DNA from: Amoebophrya sp. A120 | Taxonomy: Eukaryota; Protista; Dinoflagellata | Direction: 5' to 3' | DNA: 64,000 bases | Assembly (NCBI GenBank): GCA_905178155.1 | Contig: CAJINV010000005.1 | Span: forward strand, 1,452,438 to 1,516,437 | Shown: positions 1-64,000 of the stretch, one piece after another | Layout of the letters: every line of letters begins with the position of its first letter | Position numbering within the stretch: position 1 is the stretch's first letter | Notes under the pieces: generated by a model | What the model was told of the DNA's origin: nothing | Databases searched by the model: none | What the model saw: the letters and a program-made list of their open reading frames with translations, nothing else | Translations under genes and position numbers: made by a program

Positions 1-1271
1 GGCCAAGCGCAGGCGAAGGGAGAAGCAGGGCCACCACTTAACGCAAGAGCTGCACTCGCCGTCACGATCGTGTCCTCTTCCGGGCCGGCTTCCAGATCCA
101 AAACGGCACCTGCTGGTGCTGCTCCACTTGCGTCCTCAGAATCGTTGCCATTCTCGGTGGTCACTTCCCCATGCAACTGGAAGAGGTGCGTTTCCACCAG
201 CTTCTTCGCTTCCCGCACACTCTCCGTGCACCAAATGTCGCAGATCTCCCCCAACCCGGACTGCTCGAAATTGTATCGGTAGACGGTGTTAGAGTTAGCC
301 CCGTTCTCATTCAGCGTCGTCGAGGGAATGCACGCAAGTTGATCAACAACATCCGGTCTTAAAAAGCTGTCATCCACCTCGGGTCCGACCCAGACACAGG
401 TCCCGCGAACGTGTCCCAATCGCGTTGTACCGTTGAAGACGAGAGGGTCCGCGGCGGAGGTGTTTTCTCTGCCAGGCGCTTTCCCGTTGTACCATTTCAC
501 GCCGCAATCCCGCAACGTTCTCCACAGCTCTCGGAATACGGGCTCGGGCTCCAAGAATTGCCGTCGCTGGGACGACTTACAGTTTTCCTCCCGGAGGTAG
601 AGGTTGACGAATTCGGAGGGACAGTTGGCAAGAAAACTCTTGATATCCGCCAGCACCGTTTCCAAGGTTGTCGTCTGGCTCACCCACGGCCCGTGCGCGA
701 TGGGAAAATTGACTACAGTGCGGGCAGTCGTAGTCGTACCACTACGTACAGCTCCTCCTGTTGATAAACCACTCGCCTTCTGAAACGACGACGTGGGGCC
801 TTGTTCCAAATCTGGCTGTTGCGCTTCACCAGTGTCTTTTTCTACGTCCTCTTCCCCAGCAAGCGCGAGGACCTGGGGCGCAACCCTGATGTCCAGAAAC
901 CGCACTCCGTTTTGCAGCAACTCCGCCACAGACAGGGTTTGCGTCTGGCACCACGGACTGAGCACGGACTGCTTGCACCGGTGCCACATTGAGGTTGCAT
1001 TCGTCGCTGTGCGGGTCGTGCAGGAGCGACGGTCCACGTTTGTTGCTTCTGGGGCGTTAGACGCGGTGGACGCGGTGGCAGAATTTGTCAAAAGCGACGA
1101 TGAGTTTGTCGTGTTTGCTGGATCATGCGAAGAACTCGAAGCACTTCCACTTGCTCCGCGGCCAGTTCCTGCATGATGGGCTGCCGGAAAGATGGGAATG
1201 TCGCGGAGAACAGTGGTGTCAGGGAAGTGGGAAAGCCAGTTGTGGCCGGCACCGGCGCAGCTGCTTGTCAT
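1..1271 (-). CDS. PI-PLC X-domain (bacterial-type phosphatidylinositol phospholipase C-like) protein, 3'-partial
   Basis: Hand translation from ATG 1271 runs off the window edge, so it is absent from the ORF track. It reads NWLSHFPDTTVLRDIPIFPAAHHAGT ... WCQTQTLSVAELLQNGVRFLDIRV ... FPIAHG ... LETVLADIKSFLANCPSEFVNLYLREE ... TRLGHVRGTCVW. This follows the PI-PLCc motif order (first His; TQ..QL..GxRxxDxR; second His; FL..hPsE; TLgevRGK). Confidence 0.85.
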   Translation of the reverse strand, partial: MTSSCAGAGHNWLSHFPDTTVLRDIPIFPAAHHAGTGRGASGSASSSSHDPANTTNSSSLLTNSATASTASNAPEATNVDRRSCTTRTATNATSMWHRCKQSVLSPWCQTQTLSVAELLQNGVRFLDIRVAPQVLALAGEEDVEKDTGEAQQPDLEQGPTSSFQKASGLSTGGAVRSGTTTTARTVVNFPIAHGPWVSQTTTLETVLADIKSFLANCPSEFVNLYLREENCKSSQRRQFLEPEPVFRELWRTLRDCGVKWYNGKAPGRENTSAADPLVFNGTTRLGHVRGTCVWVGPEVDDSFLRPDVVDQLACIPSTTLNENGANSNTVYRYNFEQSGLGEICDIWCTESVREAKKLVETHLFQLHGEVTTENGNDSEDASGAAPAGAVLDLEAGPEEDTIVTASAALALSGGPASPFACAW

Positions 1272-2207
1272 GCTCTACGCTGATGCCCGAGCACGTAGAC
1301 ACAGCTTTCACTTGCACGCGAAGAAACGAGACTATTTCTTGCAGATTCTGTGTGTACGCTTCAAAAATCGTCACTCTGAAGAAAAATATAGTACTTCGCA
1401 GAAGATCAAGATTGCTGGTCCTCGCTCACTCAGATGGACGCTCACTCCTCGTCCATCGCGAATGTGCCGGGCCCTCGTGATATGTCTCAGAACTCAGCTG
1501 ATACAGATACTACTGCGGACGTCCCAACGAATCGGTGACGGCGCGGACGCTGGAACCGCGGATCACGGGTTGTCGTTTCCTCCACGGATATTAGGTAACA
1601 ACAGAGAGACAAGTCGATTTTTGTCTTCTTGCGCGTACATTAATTTTGGTTGTCCATTCCACTGGCGGATCACATCCGCTAGGCCATAACAAGTAGACTA
1701 GGTTGAGGCCTATCGTTAGGATATAACAACGAGACTCAACAGACCACGCTTCAGTTTTTAATTTTGAGTACAACGACGAACGATTTTGATAGCGTTCTAA
1801 CAGTTTTTTCTTCATCGGCAGTCTATGTGTACATACGAACTGCAACCGGTGCGTAAAAGAAAGCTGAAAGGGAAAGCGAATTTAACATAAATATTATACA
1901 TCTTTTTTCAAGCATATTGGTTTTGAAACGATGTCGTGAAAAAACCGTGCGTACGTACATTTTTCTTCGCGGCTCTTGCAGTGCAGCTTGTCAAGAAAAA
2001 ATGTTTCATTTTTATTTCAACTTCGTAAAATAGATATTTTTGCGAGAGGAGCTAAAGATAGTGCTTCGTGATGCCAAATCTCTCGCTTTGAGATGTCCTG
2101 GTGGTGCTAACAAGCGTGAGTGCAGACAGGCCCGGACAGCTGGTGGACGGACAAGGAATCAACCCTAGCTATTTCGTTCTCGTTTTACACATCAGTATCA
2201 GAAGTCT

Positions 2208-4478
2208 TCAGTTTTGCCGACACCCAGAAAGTTTTGCGTAGAGAGCTAGGACGAGCATAACGAAGGCGAGGAGCATGTAACTGAAGCATTTGGATGTGTT
2301 TTCTCCGGCGACCTTCACCTCGTTCTTAACCTGTTGCAACAGATCCTTGAGCGCCTTGGCGTTCGCCTCTGCCTTCTTGTCGTTCGCTTCGACAGTTTTT
2401 GCGTTGTCTATGTCCATTTTCTCGATGCGCCTCTCGAGGGAGTCAAGCTTCTCTGCCTTCGCGTGCGAACCTTCGATCTTCTCGATGCGATTCAACAGAG
2501 AATTCAGGGTGTCCGCTCTTGCGTGCGTCTTTGAAATCGACTCTATCTGCATCGCGATCGATCTTTGCTTGGCGCCGTCCTCGATTACTTCCACAATATC
2601 GTGTAGCTCGACGACAATGGTCAAGTATTGTTGTTCCTTTGCGCTGGCAATAGTGTCGAACTCCGCGAAGCCGTGTCTTTTCCGATAACCGTGCCAAGAA
2701 GTACCGGCAGCAATCTGCTTCATCTGCAATGGTTGCAAACTGCTAAGGTCGAGGTACGAACAGCACTTTCCACGGAGAACCTGGATTGTTGCTCCCGCGG
2801 CGAAGGAAATGCTCTCACTCCATGGTTTTGAAGCCTGTAAATAGACGCCGAAATGCGTAGCGTTCTTCGTCGTATACTCCTTGGCGGTTTGGTCCCAGAC
2901 AATGCACTTTGGCGAAAAACAAATCTGCAACGGCCCGAGATGCGATGGTGTGTAGAATTGGGGAGAAAGCACGTCTTCATGAGGTCTGCGCGTTCCGGTC
3001 TGGCCTTTGTGCTCCTCCACGTCCTTGTACACCTTCTTCACATCAAGCACCCAGGCGAATCTAGCTGCGGAGGAAGTGCGTTGGCCATGGTTTGCTTTGG
3101 AAACATCGGCGAGCAGTTTCGCAGTTTTGTCTTTCACCTCGGTGAGGATCGCCGTTTGGCTGGCTTTGCAGTCCGCATCGGCCTTCGTCAAACTCGCTGC
3201 TGTTTGTCCCCCTTGCTCCAAGATCTTCTGTAGCTCGGTGAGAATCGCCGTTTGGTTGGCTTTGCGGTACGCTTCGGCCTTCGTCAAACTCGATGCTGCT
3301 TGTTCGCTTCGATTCAAGATCCTCTGCAGCGGGGCCTGGACCTCGGGTCCGGCCAGCGCGAGGAACGTGTTCTGCAACTGCATCCGCTCGTTCCGTTCTT
3401 CCCGCTCCTTGAGTAGGATGTCCACATGACGCTCTGCGTTCTGTCGGTCGTGTTCCTGCATGCCGCCGGGCTTCACCCACTCTCCACACACCGTGCACTG
3501 CGTGAACAACTTCGGGCAGCGCTTTTCGTGGGCGACTAAATCGCGGCGCTTCATCACTTCCCCGCACGCACGCGGGCACGGCACTGGGTGGAACCTGCAC
3601 TCGCCGAGATGTTTTGCCAGGAGGTCCCCGTAGGATCCCACCCAGGAACAGTACAGCTCATTGGTCGGCAAAGCGTCACTGGGTGTGTCGGAGTTTCTGC
3701 AGCATGGCCCGCTTGCGGGCTGGTTCGACGTCGAACACTGGGGGAGAGGACCAAGACCCGTCGAAGGCTGTGAAGATAGCGACTGGCTCTCTCCATTGCC
3801 GCTTGTGCTCTCATCTTCTCCCGAGCCTTGCTCGGCTAACGAAGACTGCGATTCCGCCACTGCCTCTTCCGGGGAAGCGTTACCCGAGGGAGCCGAAGAT
3901 GACGAGGACGATGCCGATGCGGAAGACGCGTCCGAATTGTTTGGTGCCAAGGTGGAACAACCCTCGGAAGCCCCTTTCACCGCCGGGTCTGCGTAGGGGC
4001 AACAAACCTTGATGATTTTGTGCTGCGGGCGTCACCAGCGTCTTTTACTTTTTTACATCTGATTACAATCATACCGGAGAAAGCATTTGTATTGCACGAT
4101 AAAGATGATTCTTTTTCTTTCGCTTCGCGGCACTAGGCTTAGCGGCGCAGATTGCTGAAGAACATAAGTGGCATTTTTAGCATCAGTGTCGTAGTTTGCA
4201 ATATTTATTACCTTCAGCCCATTTAGTTGGCGCAGAGCCCAGGGATTGGATTCCTTTAACGGCTTCGGCTTGTTGTCTCCGAATGGTTGCCGACACGTTG
4301 GGCAGGCCAGCACGCTGGAAACGCATTCTTCACAAAAAATGTGATGACACTCCGTTTGGACAGGATTCTCCCAGAGGCAGTAGCAAATCGGGCACTCGAC
4401 GTGTGCCTCCGCATGCGCCCTCGCCTCCTCGAGGACGATGTCGTTGATTTTCAGTTTGTTCCGACCGGAGGACACCAT
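2208..4478 (-). CDS. TRAF-like protein 1: RING, TRAF-type zinc fingers, coiled coil, MATH-like domain, coiled coil, C-terminal TM anchor (~688 aa)
   Basis: Exons 4212..4478 and 2208..4007, with GT-AG intron 4008..4211 (phase 0, LNGLK|VCCP). RING CPICYCLWENPVQTECHHIFCEECV...CPTCR. TRAF zinc finger CSWVGSYGDLLAKHLGEC...CPRACG...HEKRC. MATH-like FAWVLDV...SPQFY...GPLQICFSP...FGVYL...HGFAEF. Hydrophobic C-terminus YMLLAFVMLVLALYA. Confidence 0.85.
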
Positions 4479-5615
4479 GCTGAGTCCGTTTTTCTTTTTG
4501 CTTCGCTTCTAAAAGGAATCAATTTTCTTTTCCTGCGTCAAAAAGAGCAGCTTGGTACCTATTTCAGCTGCACGTTTCTTCGATGAATGCGCCTCGCTCT
4601 TTCCAATTAGACAGGATCATACACGGCGTTGTAAACGAATTACACACGCGAAATCGATTATCCAGACGATGAGGACGACCTTCGTATAGAAGCTTGCGAC
4701 TTTTCTTCAACGATAACGACGACCTTCATGTTCCTCGATCATTTTTTCAAACCAACCACGAGGAAGACGAGACTGCATTCTGTCTCGTCACTCTCAAAGC
4801 TCTCACTGAAACCTGATCATGCGACGGTGAGTTTGGACGACAAGTTGAAGAAATACCGAAAAGCTGATGTCCTCCAGGAAGTACATGCACATGCGGCGCA
4901 AGCAGAGAAAAGCTGCCGTTGACCATGCAGGAAGAAAAGTCATCGAGTTACGTCACAACACTGAGACCACAGTCTGAGGATACATAGCAACAATTTCGTT
5001 TATTTCGTTGGTTGAAATGCCATACAGTCCTCACACCGAGTTGATGACAAAATACGTTGGTGGTCTTGATGTTGATTCTTTTTTTCATACACACTTAAAT
5101 GAAACTAAACGCTCTTATGCTGCTCGAGGATTGATCGATACACTGGAGGTGAGGGTGAAACACAAACGGCAGAGCGACTTGCATACATTTGTCGTTCTTT
5201 TTTGAAACTGAAACTACAGGGAATTATACATAGACGACAGCAAGAACATGTTCAAAATAAAACTAACGGGTAACAAACACTTCGAGTTACCTTTGATGCA
5301 ACGAAATATTCTACGTTCTTTCATACGGAGTGGATTTCAGCTTCTAACTATCGAGGCCCAATCATCATAAAACGTACTTAAACGGTTAAAAAGAAAACCG
5401 AAACGCTACAGGAGGACAGCCAAACCCATTTATTCGATCAAACAGAAGCTTTGTTCTAGAGAAAGAAAAAGCCGAACCGCTCCCACGCGGTGATGACGTA
5501 GAAGTTAAGCAATATTTTTCATCTTCTGATCTGTGTGTCCCCTTGCTGTTGGAATTTCTAGGCGCAGAATGGTACTACGTGGCGGTGACGGTGCTGGCCG
5601 CTGCACGACGACTCG

Positions 5616-8600
5616 TCACTTCGGCAGGCTCTTGATAACGTCCTTGATGTTCATGATTTCCACCAGAAAGGTCACATACTCGTGCCGCTTGATTTCCGCG
5701 ATGGGGTAGAACTTCGCGGAACCCCGACCAAGCAGTTTGGAATTGGGTTTTGCGGGGTTCGCGCCGTGTAGTTCTTGCAACATCTCCATTAATGCCAACC
5801 GCTTTCCGGGGCCGGTGTTGAACTGTTCCCTCGCTTGGCTTCCGGGGAAGAGGCTCAGTCGCACGTCCGCCCGTACAGTTTTGTCGGTGAAGTCTCCATT
5901 TACAAACAAACTACAGTAGGTCGGCGCGGGAGCCGCGGCCGCACCGTCTGCCGGCGCCGGGGGAGTCTGCCCGCTCGGGAAAAAAGTGAGAGTCCACATC
6001 CCGTGATCCGTCGGCATGATTTGTTCGGATAGGACAAATGTGTCTGGAGCCGGAGGGTTCGCTTGGTCGTAGGTTTTCTTGACGTCGATGGTCCACAGGA
6101 AGGTCTTTTGCGACGGCCCCGCATTGTGGTTCTTCATGTGCTGCTTGAGCTCCGCGATGACGTCAACCGAGGACTTGCGTGCCGCCACTCGATTCGACAC
6201 GAGGTCATCTTCGATGCCGGTCAGGCGGGTGGTCAAGTTGGTCCACCGCGTATTTTGGATTGACGTTTGCGTGAGCGCCTGGTCCTCGAGCGTTTTCAAA
6301 CGATCCTTCACCTCCTGCAACCCGCCGACCACGTTGCTGGACTCCTGCAGCTTCTTCTCGAGGATCTGGACGTGCTGCTCCGCCTTCAGCCGCCGGTGCT
6401 CTTCCATCTCCTCCGGCTTCATCGTCTCCCCGCAGATGGAGCACGTCACCCGGAGTTTGGGACACTCCGACGCGTGCCCCGCCAGCTTCCGCCGCTCCAG
6501 GGTCGCGCCGCACCCGTGCGCGCACGGCACCAGTTGGAACTCGCAGACCCCCAAGTGCTTTGCCAGCAAGTCTCCGTAGGACCCGATCCACGCGCAGCTA
6601 TGAACGGAGAACGAAACCAAAACGAACCATTTTGAGCCTGTCTAACTGTCACATTTACCGTCTAAATGTGACATTTAGATGGCGCACCGTCGCGCGACAG
6701 TTCCCCGACGGTGCCAACGGTGCCCAGATTGGCGGCACGCGCGCGCAACATCCCATCGCGACATCGATGGGCGCAAGGCGTCAAAGTGGGCTGCGAAAAC
6801 CTGCCATCCGCCTTCTCCGATGCACTGCAAGCCGGGACTCCGAGCGCAAAACGGAGGCGCATCGCCACCAGTCTCTCTGCAGACTCAAGCAACAAGAGGG
6901 CGGGCGGCGCGGCAGATGTAGCGAAGGCTAAACGGGGACCAACTCCGAAAGCGCACGCCCTATCTCCCAAACACCGGGGCGCACTAATGCAAACCGCCGC
7001 AGGCTTTTTCGAATTTTCAAAAAAATCACAGGCGCCTGCGCGCGCGCCGATTTGGTGGCGGCACTTCGTGTGCCGCCACGCTTCATGTTTTCCGTTCAGT
7101 TCCTGCGGGGTTGCGTGGGTGGGTGGCAAGCTCGCGGGAGACTTTGGAGACTCCTGAAACATTTTTGGGAACTTTGGACGACAGAGGGGTTGTGGTGCCG
7201 GGACTTTTTTCAAAAAGTCCCTCCGCCCTCTCATCCACGTTCTATTTTTCCCAAAAAGCCTCCACGCCTCCAATCGCGCGGGTTCCCGCGCAAAAATGTT
7301 TTCCCGATTTTCCCCTATTTGCGCCGCCATCGGTCGCCACCGCCCACGGCCGCGCCGCCCCATCAATTTGAAAGGCGAAAAACAATCGCAAACCACTGCG
7401 CCCCAACATCCATCCAGACTACGCGCCCCAATGCGAATACCCATGCCCGGCCGCTGTAGTTTGAAGGGGCCACGGGGGCCCGGCGCCCGCGCGCCGAGCG
7501 ACCGGCCAGCCCCCGCTTTCGTGTGGGCGCCGATTGGGCCAGTGGTTGACTAGAGCCCAGGGGCCTCGCCCTGATTCAGCGCGCGGGCCGCCTCCGGGGT
7601 AGCAGGGGGCCCATCGAAAGCAACGGGGGCAAGCAGGCCCGGCCCGACCAATGTATGGCCTGCCAGCCGGCCAGCCTTCGAAGAAGGCACACCGGGCCGA
7701 CCACTGATTCCAATGAGAGAGGGCAGGCAGGCCCGCACCAAGTCCGTCCGGCATATCCACATCCTCGCCCTCGAGGGCGCCCGAGCAAAAAAACCGCGGG
7801 CCGTTTGGGTGCCCTATGTAGATCTGCTACAGTGCCCGGCCGCCAACATACTACGCAACCGAAGGGGCCCGGCGGGCAGTGAAACTGCGGCCATGATAGG
7901 TCGCAGAGCTGCAAGGCGCGCCCTGCCTTCCCGCCAAAAAATAAAAACCAGCCGGGCCGGCCGGCCCGCCCGGTGCCACCGGCGGCGGGTGCGCCGGGCG
8001 CAGGCGGGCAAAGCGCGGGCCACTGACGCCGACCAGGCAGCCCCCCGGGGGCCGGCCGGCTTTTAGCCGCTAAATGTGACACGGCTGCCACATTTACCGG
8101 CTAGCTGACACATTTAGCGTCTAAATGTGGCACGTAGCCGATAAATGTGGCAGACGTGTCACATTTATCGGCTGAAAGCCGGCAGATCCCTGGCCCGTCG
8201 CCCTCGGCCCAAGTCCCAAAACCCCCCGGGGGGGGGGTGGCGAAAGGGTTGGCGCAATAAGTGGGCGCGCTGCGTCAATGAGGGTCCGCCGTGGGATTAT
8301 TGAAGCGGGCGGGCCCTTAAGATGGCCGAGCGGCCCGCGGCATTTTTTTGTCCGCGCAGGGTGGCCAGGTGCGCGGGCGTGAACCTGGAAGACGATCACG
8401 GGTAGACTATTCCACGCCCGCCCTTGCCGCCCCCCGCACTAGCGACCGAGAGCGAAAGCAGGGAGGCAGGCGACCCGCCGGCCGGGGGGGCGCCAGGGCA
8501 TGCAGACTGACGGGGCCACTACAATGCGGAAACGGAAGAAAAAGAAAGGGGCGAAGCCATGAGTGCACCGATGGATGGGGGGCCGCCCCCGGCCGACCCG

Positions 8601-10293
8601 GGAAAAAAAACAATTTGGCGGGCCGCCCGCCGGCCTGGGGCCCATACGGCGCAACCCCGGAGGAGTTGGGGCCACTGCGCGAGCGTGCGTCCCCGCGAAG
8701 GAGGGCGGGAGGGTCGCTCCCCCGGGGGCGGGAAAAGGCATGCGGAAGCTGACTCGCTCGCTCCTGAATACGGGCCGGCATGCCCTAATCGCGCCAGAAG
8801 CCGGGGATGCTGCTCAAAAGCCAGCGCCCGGGCACACAAGAAAAAAAAATGCCCAAGAACCTTCAGCAGAGCCCGGCCCGTCGGAAAGGGAGAAAAAGAA
8901 GGGGCCCGAAGGCGGGGCGGCCTTCACTCCTGCGGCCGGGGGAGGCAGAGAAAACCAGAGCGCCAAGGGGCCGTCGCCGAGGCCCGTGCAACAGGGGCCA
9001 CACAACATAGAGAGAGGGAGGCAGGGCACGCGCCGGCGCGGGCGCTCGCCCCGCCGCAAGCCTTGGGCCTGTGCAACTGTGCCGCGCGGGTTCTGGTGCT
9101 TTTTCGAAAATCAAATTTATCGAAAGGGGCCGCCGGCGCACCGATCCAAGCTAAGCCGCCGGCCTCTGGTAAGTATCTCGCAGACGGCAGCGAGGATGGA
9201 CCAAGGGCGCGCCGGCCTTTTCTGGTATATGGGCAAAACAGGCCCAAACGCGCCGGCAAGTCCGTCGGAAGCTGTTGTCCCTCCGAAGCTACACCGGAAG
9301 GGCGCGAGAGTTTACGGCCAACGACGCATAGGGACGAAGGAAAAGAAAAAGGAAGGCTGCGCAACAGTCAGCGCGCCTCCCGGAAGGGGAAACTTCGCTT
9401 CGCGCGGCGCAGATTCAAACACAAGCGGGCACGGCTTCCCAGGAATTCCAAGCAAAACTCTTCGCGCTGCTGATCCAAAGAACCATACTCCGGGCCCATT
9501 TCTTTTGTTCGTTCAGCGAGCTCGCAAAGCGCTGCAAGCTGCGCTAGCCGGCTAAATGTACCATTTAGCCGGTAAATGTGCAAACTAGACGAGGCGGAAA
9601 TGGTTCGTTTTGGATATTTTCTCCCTTTGTACGCGCAGCACCCGGTAGCCTGTTTTACTTCCGCACTGGGACCTGCACCGGGGTCCAGACGGGCTTTCTT
9701 CGCAGCAGGGGAACACATCACAACCGCCACTTCTTCGGACCCGGAACTGTTCGTGCTCGAGCCGTTGTTGTTCGTACCCGGCGCGCGCGCCGGCGCGGGG
9801 TGGTTCGGACAATAAACCTGTTTGAAGTTTGTTGTCGTTGTGTGGTGCTGGTGTTTGATACAATTGGCATTGCCGGTCCTGTATACATAAATTCACAATT
9901 GGAAAAGAAAAGGTCTTCGTCCTCGCTTGCACGTTGCACCAAGTCAAGAAGACCCTACCTCCGTCGAAAAGAACCAAAAACAAGTACCTTCAGGCCGTTG
10001 AGCAGTCGCAACGCGAACTGGTTGCAGTCCTTGAGCGGGGTAGACCTGTTCGTCGCCGGCAATTCCTGACGACAGAGCGGGCAGGCCAACAACCCGGAGA
10101 CGCAGGGTCCGCAAAAAATATGGTGGTTTGCGCACTTCAACTGGACCGGATCCTCCCACAAACAACGGCACACCGCGCACTCATACTCCCGGGCCAGACT
10201 TTTGGAGTCCTCGTGCACGATGTCCTCGATGGTAAACTTCTTAGCGCCCGCTTTGCAAGCACCTGCGAACGGTTCTAAACCTCCTCCCAACAT
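5616..10293 (-). CDS. TRAF-like protein 2: RING, zinc fingers, coiled coil, MATH-like (~490 aa), interrupted by a 3-kb TIR element that can act as intron 2
   Basis: Exons 9988..10293, ~9633..9817 and 5616..~6597. Intron 1 is 9818..9987 GT-AG (LNGLK|VYCP). Removing 6598..9632 (GT...AG) restores ...CAWIGSYGDLLAKHL in frame, matching the CxWxGSYGDLLAKHL motif of the three paralogs. Confidence 0.8.
6599..9631. mobile_element. 3033-bp TIR DNA transposon (hAT-like ends), decayed GC-rich interior, inserted in the TRAF-like 2 coding sequence
   Basis: 8-bp target-site duplication CGCGCAGC at 6591-6598 and 9632-9639. TIRs TATGAACGGAGAACGAAACCAAAACGAACCATTT and TACAAAGGGAGAAAATATCCAAAACGAACCATTT (27/34 identical); similarity continues to about 80 bp, with CACATTTA/TAAATGTG subterminal repeats. 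No intact transposase ORF. Confidence 0.9.
8055..8183. repeat. 129-bp imperfect palindrome with six CACATTTA/TAAATGTG motifs at the midpoint of the 3-kb element
   Basis: Arms 8055-8117 and 8121-8183 (56/63 complementary), loop CGT 8118-8120. Motif copies at 8071, 8089, 8109, 8122, 8142 and 8160. Confidence 0.9.
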
Positions 10294-11398
10294 TTTGTCC
10301 TCGATCAAAGAGTTTTCTCGGCTAGCAGTTTTTTTTGACGCGCGGGCAAAGATTAAGACAGAACAAAGGAAGTTAAGAATGGAACCGACACCGGCCACGA
10401 TGTGACTAGTGGCACACTCCTCTCTTGTTCACGACACACTTCCATTTTCGAACGATACACGACATGCACGATATTTCGAGGAAAACTCTCGAAAGCGAGT
10501 ACAGTAGATGCATCACGAGAACAGGGGAGACGACAAATATAGTAAATCAGAAGCAACGAGAACGAACACGATGCCGAAATGGCACTGGTGCAAGATCGGA
10601 ATCGGGCATCGTGAAGACGTGGAGCGATTTCGATTTAAAAAGTCCCCCCTCGTCGATACGCACACGTATCGCTCGGATGGCTTCCTCAGCACTTCGACCT
10701 GGTGCAGGCGAAACATGTGCCGCCTTGGGATCTCATACAGCTTCGGGTCACAGACTCTACGATCTTGATACGATTTCAATTTCGCCCTCGGCGAGTGGTT
10801 CATTTGTGAAGATTCAACTAACTTCAACAGTTTAATTCAAACAATTGTCTTTTGGTGATGGATTTGCGATTTGGTGCTTTGGGACTGGGAATAAAATTAC
10901 ACTGATAAAACCGATTTCGGGGAAACGGCAATTTTGTTTGCGACTTCAAACGCGCAGCTGCTTATTTGATACATTAATTACGTAAACATCATCAAAGGGA
11001 AAACTATACGAGAGATAGAGGTTGGATACAGCTGCTTCTAGGCTATTTTCTTTGGTATGTGTTTGTCGTTCATTTTTTTCAGAAAAACCTATCGTAAAAG
11101 TCACGGGAAAGAAGTTCCAAGTGAGTAAACGTAATGGCAACTCGTCGTGCCCAGCCTTCTGCGTCAGAACCCAGTGACCAGGCGAGTGCCTCCGTTCTGA
11201 TTTCTGCTGTGCAGTGCAATGATGAAGGTCGTGCTCGTGGAACTCCCCTTCCCCTCACCAAAACTCGCGACAGCCGCAATTTCTAAAAAATCAACTCGCA
11301 TTTATGGCGGTAAATCTAAAATAAAGTATTCATTCTTGTTTGGTACCTGGTTGCCTTCCTCGCACCTACGCTTGTCACCAGCTCCTGCCTCAAGCTAC

Positions 11399-14237
11399 CT
11401 ACGGCGCCACCCCCTTCGTAACTTCAATGAAGTTCTTCAGCTCGATCAAAAACGTGACAAAATCCGTCTCCTTAACTTCTTGTATCGGAGCGATGCGACC
11501 GCCCCAGCCGGTGCCTTCGCCGAAAAGTCTTCCGGGTAGGGTGCTGACCTGCCGCAAAGATCGCCCACCTGTTGCCCAGGGCCAAGCGCTGTCACCTCCC
11601 GCGCCCACCTCCATGGCATCGACGACATCTTTCGCTTTTCCCGGCAGGAGCGTGATCACCGCTTCAGCGATAAGCGAGGTTCTCTTGTTGATCGGGTCGG
11701 CAAACAAAAACGCTTCCATGTGCGTCGGCGGAGTCTCGTTGCCGGCGTTTTCTTGCGTCCAACCGCTTGGATAGATTCGGAGCTTCCAGGGACCGTGTTG
11801 CGTCAACCAGAAGTCATTCGACGAGAAACTGGATGGGTTCTTTGCCGAAAACTTCTGGTACATTTCCTTCACGTCCACGGTCCAGGCGACTCGACTTGAC
11901 ACGGGGGGCCGCTTGGCAGCGTCTTCTTTGCCTTTCCCTTTGGTGTTATCCTTGACAAAAAGGAGATCGTCCTTCAGCGACGTCACGCTGCGTGCTAGAT
12001 CCGCAGACAAAACGCTTTTCACCGCTTCGACCTCTGTCTTTACGGTGTTCCCGAGGCGGTCCTCCACCGACGTCAGTTCCTTCTTCAAAATCGTTGCCAA
12101 CTTCGTGTCGAGCGGTCCCGCTGCGGTCGTGTCGTCGTCCGGGGCAGTTCCAGTTCCCGTGGGCGCAGCACCAGCGATTTCTGCAACAGCCGCTAGTTCC
12201 ATCTTGACATCCGCCAGGTCCGTCCTGATGCTAGCCTGCAGTGAATAGAAGCCGAGGAGGAAACTCAACGGCAGCAGAACACCAAAAGCCACGAGAAACG
12301 CACAGGCAACAAAGAAGGCACTCCAAGAGGTGTTTGCAAGCATGTCACGCTGCTCCGTGTTCGTTGTCGCGACTATAGCGTCAAGTTTCTTCAGCGCCGT
12401 GGCGGTTGCCATTCCGCCTTTTACTTCTTCGATTTTCGCCGCAGTATCATCTGCTACCGTGGATAGACGTTTATCCAGCTCTTTGAGCCCGGATGCGGTT
12501 TCGTCCTTCACTTCGTTGATTTTCGCTTCAGTCTTATCTGCTTCCGTGGTTAGTCCCCTCCCCACGGCCTTGAAGCAAGAAGCGGTGGCGACCATGTGGT
12601 CCTTCATTGCCGCGTTGATCGTGGCTGCGTCCGCCGCCGCTTTGCTACTGGTCGTTGCAATGTTGCTCAACTGCGACAGGACGGTCGGCCCACTGGTAGC
12701 CTTGATGGTTCCGTGCACTGGGAGCGCTTCGTGACACGGAACAAACTCCGCGATCACCGTCACAAAGTTATGCTGCTTCAGCATGTCGAAGTTCGCAAAC
12801 TCTTTCCAGCCCTGCCCGTCGCCCCCTGCTAGGAAGCGGTAAGGCGCTTTGGAACGCGCCGTCTCCAGGAGGACGACATCCTGACCAGTGGAGGAACTGT
12901 TTTGATGTTTGCTCCCCGCAATTACCTTGACCCGCATGCCCTTGACCTCAACGTATTTTGTCGTGCTATCGGCTGCCAAGCACAGAAAGAGACTCATCCA
13001 CTTCGTTGGAGAAGCGCCGGTAGCTGCTGCTAAAGCTGATGTTCCGGCAGCACTGCTGATGCATCCGCGTATCTTGAATTTCCAGGGGCCGAACCCCTGC
13101 GTGGAGACAGGCGGAGAATACAGGTCCAGGTCCGGGGCCAGGCCGCCATGTTCCTCGCTGTAGATCTTTCTCACGTCGATGGTCCACTCTATCTTGGATG
13201 TTTCCGTCACCCCGATCTGCTCGGACAGCCTCGTCAGTTCGGCGTCCTTCCTCGCCCCTTCTTTTTTCAGGATTTGCACATGGAGTTCCGCGAAGGCCCG
13301 ATGGTGTTCCGCCTCCTGGTCCGGTTTGTACTTTGTGCCGCAAATGTCGCACTCCTTGAGAAGTGCGGAACAATCCTTCTCGTGCTCCTCCAACTGTTTC
13401 CGCTGCAGCGAAGCACCACAACCGTGCGGGCAAGCGACGAAGCACCACCCGCACTGGCCAAGGTGCTTCGCAAGCAGATCTCCGTACGAGCCGACCCACT
13501 CGCAGAAGATATCGCAGGACTCCTCGCCTGGTTGTTCCGTCTGGTGTCGCAGCGCTGCGGCGGAGTTTCCAGCTCTGTTTCCGTCGTCCTCGCCCTCCGG
13601 GGAATTGTTCCCGGAGGTGCTGCAGATTGTCGTGGAGCTCGTAGTTGTCGCTTTACTAGATACGGAGGACGAGGAAGAGGCACTGGCAGTGGTGACAAGG
13701 GAGGACGAAGAGGACGCTTTCCAGGATGACGCGGGGTCTGGATTCGCGTGCGGGCAGCGCACCTGAACATGTTGATGTTCATCCACTTGTCTCCCTACGC
13801 ATCACGTGTCTCGCCGTTGCTTTCGGCTTCATCACGCTTCAGGCTAGGAAAGAGTATAGTAAGCAACTAGTTGTACATGATGGAAGTTTACTAGCCAGGA
13901 ATCTATGATCGAGAAAAGACCAACAAGCGAGCAGCAAGTAAAAGGCTTCCAAATAAGCCCAAATATGTAGTACCTCGAGGTTGTTCAAGGCCCGAAGCAC
14001 GAACTGGTTCACATCTTTCAAGGGCGCCGGCTTCGTGTCGCCGAAGGGCTGGCGACAAGTCGGACAAGCCTGCACCTCCGCAACGCACGAACTACAGAAA
14101 ATGTGGTGGCAGCCCGTCTGAACTGGATCATTCCAAAGCGACAAGCAAACTGCGCATTCGTAGTTGAGAGCGTCCTTCCTAGCCTTGTCCTGCACAATGT
14201 CGTCGATCCTCAGCTTGTCCCGCCTTGAGGACACCAT
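11399..14237 (-). CDS. TRAF-like protein 3: RING, zinc fingers, MATH-like, coiled coil, internal TM, coiled coil, second MATH-like domain (~875 aa)
   Basis: Exons 13974..14237 and 11399..13762, with GT-AG intron 13763..13973 (LNNLE|VRCP). MATH1 is IEWTIDV...SPPV...FGPWKFKIR...MSLFL...GQGWKEF. The hydrophobic segment is WSAFFVACAFLVAFGVLLPLSFLLGFYSL. MATH2 is VAWTVDV...SNDFW...HGPWKLRIYPSG...MEAFL...GTGWG. Confidence 0.85.
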
Positions 14238-15232
14238 GGTGTCTGTTTGGTCTGGTTTTTCTTCTTTATCTTTGCTGACGCACAACGTAAAAATTTTTCG
14301 TCAAAGACACCGACTTTATCGCAAGACTGAATTTTTCATTTTTTAAGAGAAGTGGTTTTGTTCTTCTTGAGTTGCTTGCTGGCTTCTTTTGATGAGACGC
14401 AGAAATTTAAGATATCAACGTTAATCGTGAAGGTTCCGTTTCCAGACGAGGTACTTTCTCGAACAAGAGACGACGATACCGATTCTCTCAACGGCCTCTC
14501 ATCCACCGCGAAATGACGAAAACGACGAACCACGAAGGCTGACGAGGTCGGATGCCTGCTGCAAAACGAAAATTTAATATATGAATCTATCAAGCGATTT
14601 TTTTTTTGATTCCAGGAATTCTCCTTTGGATACGATTACGGACCCGAATCGCTCGGATGGTACATAGTTTAGAACTCTAGGAGCGAAACAAGTAAACCAT
14701 CACCATATGCAGATCATACAACCGGATCATATTCAACATTTTCACGATAGTGCTCCTAAGTCGTGGTCTGCTCAAGTACATCAAGTGTGAGGGACATCAA
14801 TCTGACATGGAGATGGACCTAACGACGGCATAGACGTGCAGATCACGGAGCAGGCGGGCCCAGCGAGGAGCACATCTTTATAGTGCACCTCCAAAGTGAT
14901 TATTACGATTACGAAAGAACTTATCATGATCTTTCCGTGAGGTCCGAGAATATCAGAATTGATCGCTTTTCTTTTCACATCGGGCGAGAAGACTAAACGC
15001 AAACGCATCAAAAAAAAGCCGAAGTTTGCTACGCAATTCATGGCTCATCTGGTGTGATGGCGGTGCGTTTTTCCTTGTTTGTGCATCAGTGTGCTTAGTA
15101 TATGCTACTTTAGTGAGGGGTTCAAAAATAGTGTCGCTTTGTTCTGGAGGAGGAGGTAATTTGCTCGTTCGTCGAGAGTTGTGTAGCTACAACAGCAGCA
15201 AAACATTATCAACGCCAAAATTCAAACCTACA

Positions 15233-16513
15233 TCAGAACTTCCTATGTCCATGCCGTTTTTGTTTTGGCTTGTTGTTTCCCTTCTCTTGCTTGCCGGTTG
15301 CCGAAAGGCTTTCCTCTTTCGCGCGCTTCTCAGCAGCCGCGACAGCAACAGGGTCGTGATCAGGAAATTTCCGATAATGTTCCTGCAGTTTTTTCACTGT
15401 CGTGAAATCCATGTTGCATGTGGCGCACACAATTGCATCTGCAAATTTGTCCAGTGGTGCGTCTACCGCTGCACCTTGCAAACCGCGCCCGTGCGGCTCC
15501 GAGTCCATCTTTGGTGCCTTAGGAGCCTCCTTGAGCAGTTGGCCCTTCGTGAAGTTGTCCTGATTCTTTTTGTGTTTTCCCGTCGTTGATGGGTCTGCTA
15601 ATACTTTGTTCTTCGCCGCCCTCCTCGAAGCTTTCGCCTTCGTATGTGATAGTACATTTCCGTCAACATCAGCACCCACAGCGCCCACGTTTGCTTCATC
15701 GACAACATCATTTCTCGTGCCAGCCACTATTGCCCGTCCTGTTGCGCCACCTCCTGCACCACAGAAATTTTCCTCGTCCTCTGACGAATCACCAGTACTA
15801 GAAGAAGTTTTGTTGTCCTTCCGGCCCAGAAACGCGAACAGGCGCCGGTCCTCTTTCGTCAGGTCCCAGCCCGAAGCAGCGACCTCCCGCCGCCGTTCGG
15901 TCGCGGCAATGTGAGCCAAATACCGCGGATCGACCAGCCGGAGTGCGGCGACTAGTCGCCGCACTGCTGGTTCGGAAAAGAAAATCGAAGCTCTGGAGGA
16001 AGAGTTCGCGTTTGCGCTTTCCGTACGTGCTGGTGGACTTTCGGTGTATTTTTGTTTGTCTTCGCCAACGGCGGTAATGCTGTCGTCCTCCACGCCGTCT
16101 TCCAAGTCCCCAAGTTTAACATGCACGAGGTCGTCCTCTTCCTCTACTTCGTCATCTTCGAAAGACACTGAGCATGATAGGCTCCCATCGTCGTGACCAT
16201 GCGCGCCGTCAGCTGTCGCCAAATCACATTTGAATCCAGCCCATTCCGCGTAAAACGGTCCGACGAGGTCCCGCCAACTGGAATCTGCGTCGCCAAAGTC
16301 GGTGGGGAGGCCGCACTCTGCATCCGCACCATTGCTGGCTGCGCGAGAAATCGCTCCGAATAATTTGTTGAGGAAAATGTAGGGGAAAGAAGTTGATGTC
16401 GCTGGGCTTGGTTGGGCGAAGGGCTCACGTTGCGCTTCCACCGCGTCCGCGAGGGCGGCGACGCTCTCAAAATTTGACAGTCGCGTCCGAACCATCATTT
16501 TTTGGAAAGCCAT
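15233..16513 (-). CDS. DNAJC21/Jjj1-like protein (zuotin-homology-type central region plus C2H2-like zinc finger), apparently lacking a J domain
   Basis: LPTDFGDADSSWRDLVGPFYAEWAGF and VRRLVAALRLVDPRY resemble the DNAJC21 motifs FPxFGDxxS...VxPFYxxWxxF and VRxLVxFxRKRDxRV. C-terminal CATCNMDFTTVKKLQEHYRKFPDH and a basic tail. First ATG at 16513; an upstream exon is not excluded. Confidence 0.65.
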   Translation of the reverse strand: MAFQKMMVRTRLSNFESVAALADAVEAQREPFAQPSPATSTSFPYIFLNKLFGAISRAASNGADAECGLPTDFGDADSSWRDLVGPFYAEWAGFKCDLATADGAHGHDDGSLSCSVSFEDDEVEEEDDLVHVKLGDLEDGVEDDSITAVGEDKQKYTESPPARTESANANSSSRASIFFSEPAVRRLVAALRLVDPRYLAHIAATERRREVAASGWDLTKEDRRLFAFLGRKDNKTSSSTGDSSEDEENFCGAGGGATGRAIVAGTRNDVVDEANVGAVGADVDGNVLSHTKAKASRRAAKNKVLADPSTTGKHKKNQDNFTKGQLLKEAPKAPKMDSEPHGRGLQGAAVDAPLDKFADAIVCATCNMDFTTVKKLQEHYRKFPDHDPVAVAAAEKRAKEESLSATGKQEKGNNKPKQKRHGHRKF

Positions 16514-17274
16514 TCGGGTTCGAAAGGACAACTCCCACACTTGTTACAATTCTACCTTCACCAGCGCCTGCAACACAGCGTATACACAAAGGCGACAAGA
16601 AACGCTTCTACTTTAATCAGGGAAAAAGTCCGAGTTGATAGCGCCATCCATAAACAAAGGACGATGCGCTGAGTCTTTCTCTTCGAAATATGGTTGAACT
16701 TGGACCTGAAGCATCAACATTATCATTACTCTTGCCTTCGGGCAGGACTTCACTTCACAGCCTTGAAGACATCATCCCACGTCTCCACCACGAAAATGAT
16801 CGCGTGCGCGTTCAGTACATCGCTCGCCGAACAACACACACCGCGAATTCTTTCCATTTTGGGCACAGGTATAATTTTGCCCTTCATGATCTATCATCAC
16901 TCACAAATAGCAGATCTGAATCTGATCAACAATTGGCTCACAAATAAAGGACTCCACATTCTTCATTTTCGTTTATTTTTTGAACTGAGCGCACTTATCG
17001 TTATCTTCCAGATCACTAATCAGGCCGAAAAGAAGCTCTAGATCTCGAAGAAGCTTCTGCTCTGGACTCTTTTTCATTAAAATAAAAATCAAAATCTAAG
17101 GTACGCGTTACTGGATCAGAAGAGATCAGTTCTTAAATGGGTGCAGCATCGGTAGATTCGGCGGTGATTCCTGCGGAAAAGGAGAAGCGAAGGTTCTGAA
17201 AAACGAGGGCCGCGCTCACGTTCCTTCTAGTTTTCTGCGCTCGGACGGTGGAGTGAATCGCTATTTACTTTACT

Positions 17275-19142
17275 TCAGGGACCGGTCTTCAGAATCGCAG
17301 TGACGATTTCGTTGTCCATCGGAAATGTGCCGTCTTTTTTCTGCCTTGCGGGGCCGAAGCGGATCATGATCGTGATGTACGGGGAGGCTTTAATTTCAGA
17401 CACTGGGAGACTTTTTATATTAGACCAGCCAATACCGCGGGTGCCGAGGTTTATGCACTGGCCCACGCCGTTGTGCGTGACAATCGCGAGCGACTCGTCT
17501 ACGTGCCCCGAGACATCTGCCCGGCCTTTGCGAAAATAGACACTCCATGGAGGCACGCGAGTCGCTATCGGGCGGTCCTCGCTAGCTGCATCTGTTTCGC
17601 CTTTGTATCCGATGTAAAATGAGCAGTGTGTTCCAGTTCCCGTCGAGCAGCCGTGTGGTGTGACTAAGGCGTAGAATGGGCCGACGGGTCCTTTTTAAGT
17701 AACAAAATGAGCTTGTATGCAATAGAAATAGATGCTGAATTGAGCAACGGAAAAGAAAGATAACCTCAGCTGCAGGGAAGTTTTCAAACGCAATCGCAAC
17801 GAAACAAAAAAAAGGCAGCGCTGCTCGAGCGTCGTCCTGTATAGAGATCTTGCTAAGTATACCAGGCAAAAAGAATGGCGGAGACCATTCTTTGTGGCCT
17901 TTCCGCGTACACCGGCGATAGAGGTCCGCTGTGTTAATCGTCCAGTCAACTGCCAACGTCCCGCAGATATTTTTGAGGTTTTTGATCACCGACCCCAGCT
18001 GGTCCGCAGTTTTCTTTCCGATCGCTGTGACGTGTGCTGTTTTTGCGCCGTTGCTCTCGACTTTGACAAGCCGTTTGTCGACTTCCGCGACCTTTGTCGC
18101 CTTGGCGCCTTCTTTCTCGATCTTTGTGATTCGCTTGTCCATGGCTTGCATCAGGGAGTGCATCTGGTCCAGCTTGGAGCCGCCGCCTGCTGGATCCGCG
18201 CCCACATCTGCTAACCGCTTCTCTAGGATTGTCACATGAAGCTCCGCCCGCTCTCTTCGATGCGCCTCCACAGCGTCCGGCTTCATTTTTTCGCCACAGA
18301 TGCTGCACTCGACAAGCAGTTTCTGGCAGTGCGCTTCGTGGACAGTGAGATTTCTTCGCTGCATGGACTCCCCGCAGCCCCTCGGGCAATCGACGATCTG
18401 GCACTCGCACTCGGCCAGATGCTTCGCTAGTAAATCACCGTAGGACCCCGTCCAAGTACAGTAAAGAAACTCATCACTGTCTGCGTGCTGGTGCGCCACC
18501 AGAAAGGAGGATGAGGAGGAAGAAGAGCTACTGCCTGGGGCCCGGACCGCTTTCGAGTTGTTTGCTTTCCGCTTTTTCGCCGCCGGGCCGGGCTCTTCGG
18601 ACGCGCTACCGCTCAAATTGCCCAAGCCGGTGCCAGATGCTTCGGCCGCTGCGTTTGGGCAAGTTACCTGTAAGGGTCCGCGTTCGTGTTAGTTTTGGTG
18701 AGTACAGCGGACTCGTCAGCGTCGAGACAACCGAATGTGGCTTCTTGTGGTTCCCTATGCAGTATCATTGATACTGCATAGGGAACCACAAGAAGCCACA
18801 TGCTTCCGCATATCTCCAACCCACCAGCATGCTGTTGCTGGCCACCCAGGAAAAAAAAAAAGCGCGAAACTCGATACGTACCTTCAGCCCGTTCAACACA
18901 CGCAGCGCGAATGGGTTCGAGTCGCGCAGCGGCTTCGGCTTCTCCTCTCCGAATGGCTTGCGGCACGTCGGACAGGCGAGCAAGCCGCTCACACAAGATC
19001 CGCAGAAAATATGATGGCAGTCCGTCTGGACGGCATCCTGATGCCACAAAGACATACACACTGCGCACTCGTACTCCTGAGCACTCCGCCGCTCGTCCTC
19101 CTGGACGATGTCATCGATCTTCAGCTTGTTTCTCACCGACAT
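17275..19142 (-). CDS. TRAF-like protein 4: RING, zinc fingers, coiled coil, MATH-like (~493 aa)
   Basis: Exons 18882..19142, 17863..18667 and 17275..17690. GT-AG introns 18668..18881 (LNGLK|VTCP) and 17691..17862 (phase 1, giving SPPFFLPGPVGPFYALV). Contains CTWTGSYGDLLAKHL, VDWTINT, CSFYIG and RGIGWSN. Confidence 0.85.
18735..18801. repeat. Perfect 67-bp palindrome (33-bp arms, 1-nt spacer) inside intron 1 of TRAF-like 4
   Basis: ATGTGGCTTCTTGTGGTTCCCTATGCAGTATCA-T-TGATACTGCATAGGGAACCACAAGAAGCCACAT. Confidence 0.95.
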
Positions 19143-20103
19143 GATGGTTTTGCTTTCAAATTCAATGCGTTGGGTGTAGCTTTTGCTTTCGACTCGACAA
19201 CTGATGCGATGGCTACGTCTAGTCCCACTCTAGTACAACTGGTGAGTACATGTACAACAATACGGTACAACAATATATTGAAAACTAAAATCCCAGAGGG
19301 AAGTTTGAAAATAAGTACCACGGTACAACTAAAACTATATACAGCGTATAGTAGGTTGTTTTCCTTGTTTGCACTTCTTTGTATACTACCGTCGTTCCAC
19401 CTAGCGAGTCGTGTGTTCATTTAGAGAAAGCATCAGTATCGAATTCGAGATGAAAGACAGACACGCATACGCCTCTAGCTGCGAAAATTTGCTTGTTGCA
19501 CTAGTTTTCACGGCAGCGATTCTACCTCCGACACCTGGCGATCTTTATCATCATGAGCATCCTGTTTCACTTTCCAGCCAATGCCACGTCTTTCGTAATA
19601 ATCATGCCGATTTATCCCCCCCGGACACAACCCGTCTTGCCAACGAAGTTGCAATCACATCAAATATCGGCCGCACAGGCACAACCGGCGACCTATAGCT
19701 TGTCGAACTGAAAATACCTTGTTGATGATGTTAACCAAAACGTAAGAAAGTGTCTCGGTAGTCGCAGTCGGTCGTTGTTCTGTGAATAAAAAAATAGAAC
19801 AATCAACAACAGAATTATAAATCCATTTCATCCACCGCTGCCGCAGCGGCAGCCATTCTTCATACACAAAATTGCAATCCCACAATCACAGTGACAAGAA
19901 ATAGCCGTTGCAAAAACAAGTTCGTGGAAGAAGTAGACAACTTGGATCATCGTTTTTCGTAATCTTCTTGGAAACTTGAGAGTGAGGGAAACGTGAAGAA
20001 GTACTCCCGTTGGCACATTGAGTTGTTAGCTTTATCATACCAGTTCGATCGCATACCACGGAAATTTCAAAAGCAGATAGATAGATAGATTACCCAGCAA
20101 GGG

Positions 20104-20175
20104 GTTAAAAGGAGCAAAGCTGCAGTATAGAGACAGTTTGTTAAAAGGAGCAAAGCTGCAGTATAGAGACAGTTT
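20104..20175. repeat. Perfect 36-bp tandem duplication (intergenic)
   Basis: GTTAAAAGGAGCAAAGCTGCAGTATAGAGACAGTTT twice, at 20104-20139 and 20140-20175. Confidence 0.95.
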
Positions 20176-20980
20176 CACTCTTGATTATTTTTTTTCTCTA
20201 TAGTGTTCTTTCTGCTTGCCGCTCTGCGTTGTTGAGGCATCTTCCGTGAAGCTGTGAATTTGCATAGGAGAAAACTCAGCAGCAGGCGGGAGTGCTTTCA
20301 GTGCGTCTTTGTGGTTTTACGTGGTGGCTTTTTGTTGTCTAGGGAGCTGTGGTTTAGATCGTCCAAAGTGCAAGGCGCCAGAAGTGTTAAGAGATTGTAA
20401 GAGGGATCCTTACTTCGTGCTTCAGTGGACTTTCCGTATTAAACTTTCCGAGGTTTTTTCTTTTGTTCTATGTTTTTGCCTCTTGTTCCGCGGGTGGAAT
20501 ACTCAACTGTCTGTGAAAAAAAAAAGATCGACATCACAGACCTGGGGCGGTCGGGACAGCAAAATCATATATTTGGGAAGAGGAAGTTGAAGTAAGTTCT
20601 GCTAGCGCCCGGATACCTTCCTACTGCGAACGAGGGCGCTCGCACTACTGCTTTTTACCTAGTTCTATTTGCGTACTTTTACAAAGTTCCAATCAGGGCG
20701 CTCTTTTGTTTGATTTCAATTTCATTCATTTGAGTTCAGGTAAAAATGTTGAGAAGAAAAGCGAAAAGCAACATCAGTTCAGCACTAAAATTCCTGAAGT
20801 AGCCCCATCAATTCAGGAAGCCAGATGATTGACACTGTCAAAATTGTGCTTCGAAACGATAAAAATCTTACACGAACAAGGAACCACAAACTCAAGCTCT
20901 ATTACGATCAAATTTTAGATTCTATATTTGCCTTTCTAATGTACTCATGATAACCACCAGGCTGGCACACTTCTACTCCC

Positions 20981-23900
20981 TCACCCTTCCAACCAAAAAT
21001 CCGGATTCGTCGTCATCCAGACACAACCCGCAACCACCGCGGAGATCTGCAAAAGCTGGAAAACAGTGTGCACAATTTCGCGAAAGTTGATCGAGTTTTT
21101 CGAGCTTGTCGCGTCTTCCAGCACTTCTGCCCCGGTTTCCGCGAACGCGTCTTCGACCTCGTGCAATTCTTTTTCCTGATCATTGGAGAACTGCTCTTGT
21201 TCAAAAGGCTGCACAAGAGGATTCACTTTTTCCACAAACACTCCGGGTGCATCATGCAGTTCGACGTTTTCCTCGTTTTGCTGTCCGTGAAACGCCGCGT
21301 CCACGCCAATCTGCTTCTCCGACTGCGTTAGAGACTTACCTTCCAGACGCTCCATGTTGGTGGCCGCTGCGTCTGGTCCCGGTACCTGGACCATGTTGTT
21401 CAAGCCCGTGGTCTTTGTCCGCGGCATCGGCAAACGGAGTTTCGACGGTTGACAAATTGTTCTTCCGGTTTCGACGAACTGTGGCGCTTTCCTCGGAGAG
21501 GAAGGTTTCGCTTCCTTTTTCAAAGCGCTCTTCAGCGGAATCTTCTTCACGTTCGCCTTCACGACCTGACTCTGCTTTTCGACCGCGGAAGAACCAGCTG
21601 GACTCGCCGCACTACCGTTTGCATCCGCTGCGCAGACCCTCCCCACCGCCTGTCGCATGCGCTGCAGCAAGGCGTTGCTAACGCGATTCTTGTCGGTGCG
21701 GGCGAGCACGGAGGCTAAGTCAGGTTCTACAGGCGAAGTCGAAGATGCTCCTTTGTGTTGAGACACAACCGTCTTGCCCAGCGGTGTAATTGTTCGACAG
21801 AAAGAGGATGCAGATGGCGACATTATCGACAACGAGTTTTGCTGTTCCGCGTTCACTTCCACCCGTTTCCGCTGCAATTTGAACAGCTGGTCCAACTCGC
21901 GGGCGCGGTCGAAGTCCCGAAACAACTCCGGTTTCCGGATCAAATGTTCGTCCCAATCCGGGCGAATGGTTGACGACGGATTCAAGTTGGAATTTGTCTG
22001 GCTCACAGTGGCACAGGTGAACTCTTCATCTACTTCTTGGTCCTCCAGGGAGTGCAGCCACTGGTCACTGACCATTTTCAACTCCCGGGCAGCAATGCAG
22101 CGGAAATGTTGGCAGTCGTCGTTCGCGCAGACACACCGGTATTTCGAGGCACCTGAAGGAAAAAATCGAAGTTTTTCATGAGTATGATATGTGGTGCCTT
22201 GGTTGCAAGAAATGCACTGATCACGACACAAGGCTTTTAAGTGTTGACCAATGTGACACATTAATATTTATACCTTTCTGCTTCGCCAGCGTAGATGCTG
22301 TAGAGAGGAGATGAAACCGGTGCTCACTTTCCGACACCTGGGACACGCCGACTGGAATCTCGATCGGTGGTGTCGTGGCGACTTCTTGCTTTTTCTCTTT
22401 CTTCACTTTTTTTTTCTCTGAAGAAGCAGCAGCACCAGGAGAAGATCTCGTAGTCTTGCTCGTGTTGAGATTCGGGTCCTTTTTCTTGTCCTTCACCTTC
22501 TGCTGATTTGCATCCGCGGTTGTCATCGGCAAGGTCGGCTTTTTCTGTCGCGCAGAAGTCTGCCACTGCCTTGCATCCCCAGGGTTACTTGATTTTGTTT
22601 TCTTCTGCACGGTCGACAAAGAGCCATTGGTAGACGACGAGATAACGGAGACGGCTGCTGCTTGCCTGCTCGTGTTCTTGTCGGTCATCTCCTCCACCTG
22701 TCGCGTCTTCATGGCCTTCAAACACGCAGTTGACAGAGGCTCCTGCCGCGCAGGATCGGCGGTTCTTTGGTCCTTCTTGGAGGTAGAAGCAGCTTTTTTG
22801 TCAGCGTTGTTTTGGCCGACGAAAAGGTCCTCCATGTCCTTGGCTGCCGTGTTCACGTTGTCATTGAGCGTGGAAGTCCTCATTCCCTTCATGTTCGGAT
22901 CTTCTACCATGCCGTCCTTTTCTTTCTGCGGGAAGCCGGGGTCTTCGGTGTGGCGACGCCCTTTTCCATCTTCCTTTTCTGCAACAGCATCCTGCATCGT
23001 CGTACTCGCCTCACCAGCGCTTTCAGCTGTTAGAGCAGTTCCAGCACTCATCTTCATTTCGTCCAGCGTCTCCAGAAACGCATCGAGTTCTCCGGGCCCT
23101 TCTAAAGTGAAGGACTCCTCGTCGGTTACGTTCGCATCTGGTTCACCTTCACCAGCAACACAGATTTTCTCCGTTCCTGTACCGCCGCAGAAAGCGCCGG
23201 TATCTTCAGCGACCGGTGTCGGAGCGTCCGGCAACCCGAGTTCGTCCTCGATCTCATCAAAAGTCAACTTCACCGGAGTTTTCGCACGGGCGAACGTAGA
23301 CTTCGGCTGCGTGGTGGTTTTGGTTTTGAGTTTGATGCTGGAAGTAGAGAGTTTTTTGCTCAAAGACTTCCCAGTTGACGCCGACAGGTTTTTGTTGCTA
23401 TCAGAAGCTGTTGTCCCCGTTTCCGCTGGTCGCAGCAGTAATGATGTCTTCTTCATCCGCGACGTGCGCGCTGCGGTCGCACTGCTGGGTGTCGCGGTGG
23501 CAGCAGGTTTCTTCACCTTCATCGCCGGCACCGCGCTGGTGCTCTCAGGTTTCGTTTTCATCCCAGAGGACGCAACCGAGGACGACGAAGAACCCACACT
23601 CGCCGCTGTGCTCGGCGTCGCGACCACTTTTTTCGACGCAGACTGTTCTTTCATCGCCTCCGCTTTGCGCTTCCGTTCCTCCCACCGCGCGGCGGAATTC
23701 CTCTCGAAGGCAAGCCGATTTGCTTCCGCTTCTTTGGAGGATGGTGTGTTGTTTAGTGGAGTTCTTGCGGGTGACGCGGTGGGATCATGATCTTGGTCAT
23801 CAGCAAGTTTTTCGTTTGCTTCCACAACCGCAGCGGGCGTCCCTTGCTCCGCTGGAGAAACTGCTTGGGTTGTCTGCATAATTTCTGTCGGCTTTATTTC

Positions 23901-24026
23901 CAGCTGTGCCGCGACCGCGACGTCCATTCCACATGGGGAATTCTCGCCAGTAGGTGTGTGCTGTGGTCCGCTCTGCGCGACATCGAATTCTGCCACTGCT
24001 GCCATCAAATCGGCGATTTCCGACAT
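20981..24026 (-). CDS. Unknown low-complexity (S/T/K/A/E-rich) protein with a small Cys/His cluster and a probable C-terminal TM anchor (~974 aa)
   Basis: ORFs 22221..24038 and 20981..22261 join in frame via GT-AG intron 22153..22273 (QK-G-ASKYRCVCANDDCQHFRC). C-terminus IVHTVFQLLQISAVVAGCVWM. Confidence 0.65.
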
Positions 24027-24704
24027 TATTGTACGCACTTACGAAGTTTTCGTCGGGCGGTATAGAACATGGAGTTTGATGATGAAGTGAAGCCTGTTTG
24101 TTAGTTGTTCTGCTCCTATTTTTTCATAAAACCCTGTTTCTACAAAATTCTCGCCACCTTACCGTGATAAGTACCATTCACCTGCTGAAGCAAATTTGTT
24201 GATGTGAGATACATTACCTCCTGCGACGGATTTTTTCGCACTACTCCTGATAGCACCTTTTTGGGGACGACCCCGAAAAAACAACGACGCCGAACAACTC
24301 TCGCTGTCTCTATTCGCAATTTGAATGGTGCGCTCGTCGAAAGCATGTCGATTTTGAAAGTGCAACTCTCTCGATTTTTCCAAACACGGGCACTCCTCGC
24401 TAAAGGTGGAGACCCTTCTGTATGTAATGCGCAACTAGGACTAGCGACAAGCACAAACGCGAAGCAGAAAGATGAAAAATCCGACCAATTTTGTTCAAGA
24501 ACAGACCTCAGATTGAACATGAGATTTAGGTAGCTCGTCTTAGTGCGGGACGAAAGCGCTTTTGATTAGACGACCGCGCTTTCTCTTCTGGTGCTGTTGC
24601 TGAATGATCATGCTCCTTGTCGAAAGTCGCAGACTTATGTTAATGTAACAGTAACTTTTTCTCTGTTACCAGAGAGAGCCAGTGCCCCCCTCAGTCATCG
24701 TCAG

Positions 24705-27066
24705 TTACTGCACATGACAAGTAGACTCCTCCCCACCACCAGGACCAGCTCCGTCCTGTCCCGCGCCGGCGGCGGCCCCGGAAGCTCGTTCCCGCTCCGC
24801 CTTGTACGCTTTGAGATGGCGGTTCAGAATGTGCTTCTCGGAGTCGCCGAGTTTCCGGGAATCTTGCGGGAGGGAGGAGGACCCAGAATTCGCATTGCTG
24901 TCTGAAGAAGCTGAGCCACTTGACGAAAAATCATTCCCCGACCGGTTCCACCACCGTTTCCAGGAGCTGGAGGAAGACTGCGAAGACGTAGATTTTTCTT
25001 CCGCGGCACTACCTTCCGCCGTCCTTTCACCGGCAGCGGTGTCACTTCTATCACTTTGTTCTTCCCCACCCTTTCCCCCACCTCGCTTTACATCGAAAAT
25101 ACCAGCCTCCCGTTTCAGAACCTGCCGCAGCGCTTCCCGTTCCTCAGGCGTGCTCCAGGGATTTCTGTTTGGCGTTTCCACTCGCAGCTTCACAAACAAG
25201 TCGCTTGACTTTGTACTCGCACTCCCCGTAGACGCAATATTGCCGTCCCACAGCACGCCTTTGCCCGCAACGCGGACCACGTCGGTATGCTGCAAATTTG
25301 AAGGCAGCGCTACGGTGACGTACTTCCCAGCTGGGTGCTTGATCTCAACGACGAGATCCCCGCAGATCGCATCTGCAAAGGGTACCGCGATTTTCGTGTA
25401 CAGAGCGTGGTGCGGGCCGCGCTCGAATTCTAAGTGATCGTATCTGGCGATGCTTCGCTTGCTCTTAGAAGCAGAATTTGAGTGGTCACTAACTTGTTTC
25501 CCGCCGTCGCGCCTGCCGGGCGGGGTTTGGAAGCGCACGGCGATGAAGACGTCGCCAGCCAAAACGCCACCGGTGGCGTGGTCAAAAACTTCGCTGCCGC
25601 GGTTCAGGAAACGGAAGGTGTAACCTTCCTCGACGGTCTGGGTAGAGATTTTTGTTTTGCGGTTACAAAGAATTGATGAGCTTAGTGCTTTCTAAACCAA
25701 TTTCTTTGTTTGAAAAACATAGAACGGCCAACATGTTCTACATCTTTGAAGAAGTATGTTTATGCTTGCACCAAAGCAGATTTATCTCTACACGTACCTT
25801 CGGGTCCAAGTTGAGTTGGAACGACTCCGTCGCATGTTTCACTCCGTGGCCCTGACACTGCGCGCACGTCCGCGTTCGTAGCCTTCCCGCGCCGCGACAA
25901 GAAGAGCAGGTTCCCTGCGTCTGCACATAGCCACCCCCGAACTGCCGTGTCCGCACCTCGTACCCGCTCCCCCCGCAAGTGCCACAGATCTGGACGTCGC
26001 CGCCCTGGCCACTGCAACTCGTGCAAATTTTCTGCATCATGGGGATCTCGACGGTCACGGTCTTCCTTTGGCACAACTGCTCCAGCGTTATGTTCACCGC
26101 CCGGACAACGGGTTTTGGCACCCTCGCCTGTCTCCTCTGCCTCCCGTTCGCCGCGAACTCCTCGAAGCCCATGCGCGTGAACGCTTCGAACGGATCGTCT
26201 CCAAAGATGCCGGAAGATGATCCAGCAGATGAGCCCTGTCCAAATGGGTCATTGCTGGTCCCGAATCCAAAGGGCCCGCTCCCGACATTCCCAAAGGGAT
26301 CTGGTCCGCTAGCACCACCGCCGGAATAAAAGGGCCCACCGCCGCTAGTACCGCTTCCGCCACCCGGACCACCGCCCATGCCGCTAAATGGGTCGCCACT
26401 CGCATCGCCATACTGGTCGTAGGCTTGTTTCTGCTTCGGGTCGGATAAAGTCTCGTACGCCCGGGTGATGTTTTTGAACGCCTCCTGGTCCCCGCCCTTG
26501 TCCGGATGGTGTTTCACCGCGAGCTTCTTGTACGCACGGCGGATGTCATCAGTGGAGGCGCCCCGGCTGAGCCCAAGAACCCTGTAGGGGTCCTTCGAGG
26601 AAAAATCCTCACAGCGGACGAAGTTATTTGTCGTGTGAGCTGAGGGAAAAAACTTCGCAAACTTGCTACTTCTTGGGAAGTGGTAGGCCTTCCAAGCTGC
26701 GAACCAAGATGACAAAAGAGGTGGGCTTTGCCCTTTGTGCTGGCTTGATGTCGGTGTCGCTGTCGTGTTGTCACTTCTTTTCGTATTCTGCCGTGGTGTC
26801 GCTGAAGATGGGGCATTCCACCCAATCTCCGTGGTATGCTTTCCGTCCCAAACATGATCTGCCGCCTGCTCTCGCCCGATGCCAGTGTAAATTGGTGGCT
26901 CGCAGTGGCCACCGCGGCCGCATCCTCGTGAAGCATCAGACTTGGAGCCGACTCCGACATCCTCAGATGATCCTGCATCTTTTTCTTTGCTTTGCAGAAA
27001 TACTTTTGTCTTCGAGAATAGCTTGGTTAACGCGACATAGCCGGCTTCAATACACCAATTCTGCAT
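24705..27066 (-). CDS. dnaJ: Class A (type I) DnaJ/Hsp40 chaperone with N-terminal extension
   Basis: J domain DPYRVLGL...IRRAYKKLAVKHHPDKGG, a G/F-rich region, and four CxxCxGxG motifs (CTSCSGQG, CGTCGGSG, CSSCRGAG, CAQCQGHG). C-terminal domain AGDVFIAV...GKGV...SDLFVKLRVETP. GT-AG intron 25638..25797. The true 5' end is uncertain. Confidence 0.92.
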
Positions 27067-27591
27067 TGCGGCATTTTAGTTTCTTCGTAGTTCTGCACAA
27101 AAAAAAGTCTACGTAGCCCTCCTGCGATCAAAGATGAGAAAAGGTAAATTCAAGCCTAAAAAATAGAACCGAGACAAAGTCAAAAACAAAATGAAAGCTC
27201 ATGAACTACATCACACGTACGGCCGAAATAGGATCGTATAACGTGGCCGCGAGCAAGTCAGAAAAGTGACAAGAAGCTTGCTGGCTAAGGAAGAGCCGCA
27301 TCTGTCCCATTCTACCTGCATTGCTAGATGATGACAGTGCAGCAGCACGAGCTGGCATTGCTTCGTGAGCAAATCTAAGATCATATCTCACCCGCTTGCA
27401 CGGATTTCGGTGTTTGAACACTGGGCCTGCGCAAATGCACGGTCACGGTTTGTTGACATAAGTCTGAAAAAGCTCCTCGCCACATGTAGATTTCGTCGCT
27501 CTCGCGGTTGCACGCGCAATTTTTTTTCGTCTTTTTGATGGAGTTTGCTGGATTCGGCTGTTTACGGTTGCTCATGTGGAGGTCGTGACGA

Positions 27592-30276
27592 TCATGTGTC
27601 AGCGTTGCAGCACAGTTCACACAAAACGCGTAGCAACGTGGTCTCCTTTCCTTCTGTAGCGTCCGTGTCTTTACCTAGATTCGCTTTCATCTGGGTATCA
27701 GTTTCAGCCGCCTCGTTACTGCACCCGTCGCACACCAAAACGCGCATTCGGCACTGACTACACCGGTGGTTCAACCTGTAGTCGTCCCAGGGACTCTGGC
27801 AAACGACGCACTTCCCAACTATTTCCTCGCCGAAGTTCTCCTCCACCATTCGGTTATCAAACACGAAATTCTTGCCTTTGAAAAACTTCCCCCCATCCGG
27901 ATAATGCTGCAGATAAGCGTGAATCCCGCCGTGCAGCTGAAAGATTTTCTGCTGCCGTGCTGGACGAGGAGCTTCCGACGTTGTAGCACCATCGTCTTCC
28001 AACACCAACTGCTCGTTTCCGTCGCCGACGCTCTGACGACGTTTTCTTTTACAGTCCTCGTTGTCTTCCAGCACCAGCCGCAGCAATTGCGTCGCGCGTT
28101 CGCACCGCACCCCGCCCGTGCAGTAAGCGAAAACCTCTTTTCCCTTGCATTTCTCCTGGAGCTCTTTCCTGTTCTGCGCCAGAAAGCGGGGGAAGTCAGT
28201 AAATTGACGGGTTTTCGGGTCGATCCGTTCGGTCGTTGTGGCTTGTTCCGAATCGAAGTCGAAGTGCCCCACGGCGGTTTCATACACGTTGCGGACGTCC
28301 AGCAAAACAGCCTGATCTGCTTTTTCCAATCGTTCGTTCCACGCCTCGGGGGTTAGGGAGATGGCGGGAGTGAGGGCAGGCACCGGCACGGACGGCGGTA
28401 AGCCGGACAAATCTCCTTCAAGACCCCTTCCACAACTCGCATTTTCGTCGGCTGCTTTCTGATGCGCAAAAAGTGATTGCAAGCAAGTATCGCTGTTGAA
28501 CTGCTCCCGGTACATTTGCAGATGAGATTCCCACGACGGCGTGGAGCTGGAACTTAAGTCAGATGCGACATTTTTACTAGCATTCCGATAGCAGTCTCCA
28601 AACAGGCTAACCACCTCCTCACAAACACGCACCGCTGTGCGGCCCTGCATCATCTGTTTCGTCTTGTCGGACCCGTCGTCCACACAGCCGCCCCACTTCC
28701 AATGTACTGTGGAAAAGTCTTTGATGATTACACCGCATTTTTCAGCAAGAACTTCTTCAGGCATTTCAAGCCTTGTAAACTCCAGCAGATCACTTTCCTT
28801 CCCGCCCAAACAGCCGTTCAGGCCGTCTTTCGCAACGCGAAGACGACCGGAAATATTGCGTGCGTCGCAGAAATCTTGAAGAGAGGTAGCAAGAGGTTTA
28901 CGAACGTCGGTAGCGCCACCACGATCTTGATGGGTTACGACAAGTGGCGTGTAGAGGTAGAAAAGCAGAACGCGGTAGTCGTCTGGGTGAATGTTTGGTG
29001 TGGGCTCACTTTTACTCATTTTTGCTTGTGGAGAGGGTGGTGAATTCATGAAATTGTCGCTGGGCCGGTCTTTACTCGGCGAAACTGCAGGAGTTGTAGA
29101 GGCGGTTGTCGAGGGGGAGAGACTTGGGGTTGGGTTTGCACGACTCGTCGGGGCTCCCGCGCAACAAGCTCGGCTACCACTCGTCCTGCTTGAGGAATTT
29201 GAAGACGAGGGGGACCTGCTCGTTGAAGTTGCTGTCGCTAGTATTTGAGGAAGCAGCTGCTGCTCTCGCACTATCCCTCCGCTGAGATGAGTTATCTTCT
29301 GTCGATGCCTCTCGCCTAACACCATCGTCGCTGCAACGCTCAAATTGCAGGTATGCGCGCGCGGGCGAATCTTGTCACTTTCCGTGCGCGTTTTCGTTGG
29401 TTTCTGCTCGACTGTCGGGAGGAATGCGCCGGCATCGCAGAGACGGAGCATCTCCTTCGACAACCCCCAGGATTCGCCGCCGAACACGAACGCGATTCGT
29501 TTTTGATTCAGATTTTCAGCTCCCAGAGCAGCACTTCTGTCAAGCTCAAATATCGAGGTGTAAGGCAAGCATGCGCTTTCACCCACTGTAGTGGTAGTCG
29601 CTTCGACATCTACTGCATCAGCTTCACCCTCTATAGGTGCACAGGAAGTGTGCGTTTCCCGCAGCCGGCTCAGCGTCGCCCCATCTGTTTCCCCGTTCAG
29701 TTCCTCAAACACCTCTTTGTTTTCGATAGCAAGAAGAAAAAACCCCGACTGCTTCAAGAAGTGCAGCACTTGCTTCAGATCGCCGTTGACGCAGAAGTGC
29801 GTGGCTTCGTCGGACGTGGTAGGAGTCTCACTTTCATCTTCATCGTTCACCTCAGCTGGTGACGACGAGCTTTCCTCGTTTATTCGTTCCTCGGATGTTC
29901 TTGAACCACACGCCTGTCTACTCTGATGTCCTTTGGCATGCGGAAACGCCATCGCCATCCGCAGAACTTCCTTCACAAAACCCCGGGCGTAGTAGTTCTC
30001 GTTGTCCTCGCTCTGCGTCAGAAACAGGGCCTGCGCCGGCCCGAATAATGGCATGTGGCGCAAAACCGTGCCGGCGTTTGGAGCGTACTTGACGCGGTCA
30101 AGAACAACGACATCATCTGTGTTGTTCAACTGGACTTTTTTTTCCAGAAAATCCTGCAGAGATTTCTTCCTCGAGCGAAAATAGGCGTTGTAGGAGTTGG
30201 GGTTGGATGAGGACGAGGAAGATGTTGTAGAAAAACCGCCACCCGGACCCGCGCTGGTTTCTGCAGAGGACGCCAT
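27592..30276 (-). CDS. Fusion protein: SpoU/TrmH-family SPOUT RNA methyltransferase plus TrhO/UPF0176 (TSTD2-like) rhodanese-domain protein (894 aa)
   Basis: Single open ORF. SpoU motifs VVLDRVKYAPNAGTVLR, FVFGGESWGLSKEMLRLCD and NLSVAATMVLGE. TrhO motifs VLLFYLY, GRLRVAKDGLNG, LLDVRNVYETAVGHF, YCTGGVRCE, QLHGGIHAY, FKGKNFVFDNR and C-terminal CVVC...CSQC...VCDGC. Confidence 0.88.
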   Translation of the reverse strand: MASSAETSAGPGGGFSTTSSSSSSNPNSYNAYFRSRKKSLQDFLEKKVQLNNTDDVVVLDRVKYAPNAGTVLRHMPLFGPAQALFLTQSEDNENYYARGFVKEVLRMAMAFPHAKGHQSRQACGSRTSEERINEESSSSPAEVNDEDESETPTTSDEATHFCVNGDLKQVLHFLKQSGFFLLAIENKEVFEELNGETDGATLSRLRETHTSCAPIEGEADAVDVEATTTTVGESACLPYTSIFELDRSAALGAENLNQKRIAFVFGGESWGLSKEMLRLCDAGAFLPTVEQKPTKTRTESDKIRPRAHTCNLSVAATMVLGERHRQKITHLSGGIVREQQLLPQILATATSTSRSPSSSNSSSRTSGSRACCAGAPTSRANPTPSLSPSTTASTTPAVSPSKDRPSDNFMNSPPSPQAKMSKSEPTPNIHPDDYRVLLFYLYTPLVVTHQDRGGATDVRKPLATSLQDFCDARNISGRLRVAKDGLNGCLGGKESDLLEFTRLEMPEEVLAEKCGVIIKDFSTVHWKWGGCVDDGSDKTKQMMQGRTAVRVCEEVVSLFGDCYRNASKNVASDLSSSSTPSWESHLQMYREQFNSDTCLQSLFAHQKAADENASCGRGLEGDLSGLPPSVPVPALTPAISLTPEAWNERLEKADQAVLLDVRNVYETAVGHFDFDSEQATTTERIDPKTRQFTDFPRFLAQNRKELQEKCKGKEVFAYCTGGVRCERATQLLRLVLEDNEDCKRKRRQSVGDGNEQLVLEDDGATTSEAPRPARQQKIFQLHGGIHAYLQHYPDGGKFFKGKNFVFDNRMVEENFGEEIVGKCVVCQSPWDDYRLNHRCSQCRMRVLVCDGCSNEAAETDTQMKANLGKDTDATEGKETTLLRVLCELCCNADT

Positions 30277-31082
30277 GGCTGAGTTCTGCTTCTTGCTATG
30301 CTAGTACATGTGCTCTATCTACCTAGCCCTGGTGGACTGTGCTTTCAGTTCGACAAACACAAACAAGCTAGCAGTGCTGAGGTTGTTCTTCACTAAGTGT
30401 TTGAGTCGTGGTCTTCGTCGCTCACCTTCACACTGTCGCCTGAAGAAAGATCGTTTTCTCATTTATGAAGTTTCCTCCTTGGCACGGTATCAGTCGTTAA
30501 AGAAGTCCGAATGTTCAACTTTCATGGCTCGCCATGAGACTCTGACCTGAGTCACTTGTGAATGATCTACGTCATATTCATTCAGAACCACAACATCCAC
30601 CACCTGCACACGCCTAGAATCAAGTTGAGCGCCATGATGATCATCTAGAGCACAGCAGCTGCCTCAGACTCGGATCTGGATCATGATCTGGATCTCTTCG
30701 ATCTTGCAGTATTTCATAACGATCACTATTGGCGATCGTGCTGAGCAGGTCCGCATTTGTCTCATCAGATGTTATATTATGCTGGCTACTCCGCAGATGA
30801 AGATAGCGCGCAGCTCGAACAGGAAGCTTTCAAATGTTGTTCTCGGTCGCGGCAGGTCAGGATCAACTGACCAGTCGCATTTCGAGGTCACTGCTGGATT
30901 TACGTTGAAAGAAAGTTCATCAAGAGAAGAACCAAGCAAAAAAAATGACCACACTACTTGTTCATCGTTTTTTCTTCGAAACGAAGTAAAAAGCAATCGG
31001 ACATGATCCTACAAAAGTCGGTGTAATTGGTGTACCGAGATCACCAGGAACGCAAAATCATCTTCCATCTACTTCAAAAATT

Positions 31083-34000
31083 TCACATGAACGCCGCTCC
31101 CGTCGACAAACTGGAAGTGCTTTCATCGACTGGAAACTGCGGTCCGAAGTACTTCACGTCGAGGTCGCAGTAATACGTTTTGTTATCCTCGTCCAGAACC
31201 TTTTCGTGCACCTTACACCCCAACGTCCTCCGACACTTCTCCACATCCGCCCCATACCCCCGACATTCCTCTTGTTTCTGTGCCTTCGCGTGCTTCGACC
31301 CCTGCGGGCCCTCCTGCTCCAGTTCCATCGGCGTTTGCACGTTGGGGACCTCGCCGGACAGCGTTTCGCACTGCTCCACGCCGTGGGAGAGCGGGGCGTT
31401 CGGGTCGACGGGGCCGGCCAACCCTGCGGCGACGTCTTGGGGCGTGTAGGTTTTCACGCAGGGCGGGTCGGAGGAAATGCACTTCGCGATCTGCTCGCGC
31501 ATCATCTGGAGGGCGGCCTGTTAACGTAACGGCTTTTCTTCACTAGAATGCTGCGTAAATAATTTGACCCTCTAGCAGCTCTACGATTTCAACATCTTCT
31601 ACGAATTTATTGCAGATAATGCAACATGATCACACGGAACACACACACACCACAAAACTTGTTCTGAGTACCGATATTCCCCCATGGCACTTCGCTCCGC
31701 TGAGAAAGTTTCCGGTCTGGCACGGCGTTCTCGTGGCGTGTTGAAACGGTCGTCCCGGCCAAAACACCGGAAAGGAGTTGTTCGTCGAGATATTCTGCAC
31801 CTCACTGTCGATGGTGTTGCTGTTCATCGTTTTCTTCTCAAATTCAAACGCCGTGACATTCTCCCTCCCGTTCTGCCAATTCTCCACTTCGAAAAACGGC
31901 TTCGGATCCGTTTCGTTGTCCGTGCTGGTCAACCGGTTGAAACTGGTTTCCCACTTCACCTTCGCAATCTCATTCGTCACGTGTCTTTTGTAAGGGTTCA
32001 GGTAAAACCAGCGCGAAACTTTATCCGGCGTGACACTGTGATCGCCGAACGGCTCGGCGATGACGGCGATGTCGTCTCGGTTCTTCAAGACCCACTGCCC
32101 GGTTCTGTTCCGCTTTAACATATCCACAGAAAAAAACCCATCCACATCCATTTTTTGCATGACAAACACAGAGTTTCATGTATGTTTTGCATGACAAATT
32201 GGATGTGGATGGGTGTTTTTTCCTGGATATAACAGCAAGTCCTCGTACTCCGATTGCTCGGCGGCCGTTCGGGTTTTGTTTCCGCGCAGTTCCATCACAC
32301 GGCTATCTTCCAGCCACACGTCGTCCTGCGTTTTCAGATCTAGGCTCGCCCCAAAATCCAGCCGGATGCGCTCGAACGTCGCGTCGGGGCCGAGCTCTTC
32401 GTTCATCCCCGGCGCTGGGTCCGTTTTGTTCGGCAAATCGTAGACGAAAGGTTTTTCCCCCGTTGTCGGGTCAGTCAATGTTTCCTCGATAACCCTTGGC
32501 ACGTACTTCCCCCGCAAATCGTTCAGAGAGTTGATCGCCGGATTCGTCACGTCGTGCTGCAATTCCGGGAGTTTCAGGGTGATTGGCGGTTTTGGGTAAA
32601 CGAAGTTCCCGTTGATCTTCACTGGGTGGGACAGTGGTGCGATGTGCCACTTGGTCAAATCCTTTTTCGAATCCGCGGAAATATTCCCCGGCGACAATTC
32701 CGGGGAGACGCGCATTTCGAACAAATGCAGCCGTCCCCCCTCCTGAATGTACTCCTGCCGGAACCTTTTCGGCTCCGACGGTTGGGGTAGTCGGTACCAT
32801 TTCCCGCCAATCCCGAGCTCTTTCAGCGCGTGTTCCTCGTCGATGGTGATCTCTTTTCCGGAAAAAATAGCGTCGATGTCCTGTTCCACATTCGGATCCA
32901 AACACCGGCGGGGAGCCGTCTCGATGTCGAGGTCATCGGTTGGAAGATGGGTCGTGTTGTCGCCGCCCACGTGGTCGTCCGCTGTTTCACCTAGCATCCC
33001 GAGATCTTTGTCGATCGCGCGGTCGTGCCGGCGACATGCTTCGTAGATCCGGAACACATCCTCATCCTTGATCTTACTTTTCGGGTCGACGAGGAAGGCT
33101 TGAGGTTGGGTGGGCGGGGGAGGTGGTGGGGGTGCGTTCGAATCCTTTGAAGATTTTTCACTCTGCTCTTTCAGAAGTTTCTGTTCCTGCTGCTTTATTT
33201 TCGCGGACGAGATACTGCCCACATCCGGACTGCTCCCGTTCAGCATCTCCATTCTCGCCTTCAAAACCCTGCCCGACCACTTCCGTTGGAATTTACAGAG
33301 TCTTCCCTCCTTGTTCCCTGCCGACATCCGATTGTACCATTGGTACTCGAAAACGTCCGGAATGTCCTTCCGCTTCTCCACCCGCGGCGCGGTGTAGTGG
33401 ACCACCCTCCGCGCGCCCCACCGGATCTGCGCGTTGGGGGTTTCCAAGCCGTCCGGCCGGCAGAAGTCGTACAAAACTTTCGGCGTGTACGCTTGGTCCT
33501 GTTCGTTCTTGAACGGTTTCCCACCGACCACGGAACTGTCGACCCACTGGGTCACCTTTGAGGGGAGCAGAATGTCCCGCCCGGTCGACTCCGCGATTTT
33601 CTGGACGACTTCGTGCTCCCCGTTCCTCGTGGCGACGTACAAGCCCCACTTGTGGTCGTGCTCGTGGTTGTAGAGCAACACCGCCACTTTGTACGCCTTT
33701 TCGAATTCCTGCATCAAATCCGGCGAGTCGTGCTTCAGGAAAGCTGCCAGGGTTCCTTTTTTGTACTTCGTCGGCTTCGAGGGCTCGGGCTCGGGTTCTT
33801 CGGGAATAATGTCATCTTCTGGGTGTCCGTGTCCTTTCGGGTCTTCGAGTTTCGGCTCCCCGTTTTCGTCTGTTTCTGAGGTGGAACCCATTCCAAACAT
33901 GCTGATCCCCTTGTCCATCAGATTCTTCCCCGTGTGGTCCATCGCGTCTTTTCCCTTGTCCACAAATTCATCAAACTTTTCTGTCTATCAAATGTAAAAA

Positions 34001-35750
34001 TGTCTGGGTCTGGAAGGATGGGACTTGTGATGCGTCCTGTGGATCACACAAAACTCTGTCTTGCGTGATCAACAAAAGACGCCCTTTTCTGACCACCATG
34101 AGAGGGAATTTCTCATGCAGGACAGGCATGATAGAGACCTCGCAGAATCGGTCATGCTATGTCCTGCATTCCAGACCTTATGGGGCATGCAAATTCTGCA
34201 TGACAAGTTTGCACTCTTCCCGACCCAGACATTTTTGCAATCCATACTGTCGCCTGCTCGACCAATTCCTCCCCCTTCTTCCAAGCCGCGTCCATCGCCG
34301 CTTCTAGACTATCCCCTAAGCCCTTCGTTTTGTCCAAAACTTTGAAGTACGCCGGCGGGTAGTGCGGTGGGGGGTTGTTTTTGTCGAAAGCGATGTTGTT
34401 CGGGCTGGAATTAGACGGCGGAACGGTAGTCGCCATCAGCCACTTTCCATTCAACCCTTTTCGTTCCTCCTCAAACCCCTCGAATTCTAAATAGCTTGGC
34501 GCTACACACTCATCCCGGCAGTTCGCGCGCGCAAACGAGAACTCATCGACGCCCTTCTCATCCGCGTGCGACCGCATCGGCGGGCAGGCGTGGTTTTTGC
34601 AGACTTGCTTGCAAGTGTCCTGCCGGTTCACGGATTTCTCGTGCTCCAAATCGTAGCTCGATTGGTAGTCGAGGGAGAGCGGGATCTGGTTCTCCGGCCT
34701 GACCCGCTGGTTCTCGTTGATCTCGTACAACTGTTTCACCCCGTGGGAAAAGGGGTTGATGCTCGTGTAGATCTGCTTTTTCAGGTCGCCGGGGATGAAC
34801 TGGGTTCGGAGATGGTGCATCTGGTGCTCCACGTCCACCTCGATTTCGAACCGCAAGTTCGGTTTCCGCCTGCAGTCGATGTAGAAGGGAGTCCGTTCCT
34901 GAATCGCCTTCATGTGCGGCGTGAGTCTGTTGCTCCCGTTCAAAAAGTACGTCGCGTCCCAGTAGACCATAGCGCGGTTTTTCGGCGTGTCGAGTACCTC
35001 CCCGTGGTTGGCGGTTCTGGAAAGTTCGCCCAGTGAGTCGCCGTAAACGGTTTTTTCCTTGTCCACAGAACTTCTCTCCGTCGCGGTTCCAGAGGAGATG
35101 GACGCTACATCTTCATGGTTCTTCTCGTCCAAATTTGCATTCGGATTGTCGTCCAGTAACCGAACGTGCACGAACCCTTGCGGCCGGCCGAAGGTCACCT
35201 CCGGGTGTACTCCCTCGTCTTTTCTCCAGCCGGAATACCCGCATTTCTTCAGCTGCAGCCACTGGGCCAAATTGGTCCTCACATTCGGCGGCATCTGGTC
35301 CGCGACCGGTGGGCCCTCGTCTTCGCCACCGGACAAACTGTCCATCACGCCGCCCATCGCGTCTTTCCCGAGCTCCAGCAACGTGTCGCCGTGGTCCTGG
35401 AGGAAGCCGCCCGGATCCTTGACCGCACCGGCGGCGGCCATCATTGCGGTAGGGGGCACGGGGAGCATGAAGGAGGTGTCGTGGTGGAGGGGTCGTGGTG
35501 GGTAGCTGCGGATGTTGCCGGGACGGAGAAGATTTCGCCACGCTGCTCTGGAGAAGAAGGTAGAAGAAGACCATTGAGGGCTGCGGCTCACAGCACCCTT
35601 GGTTCCTGGTGCTGTGAGATCCGCTTCGGCATCAGAGGTGCAAAACGATGACCGGTTGTGTTGACCCGTCCAGCGAGAGGCTGACGCTTTGTTCTCTGGT
35701 ACATCGCCAAAGAGGTGGTCTGTAAGATCATGTCGGACCCCCACGACCAT
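31083..35750 (-). CDS. Large unknown protein (about 1370 aa or more) with Cys clusters and degenerate G-K-W/Y repeats; four exons, two introns are TIR elements
   Basis: Four minus-strand ORFs join in frame via introns ~33985..34247 (GT-AG, TIR element), ~32120..32230 (non-canonical, TIR element) and 31518..31671 (GT-AG). The start codon is uncertain; the first in-frame ATG is at 35750. Confidence 0.7.
32121..32229. mobile_element. 109-bp introner-like TIR element forming a non-canonical intron
   Basis: TSD TAACA at 32116-32120 and 32230-32234. TIRs TATCCACAGAAAAAAACCCATCCACATCCA and TATCCAGGAAAAAACACCCATCCACATCCA (26/30). Contains an in-frame stop; removal gives DLLLKRN. Confidence 0.88.
33986..34246. 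mobile_element. 261-bp introner-like TIR element forming a GT-AG intron from TSD plus TIR bases
   Basis: TSD CTGTC at 33981-33985 and 34247-34251. TIRs TATCAAATGTAAAAATGTCTGGGTCTGGAAG and TATGGATTGCAAAAATGTCTGGGTCGGGAAG (26/31). Splice ACA|GTATGG...GATAG|ACA is in frame. Confidence 0.9.
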
Positions 35751-35929
35751 GATTCTTTTGCAACTTCTATTCCAGTTCTTGCTAAATAATGATGTCGCCG
35801 CCAATTGCTTAGCTCTTGCTCTGGCACTTGCTTCTAGTCTGGCAGGTCAGACATGATTGCTCATCTTCCTCGACCGAACACCACAAGCGATAGGATGTGG
35901 ATGATGGCGATGCTATGTCACTCAATTAC

Positions 35930-37680
35930 AGGCACAAGGGTAAGACTAAAAGACACATGACGAAATACAACAAAAAGCATAGGAATGATCCCTCCGCTCG
36001 CTTTTTTCAAAAAGCCCGTATTTTCAGCACAACAAAACAAGCTCCACCAGGACACTCGGACCACTGTTCTCTCTTTGCGGTCCAAAAATACACACGCGCC
36101 ACACTGCCTCTTCAGAAGCAACACTCAAAACACAATCATACTGAACAAACCACCAGACACTTTCCACAGGCAGCGCTGACCGTCCGTGGGATGCATGCTC
36201 CGGTGGGCGAGCCAAGACATACTTAACTAGCACCCTGGGCCCCAATCCCAAAGCCTCCGGTTCTGACTGGCCATAAAGCAGGGGCATTTTACAAAATCGC
36301 CGCGCCCCCCCGGCCACAGATTCGGAAAAGCCCACAAACAGCGGGCGCGAACAGACGCCGGCGCGCGGGCCATGCAGCTGCGCCACACAAGCAGCAGCGC
36401 GCCACGCGTTGGCTCCGCGCCGACGGGGTGGAGGCACGGCTGGCACAGGCACCAAGGGCACGCGCCACGGGGACACACGGCACAAGAACACACAAAAAAG
36501 CGCGACCCTGCTTGCTCGGGGCGGGCGCGCGGAGCCGCAAAGGGGCGCCCAACCCAAAAACCAGCGCAAGGCTAGGGGGCGAAGTTCAAAAATACATCGG
36601 ACAGGGGCGGCGCGCCCGGGCGCCAAATAAATGGGCCGCCCCAAATTCCCCCACATTCGGCGAGGTGCCCAATCAATGGAACGGCCGGAACATGTTGAAC
36701 GGCGCCGGGTTGTAAACAGCAAGGAAGGCGGCGGGTGGGATTGGGCCAGCAGCGGCTGGCGCCGCGGGGGCTGCATTCCCGGAGCGCCAGCGGCTCGGCC
36801 TGCCTCTCGCCCCGGCTTCCGCCACGGAATTCGCGCGCCCCGCCCGTGTATTGGTTGGGCGTCCAGCCTCCCGCGCCGTCTTGTTCGCCGTCCAGCCTCC
36901 CCTGCTGCCTTCGCTACCTCCACGCTGGACGGCCCAGAACTCAGACAATGGCGGGGCGCCCGCGCGGGGCGGGGCGGCCGAGCGACCGCCCGGGCCCGCT
37001 CCAGCAGGGCGGCCGGCGCGCGCGCCCCGCCCGTTTTCACAGGGCGGGCGGGCGCTCCGCCTGCGTGCTCGCTGCCACACATCGAAGGCCGGGCCGCAGA
37101 ATTGTTTCCACAACCCCGGGGGGGCCTTTCCACTACCTAGTCCGCGTGACCTGGCGCGCTGCTTTTTGCGCGTGGCGATGTCGGCCGAAGCCGGCAGCGG
37201 CGGGCACTGGCAACGGGCTCGAGGGCGGAAAGCGGTAGCCGACGCGACTGAGAGGCAGCAGGCCCGGCATCGTCTTGCTCGGCCTCGTTACTTAGGTTGC
37301 CCGCTGGCTGGCGCTGCCGCCGGCGGCACCAAAAACAAAGCCGCGCCCGCCTTGCGTCTGCAGCTGCGCCAGGACGCTCTTCGCCCATTCACCACACAGC
37401 GACCGCCCGGCGCTGTGTCCGTGATGCAACTGGTAGGACGGCAACGCGCAAGAGCAGGGGAAGAGGGCCGGACCCATGCGCACGCGTTTGGCGAAATTCG
37501 ACACCGCTCCCACCCAAGCGCGGAAGTTCTCCGGTTTGTTTCCGCACCCCTCCGCCCTATCGTCGTTGACTGCTGGCCAGGTGGAATTCAACGCGTGGCA
37601 TGCCCTCGGCGACGTCGCTTCCGCTTCGCTCGAACTAGCGGTCTCTCTGCTCTCTCAAGTCTGGTGTGGGAGAAGCACAA
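35930..37680. other. GC-rich intergenic island, probable decayed transposable element
   Basis: Abrupt shift to G/C-run- and GGCC-rich sequence with surviving A/T tracts and an A/C-rich leading edge. Only R/A/P/G-rich shadow ORFs. Same texture as the interior of the 3-kb element. No TIR or TSD found, so boundaries are approximate. Confidence 0.5.
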
Positions 37681-38235
37681 TTCACACAGAAATAGGCCCC
37701 TGCGATGTAGCCCGATTATTCATCGATCTTGCTTCGTCCTTTCGATTCTGTTTACACACTGTTCGGAGTCACCACAAGCTTCGACACCACTCTACTATCG
37801 ATTTTTCCGGTATAGATATGGTTTAGGAGATATATGGTCTTAAAGTTGTGGAAATGTTGAAGAAAATGATCACTGGATAAAAATGTCGTACTCATACTTG
37901 TCACAGACTCAGACATCATGTGCACTTAGCTTACAATGCAGGTAATTAAATCATACAGTTGTTACGTTAGGAGTCATATTCATTGTACAGAGAGCGAAAA
38001 ATCAAAATCATGATCCAATTGTCATCACAGTACCCTGAATCTACTGTCGTGAGAGAGTACTTATTCGTATTGTACAACTACACACACGTGAAGTAGAACA
38101 CGCAGTGACGAAGCATAGATGAAAGCTCTGTATACGTAATAAAACAAAAATCGATTTGACAGCTTCGTGCGAGAAGTTGATGAAGTTGTCTTTCATATAA
38201 ACAACATTGCCACTCCACCTGCGCCCGGTCTCTTT

Positions 38236-41200
38236 TCAATTGTAACTCGCCCGAATCGGTCGGCACCACCGTTGCCACAAGAAATACCGAAAGTCCTCTC
38301 GGATGTTCCTTGTTTCCAAAACGAGTGTCGCAACGCCCCTCCGTGGCACGTCGGCTGGGGAGTGCCAGGTGCTATATTGGGCACCTCCTGCACTACTCGC
38401 CGGCGCAGTCTTCACCGCATTGATATCTTCTTCAACACCTACTTCCACACTGTCCGCGTCTGTCGGCAACAGCAAGACCGGTGGCGCGTTCAAATTCTTT
38501 GCTTCCCTCGCCGCCTCTACGACTTCCAGAACGGATTTCATTTTTGTCAGACCGCTTTTACTCTCCAAATCCGCGCAGACGAATAGTTTTCCGCTCTCCG
38601 CTTTCGCCACGCAGTACAACACCCAGACGAGCAGCCGGTCTTCTGGAATCGAGACATCCACAGTGTACGTCGAACTGTGCAGCTGATGGTAGTGGGCGAT
38701 ATTCGTGACGGAATAGAGCAAATTTAACGTGGTCAGCCGCCCGATCCGGGTGACGATTTCCTGTTGTGCCGTCTCGCTGAACACGTTTCGGTTGAACAGT
38801 ACCCGCGGTGAGCAAATCTTCTCCCGTTCCGCACACCGAGAAAAGAGGAGAAAAAACATTTCAACCCGCGGGTCGCTGTCGACATGCTGGTCTTTCGACT
38901 GCCAGTCGACCTCGTCCAGCCACCCGGAGCCGTCCGCGAAAATCTTAAGCAGTTTTAGAAAGTCTGCGACCCGGAGATGCAGCAAGTGGGTGATGGAGCG
39001 GAGCGCGCGGATTTTGTGAAACACGGCCGCGTCGGACTTTTCTAAAACTAGGCAAAGCCGGTCGAGGAGCTCCAAGTTCGTGGTTTGGAGCTGGGGCTGG
39101 TTGTCGCTATTGGATATTCCTGCAGAAGTAGTCCCAGTTGTGCCGGGGCTGGATGGGCTAGCTGGATTGCTCATGTCAAGTTGTTTTGTTTGAGATGGTT
39201 GCTGTGCGAAGAAGCCGTGGATCTGTGGGCCGCAGGTCGTCGATGTTGACGGTATCTTCTTTTCAAACCCGACGCCGGTTTCTCCGGCTGGAAGCGGGTT
39301 GACCGTCAACAATGATGAGGAGTAATCGCAAAAGAAAATCTCCGTCTCAACCACCGCGGAGTCATCTTCATCTCCCGGCTCTGCGCCCTCTTGGCTTTTC
39401 TTACCGCTTTTTCCAAATGGATTTTGCTGCTGCTTCGCGCTTGGGCAGCTACTGGAAGAACCCGCTCCCGCCGCGGAGCTCCGCACGATCTTCAGGTGGC
39501 AATTTCGAAAATGATCATCGTCCTGGTACTGCGACAGATCGCACGGCGGGAACACCGGCGCACCTCCACCGCCGCTTTCCGAAAAGTTCCCGTCCGGGCC
39601 ACCGGCGATCGGCGGGAAAATGAGTGCTTTGTCCTGCTCGGAGAGCATTGACCACTGATTTTTCGCGGAGAAATTTGGCGGCAGCAATTTCACACCGTGG
39701 ATCGAGCCCGCGATGTTTTTGTTGCTTCCACCCGAAGAAGATACTGTTCCTGTCGCACCGGAGTTGTGCATCGCCAGCTTGTAGTCGAAAACCGACTTTT
39801 CCCATTCGTTGATCAGCATCAAACCCTCCAGAACCGCCCGGTCACAGGCATTTGTCCCAACTCGCAGCGCATATCTGCCTGTCGGGTTTTGTGGGCAGTA
39901 GTAGAAAAACGGGCGGACGATCTGCAGAATCAATTTTCTCGTCGTTTTGTGCGTCGTGTCGCTAGACAAAAGCCGCTCAAACTGCAACCCGCGGCAGGAC
40001 ACGTCGGTCCTGAACCACAATGATGGGAGTAGCTCCTGGCAGACGTGCGGAACGCGTGCATGGGACACACACTCCCTCAGCAAAGTCGCGAGCTGTGCCT
40101 GTTTCAAGATACAGGTCCTCTGCAAAGCGGTGAGAAACGCTTGGAAACCGGTTGGAAGACACAAATCGAGCATGTCTTTCACGACTAGAAACTGGCTGAA
40201 CGTCAGGAAATGGAGCTTTTTCGCGATTTTCATGTACTTCTGGTACATCGAAGCAACGCGTCGGTATTCCTGATTCGACCCGGCGACGAGGGTCGTTGGA
40301 ATGATAGACGCGAAATCCTGTTCATGGAGAAAGTTGTGCTGCTGTAACTGGTGCCCGACCACATGATGATTTCCTCCGATACTTGCGGCTTTCCCATTCC
40401 TCGCTTTCCCCTTTGAACTTGAAGAAGTACTTGATGCCTCAAAAGTTGTCACCTTGTCGAGGAAATCAGGCGGCGTCACTTGTACACGGATGTTCCTTGT
40501 GAAAGGGTTTTCATCGCCCTGCTTCTCCTCTTTGAGACAGGACAACAACGTGTGTGCCTCTGCCTGTCTTATGTCGTTCTCCAGAGCCGCTGCAACCGAA
40601 TCTAAACTTTGTGAACCGCCATTGTTCCCGTTTTTCTTGTTCTTGTTCGGCCCTTTGGCTTTTGCAGCCACACCACCGTCGCCATTTTCTGGCTCGGGTA
40701 AGAGCTTGAGTTGCGGGATGCAGTCCAGCAGAGTTTTGTTCGCAGCGGTGAAATCGCTTCGGTAGAGTTTCCGGCAAAACAACGAGCGGGCAAACGGATC
40801 CCTTAAATTCAAATCGTAAACACCCTGGACCAAGTTGCTCGATCGAAAAATCGTCGGCGCCGCGTCCTGAAAGCCAGACACGTCGACGCAGCGCAGGGTT
40901 GGTAAAGCGATGACCAAGCGGAGCAAGGATTCTAAACCCAAGGACCCCAGCGGGCTTCCCGCGAGGAACAAACTGCGCAATTTAGGGTGTTTCGAGCACG
41001 CGCATTCCAGCACAAAGGCGGTCTTCGCGTCGAAACCGGAGTGCGCTAAATCCAAGGAAAGTAGCGTATTGTTCTCCGCCAGGCCCTCGACGAAAAGGGA
41101 GAGCGGGGAATACGTGTCGAGGTATTGGTTTTGCTTTTCGAGAGAAGCTCCTGCAGAAGACGCAGCTCCGCCTCCCGCTCCACTACTTGTTGACGAAGTA

Positions 41201-44200
41201 CCATCGCCCGTTGTTCCATTTTCTTCCTTCGAGCTAGTTGGTTCCCCAGCGCTGGTCCCCGGCACTTCTGTTTCTGCCTTGTAGATCATCTCCTGCAGTT
41301 GTGTTTTCCCGGACACGAATCTCGTGTCCAGAATGTGCGAGATATCTTCGTCCGGGTGCGACGGCCCGGAAAGGATCATCTGCGTGCGCGAGCTGTGCGC
41401 CTTCCGGTTAAACACAACGGCCGCGTGCGCCATGTCGCCCGCGTCAAAGCCGTTGGTGAGTTTCAAGTCCGCGATCGCGAACCCGTGGTGGTCCGCTGCG
41501 GAAGTCCCCGATTGGAAGGAACTACACCTCCCGTACTTGATTCTTGCCTCCCCGAACGACTGCGCGTTGTAACTCAAGTCGAGATGCTCTAATGACTTCG
41601 TGTGTTTCACCAACGCGCGGAGCGCCAGCAGGCCATCGTCTAGCAGAAAATTCCTGCTCAAATCCAGTTTCTGTAAAAACGTCAAGTGCTGCAGCTCCAC
41701 CACCTCCGCCTGCCCCGTCGTTCTCCCCAGCCCGCAGTCACTGACGTTCAGGTCCATCAAGAACGGCGTGTACCCGGAGAGCGACCTGAAAAGCTGCAAG
41801 AACAGTCCGGGCGAGCACCGCTTGAACCCTTGGAGATCCAACCGCCGGAGAGATTTTGGTAACAGACACGTTGGCTGGACCAGGCCGACTAGGAACAGAT
41901 CGCCGAGCTGTGGGTTGTTGCCAATCACGAGCTCCTGGAGGTGGGAAAGGACTTTTGGAGTTTTGCTTTTGTTTTCCTCGTCTGTTTGTTCATCATCGGA
42001 TGAAGTTGCGCCGTCGGAAGAGGTATTCGAATTTGCTGTGGGTCCAGCATTTTTGTTCTTCATCACTGCAGCAGCCGCGACTGTCTTTGCATAGTCCTTG
42101 TTCCAGAGCTTCAGGAAGTTCAGAAGCGCTTCCGCGGAGAACTGATTCCCATCGAGGTAGAGCCGCCGAATCGCGCGCCTGCTTTCTAGAAGCTCCCTGA
42201 GAATGTTCGTCGTCCTCCCTGCGGAGATGACGTCTTCTTCCAGTAGGAGTTTGACCAAATTGTGTTGCTTCAACTTGTCCGCCTGTTCGAAGAAAGAAGT
42301 TTTACCGCTTGGATTTTCTTTCCTGCTCAATTTCAGCGCTAATTTGATCGCTTTTCCTTCTTCCTCTTCCTCCAAAGCCATCTGCTTCACTGCTTCGGTG
42401 CTGCAGATCAACTCGTTGTCCTCCAACTGCCATTGGCTGAAGTTCAGAGTTCCCGGACCGCCCAAGACGAACTGCGAATTCCCAAACGCAAAGGCCGCGC
42501 GTTCGGAGCACTGGAGTCTCCTCGCGGTGCGGATGTAGAGTTGATCGGCTATGGACTCCGCAACCGTGTTGGTGGTTAACCTTGGCAAGTGCAGCATCGC
42601 CTCGAAGAGGGACTCCCGCCAATTCCGTTGCTGTTTGTCCAAAGTGGAGATGACAGATTCCACGCCCGGCGGGATGGTGTCGAGGAGAAGCGTGTCGTTC
42701 AGGGTTCTGAACCTTGTCGAGGACGAAGTACTAGATGAACGGGCTCTTGTGTCAGGAACTGGACCTGAGGCTTTATTTGACGAAGTGTTGCCTGTTAAAA
42801 GCTGAGCCGGTGGCGAAGCCGCACCAATCTCGCTCGTACGAGCGCGACGCATGGACTTGCTCCAATCGTTCAGCTTCTGTTTCGTTTGCTTCTTGTGAAT
42901 CGTTGGCGAAACCCAAAAGGGATTGTTTGAGGGCTCTTTTCTCTTTCTCGGTGGTGTGCCGAAGTGCGCTGGCTGGTCAGCAGCATCCACGTCTTCTCCG
43001 TTCCTTGCAGCTTCTTCTTCAAGAGCTCTACTTTCACTGCCTCTAGCTGCATTCACCAAAACCATCCTCCGCAAAAACTTTTCCGGATACGAGCGTGCCA
43101 ATTCCATCCGCTCTGGCTCGGAGAGAAGCGGGAAATACCGCCCCAATGCCTTTGCGTAGCTTTTCATCTGCAGCCTTATCTGCTCCTGTTCGGTCATTTC
43201 AGTTTCGTCGAGACCTGCGTTCGCAGTGTGTGCAGGTGCACCATTCATCCTGCCGACAGTACTAGCATTCCCCTCGTCCACCCCCTTCGGACCTACCTCC
43301 ACCAGTGCTTCTTTTCTCGCTCTTTGAAAATCTTCCACCCTTTCTATCAACAGCGCTTCGCACTGCCCGATGCTCATCTCGTTCTGGGTGGTGACAAGCT
43401 TCAAGTGCTTGTCCTCACGGAGAATCGGTGCGTAGTTCTCCTTCAGGTAGACGGCGTTTGACCCGTCGAGATCGTGTGGGGCTGTTTCTCTTGCCTTCCT
43501 GCTGCTCGCGAGCTCATCGTACACGTTTGCAGTTTTACTACCATGCCAGGGGGAGCTCGCTGTCTTGCTGTACTGTGAATGGCCCTTCACCTTTTGCGGA
43601 GAGGAGGAGATCGATCGCATGGAGCTGCTTAATGTAGTTGTTTTCATCATCATCCTCTTCTTCGCCGCCAGCTCGGCTTGCGCATCCGCGAGCAAGTCGC
43701 CGCCACGACCTTCGTCCATTTGCTCCTTCGCTTGCACAGTTGCAGGATTTCTGTTCTGTTGCGGACCGGGGATGCAGAAGTTCGCTGTTGCGGAGGAAAG
43801 CTTCAACTTTTCCAACTCCTCCGGGTCGTTGAAAAAAAACGCGGTACCTGGCTGCTTCCTGTACCTTCTCAGGTCCCTTCCCTCGTGCTCGAGCAGGGTT
43901 TGCGCACAGGAAACCACTTTGCAAACCGACGGGTCGTTCGCGGTGCGCCCGTGCTGCTTTTGCTTTTGCGGGCTCAGGCTTTTGGACTTTATTTTCAAGT
44001 GATGGTGACTGTGGTCGGTTTGATGTGTGGTCGCATGCGGTCCACCAGGGCGGTAAAAATGGTGCCCGTCTTGATGAAATACATTTTCGCCTCCATCAAC
44101 TACCTGATCCTCCTCCACCACTCCGCGAAAGGCGTATTTATTCGCCCCCCAAGAATGCAGCGCCTCGTCCGCCGTCGACGGCCTCCCACCGCGGAGGACT

Positions 44201-47200
44201 TCTTCGTTCGAATACTTGTAGAAGTCCAACCCCTGTAAATGCTGGAGAGAATCCTTGTCCACTTTCGGCACATGTTCCTGCACGGGGCCGTGGATCGTTT
44301 CGTGCGCGACCATCTTCCGAAATGCGATACTCGTATCATTTAACCGGATCAGGTGACTCGCTCTTGCAGTTGCGAAGGGGGCGAAAATGCCCTTCGGGGG
44401 GGAGAAGGGCGGGGTTTCTGGTTCGTGTTGGTGGTGTTGTGGTACCATCACGGTGGTGCTCGCGCTTCTGGTGTTTGTGCCGCCTACTGAAGTTGAGACG
44501 TCTTCGGAATCTGGGAGGTTTTGTTCGCTGCAATCATCATGATTTTCGCCCGCGAAAGTAACACCTTTGGATCCGGAACGACGCGGCTCAGTTCCGGAAA
44601 GTGGGGCTCCTTGGCCGTTGTCCAGCCCTTCGCCACAAGCCTCCTGTGGATTTTGTTCACAATTGCTTTCCAACCCCAACGCCCTAGCCCCCACATCGAC
44701 AATCATCGGCTTCAAAGTTATCTTCCGCAGGGGGGACAAAGCTCCCCTTGTCTTCCGCCTGTACGGGCTATTTCCGATCATCTCTGACGACGCAGAAACG
44801 GGAATTTTCTGCACCTCCAGATACTCCCGCCGGCTGTCCTTCTGCTGCTTTTTTATCACGGATTCGATGTTTAAGCTATTCGGAAAAAACTTCGCTTTGT
44901 CAACCTCTTCGTCCGACTTCTTGTACATCCGGCTGTGTTGCGTGAAAAACTCGCTGTGCCGCAAATCGTAGCTCGGTAGTGGCGGGTGGTTTACACTGCT
45001 GTTGTTGTGCGTCAAGAAATGCTTCTCCATCGCGCTCAAGCTCCCGCACCGCGCCATCCACTTCTCAAACGCTTTCGTGTACGGGCCAAAGGGGTCTTTG
45101 AACGTGTTCCGGTGGTTTTTCCCGATGGAGGTCGCGTGGCCGGAGGCGGTGACGATGGCGAAGTGCTGTAAGTCTGTATTCAATAACTCCCGGTTGTCGA
45201 CAAAAATCTGCTGCATTTGCTGCTGCCGGCGTAATCCCTTCGTCGTAGCACATATTCGTTTCACACAGAGCAAAACCCGTCTCGCCGTATTGCTGTTCTG
45301 CACGTGGTGGGCGAGAATTGAGGCCGGGGTTTGATGGCTAAGCGCAGTTGTTACAGTACCACCGGAAGAAGTGATTTTGCTTTTCCGCGTGCGGGACTGG
45401 AGTTCCTGCGCCGCGGTTAGAGATTGGTGGTCACGGTCACCAGCAGATGCCGGGTTGTGATTATACTCGCCGCTAGTGGAGGAGAAGCCCGCCCCACCTC
45501 GTCCCCCACCAGTCGACGATTTGCTGTTGGCCAGAACTTTGGAGCCCCTCGTCCCGACCACCGATTTGGCTCGGTTCCGCAGAAACGTCAGATTGGCCTC
45601 GTGCTCCCCGTCGTCGTCAATCAAGCTGCTGCGCGCCATCTTGTTGTTGTCCGCGATGTTGTGATGCGAGATGCACACCGTGTGGTGGACGGAGAGCTGA
45701 TGAAGCAGTTGCGGCTTTTGCTTCGAGCCGGGCAATGCGGTGCTCCCCTTCGACGACTTCGTCTTCGAAGATGTGGACTTTCTGCGGTTCATCTGCTCGT
45801 CACTGTTTTCGCTCACCCTCGGTAGATGCAGCTTCGACGTAGTTTTACTGCCAAATAGTAGACCAGCACCCCGTTGCCCCCCTTCTGCGGAAAATCCAAA
45901 ACCGCCCGAAGTAGAACTCGTCGACGAGCTTTTGCTCCCGGCGTGCGAAGCCGTCATCCTTCTTTTTTTCAAATTACTCGCCGTCGTGCTCATCATCACG
46001 GTGCTGGCCCTCGCTTTCGATCCCATAGCGCTCGTCGACGGGGTGACCACGGTTTTGCTGCCCCGTCTCTCGTTCTTCTCCTCTTGGAGTAAGAGGAGCA
46101 GATTCGTATCCGAGCAACTCCCATCGGCCATTTTGCTCCAGGATTCTAGTCCGAGTAACAGCGTCTGCAAGAAGTCGTTCGTCCGCTTCTCTTGCCGTCT
46201 TCGCAACGCGAGGTCCGCTTCCTGCGCTAGTCGCTCAGCGGCCTTGGATCTGCGGAACAGGTCGGGGGTGTTGGCGATCAGCTCCAGGAATTCCAGGAAG
46301 TCGAGGTTGCCAGACCTAAGGATGTGGTTTCAAGGATTTGACGAGAAGTGATACTGCAGCAGCAACTTGTAGTACTACACTGCGAACCCATGATTCCTTG
46401 GTCATCTTGCAACATGCGCAATTCATCAAGTTGTAGTAGATGACGATTCTGTTTTGTGATCTTTATGCAAGAACAGCAATCCATCTCCATGTATAGTACG
46501 AATCCGCATCCGCCTTCTCAATCGCCACTCTCAACGTCTCGTCGTCAAACTCCAGATCGTTTTTGAGCAAAACCGATATCCAAGAAAAAAACACTGTTAG
46601 TGTAAATTTGTGATGCTCAACATACAAGATGATTGTGGCTGTCATGTTTGGCATGCATCTTAAGGTCCATGAAAGGGCGATTTCACGTACTATCTGCGCA
46701 TGACAGGTTTTTGCTGTCATGCCAGACAAATTTGTAATGCTGTTCCTCCAATAAAAAAGTTACACCTACAATGTTTTTTTCTTGGATAACCGAAGCCAGT
46801 AGATCGTTGTCCACCGCTTCCGTTTCTTCCGACGCAAACCCGTGAAAAATCCGCAAGAACTGACACAGCTGCTTCGTGTCCCACCGCAGGGCGTCGATGA
46901 GCTCGATGAGCCTCGGTTGCTTTCCATCTTCAAACAGTTTCGGCCCATCCGGCATGTTTTTCTCCATCCAGTCTTGGAGGTTGGAGACGATGGTTAGGAA
47001 TTCCACAAAATCCAAATCGCCCGAACCGTCAATGTCCACCTTGTCGTATTCTCGTTTGATCAGCTCCTTATCATTGGGTAACAACTGCAGCGCTTGGAGG
47101 GTGGTTTTCAGTTCCAAGAAATCCATCGACTCCGATCCGTCCTCGTCGAAGCAGAGGAAGACGGTTTTCAGGGACAAGACCTGTCTGGAGGTGTAGTGTC

Positions 47201-50200
47201 TTTTCTTCAGAATCTGGATCAACGGTGGTAATCTCCCCTCAAAAATCGACTGTCGCGGTTTCGTCGGGTCCTTCATCGTTGCGGTGATGATAATGGTGTC
47301 GAACTTCTTTTCTAATTCGGCGACTTCATCCAGTTTTTGTTTGTCTTTTAGGAAAGGAGAAGCGCCGCTCTTTGGCTTTGTACTTGACGTAGAAGTTGTT
47401 CCGATGCTTGTTATAATTTCACTTGCCGCTAGATCGTGCAACTTCTTCTCCAAGACGATCTCCAAGTCCTGCATGGACAGCCTTGCGTTCCGGGCGCGGA
47501 AGATTTTCTCAACCAACGAGAGGAATTCGACGAAATCTAGGACCCCATTTCCGTCCGTGTCGTACATCTCCAACAGCATGTCCGCGCACCGCTTCGTCAC
47601 ACTCCGGTATCAAAAGAAAAAAGTTCGTCACGATCACTCATGGGCATTTTTGCAATACAAAAAATGCCTCGCCTGTCATGCGTAAACATGCATCACAGCC
47701 AAACAACATACGGGATTTCCCTTAGTGTTTCTGCAATACAAGGAAAAGCTATGATGCTAAAAAAATTGTAAATGCAAAACCCCCAATTTAGTGACTGTGA
47801 CAAACTTTTTTCTCTCCATATCCGGTCGATCGCTTTCAGCAGCGTCCAGAAGTCTTTCTGGTGCACCACGTGGGTCGTGGTCGGCTGTAGATGTAGTTCT
47901 GGCTGGGAGGTGGAGGACAGGGTCGCTGTGACAGGTAGGCGATCTAGTTCTCGTCCTGCCCCTGATGTGCCGCGCAGTACTGACATCGTAATAGCAGTAG
48001 AAGAAGGGCCGCCGGGGGTGCTTTCTGCAGCGGCAACAAGGCTGACATTGTGCTGATGTTGTTGTCCAAGAACTCCTACTCCACCTCCACCTGAAGGAGC
48101 AACGTCGTCACCGCTCCCACTGCCCCCCTTCTTCAAATCCGATAGCTCCGTGAAGCATTCAAACATGGCCAAACACAGTTCCAAATCGTCCAACGTCAAC
48201 CTCTTGTACACATACGGAATGTGCAAAGTAGACTGCGGAAACTGGGCCAATAGCAGCAAAAACGAAACGAAATGCGCGGTCAAGGGTTCTTCTTTTTTCT
48301 CCACGTGCCCAAAACCCAAATCCACACCGAGAGAAACCGCACCTGTAATCATTGGACTAGCCCTGGATTTACTTTTGCCCCAGATGTTGCTAGTTGAATC
48401 GATGGTCACCGCAGAAGAAAATCGGTGCTTCAGCAGAATACTTTTCCCGAACCGTATCTGCTCCGCCGCGCTTCGCGAGTGCTGCATCGGCCGCGAGTCG
48501 GCGGTTAGAGCGCCACCGGTACTAATAGAACTAGCGCCAGCCTTTTCCGGGGATCTGGAAAACGCGGACCGCTTCACTCGTTCTGCGAAATTTTTCACGT
48601 GTTTGTTCTCCCGTTTCAGCTTCTTGATCCGACTCCGGTTCCGCAGGTTCGTCAAGCCTCGGACTTGAAAAGCGATGTCCTCGAAGTACAGACCAGGGGA
48701 TTTTACGTGGACTTCCATTTCCTCCAGTTGACCCGCAGTTGTCATCGACGCTGCTGCGCATCCCATTATACCACTTTCCGTCGAACCATCCGGAGCTCCT
48801 GCAAAGCTCGTTTTCGTCTTCGAAGAGTGTGTCGAGGTGGACCCGACTCTCACCATTGAACTCGAGATCGTGCTGGTCGCTTTACTGGTTTGTCTGCTCG
48901 TAGTACTACTTCCGTCCGCATTCACAACTGCCACTGCCGTTGAAGTCACGGTTTTATGATGTTCTCGCCGGTCGATCGTCAAAGAGGACGCTCTTGTCGC
49001 CGTTCCCGATTCGACGGCGGTCATGGTCGTCGAAACCATCGTGCTAGTCATGGTTCCCTTGGGACTCATCATCGGACTCGCAGTTGTGCTTGGTGGTGCG
49101 GTGGATCCAGAAGGGATGTAGTTGGAAATCCCCGCGGCGCGCTTGGCCAAGGCGTCTTTCTCCTTCTGGTAATCGGGGTGGAAAACGGATTTTTTCGGCC
49201 CGCCAGCCATTAGAGTTTTTCTCTGCCCGTCCTGCTTGCGTTTGAAAAAGTTCTGCAGTCGCTGCTTCTCGTCTTCCGTGTCGGAGAGGTTCGCTGCTGA
49301 CGTGTTTGTTCTAGTATCACCCCGCTCTGACTTGGAAGTCGGTGACATTTGCTGAACCGACGCTCTAGAAGTCGTGTTACTGTTCGCCATTTTCGGCGAC
49401 AGTGACCGGGAGGAACTCGCTTTCGACTTGCCGACGACAGGCATGGAAGCCCGCGAACTGTAAGTCTTGTCGAATATGTTGAAACTCTCGTCTTCAAGCC
49501 CCGAGCTCGCGCAGCTGTACCGAGAGTCCTTGCTGTTGCTCTTGGCGCGCCGATCGAAATCAACAGTGACGGATTTGGTTTTTCCAACATTTTGATGTTG
49601 TGCGCCGCTGAAGGAGCTGCCTGAAGCGATCGCGACAGAATTGGTCGCGGCCGCCCCGGGTGGGTGAAAATGTCCGCCTACAGGTGGTTGTCCCGCCCTC
49701 GCCCCACCCAGTTGGGTCAGCGCAGCTAACTCGTGGTGCTGAAGGGTCAAGGGTTCGACAGCCGCTTTGGGATCGGGTAAATCCAAAACCCCGCGGAGCA
49801 GCTCCTCGACGAAGCTCAAATCCAGCTCTTCCTCGGGCAGAATCTTCCGCAGAATTTCCAGGCAAACCTCGCAGTCGATCTTCGGTAATTCGCCCGTGAT
49901 CCCCTTCCGCGCTCGTCGAATCTTCTCATCCACGGTGGTTCTGACCTTCGCGACCTGGAGTGGGGGCTGCTGCTGCTGAAATTCACTGAAGTTGGAAAAT
50001 GCAGCTGGTAGTTCCTCGGCCTCAGAGTCGTCTTCTTCTCTGGTTGCCTTTGCTGGAGCTGCGGTGGCTTTGGACATCTTGTAGTAGGCCAGAAACATGC
50101 ACTTCAAGGAAAAAACGTCGTCCGCGTTCCAACCTTTTTCCTGATTAATAGGTGCAGTTTCACATTTTCATTCAAGATGCGATTGCGAACGCGGTGGCGG

Positions 50201-50912
50201 CTGCACTGCGCGCGATAGAGCTTAGGCTTGTGCTATTCGCCAGGCGCATCTGTATAGTTGCATTCCTGACATCCACTCCCACATGCACATCCTGAATCGC
50301 ATAGGCTTCGTCAACAACAAAAAAAGAGGCGAGTTTATACCTTCAAAACTTGCAGGATCTCGACCTTTCCGAGCTCCAACGTGTCGATGGTCTCGTCCGG
50401 AGACAGCTCCTCGACCACCAGCTTCACAAACTCGTCAAAGTCCAGGGATCCGTTGCCGTCCAGGTCGTATTTGGCATGGAGGTCGAGGATGACGTGCGCC
50501 GGCAACTCGATGCTGAAAGCGGAGAGAAGGCCGACCTAGAAGTATGTGAAATCATACGACGTCCTCCTCACATTCCAGGGATCTCTTATGCAACTGCAAG
50601 AAGATGAGAACTCTACTCGTTGATTCGTTTCTTTTCATACATGGCAACTCGGTATCATAAATATTCATACATACTTACCAGTTCCCCGGTGCTGATGGAT
50701 CCAGACCGAGTGACGTCGAACACATCAAAGACCTCGCGTAAGACAAGCATTGCCACCCCAGCCTTGTTTGCGATCGCGACGGCGTTTCCTGAACCAGCTT
50801 CGTCGACCGGATTATTTTCAGTTGATCCTGAGGAGGAAGATGCTCCACCTGCGTGGTCCATAGCGATGGACGGATCGCTTGCGGTTGGCATCGTGACGAC
50901 ACTGGGCGACAT
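38236..50912 (-). CDS. Giant (~3900 aa) multi-EF-hand plus RI-like leucine-rich-repeat protein
   Basis: Exons 50679..50912, 50341..50535, ~47821..50140, ~46789..47602, 46500..~46571 and 38236..46315 sum to 11715 nt, a multiple of 3. EF loops DVTRSGSISTGE, DLDGNGSLDFDE, DTDGNGVLDFVE, DEDGSESMDFLE, DIDGSGDLDFVE and DADSSGNLDFLE (the last is rebuilt across intron 46316..46499). LRRs RRLYLDGN, LQELVIGNN, LMDLNVSDC, LQKLDLSRN, LEHLDLSYN, LLSLDLAHS and LRSLFLAGS. Confidence 0.8.
46577..46788. mobile_element. 212-bp introner-like TIR element forming a non-canonical intron
   Basis: TSD ACCGA at 46572-46576 and 46789-46793. TIRs TATCCAAGAAAAAAACACTGTTAGTGTAA and TATCCAAGAAAAAAACATTGTAGGTGTAA (26/29). 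Removal joins ORFs 46683..47600 and 46463..46729 (LASVLLKND). Confidence 0.92.
47608..47820. mobile_element. 213-bp introner-like TIR element forming a non-canonical intron
   Basis: TSD TCCGG at 47603-47607 and 47821-47825. TIRs TATCAAAAGAAAAAAGTTCGTCACGATCACT and TATGGAGAGAAAAAAGTTTGTCACAGTCACT (25/31). Removal gives LKAIDRSVTKRCADML, leading into an EF hand. Confidence 0.9.
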
Positions 50913-51229
50913 GTCAAGCACGGAAAGCGGGGTGTGGAGGCAAGGGCTGCTCCTCAGTTAGTGTCGGAATTGACTAGCTGTATACTGCGCCAAACTTTGT
51001 CTCTGAGTGTGACCCGCATCTTCAGCGAGCGAGCTCGTAGTGCCCGCACGTCGTTATCTGATTTCGCTTCGTGGAGGCAGCTGTTACTGTTTTTAGCAGC
51101 GCCCCCCTAACTTTTACAGGACTGGGCCCAGGTGCTAGCTTTTCCTATCTAGAAACATGTTGCGAGATGAAACAGGCATACCTATGAGCAAGAATCATGC
51201 CACTCCTGGCTAGTCATTTTCTGTTTCTA

Positions 51230-52850
51230 CAGCCACTCCCGGTCCTGCCGAAGCAGACGACACACATAAGTAGACAACTAGTGCGCCGCACGCGCGAGGG
51301 GCTTGTACGTAGTGGCTTAGGCCTCGCCAATCGAAGGAACAACCCTAGCGCGCGCCAGATGCTGCTGGGCGACACATCCTCCGAAACAATTCAAAACCCC
51401 ACAACACCTACTGTCGCCTGGCGAGGGGAAAAACTGCAACACACGGGCCCACCCACAAGGGAAAACGAACAACGCTGGCCCCGCGGACCCGCCAACAGAA
51501 CGACAAAAGCGCGCGCCGCCACTGACTGCTAGCTTGCTGCGGCCAGCGCCCGACAAGCTGGCCCTGCGCGCATACAACCATGCGCGCCGACGGGCCAAAA
51601 TCCGCGTCGGCACGCAAACATAACAAGGGGAGCCACCCCGGCCCCGAATGAAAAACGATCGGCGCCCGACAACCAACCGCCCGGGGCCGACGGGTGACGC
51701 CAATGGGGGCGGGGCCCCACCCTGCAACCGCTCGCGCCCCTGCAAAACCCAAATCGCCCGGGCCGGGGCATGCGCGGGCTGCCTTTGCTTGCGCAATGGA
51801 AGACACGAAAAACGACCCCCGGCGGGCAGAAGGAGAAACAGAGAAGCGAGGGCGGGACTGCAATCGTCGGGATCGGGGCCTTCTGCAAAGTGGCCACAGC
51901 CTGCGCCTGGCCCGGGCGGCCGTGCTGGGCCTCGGGCGCGATCCCGATCCGATCTCGCAAAAACCTCTAGGCGAGGGCGACGGGCAGCGCCGGGCCCATG
52001 CCCCTGCTGCTCGGCGGACGGAGGAGGGGGCCCGGTGCTGCTCCCTCGCCTCCCTCAGAACTACCGGGCTGGCGCGGGCCAGGGGCCCGGGAGCTCCGCA
52101 AGAGAGGGCGGGCGGGCGCCATGCATCGGAGCCCACCGCTCCGGGCTGAGCCAACTGCAAGGCCGCGCGCGCGGCTTTTGGCAAAAGATAGCAGGGGCGC
52201 GCGGGGGGCTGGGAGAGTGCCGCCGCCGCCCGCCCGGGCCGGGGCTGGCCCTTGGACAATCAAAACAACCCGCGCCCGGCCTTGCCTCCAGATCGATGTC
52301 ACGCGGGGCGCTTTTTTCACTCGCAACAGCGCGGGGGCCCTGCCAGCCGGGCAAATTCGGCGGCGGCGGCGCTGCGTGCTCGCGCGCCCCCCAAAAAGTC
52401 GCGCGCCTCTTCCGCTGCGCCGCCTGCGTAAGGCCCGCCCGCCTTTTAAGACCGAAGGCGCCGGGGCCGGGGGGCCAGCCTGAAGCGCCCCGCGGCAACT
52501 TTCGCCACAATACCAGGGCGACGCGCGTCGGGGCTTTTTGCGACGGCGCCCCATCCTCCATATGCAGCATTCTCGGAAGCCCTTGAAGCGTGGCGCCGGG
52601 GTGAAGTCCTTGGGCTGGTCCATGGGCTGGCTGTGTCTCCGACTGCACAAATAAAGCGCCCCGGTATGTGCTGTTTTCGGCGCAGCTATCTGACGCATTG
52701 CCTCTGGCGCTACGACACACTTACACGACGGCGCGCCCCCGAAGGCAGACATGAACTGCGTCACATCTTGGGCGCGCTATGTATCTGTTCCAGCCCGTGA
52801 GAACATCACCCTCCAAGAACTGGAGCCAAGAAGTCACGGAGTCAAGTGGT
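51230..52850. other. GC-rich intergenic island, probable decayed transposable element
   Basis: Same compositional signature as 35930-37680. No credible ORF; boundaries approximate. Confidence 0.5.
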
Positions 52851-53306
52851 CGCGAAGTGCTCGCAAATAACGCGAAACACACTCACGTCGCTTTGCTCGT
52901 TAACGTTACCTTGTTGTTCTGTGTCCAATAAATTCATCCACTTCAATATCAATACATTTGATTTCTTTCTTGTCAGCGCAGCTATTCGTCGTTCCTCTCC
53001 AGTATTGGTAAACATGGAGAGGCGCCGCCAGGTTTCGTTGTGTCAATAATATCATACAGGGGATTTCTGGAATCCCGTAAACCTTTCAAAAAGTGCAATT
53101 TTACTACATAAAAAGCTTTTTCCAATGTCCAATCCTACAGCGATAAACAGAGACTTAGGTGGCGTAATGTAGATAAAATTGTCGTAGTATATGTTCCTTT
53201 TCCTCGTGATCGTGTTCGTACATTGTCTCTCTAAAATTGGAATTCTACAGCTCGTTTTCCTTCTTGTCGTAGAAATGTAAATGCCTCTCCCCCGGCCGCG
53301 TCTGCG

Positions 53307-56300
53307 TCATTCAACCTTTCCAACATTCCCCGTTGATATCCTATTCCGGTACAATTTGCTGAAAAACCCGTCCGGCCTTTCTAACAACTCCTTAGGCGCC
53401 CCTGCTTCCACTAGCTTGCCATGATCCAAAACAACAATCCTATCCGCGTCTCGGATCGTCTCGATCCGGTGCGCAATCACCAGTCTGGTGTGCCCGGCGA
53501 ACGCGGGGCCGCGCAGAACCTCTTGGATTTTTTCATCCGTCGCCGCGTCAACGACTGAGGTAGCTTCGTCGAGTAGAAGGATCCGCTTGCTGTTCGCTGG
53601 CAGAATCTCCGCTATAGCGTTGCCTTGGTCAACATTTCCTACTGGAGGGACTGCCGGACTGGTTGCGGCGCTCGTTTTGGAGTTCAGATCGGCAATGGCG
53701 CGAGCCAGACAGATCAACTGCCGTTCACCCATGGACCAGTTGCTACCGTTCGCCGCGACGGGGAGCGACAAAATTTTGTTCGCGTGGGAAGTGGCTGTTT
53801 GCTCCTCAAGAAATAGGACGTCAGCTCCGTTCTGGTCGCCCGCTGCAGCACCCACCTCATCTGATTTCGTACCATCCACCTCTTCCGCCCGATCCTGGTC
53901 GTGCTGGTGTACTGGAACCTGCGCTTGTTCCAACGCTTGCATCACTTCGTCGTCCGACAAACGTTTGAAAACGTCCACGTTGTCGCGCAACGTTCCGGAA
54001 AACAGAACCGGGTCCTGTGGAATGATGGTGACGAACTTGCGGAGAGTTTGCAGCGGAAGCTCGGAGATGTCGAAGCCAGAATTTGTTGATGCGTCGCTGG
54101 TTCCATCGTGAATATTTCCAAGAAAGATTTTCCCCTTGTGTAACGGAACGAGCCTCAGCAACATCGCGAACAAACTGCTCTTTCCACTCCCGGTTCTGCC
54201 GCAGATCCCGATACACTCTCCGGCTTTGATTGTCAGTGAGAAATCTTGCACCGCTGGCGGTAGACCTGGTCGGTAGATCAACTCGCAGTTTTGGAACGTG
54301 ATCTCGTTTTTCAGGTTGAACTTGTTGGAGTTAAGCGGTTTTGTTGATGCAACTGTGGTAGGTTTCATTGCAGCAGTAACTGCTTGCTGCAATTCTCCTC
54401 GTTGCTCCAACAGCGCCGGCTCAAGTAGCAATTTCCCCAGGACCGTCGGTTTCGACGCTGCGGCCGCTTCTTCTAATGTAGCGAAAGAGGTTGATTTTCT
54501 CCTTTTCGTGGTTCTTTTGACTAACGCGTACGCTGGGTAGTTTTCATCTTCCAATGGCAATCGAGAATACTCGTACACCCTCTCGACCGCGTTCAGCTGC
54601 GCCTCCACCTGCGCCCAGGATTTCGCCGCCATGTTCATGTTCATGATGATGTTGAAGCTCATGGTGATGGAAAGCCCCAACATCCCCGGGTTCATACTGT
54701 TCGGCTCTAGTTCGTTTAGGAGGAGGAGGGAGAGACTGCAGCCGCCAATCACAAGGGCACCAAGGAGCATTAGGACCTGAAAACTGGAATGTATATCTTA
54801 ATCTAAATCTTGTATCACTCCTTGTTTTCAGTTTGCGTGGGGTCATCATGGCTCCATCGTTTCTGGAAAAACAAAAACAACGTGATGTCACTGCTCCACT
54901 ACACAACCAATACCGTTGTCAGCCACAATTCCAACAGCCGCGCCGTCTGAAACGCGACCAAATTCTCCTGCAACAACTTCGCATACTGCTCCGAAAAGGT
55001 CTCGTGCACCCGAAACGAGCGCACGATCACCAGTCCCTGCTGGCTCAACTCGGTCAATTTCGAGGTGACCGGGCCGCGGGTCACCGCTTCTAGTCTTTGG
55101 AGGTTTGTGCTGGAAAACCGGTAATACAGGGTCAAGTAGTAATACAGCACCGCAACGACGACCAGAAACGCCACGAAAAAGTAGCTGGTCGCGGAGATCA
55201 CGATGAGAATCGACACGCATCTCAACCCGCACATCAGCAGGAACTGCACGCGATCCGGTAGCATCATGTCAATGTCGTTGATGTCCTTCGTCACGCGGGT
55301 CAAAATTCTACCGCTAGGCGTCTTTTCAAAAAATATATACGGGGCGAAGAAGAGCGCGTAGAGCATTTGCCGGTGGAGATTTCTGCCAGAGTAGTACCCA
55401 AAATACGCCGTCCACACGGATCGGAGCAGCTGCGCGCAGAGATAGAAGAACGCAATCAGGCCGTAAATCCCGAGGTAAAAACCCAAGGGTTGCTCGGAAA
55501 AGCTGTCATTGGTCCATTGCGCCAGCCAGGCGTCGATCCCCACGTAACCTGCCTCGGCGAGAACAAAAGAGCCAAGGAAGAGACCGGCGTAGACGAAGGA
55601 ATGGTTGCCGGAGAGGAGGTACACCGCCCATACCTGGAGGGAAACGGCGCCTTCTTCCTTCGTTTCCTTCTCGACCAACGTGGTTTGCGCAACGGCTTTG
55701 GCGATCGGGGTCGCGGGGAGAGCTTCGGTTGCGCTTTCTGCTGCATCCGGTGCTGATTCATCGACGAGAGTAATTTGTTCAATTGCAGCAGTGTCGTCAC
55801 GCAATGCTTTTCCCACCTGGACCTGACCTTCCTTCGACGTCACAGACTCGAGCACACGCTGCAAGTACGAGCACTTCGCAGCAAACCTGTCTCCGTTAGG
55901 AGCTGGAGTCATCGTTGCGGCCTGTATTCTGTAGTTTGGATTTTTCTGCGCAGTCACTGTGCCACCGCTCGCGACTTGCAGGATTTGATCTATCGCTGGA
56001 TCAAGGTCGCCGGTTATGGTTTCAACTGATGTAGCTGGCTCAGCGGGCGGGCTGTGGACGAGAGGATCGCTGTTACTTGCATCCGGCGCCGGCAAATCAT
56101 TTTCGTTCTTCACCTGCAGCTCCTCGCTCTCGTCAATGTTCCTTGCCACCGCAGAAGTCAACAACCCCACGTTGTGTGTGACCAAGATCACGGTCGTTCC
56201 AAAAACGCTGTTGTACAGTTTCAAGTTGCGAAAAACTTTCCTCGTCACGTGAACATCCCAGGCGGAAAAAACGTCGTCTAACAGAAGAACGGAAAACCGC

Positions 56301-58537
56301 TTGTACAGAGCCCGGGCTAATGCCAGTCTCGTTTTCTGGCCGCCGGAAAGAGTGATGCCTCTCTCCCCGACTTCCGTCTGGTCGCCTTCTGGAAATTGCT
56401 GGAAGTCTTCCTCGAGGCAGGAGAGCTTCACGACGAGGTCGTACCAGGTTTCGTCGAAATCCGAGGTAAAAAGGATGTTGTCGCGGACCGACATGTGCTG
56501 TACGAAGGCAGACTGCGAACAGTACCCGATGCCCTTGGTGTTGCCGAGTTTGAGTTTTTCTCGCAGGAGGACGGACGGTCGTGGGGTGGGAGAACTTCTC
56601 GTGGGAGGTCTATTTTCTGCGCCATCCCGCTCCGAAGCAGCAATCGCCTTTTCGACGTCTTGCGTTCTCGCTGATTCGGCGCAACTTCGCATCTCCCCGA
56701 GCAACGCGCTGAGTAACGCAGTCTTCCCCGCGCCAACCGGGCCGACGATAACGGTTAGGGATCCGGGTTGCAAATCGAAGCAGAAGCTCAGCTTGAAATC
56801 TTCTTTTTCGGACAGGTCGGACTTGTTGCCAGTGGCAACGCTCGCGGTAGGAGAGGGCGGTTGCTTTGCAGCCAGCGTGTCCTGCTTTGATTTTTGTCCA
56901 GGTGGTGTTCCCGCTGGCTGTGTTTGCTTAGTCTTGCCATTCGGGAGGCTTTTCTGGTGCCATTGACATTCGTCTTCGAGGTGTATGAGCTTCGGACTAT
57001 CTTCACCAACGTCCCCTGCTGCGAGGTCTTCTTTGACACTCTCTTTCGTGTCCGCAACCACTTCGGATTTTTCGGCTTCCTCCCTTGTTTCTCTAGTACC
57101 AGGCAACAAGCACAGACTATGCGCCAGCCTCTCCCGCGACAAAAATTCGTCGAACCTCTTCACACTCGCCAACACCTGCGTCGCCAGGTTCAAAACCAAG
57201 GGAAACGTCACAAACGGCGGCCTGATCACCGCCAACATCGCGACGACCGGAAACGCGTCCGAGGCGGTTAAAGTCACGTCCGAGTAGGCGGCGTAAACAA
57301 GGAAAATCACCACCGAAGCTAGCGTCGGGATCGTGATCGCCAGCGGGCCAGTAATCCCCTTGTAAATGGCGAACTGCAATAATTTGTCCAACTCGTTCTC
57401 TCTTTTCTTCTCCACTTCTAGCAGCATCGGCACCTCCCAGGCGCCGGATTTGACGACTTTGATTCCTTCGACCACCTGGTTCATGTACTGCACCCGGTCG
57501 TCCGCGGCTTTCATCTTTTCAACGGACAGCTTGGTCATCTTTTTCGCGATTTTCCTCGTGATGGGAATCGTGATGACCATCAACGCCAACCCCGCGAACA
57601 CCGCCGGTCCGATCAACACGTAGATGTAGACGATGCCCGCCGCTATCACAAACGGCGCGGAGAAGAACCGGGGCAGGAGCAACGCGAACTCGATAAAGCG
57701 CTGGCAGTCCTGGGCGACCAAATTCAAGTCCTTCGCGGGGTTGGCGGCGTGGGCGGCCAGCTCCAGGCACGTGACGTCGTACACGAGAATGGAGAGAACC
57801 GCGCGGATGGACAACCCGATCTGCGTCATACTGTACTCCGCCCAGGTGCTGCACGGAACGGCGAAAAAGGTGGACAAGATCATGGCGTAAGCGTAGTACC
57901 TTGGAGACAGTTGTGAGAAGGTAGCTTTGGAGGAGGACTGGCAAAAGAGCAGTCCACCTCAAACGCAAGTTGTAAATGGAAATGCGAAGCAGGTAACGAA
58001 GTTGTCGAGCTTTTTTGTTCTAGAATTTTTTCGAACGTGGACGTCGAGCATGACAGAGTCCGAAAGAACGGCATAGTTGTACCAAGTGCAAGACCCACCC
58101 GCACCGTCCTCCGCAGCGCAGTCAAGAAAGTTCTCATCCCGAAACGCGTTTTTCTTCCCCGCGAGTTCCCTTAATAAGCCCTGCAGAAACAACGGCCCGA
58201 GAAAGGTGGGAAGCACGAAGCCAAACAAATAGATCACCTGTGCCGCAATGCATTTTGTTCCGTACATCTGCCAAAGCACCTTGCGGACAGATTTCTTCCG
58301 CTCAAACAGCCTGCGGAAGGTCTTGTACTCCTTTCGATACGTTGGAGCGGTTGGGAGGTCTTTCAGCTCCAGTGGATGCTGCTTTCCCGCTTGAAGGACT
58401 TTGAACATGGCGAAGAGAGACGGGATCTTGCTGCCGGCGTGGCCGCCGGGAGGGAGGTCTGCTTGAGCAGATGAAGCAGACATCGTGGCAACGGGAGCGG
58501 CCAGTCGTGCTTTGTCGTCTGTGCAGGTAGATGCCAT
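53307..58537 (-). CDS. ABCC/MRP-family ABC transporter, short form without TMD0 (~1636 aa)
   Basis: TMD1-NBD1-TMD2-NBD2. NBD1 GPVGAGKT, VGERGITLSGGQ, LLLDD. TMD2 FFEKTPSGRILTR, LQRLEAVTRGP. NBD2 GRTGSGKS, IIPQDPVLFSGTLRDN, WSMGERQ, LLLDEATS, IAHR. GT-AG introns ~57900..58082 and ~54777..54913. Confidence 0.93.
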
Positions 58538-58749
58538 GTTCACGCGGGTGTGTTGGAAAACTATTCGGAAACCGGTGGCGCAACGCCTGATACAGGGCAG
58601 TCGACGCGCGTGGGCATGCCGTGCCAGGCGTCTCTGGTATTGCAGAAGCAACCGCACGCCAGTGGGTGGCGTACTGGTGGCCTAGTCATCTTTTTATTTC
58701 GCTACAGCTTCGAGTCCAGTGGCAGTGCGAAGCAAATAACGGGGCTGAA

Positions 58750-60890
58750 GTTGATGCGCACAAACACCAAACAACGGAAAACAAACTGAAAGGGCCACAA
58801 ATTAATATATCGAAGCGAACACATCACCTGACAACCCAGCTGCGTCGCTCCCACTGATAGAAGAGCAAGAGGGCGCCCATCAAACCACGACGAGGCTGCA
58901 GCAACAGTCTTGCCTCACGCCAAAACAACCTCGCAAAGCATGTGGGGCCTCCGGACTAAACGGAGGCTAAACCAACAACAACAGGGAGGCTTGCTCGCCA
59001 ATAGAAGCCGCCAACCAAAGCTGGGGGCGATCCCACACCCCGCAGGGCAGCTGTGGGAGCGCGGCGCGCCAACGAACGAACATAGCTACTACGCGGCCCG
59101 CCCAATTCTCTCTGCGCCAGGTAGCTCAGTGCGAGCGGGCGAGGCGCGAGGCCGGGGGCGACCAAGTTGCGCCCATCCTTCAGGCCACCAAGCCACGCAA
59201 CAATGACGCGGCCCATTTTTGGAGCTGGGGCGGCGCGCGTACTTACAGGACCGAGAGACCAGGCGGCCGGGCGCCGCGTTCCCGGCAAAAAAGCAGGGCC
59301 GAAACAAAGGAGCGCGGGCGCGGCGCCATGCATTGCGGGCAGGGGAATCAGCGACACGCCCGAGAGCCCCGCCCCCGGGCTGCCCGCGACGACCACAGCC
59401 GGGCCCCCCGGCCTCAAAAAAAAACCCGCGGCCGGCCGGGCGGGCGTGCGACCCTGCCCCTTTGGGGCGAGCGAGGACCGCTGGCGGAGGCATATAGGGG
59501 GCCGCCCTCTGGGGCGGCGAACGTCGGAGGCTAATGCGCCGGCCTGCCACTGCCCTGTCGCGACTTCGTATCAGCGGCAGGATCTACGCCCCGCGAAATT
59601 GGGCCAGCGGCCCGCCGCGCCTTGCCAGCGAATGTCGACCCGCCGCCGCCGCGGCTTTTTGCCGGGCCCAAAACGGGCGCGCTAGCTTTCTGGCGCCACG
59701 GCGCCCGGCGGCCCCTCCACGCTCCGAAGAAAAAGGCCCGCCGGCCCTCCGACCTAGCTAGCCAAGATCCTGCGGCCAAGCTCTCCGCCCGGGCTTATTT
59801 ATTTTCACACACCAAAAGAAACGGCGGGCCGCTTGCTTCGTTCCGCCTGGGGTCGCGGCCCCTGCGTGCTTAACGGAATTACCCCCGCAAAGGTGTCGCG
59901 CAACGAACTGGCGGGGCCCGGCTACCAGAGAAAGGGGCGCCGCCCTCGGCAAAATGCCGCGCCAAGACGGGAAGCCGCTCAACCTCTTGGCGCGTTTTGC
60001 CGTGGTTATGTTTGGCCGCGTAGGGTTGAAGGCCGTGAGGTCCTCCCAAGAATCCGGCCCCGGCAAATAAAGCGGCGACCCCAGCGCCGGGCGCCCGAAC
60101 ATACAAAACGACGGGCCGGCGAAGTTTCTAAGCAAGCCCCAAAAGCTGCGGCGCTTACCTTTTGTGTTATAGATCACTTCGAAACACGGGCCGCCATCCG
60201 CAGTCAGGATCTTCACGGCAGCGCAGAGGAAATCCCTGCCGCCCCATTCTGGGTCACTACTGCGCGCGCGCCCCCCCGTGCCCAAATCCATGAGGAAACA
60301 CCTGGGCCCCGGTGCCAAGGAGCCAACAAACACCCCGGGCGTGAAGGGGCAGGCCGCTGGCTGCCTAATGCCCGCCCCTGCTTGCGGGCCTAAATCAAAC
60401 AACCCGCCCCGGCCCGTGCCGCAGGCTGTGCCTCGATTCGCGCCACTCCGGCTCCGGAAACATTTCCCCAAGCGGCCACCGACCGGCCGCCACCACCAAG
60501 CGGCGGCAATATAGGAGGGCCACCCCGCCGCGGAGCAAGAAGGGGCGCCGGTCTACGCTTGTCCGTGGGCCTGCGGCTTGGCGAGTAGCGCAATCGCCGC
60601 GCGGTATTAGGCGCGGGCCCAAGGTTTCAGCGCTGGGCCTTGTGCGCGTTTTGTCAGAAGGACAGAGCCCTCGCCGCCTGCATTGGTTTCGCTGATGGAC
60701 ATTGGTTCTGGTTCTGCTCTGCAGCCCGCTGAAGAGCAACAGCGAATACGAAAGGAACACAGCAGCACTACAACACGAAGCTTCAGCCACACTGCGCGGG
60801 AGGTTACGCAATGATGAGCCGCTTGCCGCGGGAACTCTGCGGCAGCGCAGCAACGTAATCATGATACCCGGACCTTGTCGCGGCTCATGC
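58750..60890. other. GC-rich intergenic island, probable decayed transposable element, possibly with a relic minus-strand ORF near 59760-60470
   Basis: Same signature as the other islands. ORF 59758..60471(-) keeps stretches of normal amino-acid composition (DPEWGGRDFLCAAVKILTADGGPCFEVIYNTKG...SFWGLLRNF). Confidence 0.5.
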
Positions 60891-61329
60891 CAGTTTCATC
60901 TTTAGAGATTGATCACACAGAGGCACGACTTTAGATAAGGATTCAGTCTGGTGCTCACTGCTGGAGGTATGCTTTAGCTTGAGCCTAAGCAACTAGTGTC
61001 AGAGATGATTTCGAGTTATTCGGTGGATACTGTGTGCTCGATTTTGTTTTCCCTCTCCAGTCTCCGCAGGACATTATAAGTAGCAGGCTGACGCCGGCGC
61101 TGCTGCAATCAGCATCTTTATCTTTTTGTTCATGAGCCAGAGCGCTGATCTTTGCTCTTGGAATTTACAAAAACCAAATACGTCGGTCGTCGAGCTAACG
61201 AAGTGCATTTTGCGTTGCTGTAATATGTTTGTACTCTGACTCTGTTGCTGATTCTAAGTGAAACATTCTACAGGAAGGCCGGTCTCGTAAAAGATCAGAG
61301 CCACATCATTTCTTCGTCATCGTCTACTA

Positions 61330-63085
61330 CTAATCTGTCCTCTTGCACAAGTTCAAGTAATTAACCTTTGCATTTTCAAAATCCACGTTCGTCAACCCGC
61401 CACACGTATTTCCGATTTCCGTCGCTTCCTGCCAACTCGTCATGCCGGTTTCCGGATCCAGGATCGGAATCGTGGTGCCCTCGGTCTTGTCCGGGCCCCG
61501 AATCAGCTCGATAAACGTGCTTTGCATTTTCTGGCAGTCGGCGAACATCTGTTGCAGCCGGGAGAAGTATCTGTTTACGTCCTTGTCCTGCAATCCCTGG
61601 CACATGTCGTTGTAATCCTGTGCAACGGACATTTTCGAAAGTCTCGGCTGCTCCTTCTTCAGCAGATCGTCAAACACCTTCGCGTTCCGCGCGTAGGCCT
61701 GCAGCCACTTGTACTTCGGCAGGCTGAGCGTGACCTCGGGGTACAGGTAGTCTAATCTGCCGCTTTTGTTCAGGTTCGCGGTCTTCTCCTCTTCGGTTTC
61801 GTCGGCGTTGTCCGGTAGCGTGTCTGCGATCGGCGGCAGCGGCATCGGGTGGTGAAGGATGACGTTGATCCCCTGGCTCTGGGAGCCGCTCCCGACCATC
61901 TCCGGGTCAGTGAAGTAGTTCTTCACGTCCGCGACGAACTGCATCCCGCCCAGGTTGTGCTTCCCGTTGTCCCGCGGCGCGGGGGCTTTGGCGGAAAAGG
62001 CAGAGGGGCCGATCACTTGGCGGGACCCTGAAGTGTGAGGGTAGCAGCTCGTGGATGCTGCATCTCAAAAATTTCCGTTCTTCATTTTCTATTCGAGGAT
62101 TTTTCGAGCCACAATTCCAACAAATGGTTGCACACAAAAACATTAGTTGTTCAAAATCAATACCCAAAACCAGCTCCTTTTCCGGCACCAGTGCGCATTT
62201 CGGTGGATCGCCCTCTTTGTCCGGTTTACAGGCGTTCCAGTCGATAATGTGATCTTGCCAGGAGTAGCACGCGTCGCACGGGATTGCGTCTTTCCCCGGG
62301 AAGGTCTTCGGTTCGCACAGGATCGGTAGCTTTGCCTGCCTGCTTGCGGTGCTCGCATACTTCGAACGGATGGACATCTGCACGCCGGCGTACGGGCACC
62401 CGACCTCAAACCACGTATCTATCCCTCCCCCGCCGGCGGCGAAACTTGGATCGGAAGAGAGAGCTGCGACCCTATCCGGCTTTCCCCAGAAGCTCCAGTA
62501 GCTGTCCGTGATCGCGCGCTCAGCGTTTTCCCCGGTGTGGTGCGCCCCAAAATGTTTGACGGAAGAGACACAAACCAGATTCCCTGGCTTCGTGTACGCC
62601 TGCGCGGGAGGCGGTGGCGGTTCGGCTTTGTCTGGAGGTGGGGGAGCAGGAGCACCAGCGGGAGGTGCATTTTCTTGTTGTCCTGCGGCTGGTGCCGCGG
62701 CCTGTTGTTCAGCAGGGTTCGTCTCTGGCGTCTGCTCAGGAGTTTGTTCTGGCGGAGGAGTGGTGGCAGCTTCTTTTGCAGCCCCTTCCCCATCACCTCC
62801 TTCACTCTGTTGGTGCTCGTTGTGCTCCTCCGCTGCATGATCCGCCTCCTCCTGCTCGTCTTCCTCCTCTTCCGGTGCGACGGGACTCACTAGCTCGGAC
62901 AGTTCGTCGGTGTTTTTCACTTTCTTCGGCCACGAGTGCAGCTCGTCGGAGGAAATGGCGAATTTTCGGGGACCGCCCGATTTGTCCGTTGCCGGCTCGT
63001 CCAAATCTAGTTTCTCCCAGTCCGGCTCCTGCTCGGGTTTCCGCAGAAGCCCGAAACAGGTGGTTACGTCGAAATGGAATTTCAT
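61330..63085 (-). CDS. Unknown Cys-containing protein with an acidic/Pro-rich linker; 5' end uncertain
   Basis: ORFs 61907..63085 and 61330..62016 join in frame via a phase-1 GT-AG intron 62028..62163 (ELVL-G-SRQVIGP). The frame stays open upstream of ATG 63085, so further exons are possible. Confidence 0.65.
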
Positions 63086-63383
63086 AATTGTGTGGTGCGC
63101 GCCCGCGCCGCCCGGAGGGGTGTATCTATTACTACGGTATCTTCTACTTCAAAAGTAATCACGCCCTCGACGTTTGTTATACACAAGTATCGCTACACGA
63201 CTTGCGCCCCTCCAGAAAGTGAATGTACGATAATTCAAGTTTTGGACATCGACGCTGCTTCATTCGCTTGTAACAACCAATGCTTCACTCGCTTGCAACA
63301 GCCAGTAGCTTGTACCAAAATGGTCACGAAGATGGGCCGCGAATACTCAATGTAAACGACGGCGGATCACAACTCGTCTCCGG

Positions 63384-63404
63384 CTCTCTCTCTCTCTCTC
63401 TCTC
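63384..63404. repeat. (CT)n microsatellite
   Basis: About 10 CT units. Confidence 0.9.
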
Positions 63405-63649
63405 GCAAAATCAGAGACACACTCACAAGTTCGCGTTCGCGACGCGTCTCTTTTCTCATCAAAATAGAAAGGCGGATCTGATCACTGACGCAGCTGCTCT
63501 TTCTCCTGATTAGTAGAAAGGTGGATCTGCGCGACTCTCATGCAGAGATCACAATCCAGAGGAACTTAATTCAATCGAAAGCATCATCTTTGTTTACTAG
63601 GAAGGAAGCACAACAGGCCTCAACATTTGGGTTTACTCTAGGACGAAGG

Positions 63650-64000
63650 ATTAGAAAACCAGACAGCAAACCCACATGGGCTCCGTTGTCATAGGTGCAA
63701 CCAGGAGCACCTCGTCGGCCGACGAAGTCTGAAAGCTGGCGGCGGCGGGAATGTGGCAGACTGCTGCCGCCATCACTAAACCCAGGCGCCACACACGCAG
63801 GGGCTCAACTGGCCATCGATACAAAACACAATCAGGCTCAGGGCCCCAAAATGTTCCTGCGCCCGCGCATACTGAGGAAGGCCTAGTTCTCCCAATGGTT
63901 GGCCCTGCCTCCTGTCTGAACCAACGAAGACGGCCAATAATGGCCCCCCCGGCCCCGTCTCTGCTGGGGGCTTGCCCTCCCTCGCGAAACAGGGCCGGCG
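63650..64000. other. Start of another GC-rich island, truncated by the window edge
   Basis: A/C-rich lead-in followed by G/C runs, as in the other islands. Confidence 0.35.

Follow-up and report, generated by a model that had tools for sequence, protein, structure and literature searches.

The window, by which we mean the whole 64,000-nucleotide stretch of Amoebophrya sp. A120 DNA analysed here, contains five terminal inverted repeat (TIR) elements, E1 to E5, embedded in coding exons (Table 1). An inspection of the bare sequence had placed them there, and their coordinates, their TA..TA ends and the exact direct repeats that flank them as target-site duplications (TSDs; 8, 5, 5, 5 and 5 bp) were all confirmed. 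The ends of all five rank with the longest inverted repeats in the window and can form hairpins; folds were computed for the E1 ends, E2 and E3, and the short elements E2 and E3 reach z-scores of -7.6 and -6.7. As a chance control, three 30-kb shuffles gave 174, 187 and 171 loose TA..TA pairs, none of them with an exact TSD of at least 5 bp. All five host frames run on the minus strand; each is broken if the element alone is removed and kept if either the element plus two bases or the element plus one TSD is removed. The annotated A120 proteins P0001 and P0004 are 100% identical to exons of the window, and P0001 has no Pfam match.

Table 1 Elements, duplications, introns and host genes in the window.
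Feature	Position	Strand	Details
E1 host gene	5616..10293	-	RING + TRAF zinc-finger protein, 489 aa (P0004)
E1	6599..9631		3033-bp TIR element with TA..TA ends and subterminal repeats; interior GC-rich
E1 TSD copy, downstream on sense strand	6591..6598		8 bp; first 4 sense bases intronic
E1 TSD copy, upstream on sense strand	9632..9639		8 bp; last sense base is first intron base
E1 intron	6595..9632	-	3038 nt, GT..TG; 1 nt + element + 4 nt; one extra Ala
E2 and E3 host gene	31083..35750	-	P0001, 1377 aa; orthologues P0002, P0003
E2	32121..32229		109-bp hairpin element; 5-bp TSD 32116-32120 and 32230-32234
E2 intron	32117..32230	-	114 nt, element + 5, scarless; AT..TT in the +1/+4 placement, inferred from E1
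E3	33986..34246		261-bp TIR element; 5-bp TSD 33981-33985 and 34247-34251
E3 intron	33982..34247	-	266 nt, element + 5, scarless
E4 and E5 host gene (part)	46495..50167	-	EF-hand gene
E4	46577..46788		212-bp TIR element; 5-bp TSD 46572-46576 and 46789-46793
E4 intron, predicted	46573-46789	-	217 nt, TT..GG; from the +1/+4 rule
E5	47608..47820		213-bp TIR element; 5-bp TSD 47603-47607 and 47821-47825
E5 intron, predicted	47604-47821	-	218 nt, AT..GG; from the +1/+4 rule

Farhat et al. 2021 (PMC7789003) describe the A120 introners, in the text accessible to us, as bounded by inverted repeats (TAT, then a run of A), flanked by direct repeats (a 5-bp example is given in Fig. S19), hairpin-forming, non-canonical and supported by RNA. 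E2-E5 carry this pattern as TAT, seven looser bases and at least three A, whereas one end of E1 begins TAC; against a published repeat length of 3-5 nt, E2-E5 have 5 nt and E1 has 8 nt, which lies within the 3-8 range of the Fig. S21 legend. The 3-kb member falls outside that analysis because the introns kept there measured 40-1000 nt. The elements are repetitive, their ends being found with other flanks in sequencing runs. The E4 family occurs in a relative at 12 metagenome loci (11 distinct), and among 36 elements of a relative collected without regard to the TSD, 22 have an exact 5-bp TSD and 33 have one with at most one mismatch, so that 5 bp seems to be the TSD length proper to the family. 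Seven TSDs in the relative are mismatched, with five of the mismatches synonymous and no outgroup, and do not allow the cut to be placed.

E1 stands somewhat apart. Elements of the hAT superfamily have 8-bp TSDs, short TIRs and subterminal repeats, and E1 has all three; its seven internal ORFs give no Pfam match, a cognate partner elsewhere could supply the hAT transposase, and we have not filed it as hAT. It behaves like the TAT-type A120 introners but is not filed in those families either. Rfam returned three sub-threshold matches within it, and a BLAST comparison of GC-rich intergenic blocks with its interior gave no match. Siblings elsewhere in the genome are visible as loose ends and doubled depth. 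The E1 TSD is GC-rich, and its two copies pair in the computed fold, opening the last TIR pairs.

Three of the five elements (E1-E3) have transcript cover, and all three are missing from the transcript contigs, in line with the original prediction that they are removed from RNA. The predicted intron, however, was the element plus one base on each side, and the comparison with transcripts that had been set beforehand gave skips 3 nt longer than this at every covered site: 3038 instead of 3035 nt at E1, 114 instead of 111 nt at E2 and 266 instead of 263 nt at E3. A single geometry does hold for the short and the 3-kb members, as was proposed, but it is element + 5, and element + 2 is thereby refuted as the main product at E1-E3. 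One contig of X1 (1,890 nt, depth 14.7, no other letters) skips not only a plain GT-AG intron of 154 nt but also the 114 nt of E2 (joint 32115-32230, both=5, six equal placements), and the E3 joint (33980-34247, side 47, depth 6.3) is marked 'between: not known'. Neither of the GT-AG introns foreseen for E1 and E3 is used, the AT-AT ends foreseen for E2 are contradicted by its skip, and the acceptor that the element's last A was to supply at -2 is found at none of the covered sites. The annotated proteins agree with the contig joints at all three: P0001 reads DLLLKR at E2 and QATEKF at E3, with no added codon where one had been expected, and P0004 reads GCCAAWIG at E1, with one extra Ala, rather than GCCACAWIG. 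This is not independent support, since the annotation and the contigs may go back to one RNA source. Homologues have no extra residue at the E2-E5 sites, which for E4 and E5 tells the ancestral length only. X1 shows no joint at E4 or E5, a protein search brought back no A120 entry for their EF-hand host gene, and the TT-AT and AT-AC ends listed for them are predictions.

These transcript data come from few sources. X1 and X3 are one RNA sample, assembled into contigs, which drop rare variants, and the RNA status of X1-X3 is a guess, not on record. Over the first 19.9 kb, X2 covers 5 of 30 bins and spans no junction, and the raw-read RNA runs X7-X9 match element fragments only, in 1 of 30 bins each, and so carry no junction information. 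It could be argued that the joins reflect cells without the insertions, through empty alleles or DNA excision, because the RNA and DNA samples differ and the joined form of E2 and E3 equals the pre-insertion sequence. We regard this as highly improbable: plain GT-AG introns are missing from the same contigs too, their listed pieces agree with the window letter for letter, and X1 has zero depth in the intergenic bins 35812-37139. The E1 join is not an empty allele because three duplicated bases are kept, although a DNA-excision footprint is formally an alternative to splicing there.

Only at E1 does the longer TSD fix where the cuts fall. Its joint, 6594-9633 (both=0), occurs in X1 (depth 4.9, side 183) and X3 (depth 2.8, side 67) and is absent from run X4, which covers 30 of 30 bins; the host gene has a further intron, GT-AG, near 9816-9985. 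Of 100 placements tried, a single one fits the joint, with 1 nt removed ahead of the element and 4 nt behind it (+1/+4), so that the element starts at +2, its first T acting as the intron's +2 T as had been anticipated, and ends at -5. An in-frame GT..AG three bases earlier is skipped. At E3, none of the six placements is GT..AG and an in-frame GT..AG of 263 nt is left unused, and E2 has no GT..AG among its placements. Removal of element + 5 even where a normal GT-AG intron is available suggests that distance from the hairpin, and not the splice-site letters, likely sets the cut. We put the probability at roughly 60% that the five elements are non-autonomous inverted-repeat transposons within coding exons and that E1-E3 are lost with exactly five flanking bases, the cuts being set by distance from the paired ends (+1/+4) and not by GT/AG. 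The register itself was seen once, in an atypical element (3 kb, 8-bp TSD, real GT donor).

Another account would do without any ruler: the elements with 5-bp TSDs would be removed via their two TSD copies, and E1 would be an ordinary GT intron with a rare TG acceptor. Removal at E2 and E3 does equal the element plus one TSD, E1 ends in AG followed three bases on by TG, and papers on GT-TG sites are listed in the literature. Even so, we think this account improbable. E1 could have given a scarless product of 3041 nt, but the contigs do not show it, and what they show is again element + 5; two unrelated mechanisms would have to arrive at the same number, and the AG adjoining the stem is skipped at E3 too.

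Published boundary tables for the introner families bear on both the total and the register. When aligner sliding within the repeats is simulated, element + 5 reproduces the published ends of 9,716 A120 fam2 introns (r 0.99 and 0.99), with summed errors of 0.12 and 0.20 compared with 0.62 and 0.64 for element + 2. The NT..AN look of these introns is thus likely an alignment artefact. It speaks for the original prediction in that 8 of the 9 top A120 motifs are NT..AN and that fam2 is 69% NT and 68% AN in the part of the source available; that model, with TSD minus 2 retained, also keeps the frame at all five elements, and its arithmetic, by which a TSD of 3n+2 bp preserves the frame, holds. The top motifs in A25 are TT-NN. 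The element + 2 model nevertheless calls for NT and AN in 100% of cases, which leaves no room for the GC, GA, GG and CG classes that fill the remainder of the table, and with its failure as the main product at three of three covered sites we give it next to no credence; it may describe a minor isoform, the evidence being contigs only.

On the register the tables slightly prefer a value other than that of E1. For fam1, fam2 and fam18, +2/+3 gives the lowest divergence and +1/+4 the next lowest, with a tie in one of the six fits; each does better than its mirror image, and with a noise term the gap between the two narrows, vanishing for fam1. The total of five may be right while the register is not fixed, with short TAT families cut at +2/+3 or at several positions and +1/+4 peculiar to E1. 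Farhat et al. describe the position of the sites with respect to the hairpin as variable, and the automated columns of Dataset S2 of Gozashti et al. 2025 (PMC12130899), in the part seen, give +1/+4 for fam160 and fam74, with a 5-bp TSD, but +3/+2 for fam183. We used 57 of the 58 A120 rows of that dataset, and E1-E5 are not assigned to its families. Against this reading, which we consider unlikely, the fits assume a rule for the aligner, take guesses for the base frequencies and leave as many as three parameters free, the sole unique junction is +1/+4, and a fixed total would require both cuts to move together.

A literature search of accessible text found no stated cut register. In the text of Farhat et al. 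the borders are 'variable' or 'unknown', and no rule fixes the length; here, the register is read as +1/+4 from the unique E1 junction, and sliding within the TSD is offered as the explanation of the motif table. Gozashti et al. describe A120 families of TIR DNA elements, among them fam38 with '5-bp TSD, TA/TA termini'; in the portion available, their mechanism labels vary by family, are built on annotated borders and state no common rule. The nearest precedent is class 12 of the Polarella glacialis introner-like elements (Roy et al., bioRxiv 10.1101/2020.10.14.339549, accessible part), which have a 5-nt TSD and, at NNAGG targets, take the donor from the last TSD base and the first element base and the acceptor from within the TSD, the same +1/+4 register as here. 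Only chosen targets become introns there, since GC and AG are needed, whereas AG stands at +3/+4 in 0 of 29 elements here. Unlike introners with co-opted canonical sites (Polarella class 12, Micromonas, Aureococcus), which have a GT, GC or GA donor and an AG acceptor, E1 is GT..TG, and at E2 and E3 no placement gives GT..AG. A minor-spliceosome AT-AC intron would arise at E5 only under element + 2, the rule that fails at three of three other sites, and Farhat et al. report no U11/U12 snRNAs for A120 in the text seen.

We propose that the TIR stem forms in the pre-mRNA and serves as a landmark, that cuts would fall one base before and four bases after the paired ends, and that the short elements would share the register of E1. 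The host's spliceosome, U2-type and U1-less, may be the catalyst; it would take the first T of the element as the +2 U and branch at or close to the element's last A. Conservation of these two bases is uninformative on splicing, as both are also needed for transposition. In 23 of 29 cases the TSD ends in a purine (p 0.014), a bias that loses significance after correction for 16 positions. Ordinary introners that had inserted at NNAGG targets may be the origin of the register.

The same ruler could serve another catalyst, a structure-guided endonuclease and a ligase making a staggered break, as proposed for the nonconventional introns of euglenids. As far as the accessible text goes (PMC11282704), these share fixed-offset TIR pairing, TSD-like repeats, non-canonical junctions and lengths of up to kilobases, and they leave as full-length circles without a lariat; they differ in pairing +4..+6 with -8..-6 (CAG/CTG), where here +2 faces -5, and in belonging to an unrelated lineage. 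Free acceptor letters, the canonical sites ignored at E1 and E3 and the undetected U1 snRNA of A120 all speak for such a system. On the other side, Farhat et al. report 83 of 89 spliceosomal proteins and 35% GT-AG introns in A120 (text seen in part), the E1 donor is GT, and a tunicate spliceosome is described, in a source of which part was available, as splicing TIR-derived non-canonical introns. We take a nuclease and ligase to be a minority possibility; the chemistry could be either.

In A120, 65% of introns are without GT-AG and U1 is not detectable (PMC7789003, accessible text), and intron borders have been left undefined because direct repeats hide them. A fixed element + 5 rule replaces scattered motifs with one geometry, suggests that published motif tables mostly reflect the aligner, marks copies with 8-bp and mismatched TSDs as informative and directs the search for branch point and cut. 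By arithmetic, a 5-bp TSD then leaves no scar, one codon is gained with an 8-bp TSD, one would be lost with a 2-bp TSD, and other lengths would shift the frame. This may be why TA..TA families whose TSD is 5 bp could spread through exons in their thousands. More tentatively, and at somewhat less than even odds, a ruler that reads no splice-site letters removes most A120 introns, with stems of 100 nt to 3 kb cut at +1/+4 in preference to GT-AG; transposons with a 5-bp TSD could then land freely in any exon, and the catalyst would be either a U1-less spliceosome that has been re-wired or a separate system for splicing. The rule would correct gene models in the Amoebophrya lineage and, if true, would explain why coding exons could be invaded by one transposon design at almost no cost.

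The TA termini, TSD (flanking direct repeat) lengths and coordinates that the original prediction gave for five TIR elements inside coding exons were all confirmed in the window sequence (table). The ends of these elements, E1-E5, rank among the longest inverted repeats window-wide, and in three shuffles of 30 kb an exact TSD of at least 5 bp was absent among TA..TA pairs, though loose pairs were many. E2-E5 agree with the published description of A120 introns, and E1, the 3-kb member, deviates in size, TSD and one end. The Amoebophrya sp. A120 proteins P0001 (host of E2 and E3) and P0004 (host of E1) match the window exons at 100%. Removal of the element only breaks the frame at five of five sites, and removal of the element plus either one TSD base on each side (element+2) or one whole TSD keeps it at all five; hence the DNA by itself cannot decide between these models.

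Exonic TIR elements of the window
Element	Position	Host frame	Ends	TSD
E1	6599-9631	minus	TA..TA	exact, 8 bp
E2	32121-32229	minus	TA..TA	exact, 5 bp
E3	33986-34246	minus	TA..TA	exact, 5 bp
E4	46577-46788	minus	TA..TA	exact, 5 bp
E5	47608-47820	minus	TA..TA	exact, 5 bp

E1 occurs in only one of four consecutive RING plus TRAF-like zinc-finger paralogues (2208-19229, minus), which have a same-site intron after the RING domain; upstream of a RING-TRAF gene, a short repeat (19274-19315) recurs at high summed depth, and both RNA and DNA runs show it next to many other flanking sequences. A 119-bp near-palindrome inside E1 (8060-8178) is assembled from subterminal repeats of that element and has a direct repeat of 4-6 bp; it may be a nested short element. 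A contig of sequence run X4 has 15 other letters in place of 6964-7043 at full depth, likely from a sibling E1 copy elsewhere in the genome. GC-rich (~70%) intergenic blocks (36200-37500, 51300-52700 and 58900-60600) resemble the E1 interior in composition, with no BLAST similarity to it. Directly downstream of the EF-hand exons lies an 8-kb stop-free frame of 2697 codons (38236-46329, minus) with no Pfam matches and no introners.

At all three sites covered by transcript joints, the total removed is the element plus five flanking bases (element+5), across two TSD lengths; E4 and E5 have no joint. The joints come from X1, a run of contigs that is presumably RNA, and X3, which share one sample, and contigs lose rare forms. 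At E2, a 1890-nt X1 contig with no other letters skips 32116-32229 (114 nt) as well as a plain GT-AG intron of 154 nt. E3 has a second, weaker joint (side 47, 'between: not known'), with a skip of 266 nt. At E1, position 6594 is joined to 9633 in X1 as well as in X3, an unambiguous 3038-nt skip, and the X1 contig also skips a GT-AG intron at 9816-9985; the joint is absent from the X4 listing, X4 covering all 30 bins. Among 100 placements tried, the only one giving the E1 junction removes one base upstream of the element and four downstream of it (register +1/+4, sense strand; ends GT..TG), the single case of this register, and neither the in-frame GT..AG product (3035) nor the scarless product (3041) was seen in X1/X3 contigs. 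Element+2 would need 111, 263 and 3035 nt at E2, E3 and E1, and the annotated proteins match the junctions (QATEKF, DLLLKR and GCCAAWIG) in place of the predicted extra-codon peptides. Given the shared sample and an annotation that may use the same RNA, X1, X3 and the annotation count as a single source. The observation behind the original prediction is confirmed and its interpretation partly supported: a total of element+5 makes TSD minus 5 a multiple of 3, the same as the proposed 3n+2 condition, and element+5 replaces element+2 as the unit removed.

These joins are very probably splicing. The E1 product retains three duplicated bases and is thus no empty allele, contigs with element joins also lack ordinary introns, and X1 depth is zero in intergenic bins 35812-37139. 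Homologue alignments are ungapped across E2 and E3; for E4/E5 the element+5 version aligns ungapped (score 669), whereas element+2 leaves a gap (score 647). Such alignments show the ancestral length, not the spliced product. A perfect hairpin with 33-bp arms and a 1-nt loop (18735-18801) lies within a normally spliced GT-AG intron; DNA contigs break at its centre, and the hairpin may be either genuine or a product of assembly.

Scanning for both ends of E4 gave 12 metagenome loci of a relative, 11 of them distinct. A TSD-blind catalogue of these holds 38 elements (36 distinct), against zero in shuffled loci; the 5-bp TSD is exact in 22/36 and has at most one mismatch in 33/36, and one element has an exact 8-bp repeat that can also be read as a singly mismatched 5-bp repeat. 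For the frame test, three hits (inner arms of larger hairpins) were dropped and five elements added, four chosen by 5-bp TSD. Of nine multi-element loci, six had their clearly longest frame when 5 bases in total, not 3 or 4, were taken out; two gave a near tie and one a worse frame, the test being sensitive to the remainder modulo 3 only. Among 29 strand-assigned elements (24 from six of the 12 loci, with strand by longest frame, plus E1-E5), none has AG at +3/+4, 14 have G at +4, and 23 have a purine as the last TSD base (56% in the background; p 0.014, which loses significance once all 16 positions are allowed for). Introners are far denser in these loci than in the window, up to six per 3.2 kb with gaps down to 22-26 nt, and of the seven TSD mismatches that fall in assigned genes five leave the amino acid unchanged.

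E1-E5 are A120 introners, a class already known. According to Farhat et al. 2021 (PMC7789003), 65% of A120 introns are non-canonical and many of them carry both inverted and direct repeats; the inverted repeats begin TAT, intron borders are called 'variable' or 'unknown', and no U1 snRNA was detected. In published tables, eight of nine top A120 motifs are NT..AN, apparently favouring element+2. Likewise, in Dataset S2 of Gozashti et al. 2025 (PMC12130899), with 57 of its 58 A120 rows covered, the fam2 introner family (n=9,716 introns) has 69% NT and 68% AN. The A120 gene models were made with BLAT. In a simulation, a TAT..ATA element was given a 5-bp TSD of random sequence, and the intron was moved to wherever its ends came closest to GT-AG or CT-AC, the rule that BLAT is assumed to follow. 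Element+5 reproduces the fam2 table (r 0.99 for either end): the best of four settings leaves summed errors of 0.12 and 0.20, and the four together span 0.12-0.33 and 0.20-0.40, compared with 0.62-0.86 and 0.64 for element+2, which predicts zero GC, GA, GG and CG ends, all found in the table. The better fit indicates that scarless removal, masked by aligner sliding, is likely the genome-wide rule in A120.

Fits with mismatched TSDs placed register +2/+3 at the top for fam1, fam2 and fam18, followed by +1/+4; after added noise there was one tie in six fits, and +4/+1 and +5/0 came last. This ranking counts against a fixed +1/+4 register for short elements, whose register may be +1/+4 or another one but is 3'-skewed. 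The text available of PMC12130899 notes a 5-bp TSD and TA/TA ends for fam38, and its automated positions for two families read as +1/+4, with no general rule given there; no stated fixed-length rule turned up in the openly readable literature text.

Computed folds suggest that the landmark would be the paired TIRs, the transcript being cut one base upstream of the stem on the 5' side and four bases downstream of it on the 3' side; an AG adjoining the stem was ignored twice. In the computed E1 fold the two GC-rich TSD copies pair, opening the last TIR pairs, so the +1/+4 register of E1 could be local. A nuclease-ligase route may be the catalyst, but we think the host spliceosome more likely, because A120 has most spliceosomal proteins, E1 has a GT donor and the first T of the element falls at +2; the element's last A, at -5, could act as a putative branch point. 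Euglenid nonconventional introns are a structural analogue with different offsets (PMC11282704). At NNAGG targets, Polarella class 12 introners have the same register as E1 but, unlike the A120 elements, require GC and AG (bioRxiv 10.1101/2020.10.14.339549). By analogy, the common register hints that geometry-dependent splicing may have arisen from a letter-dependent form.
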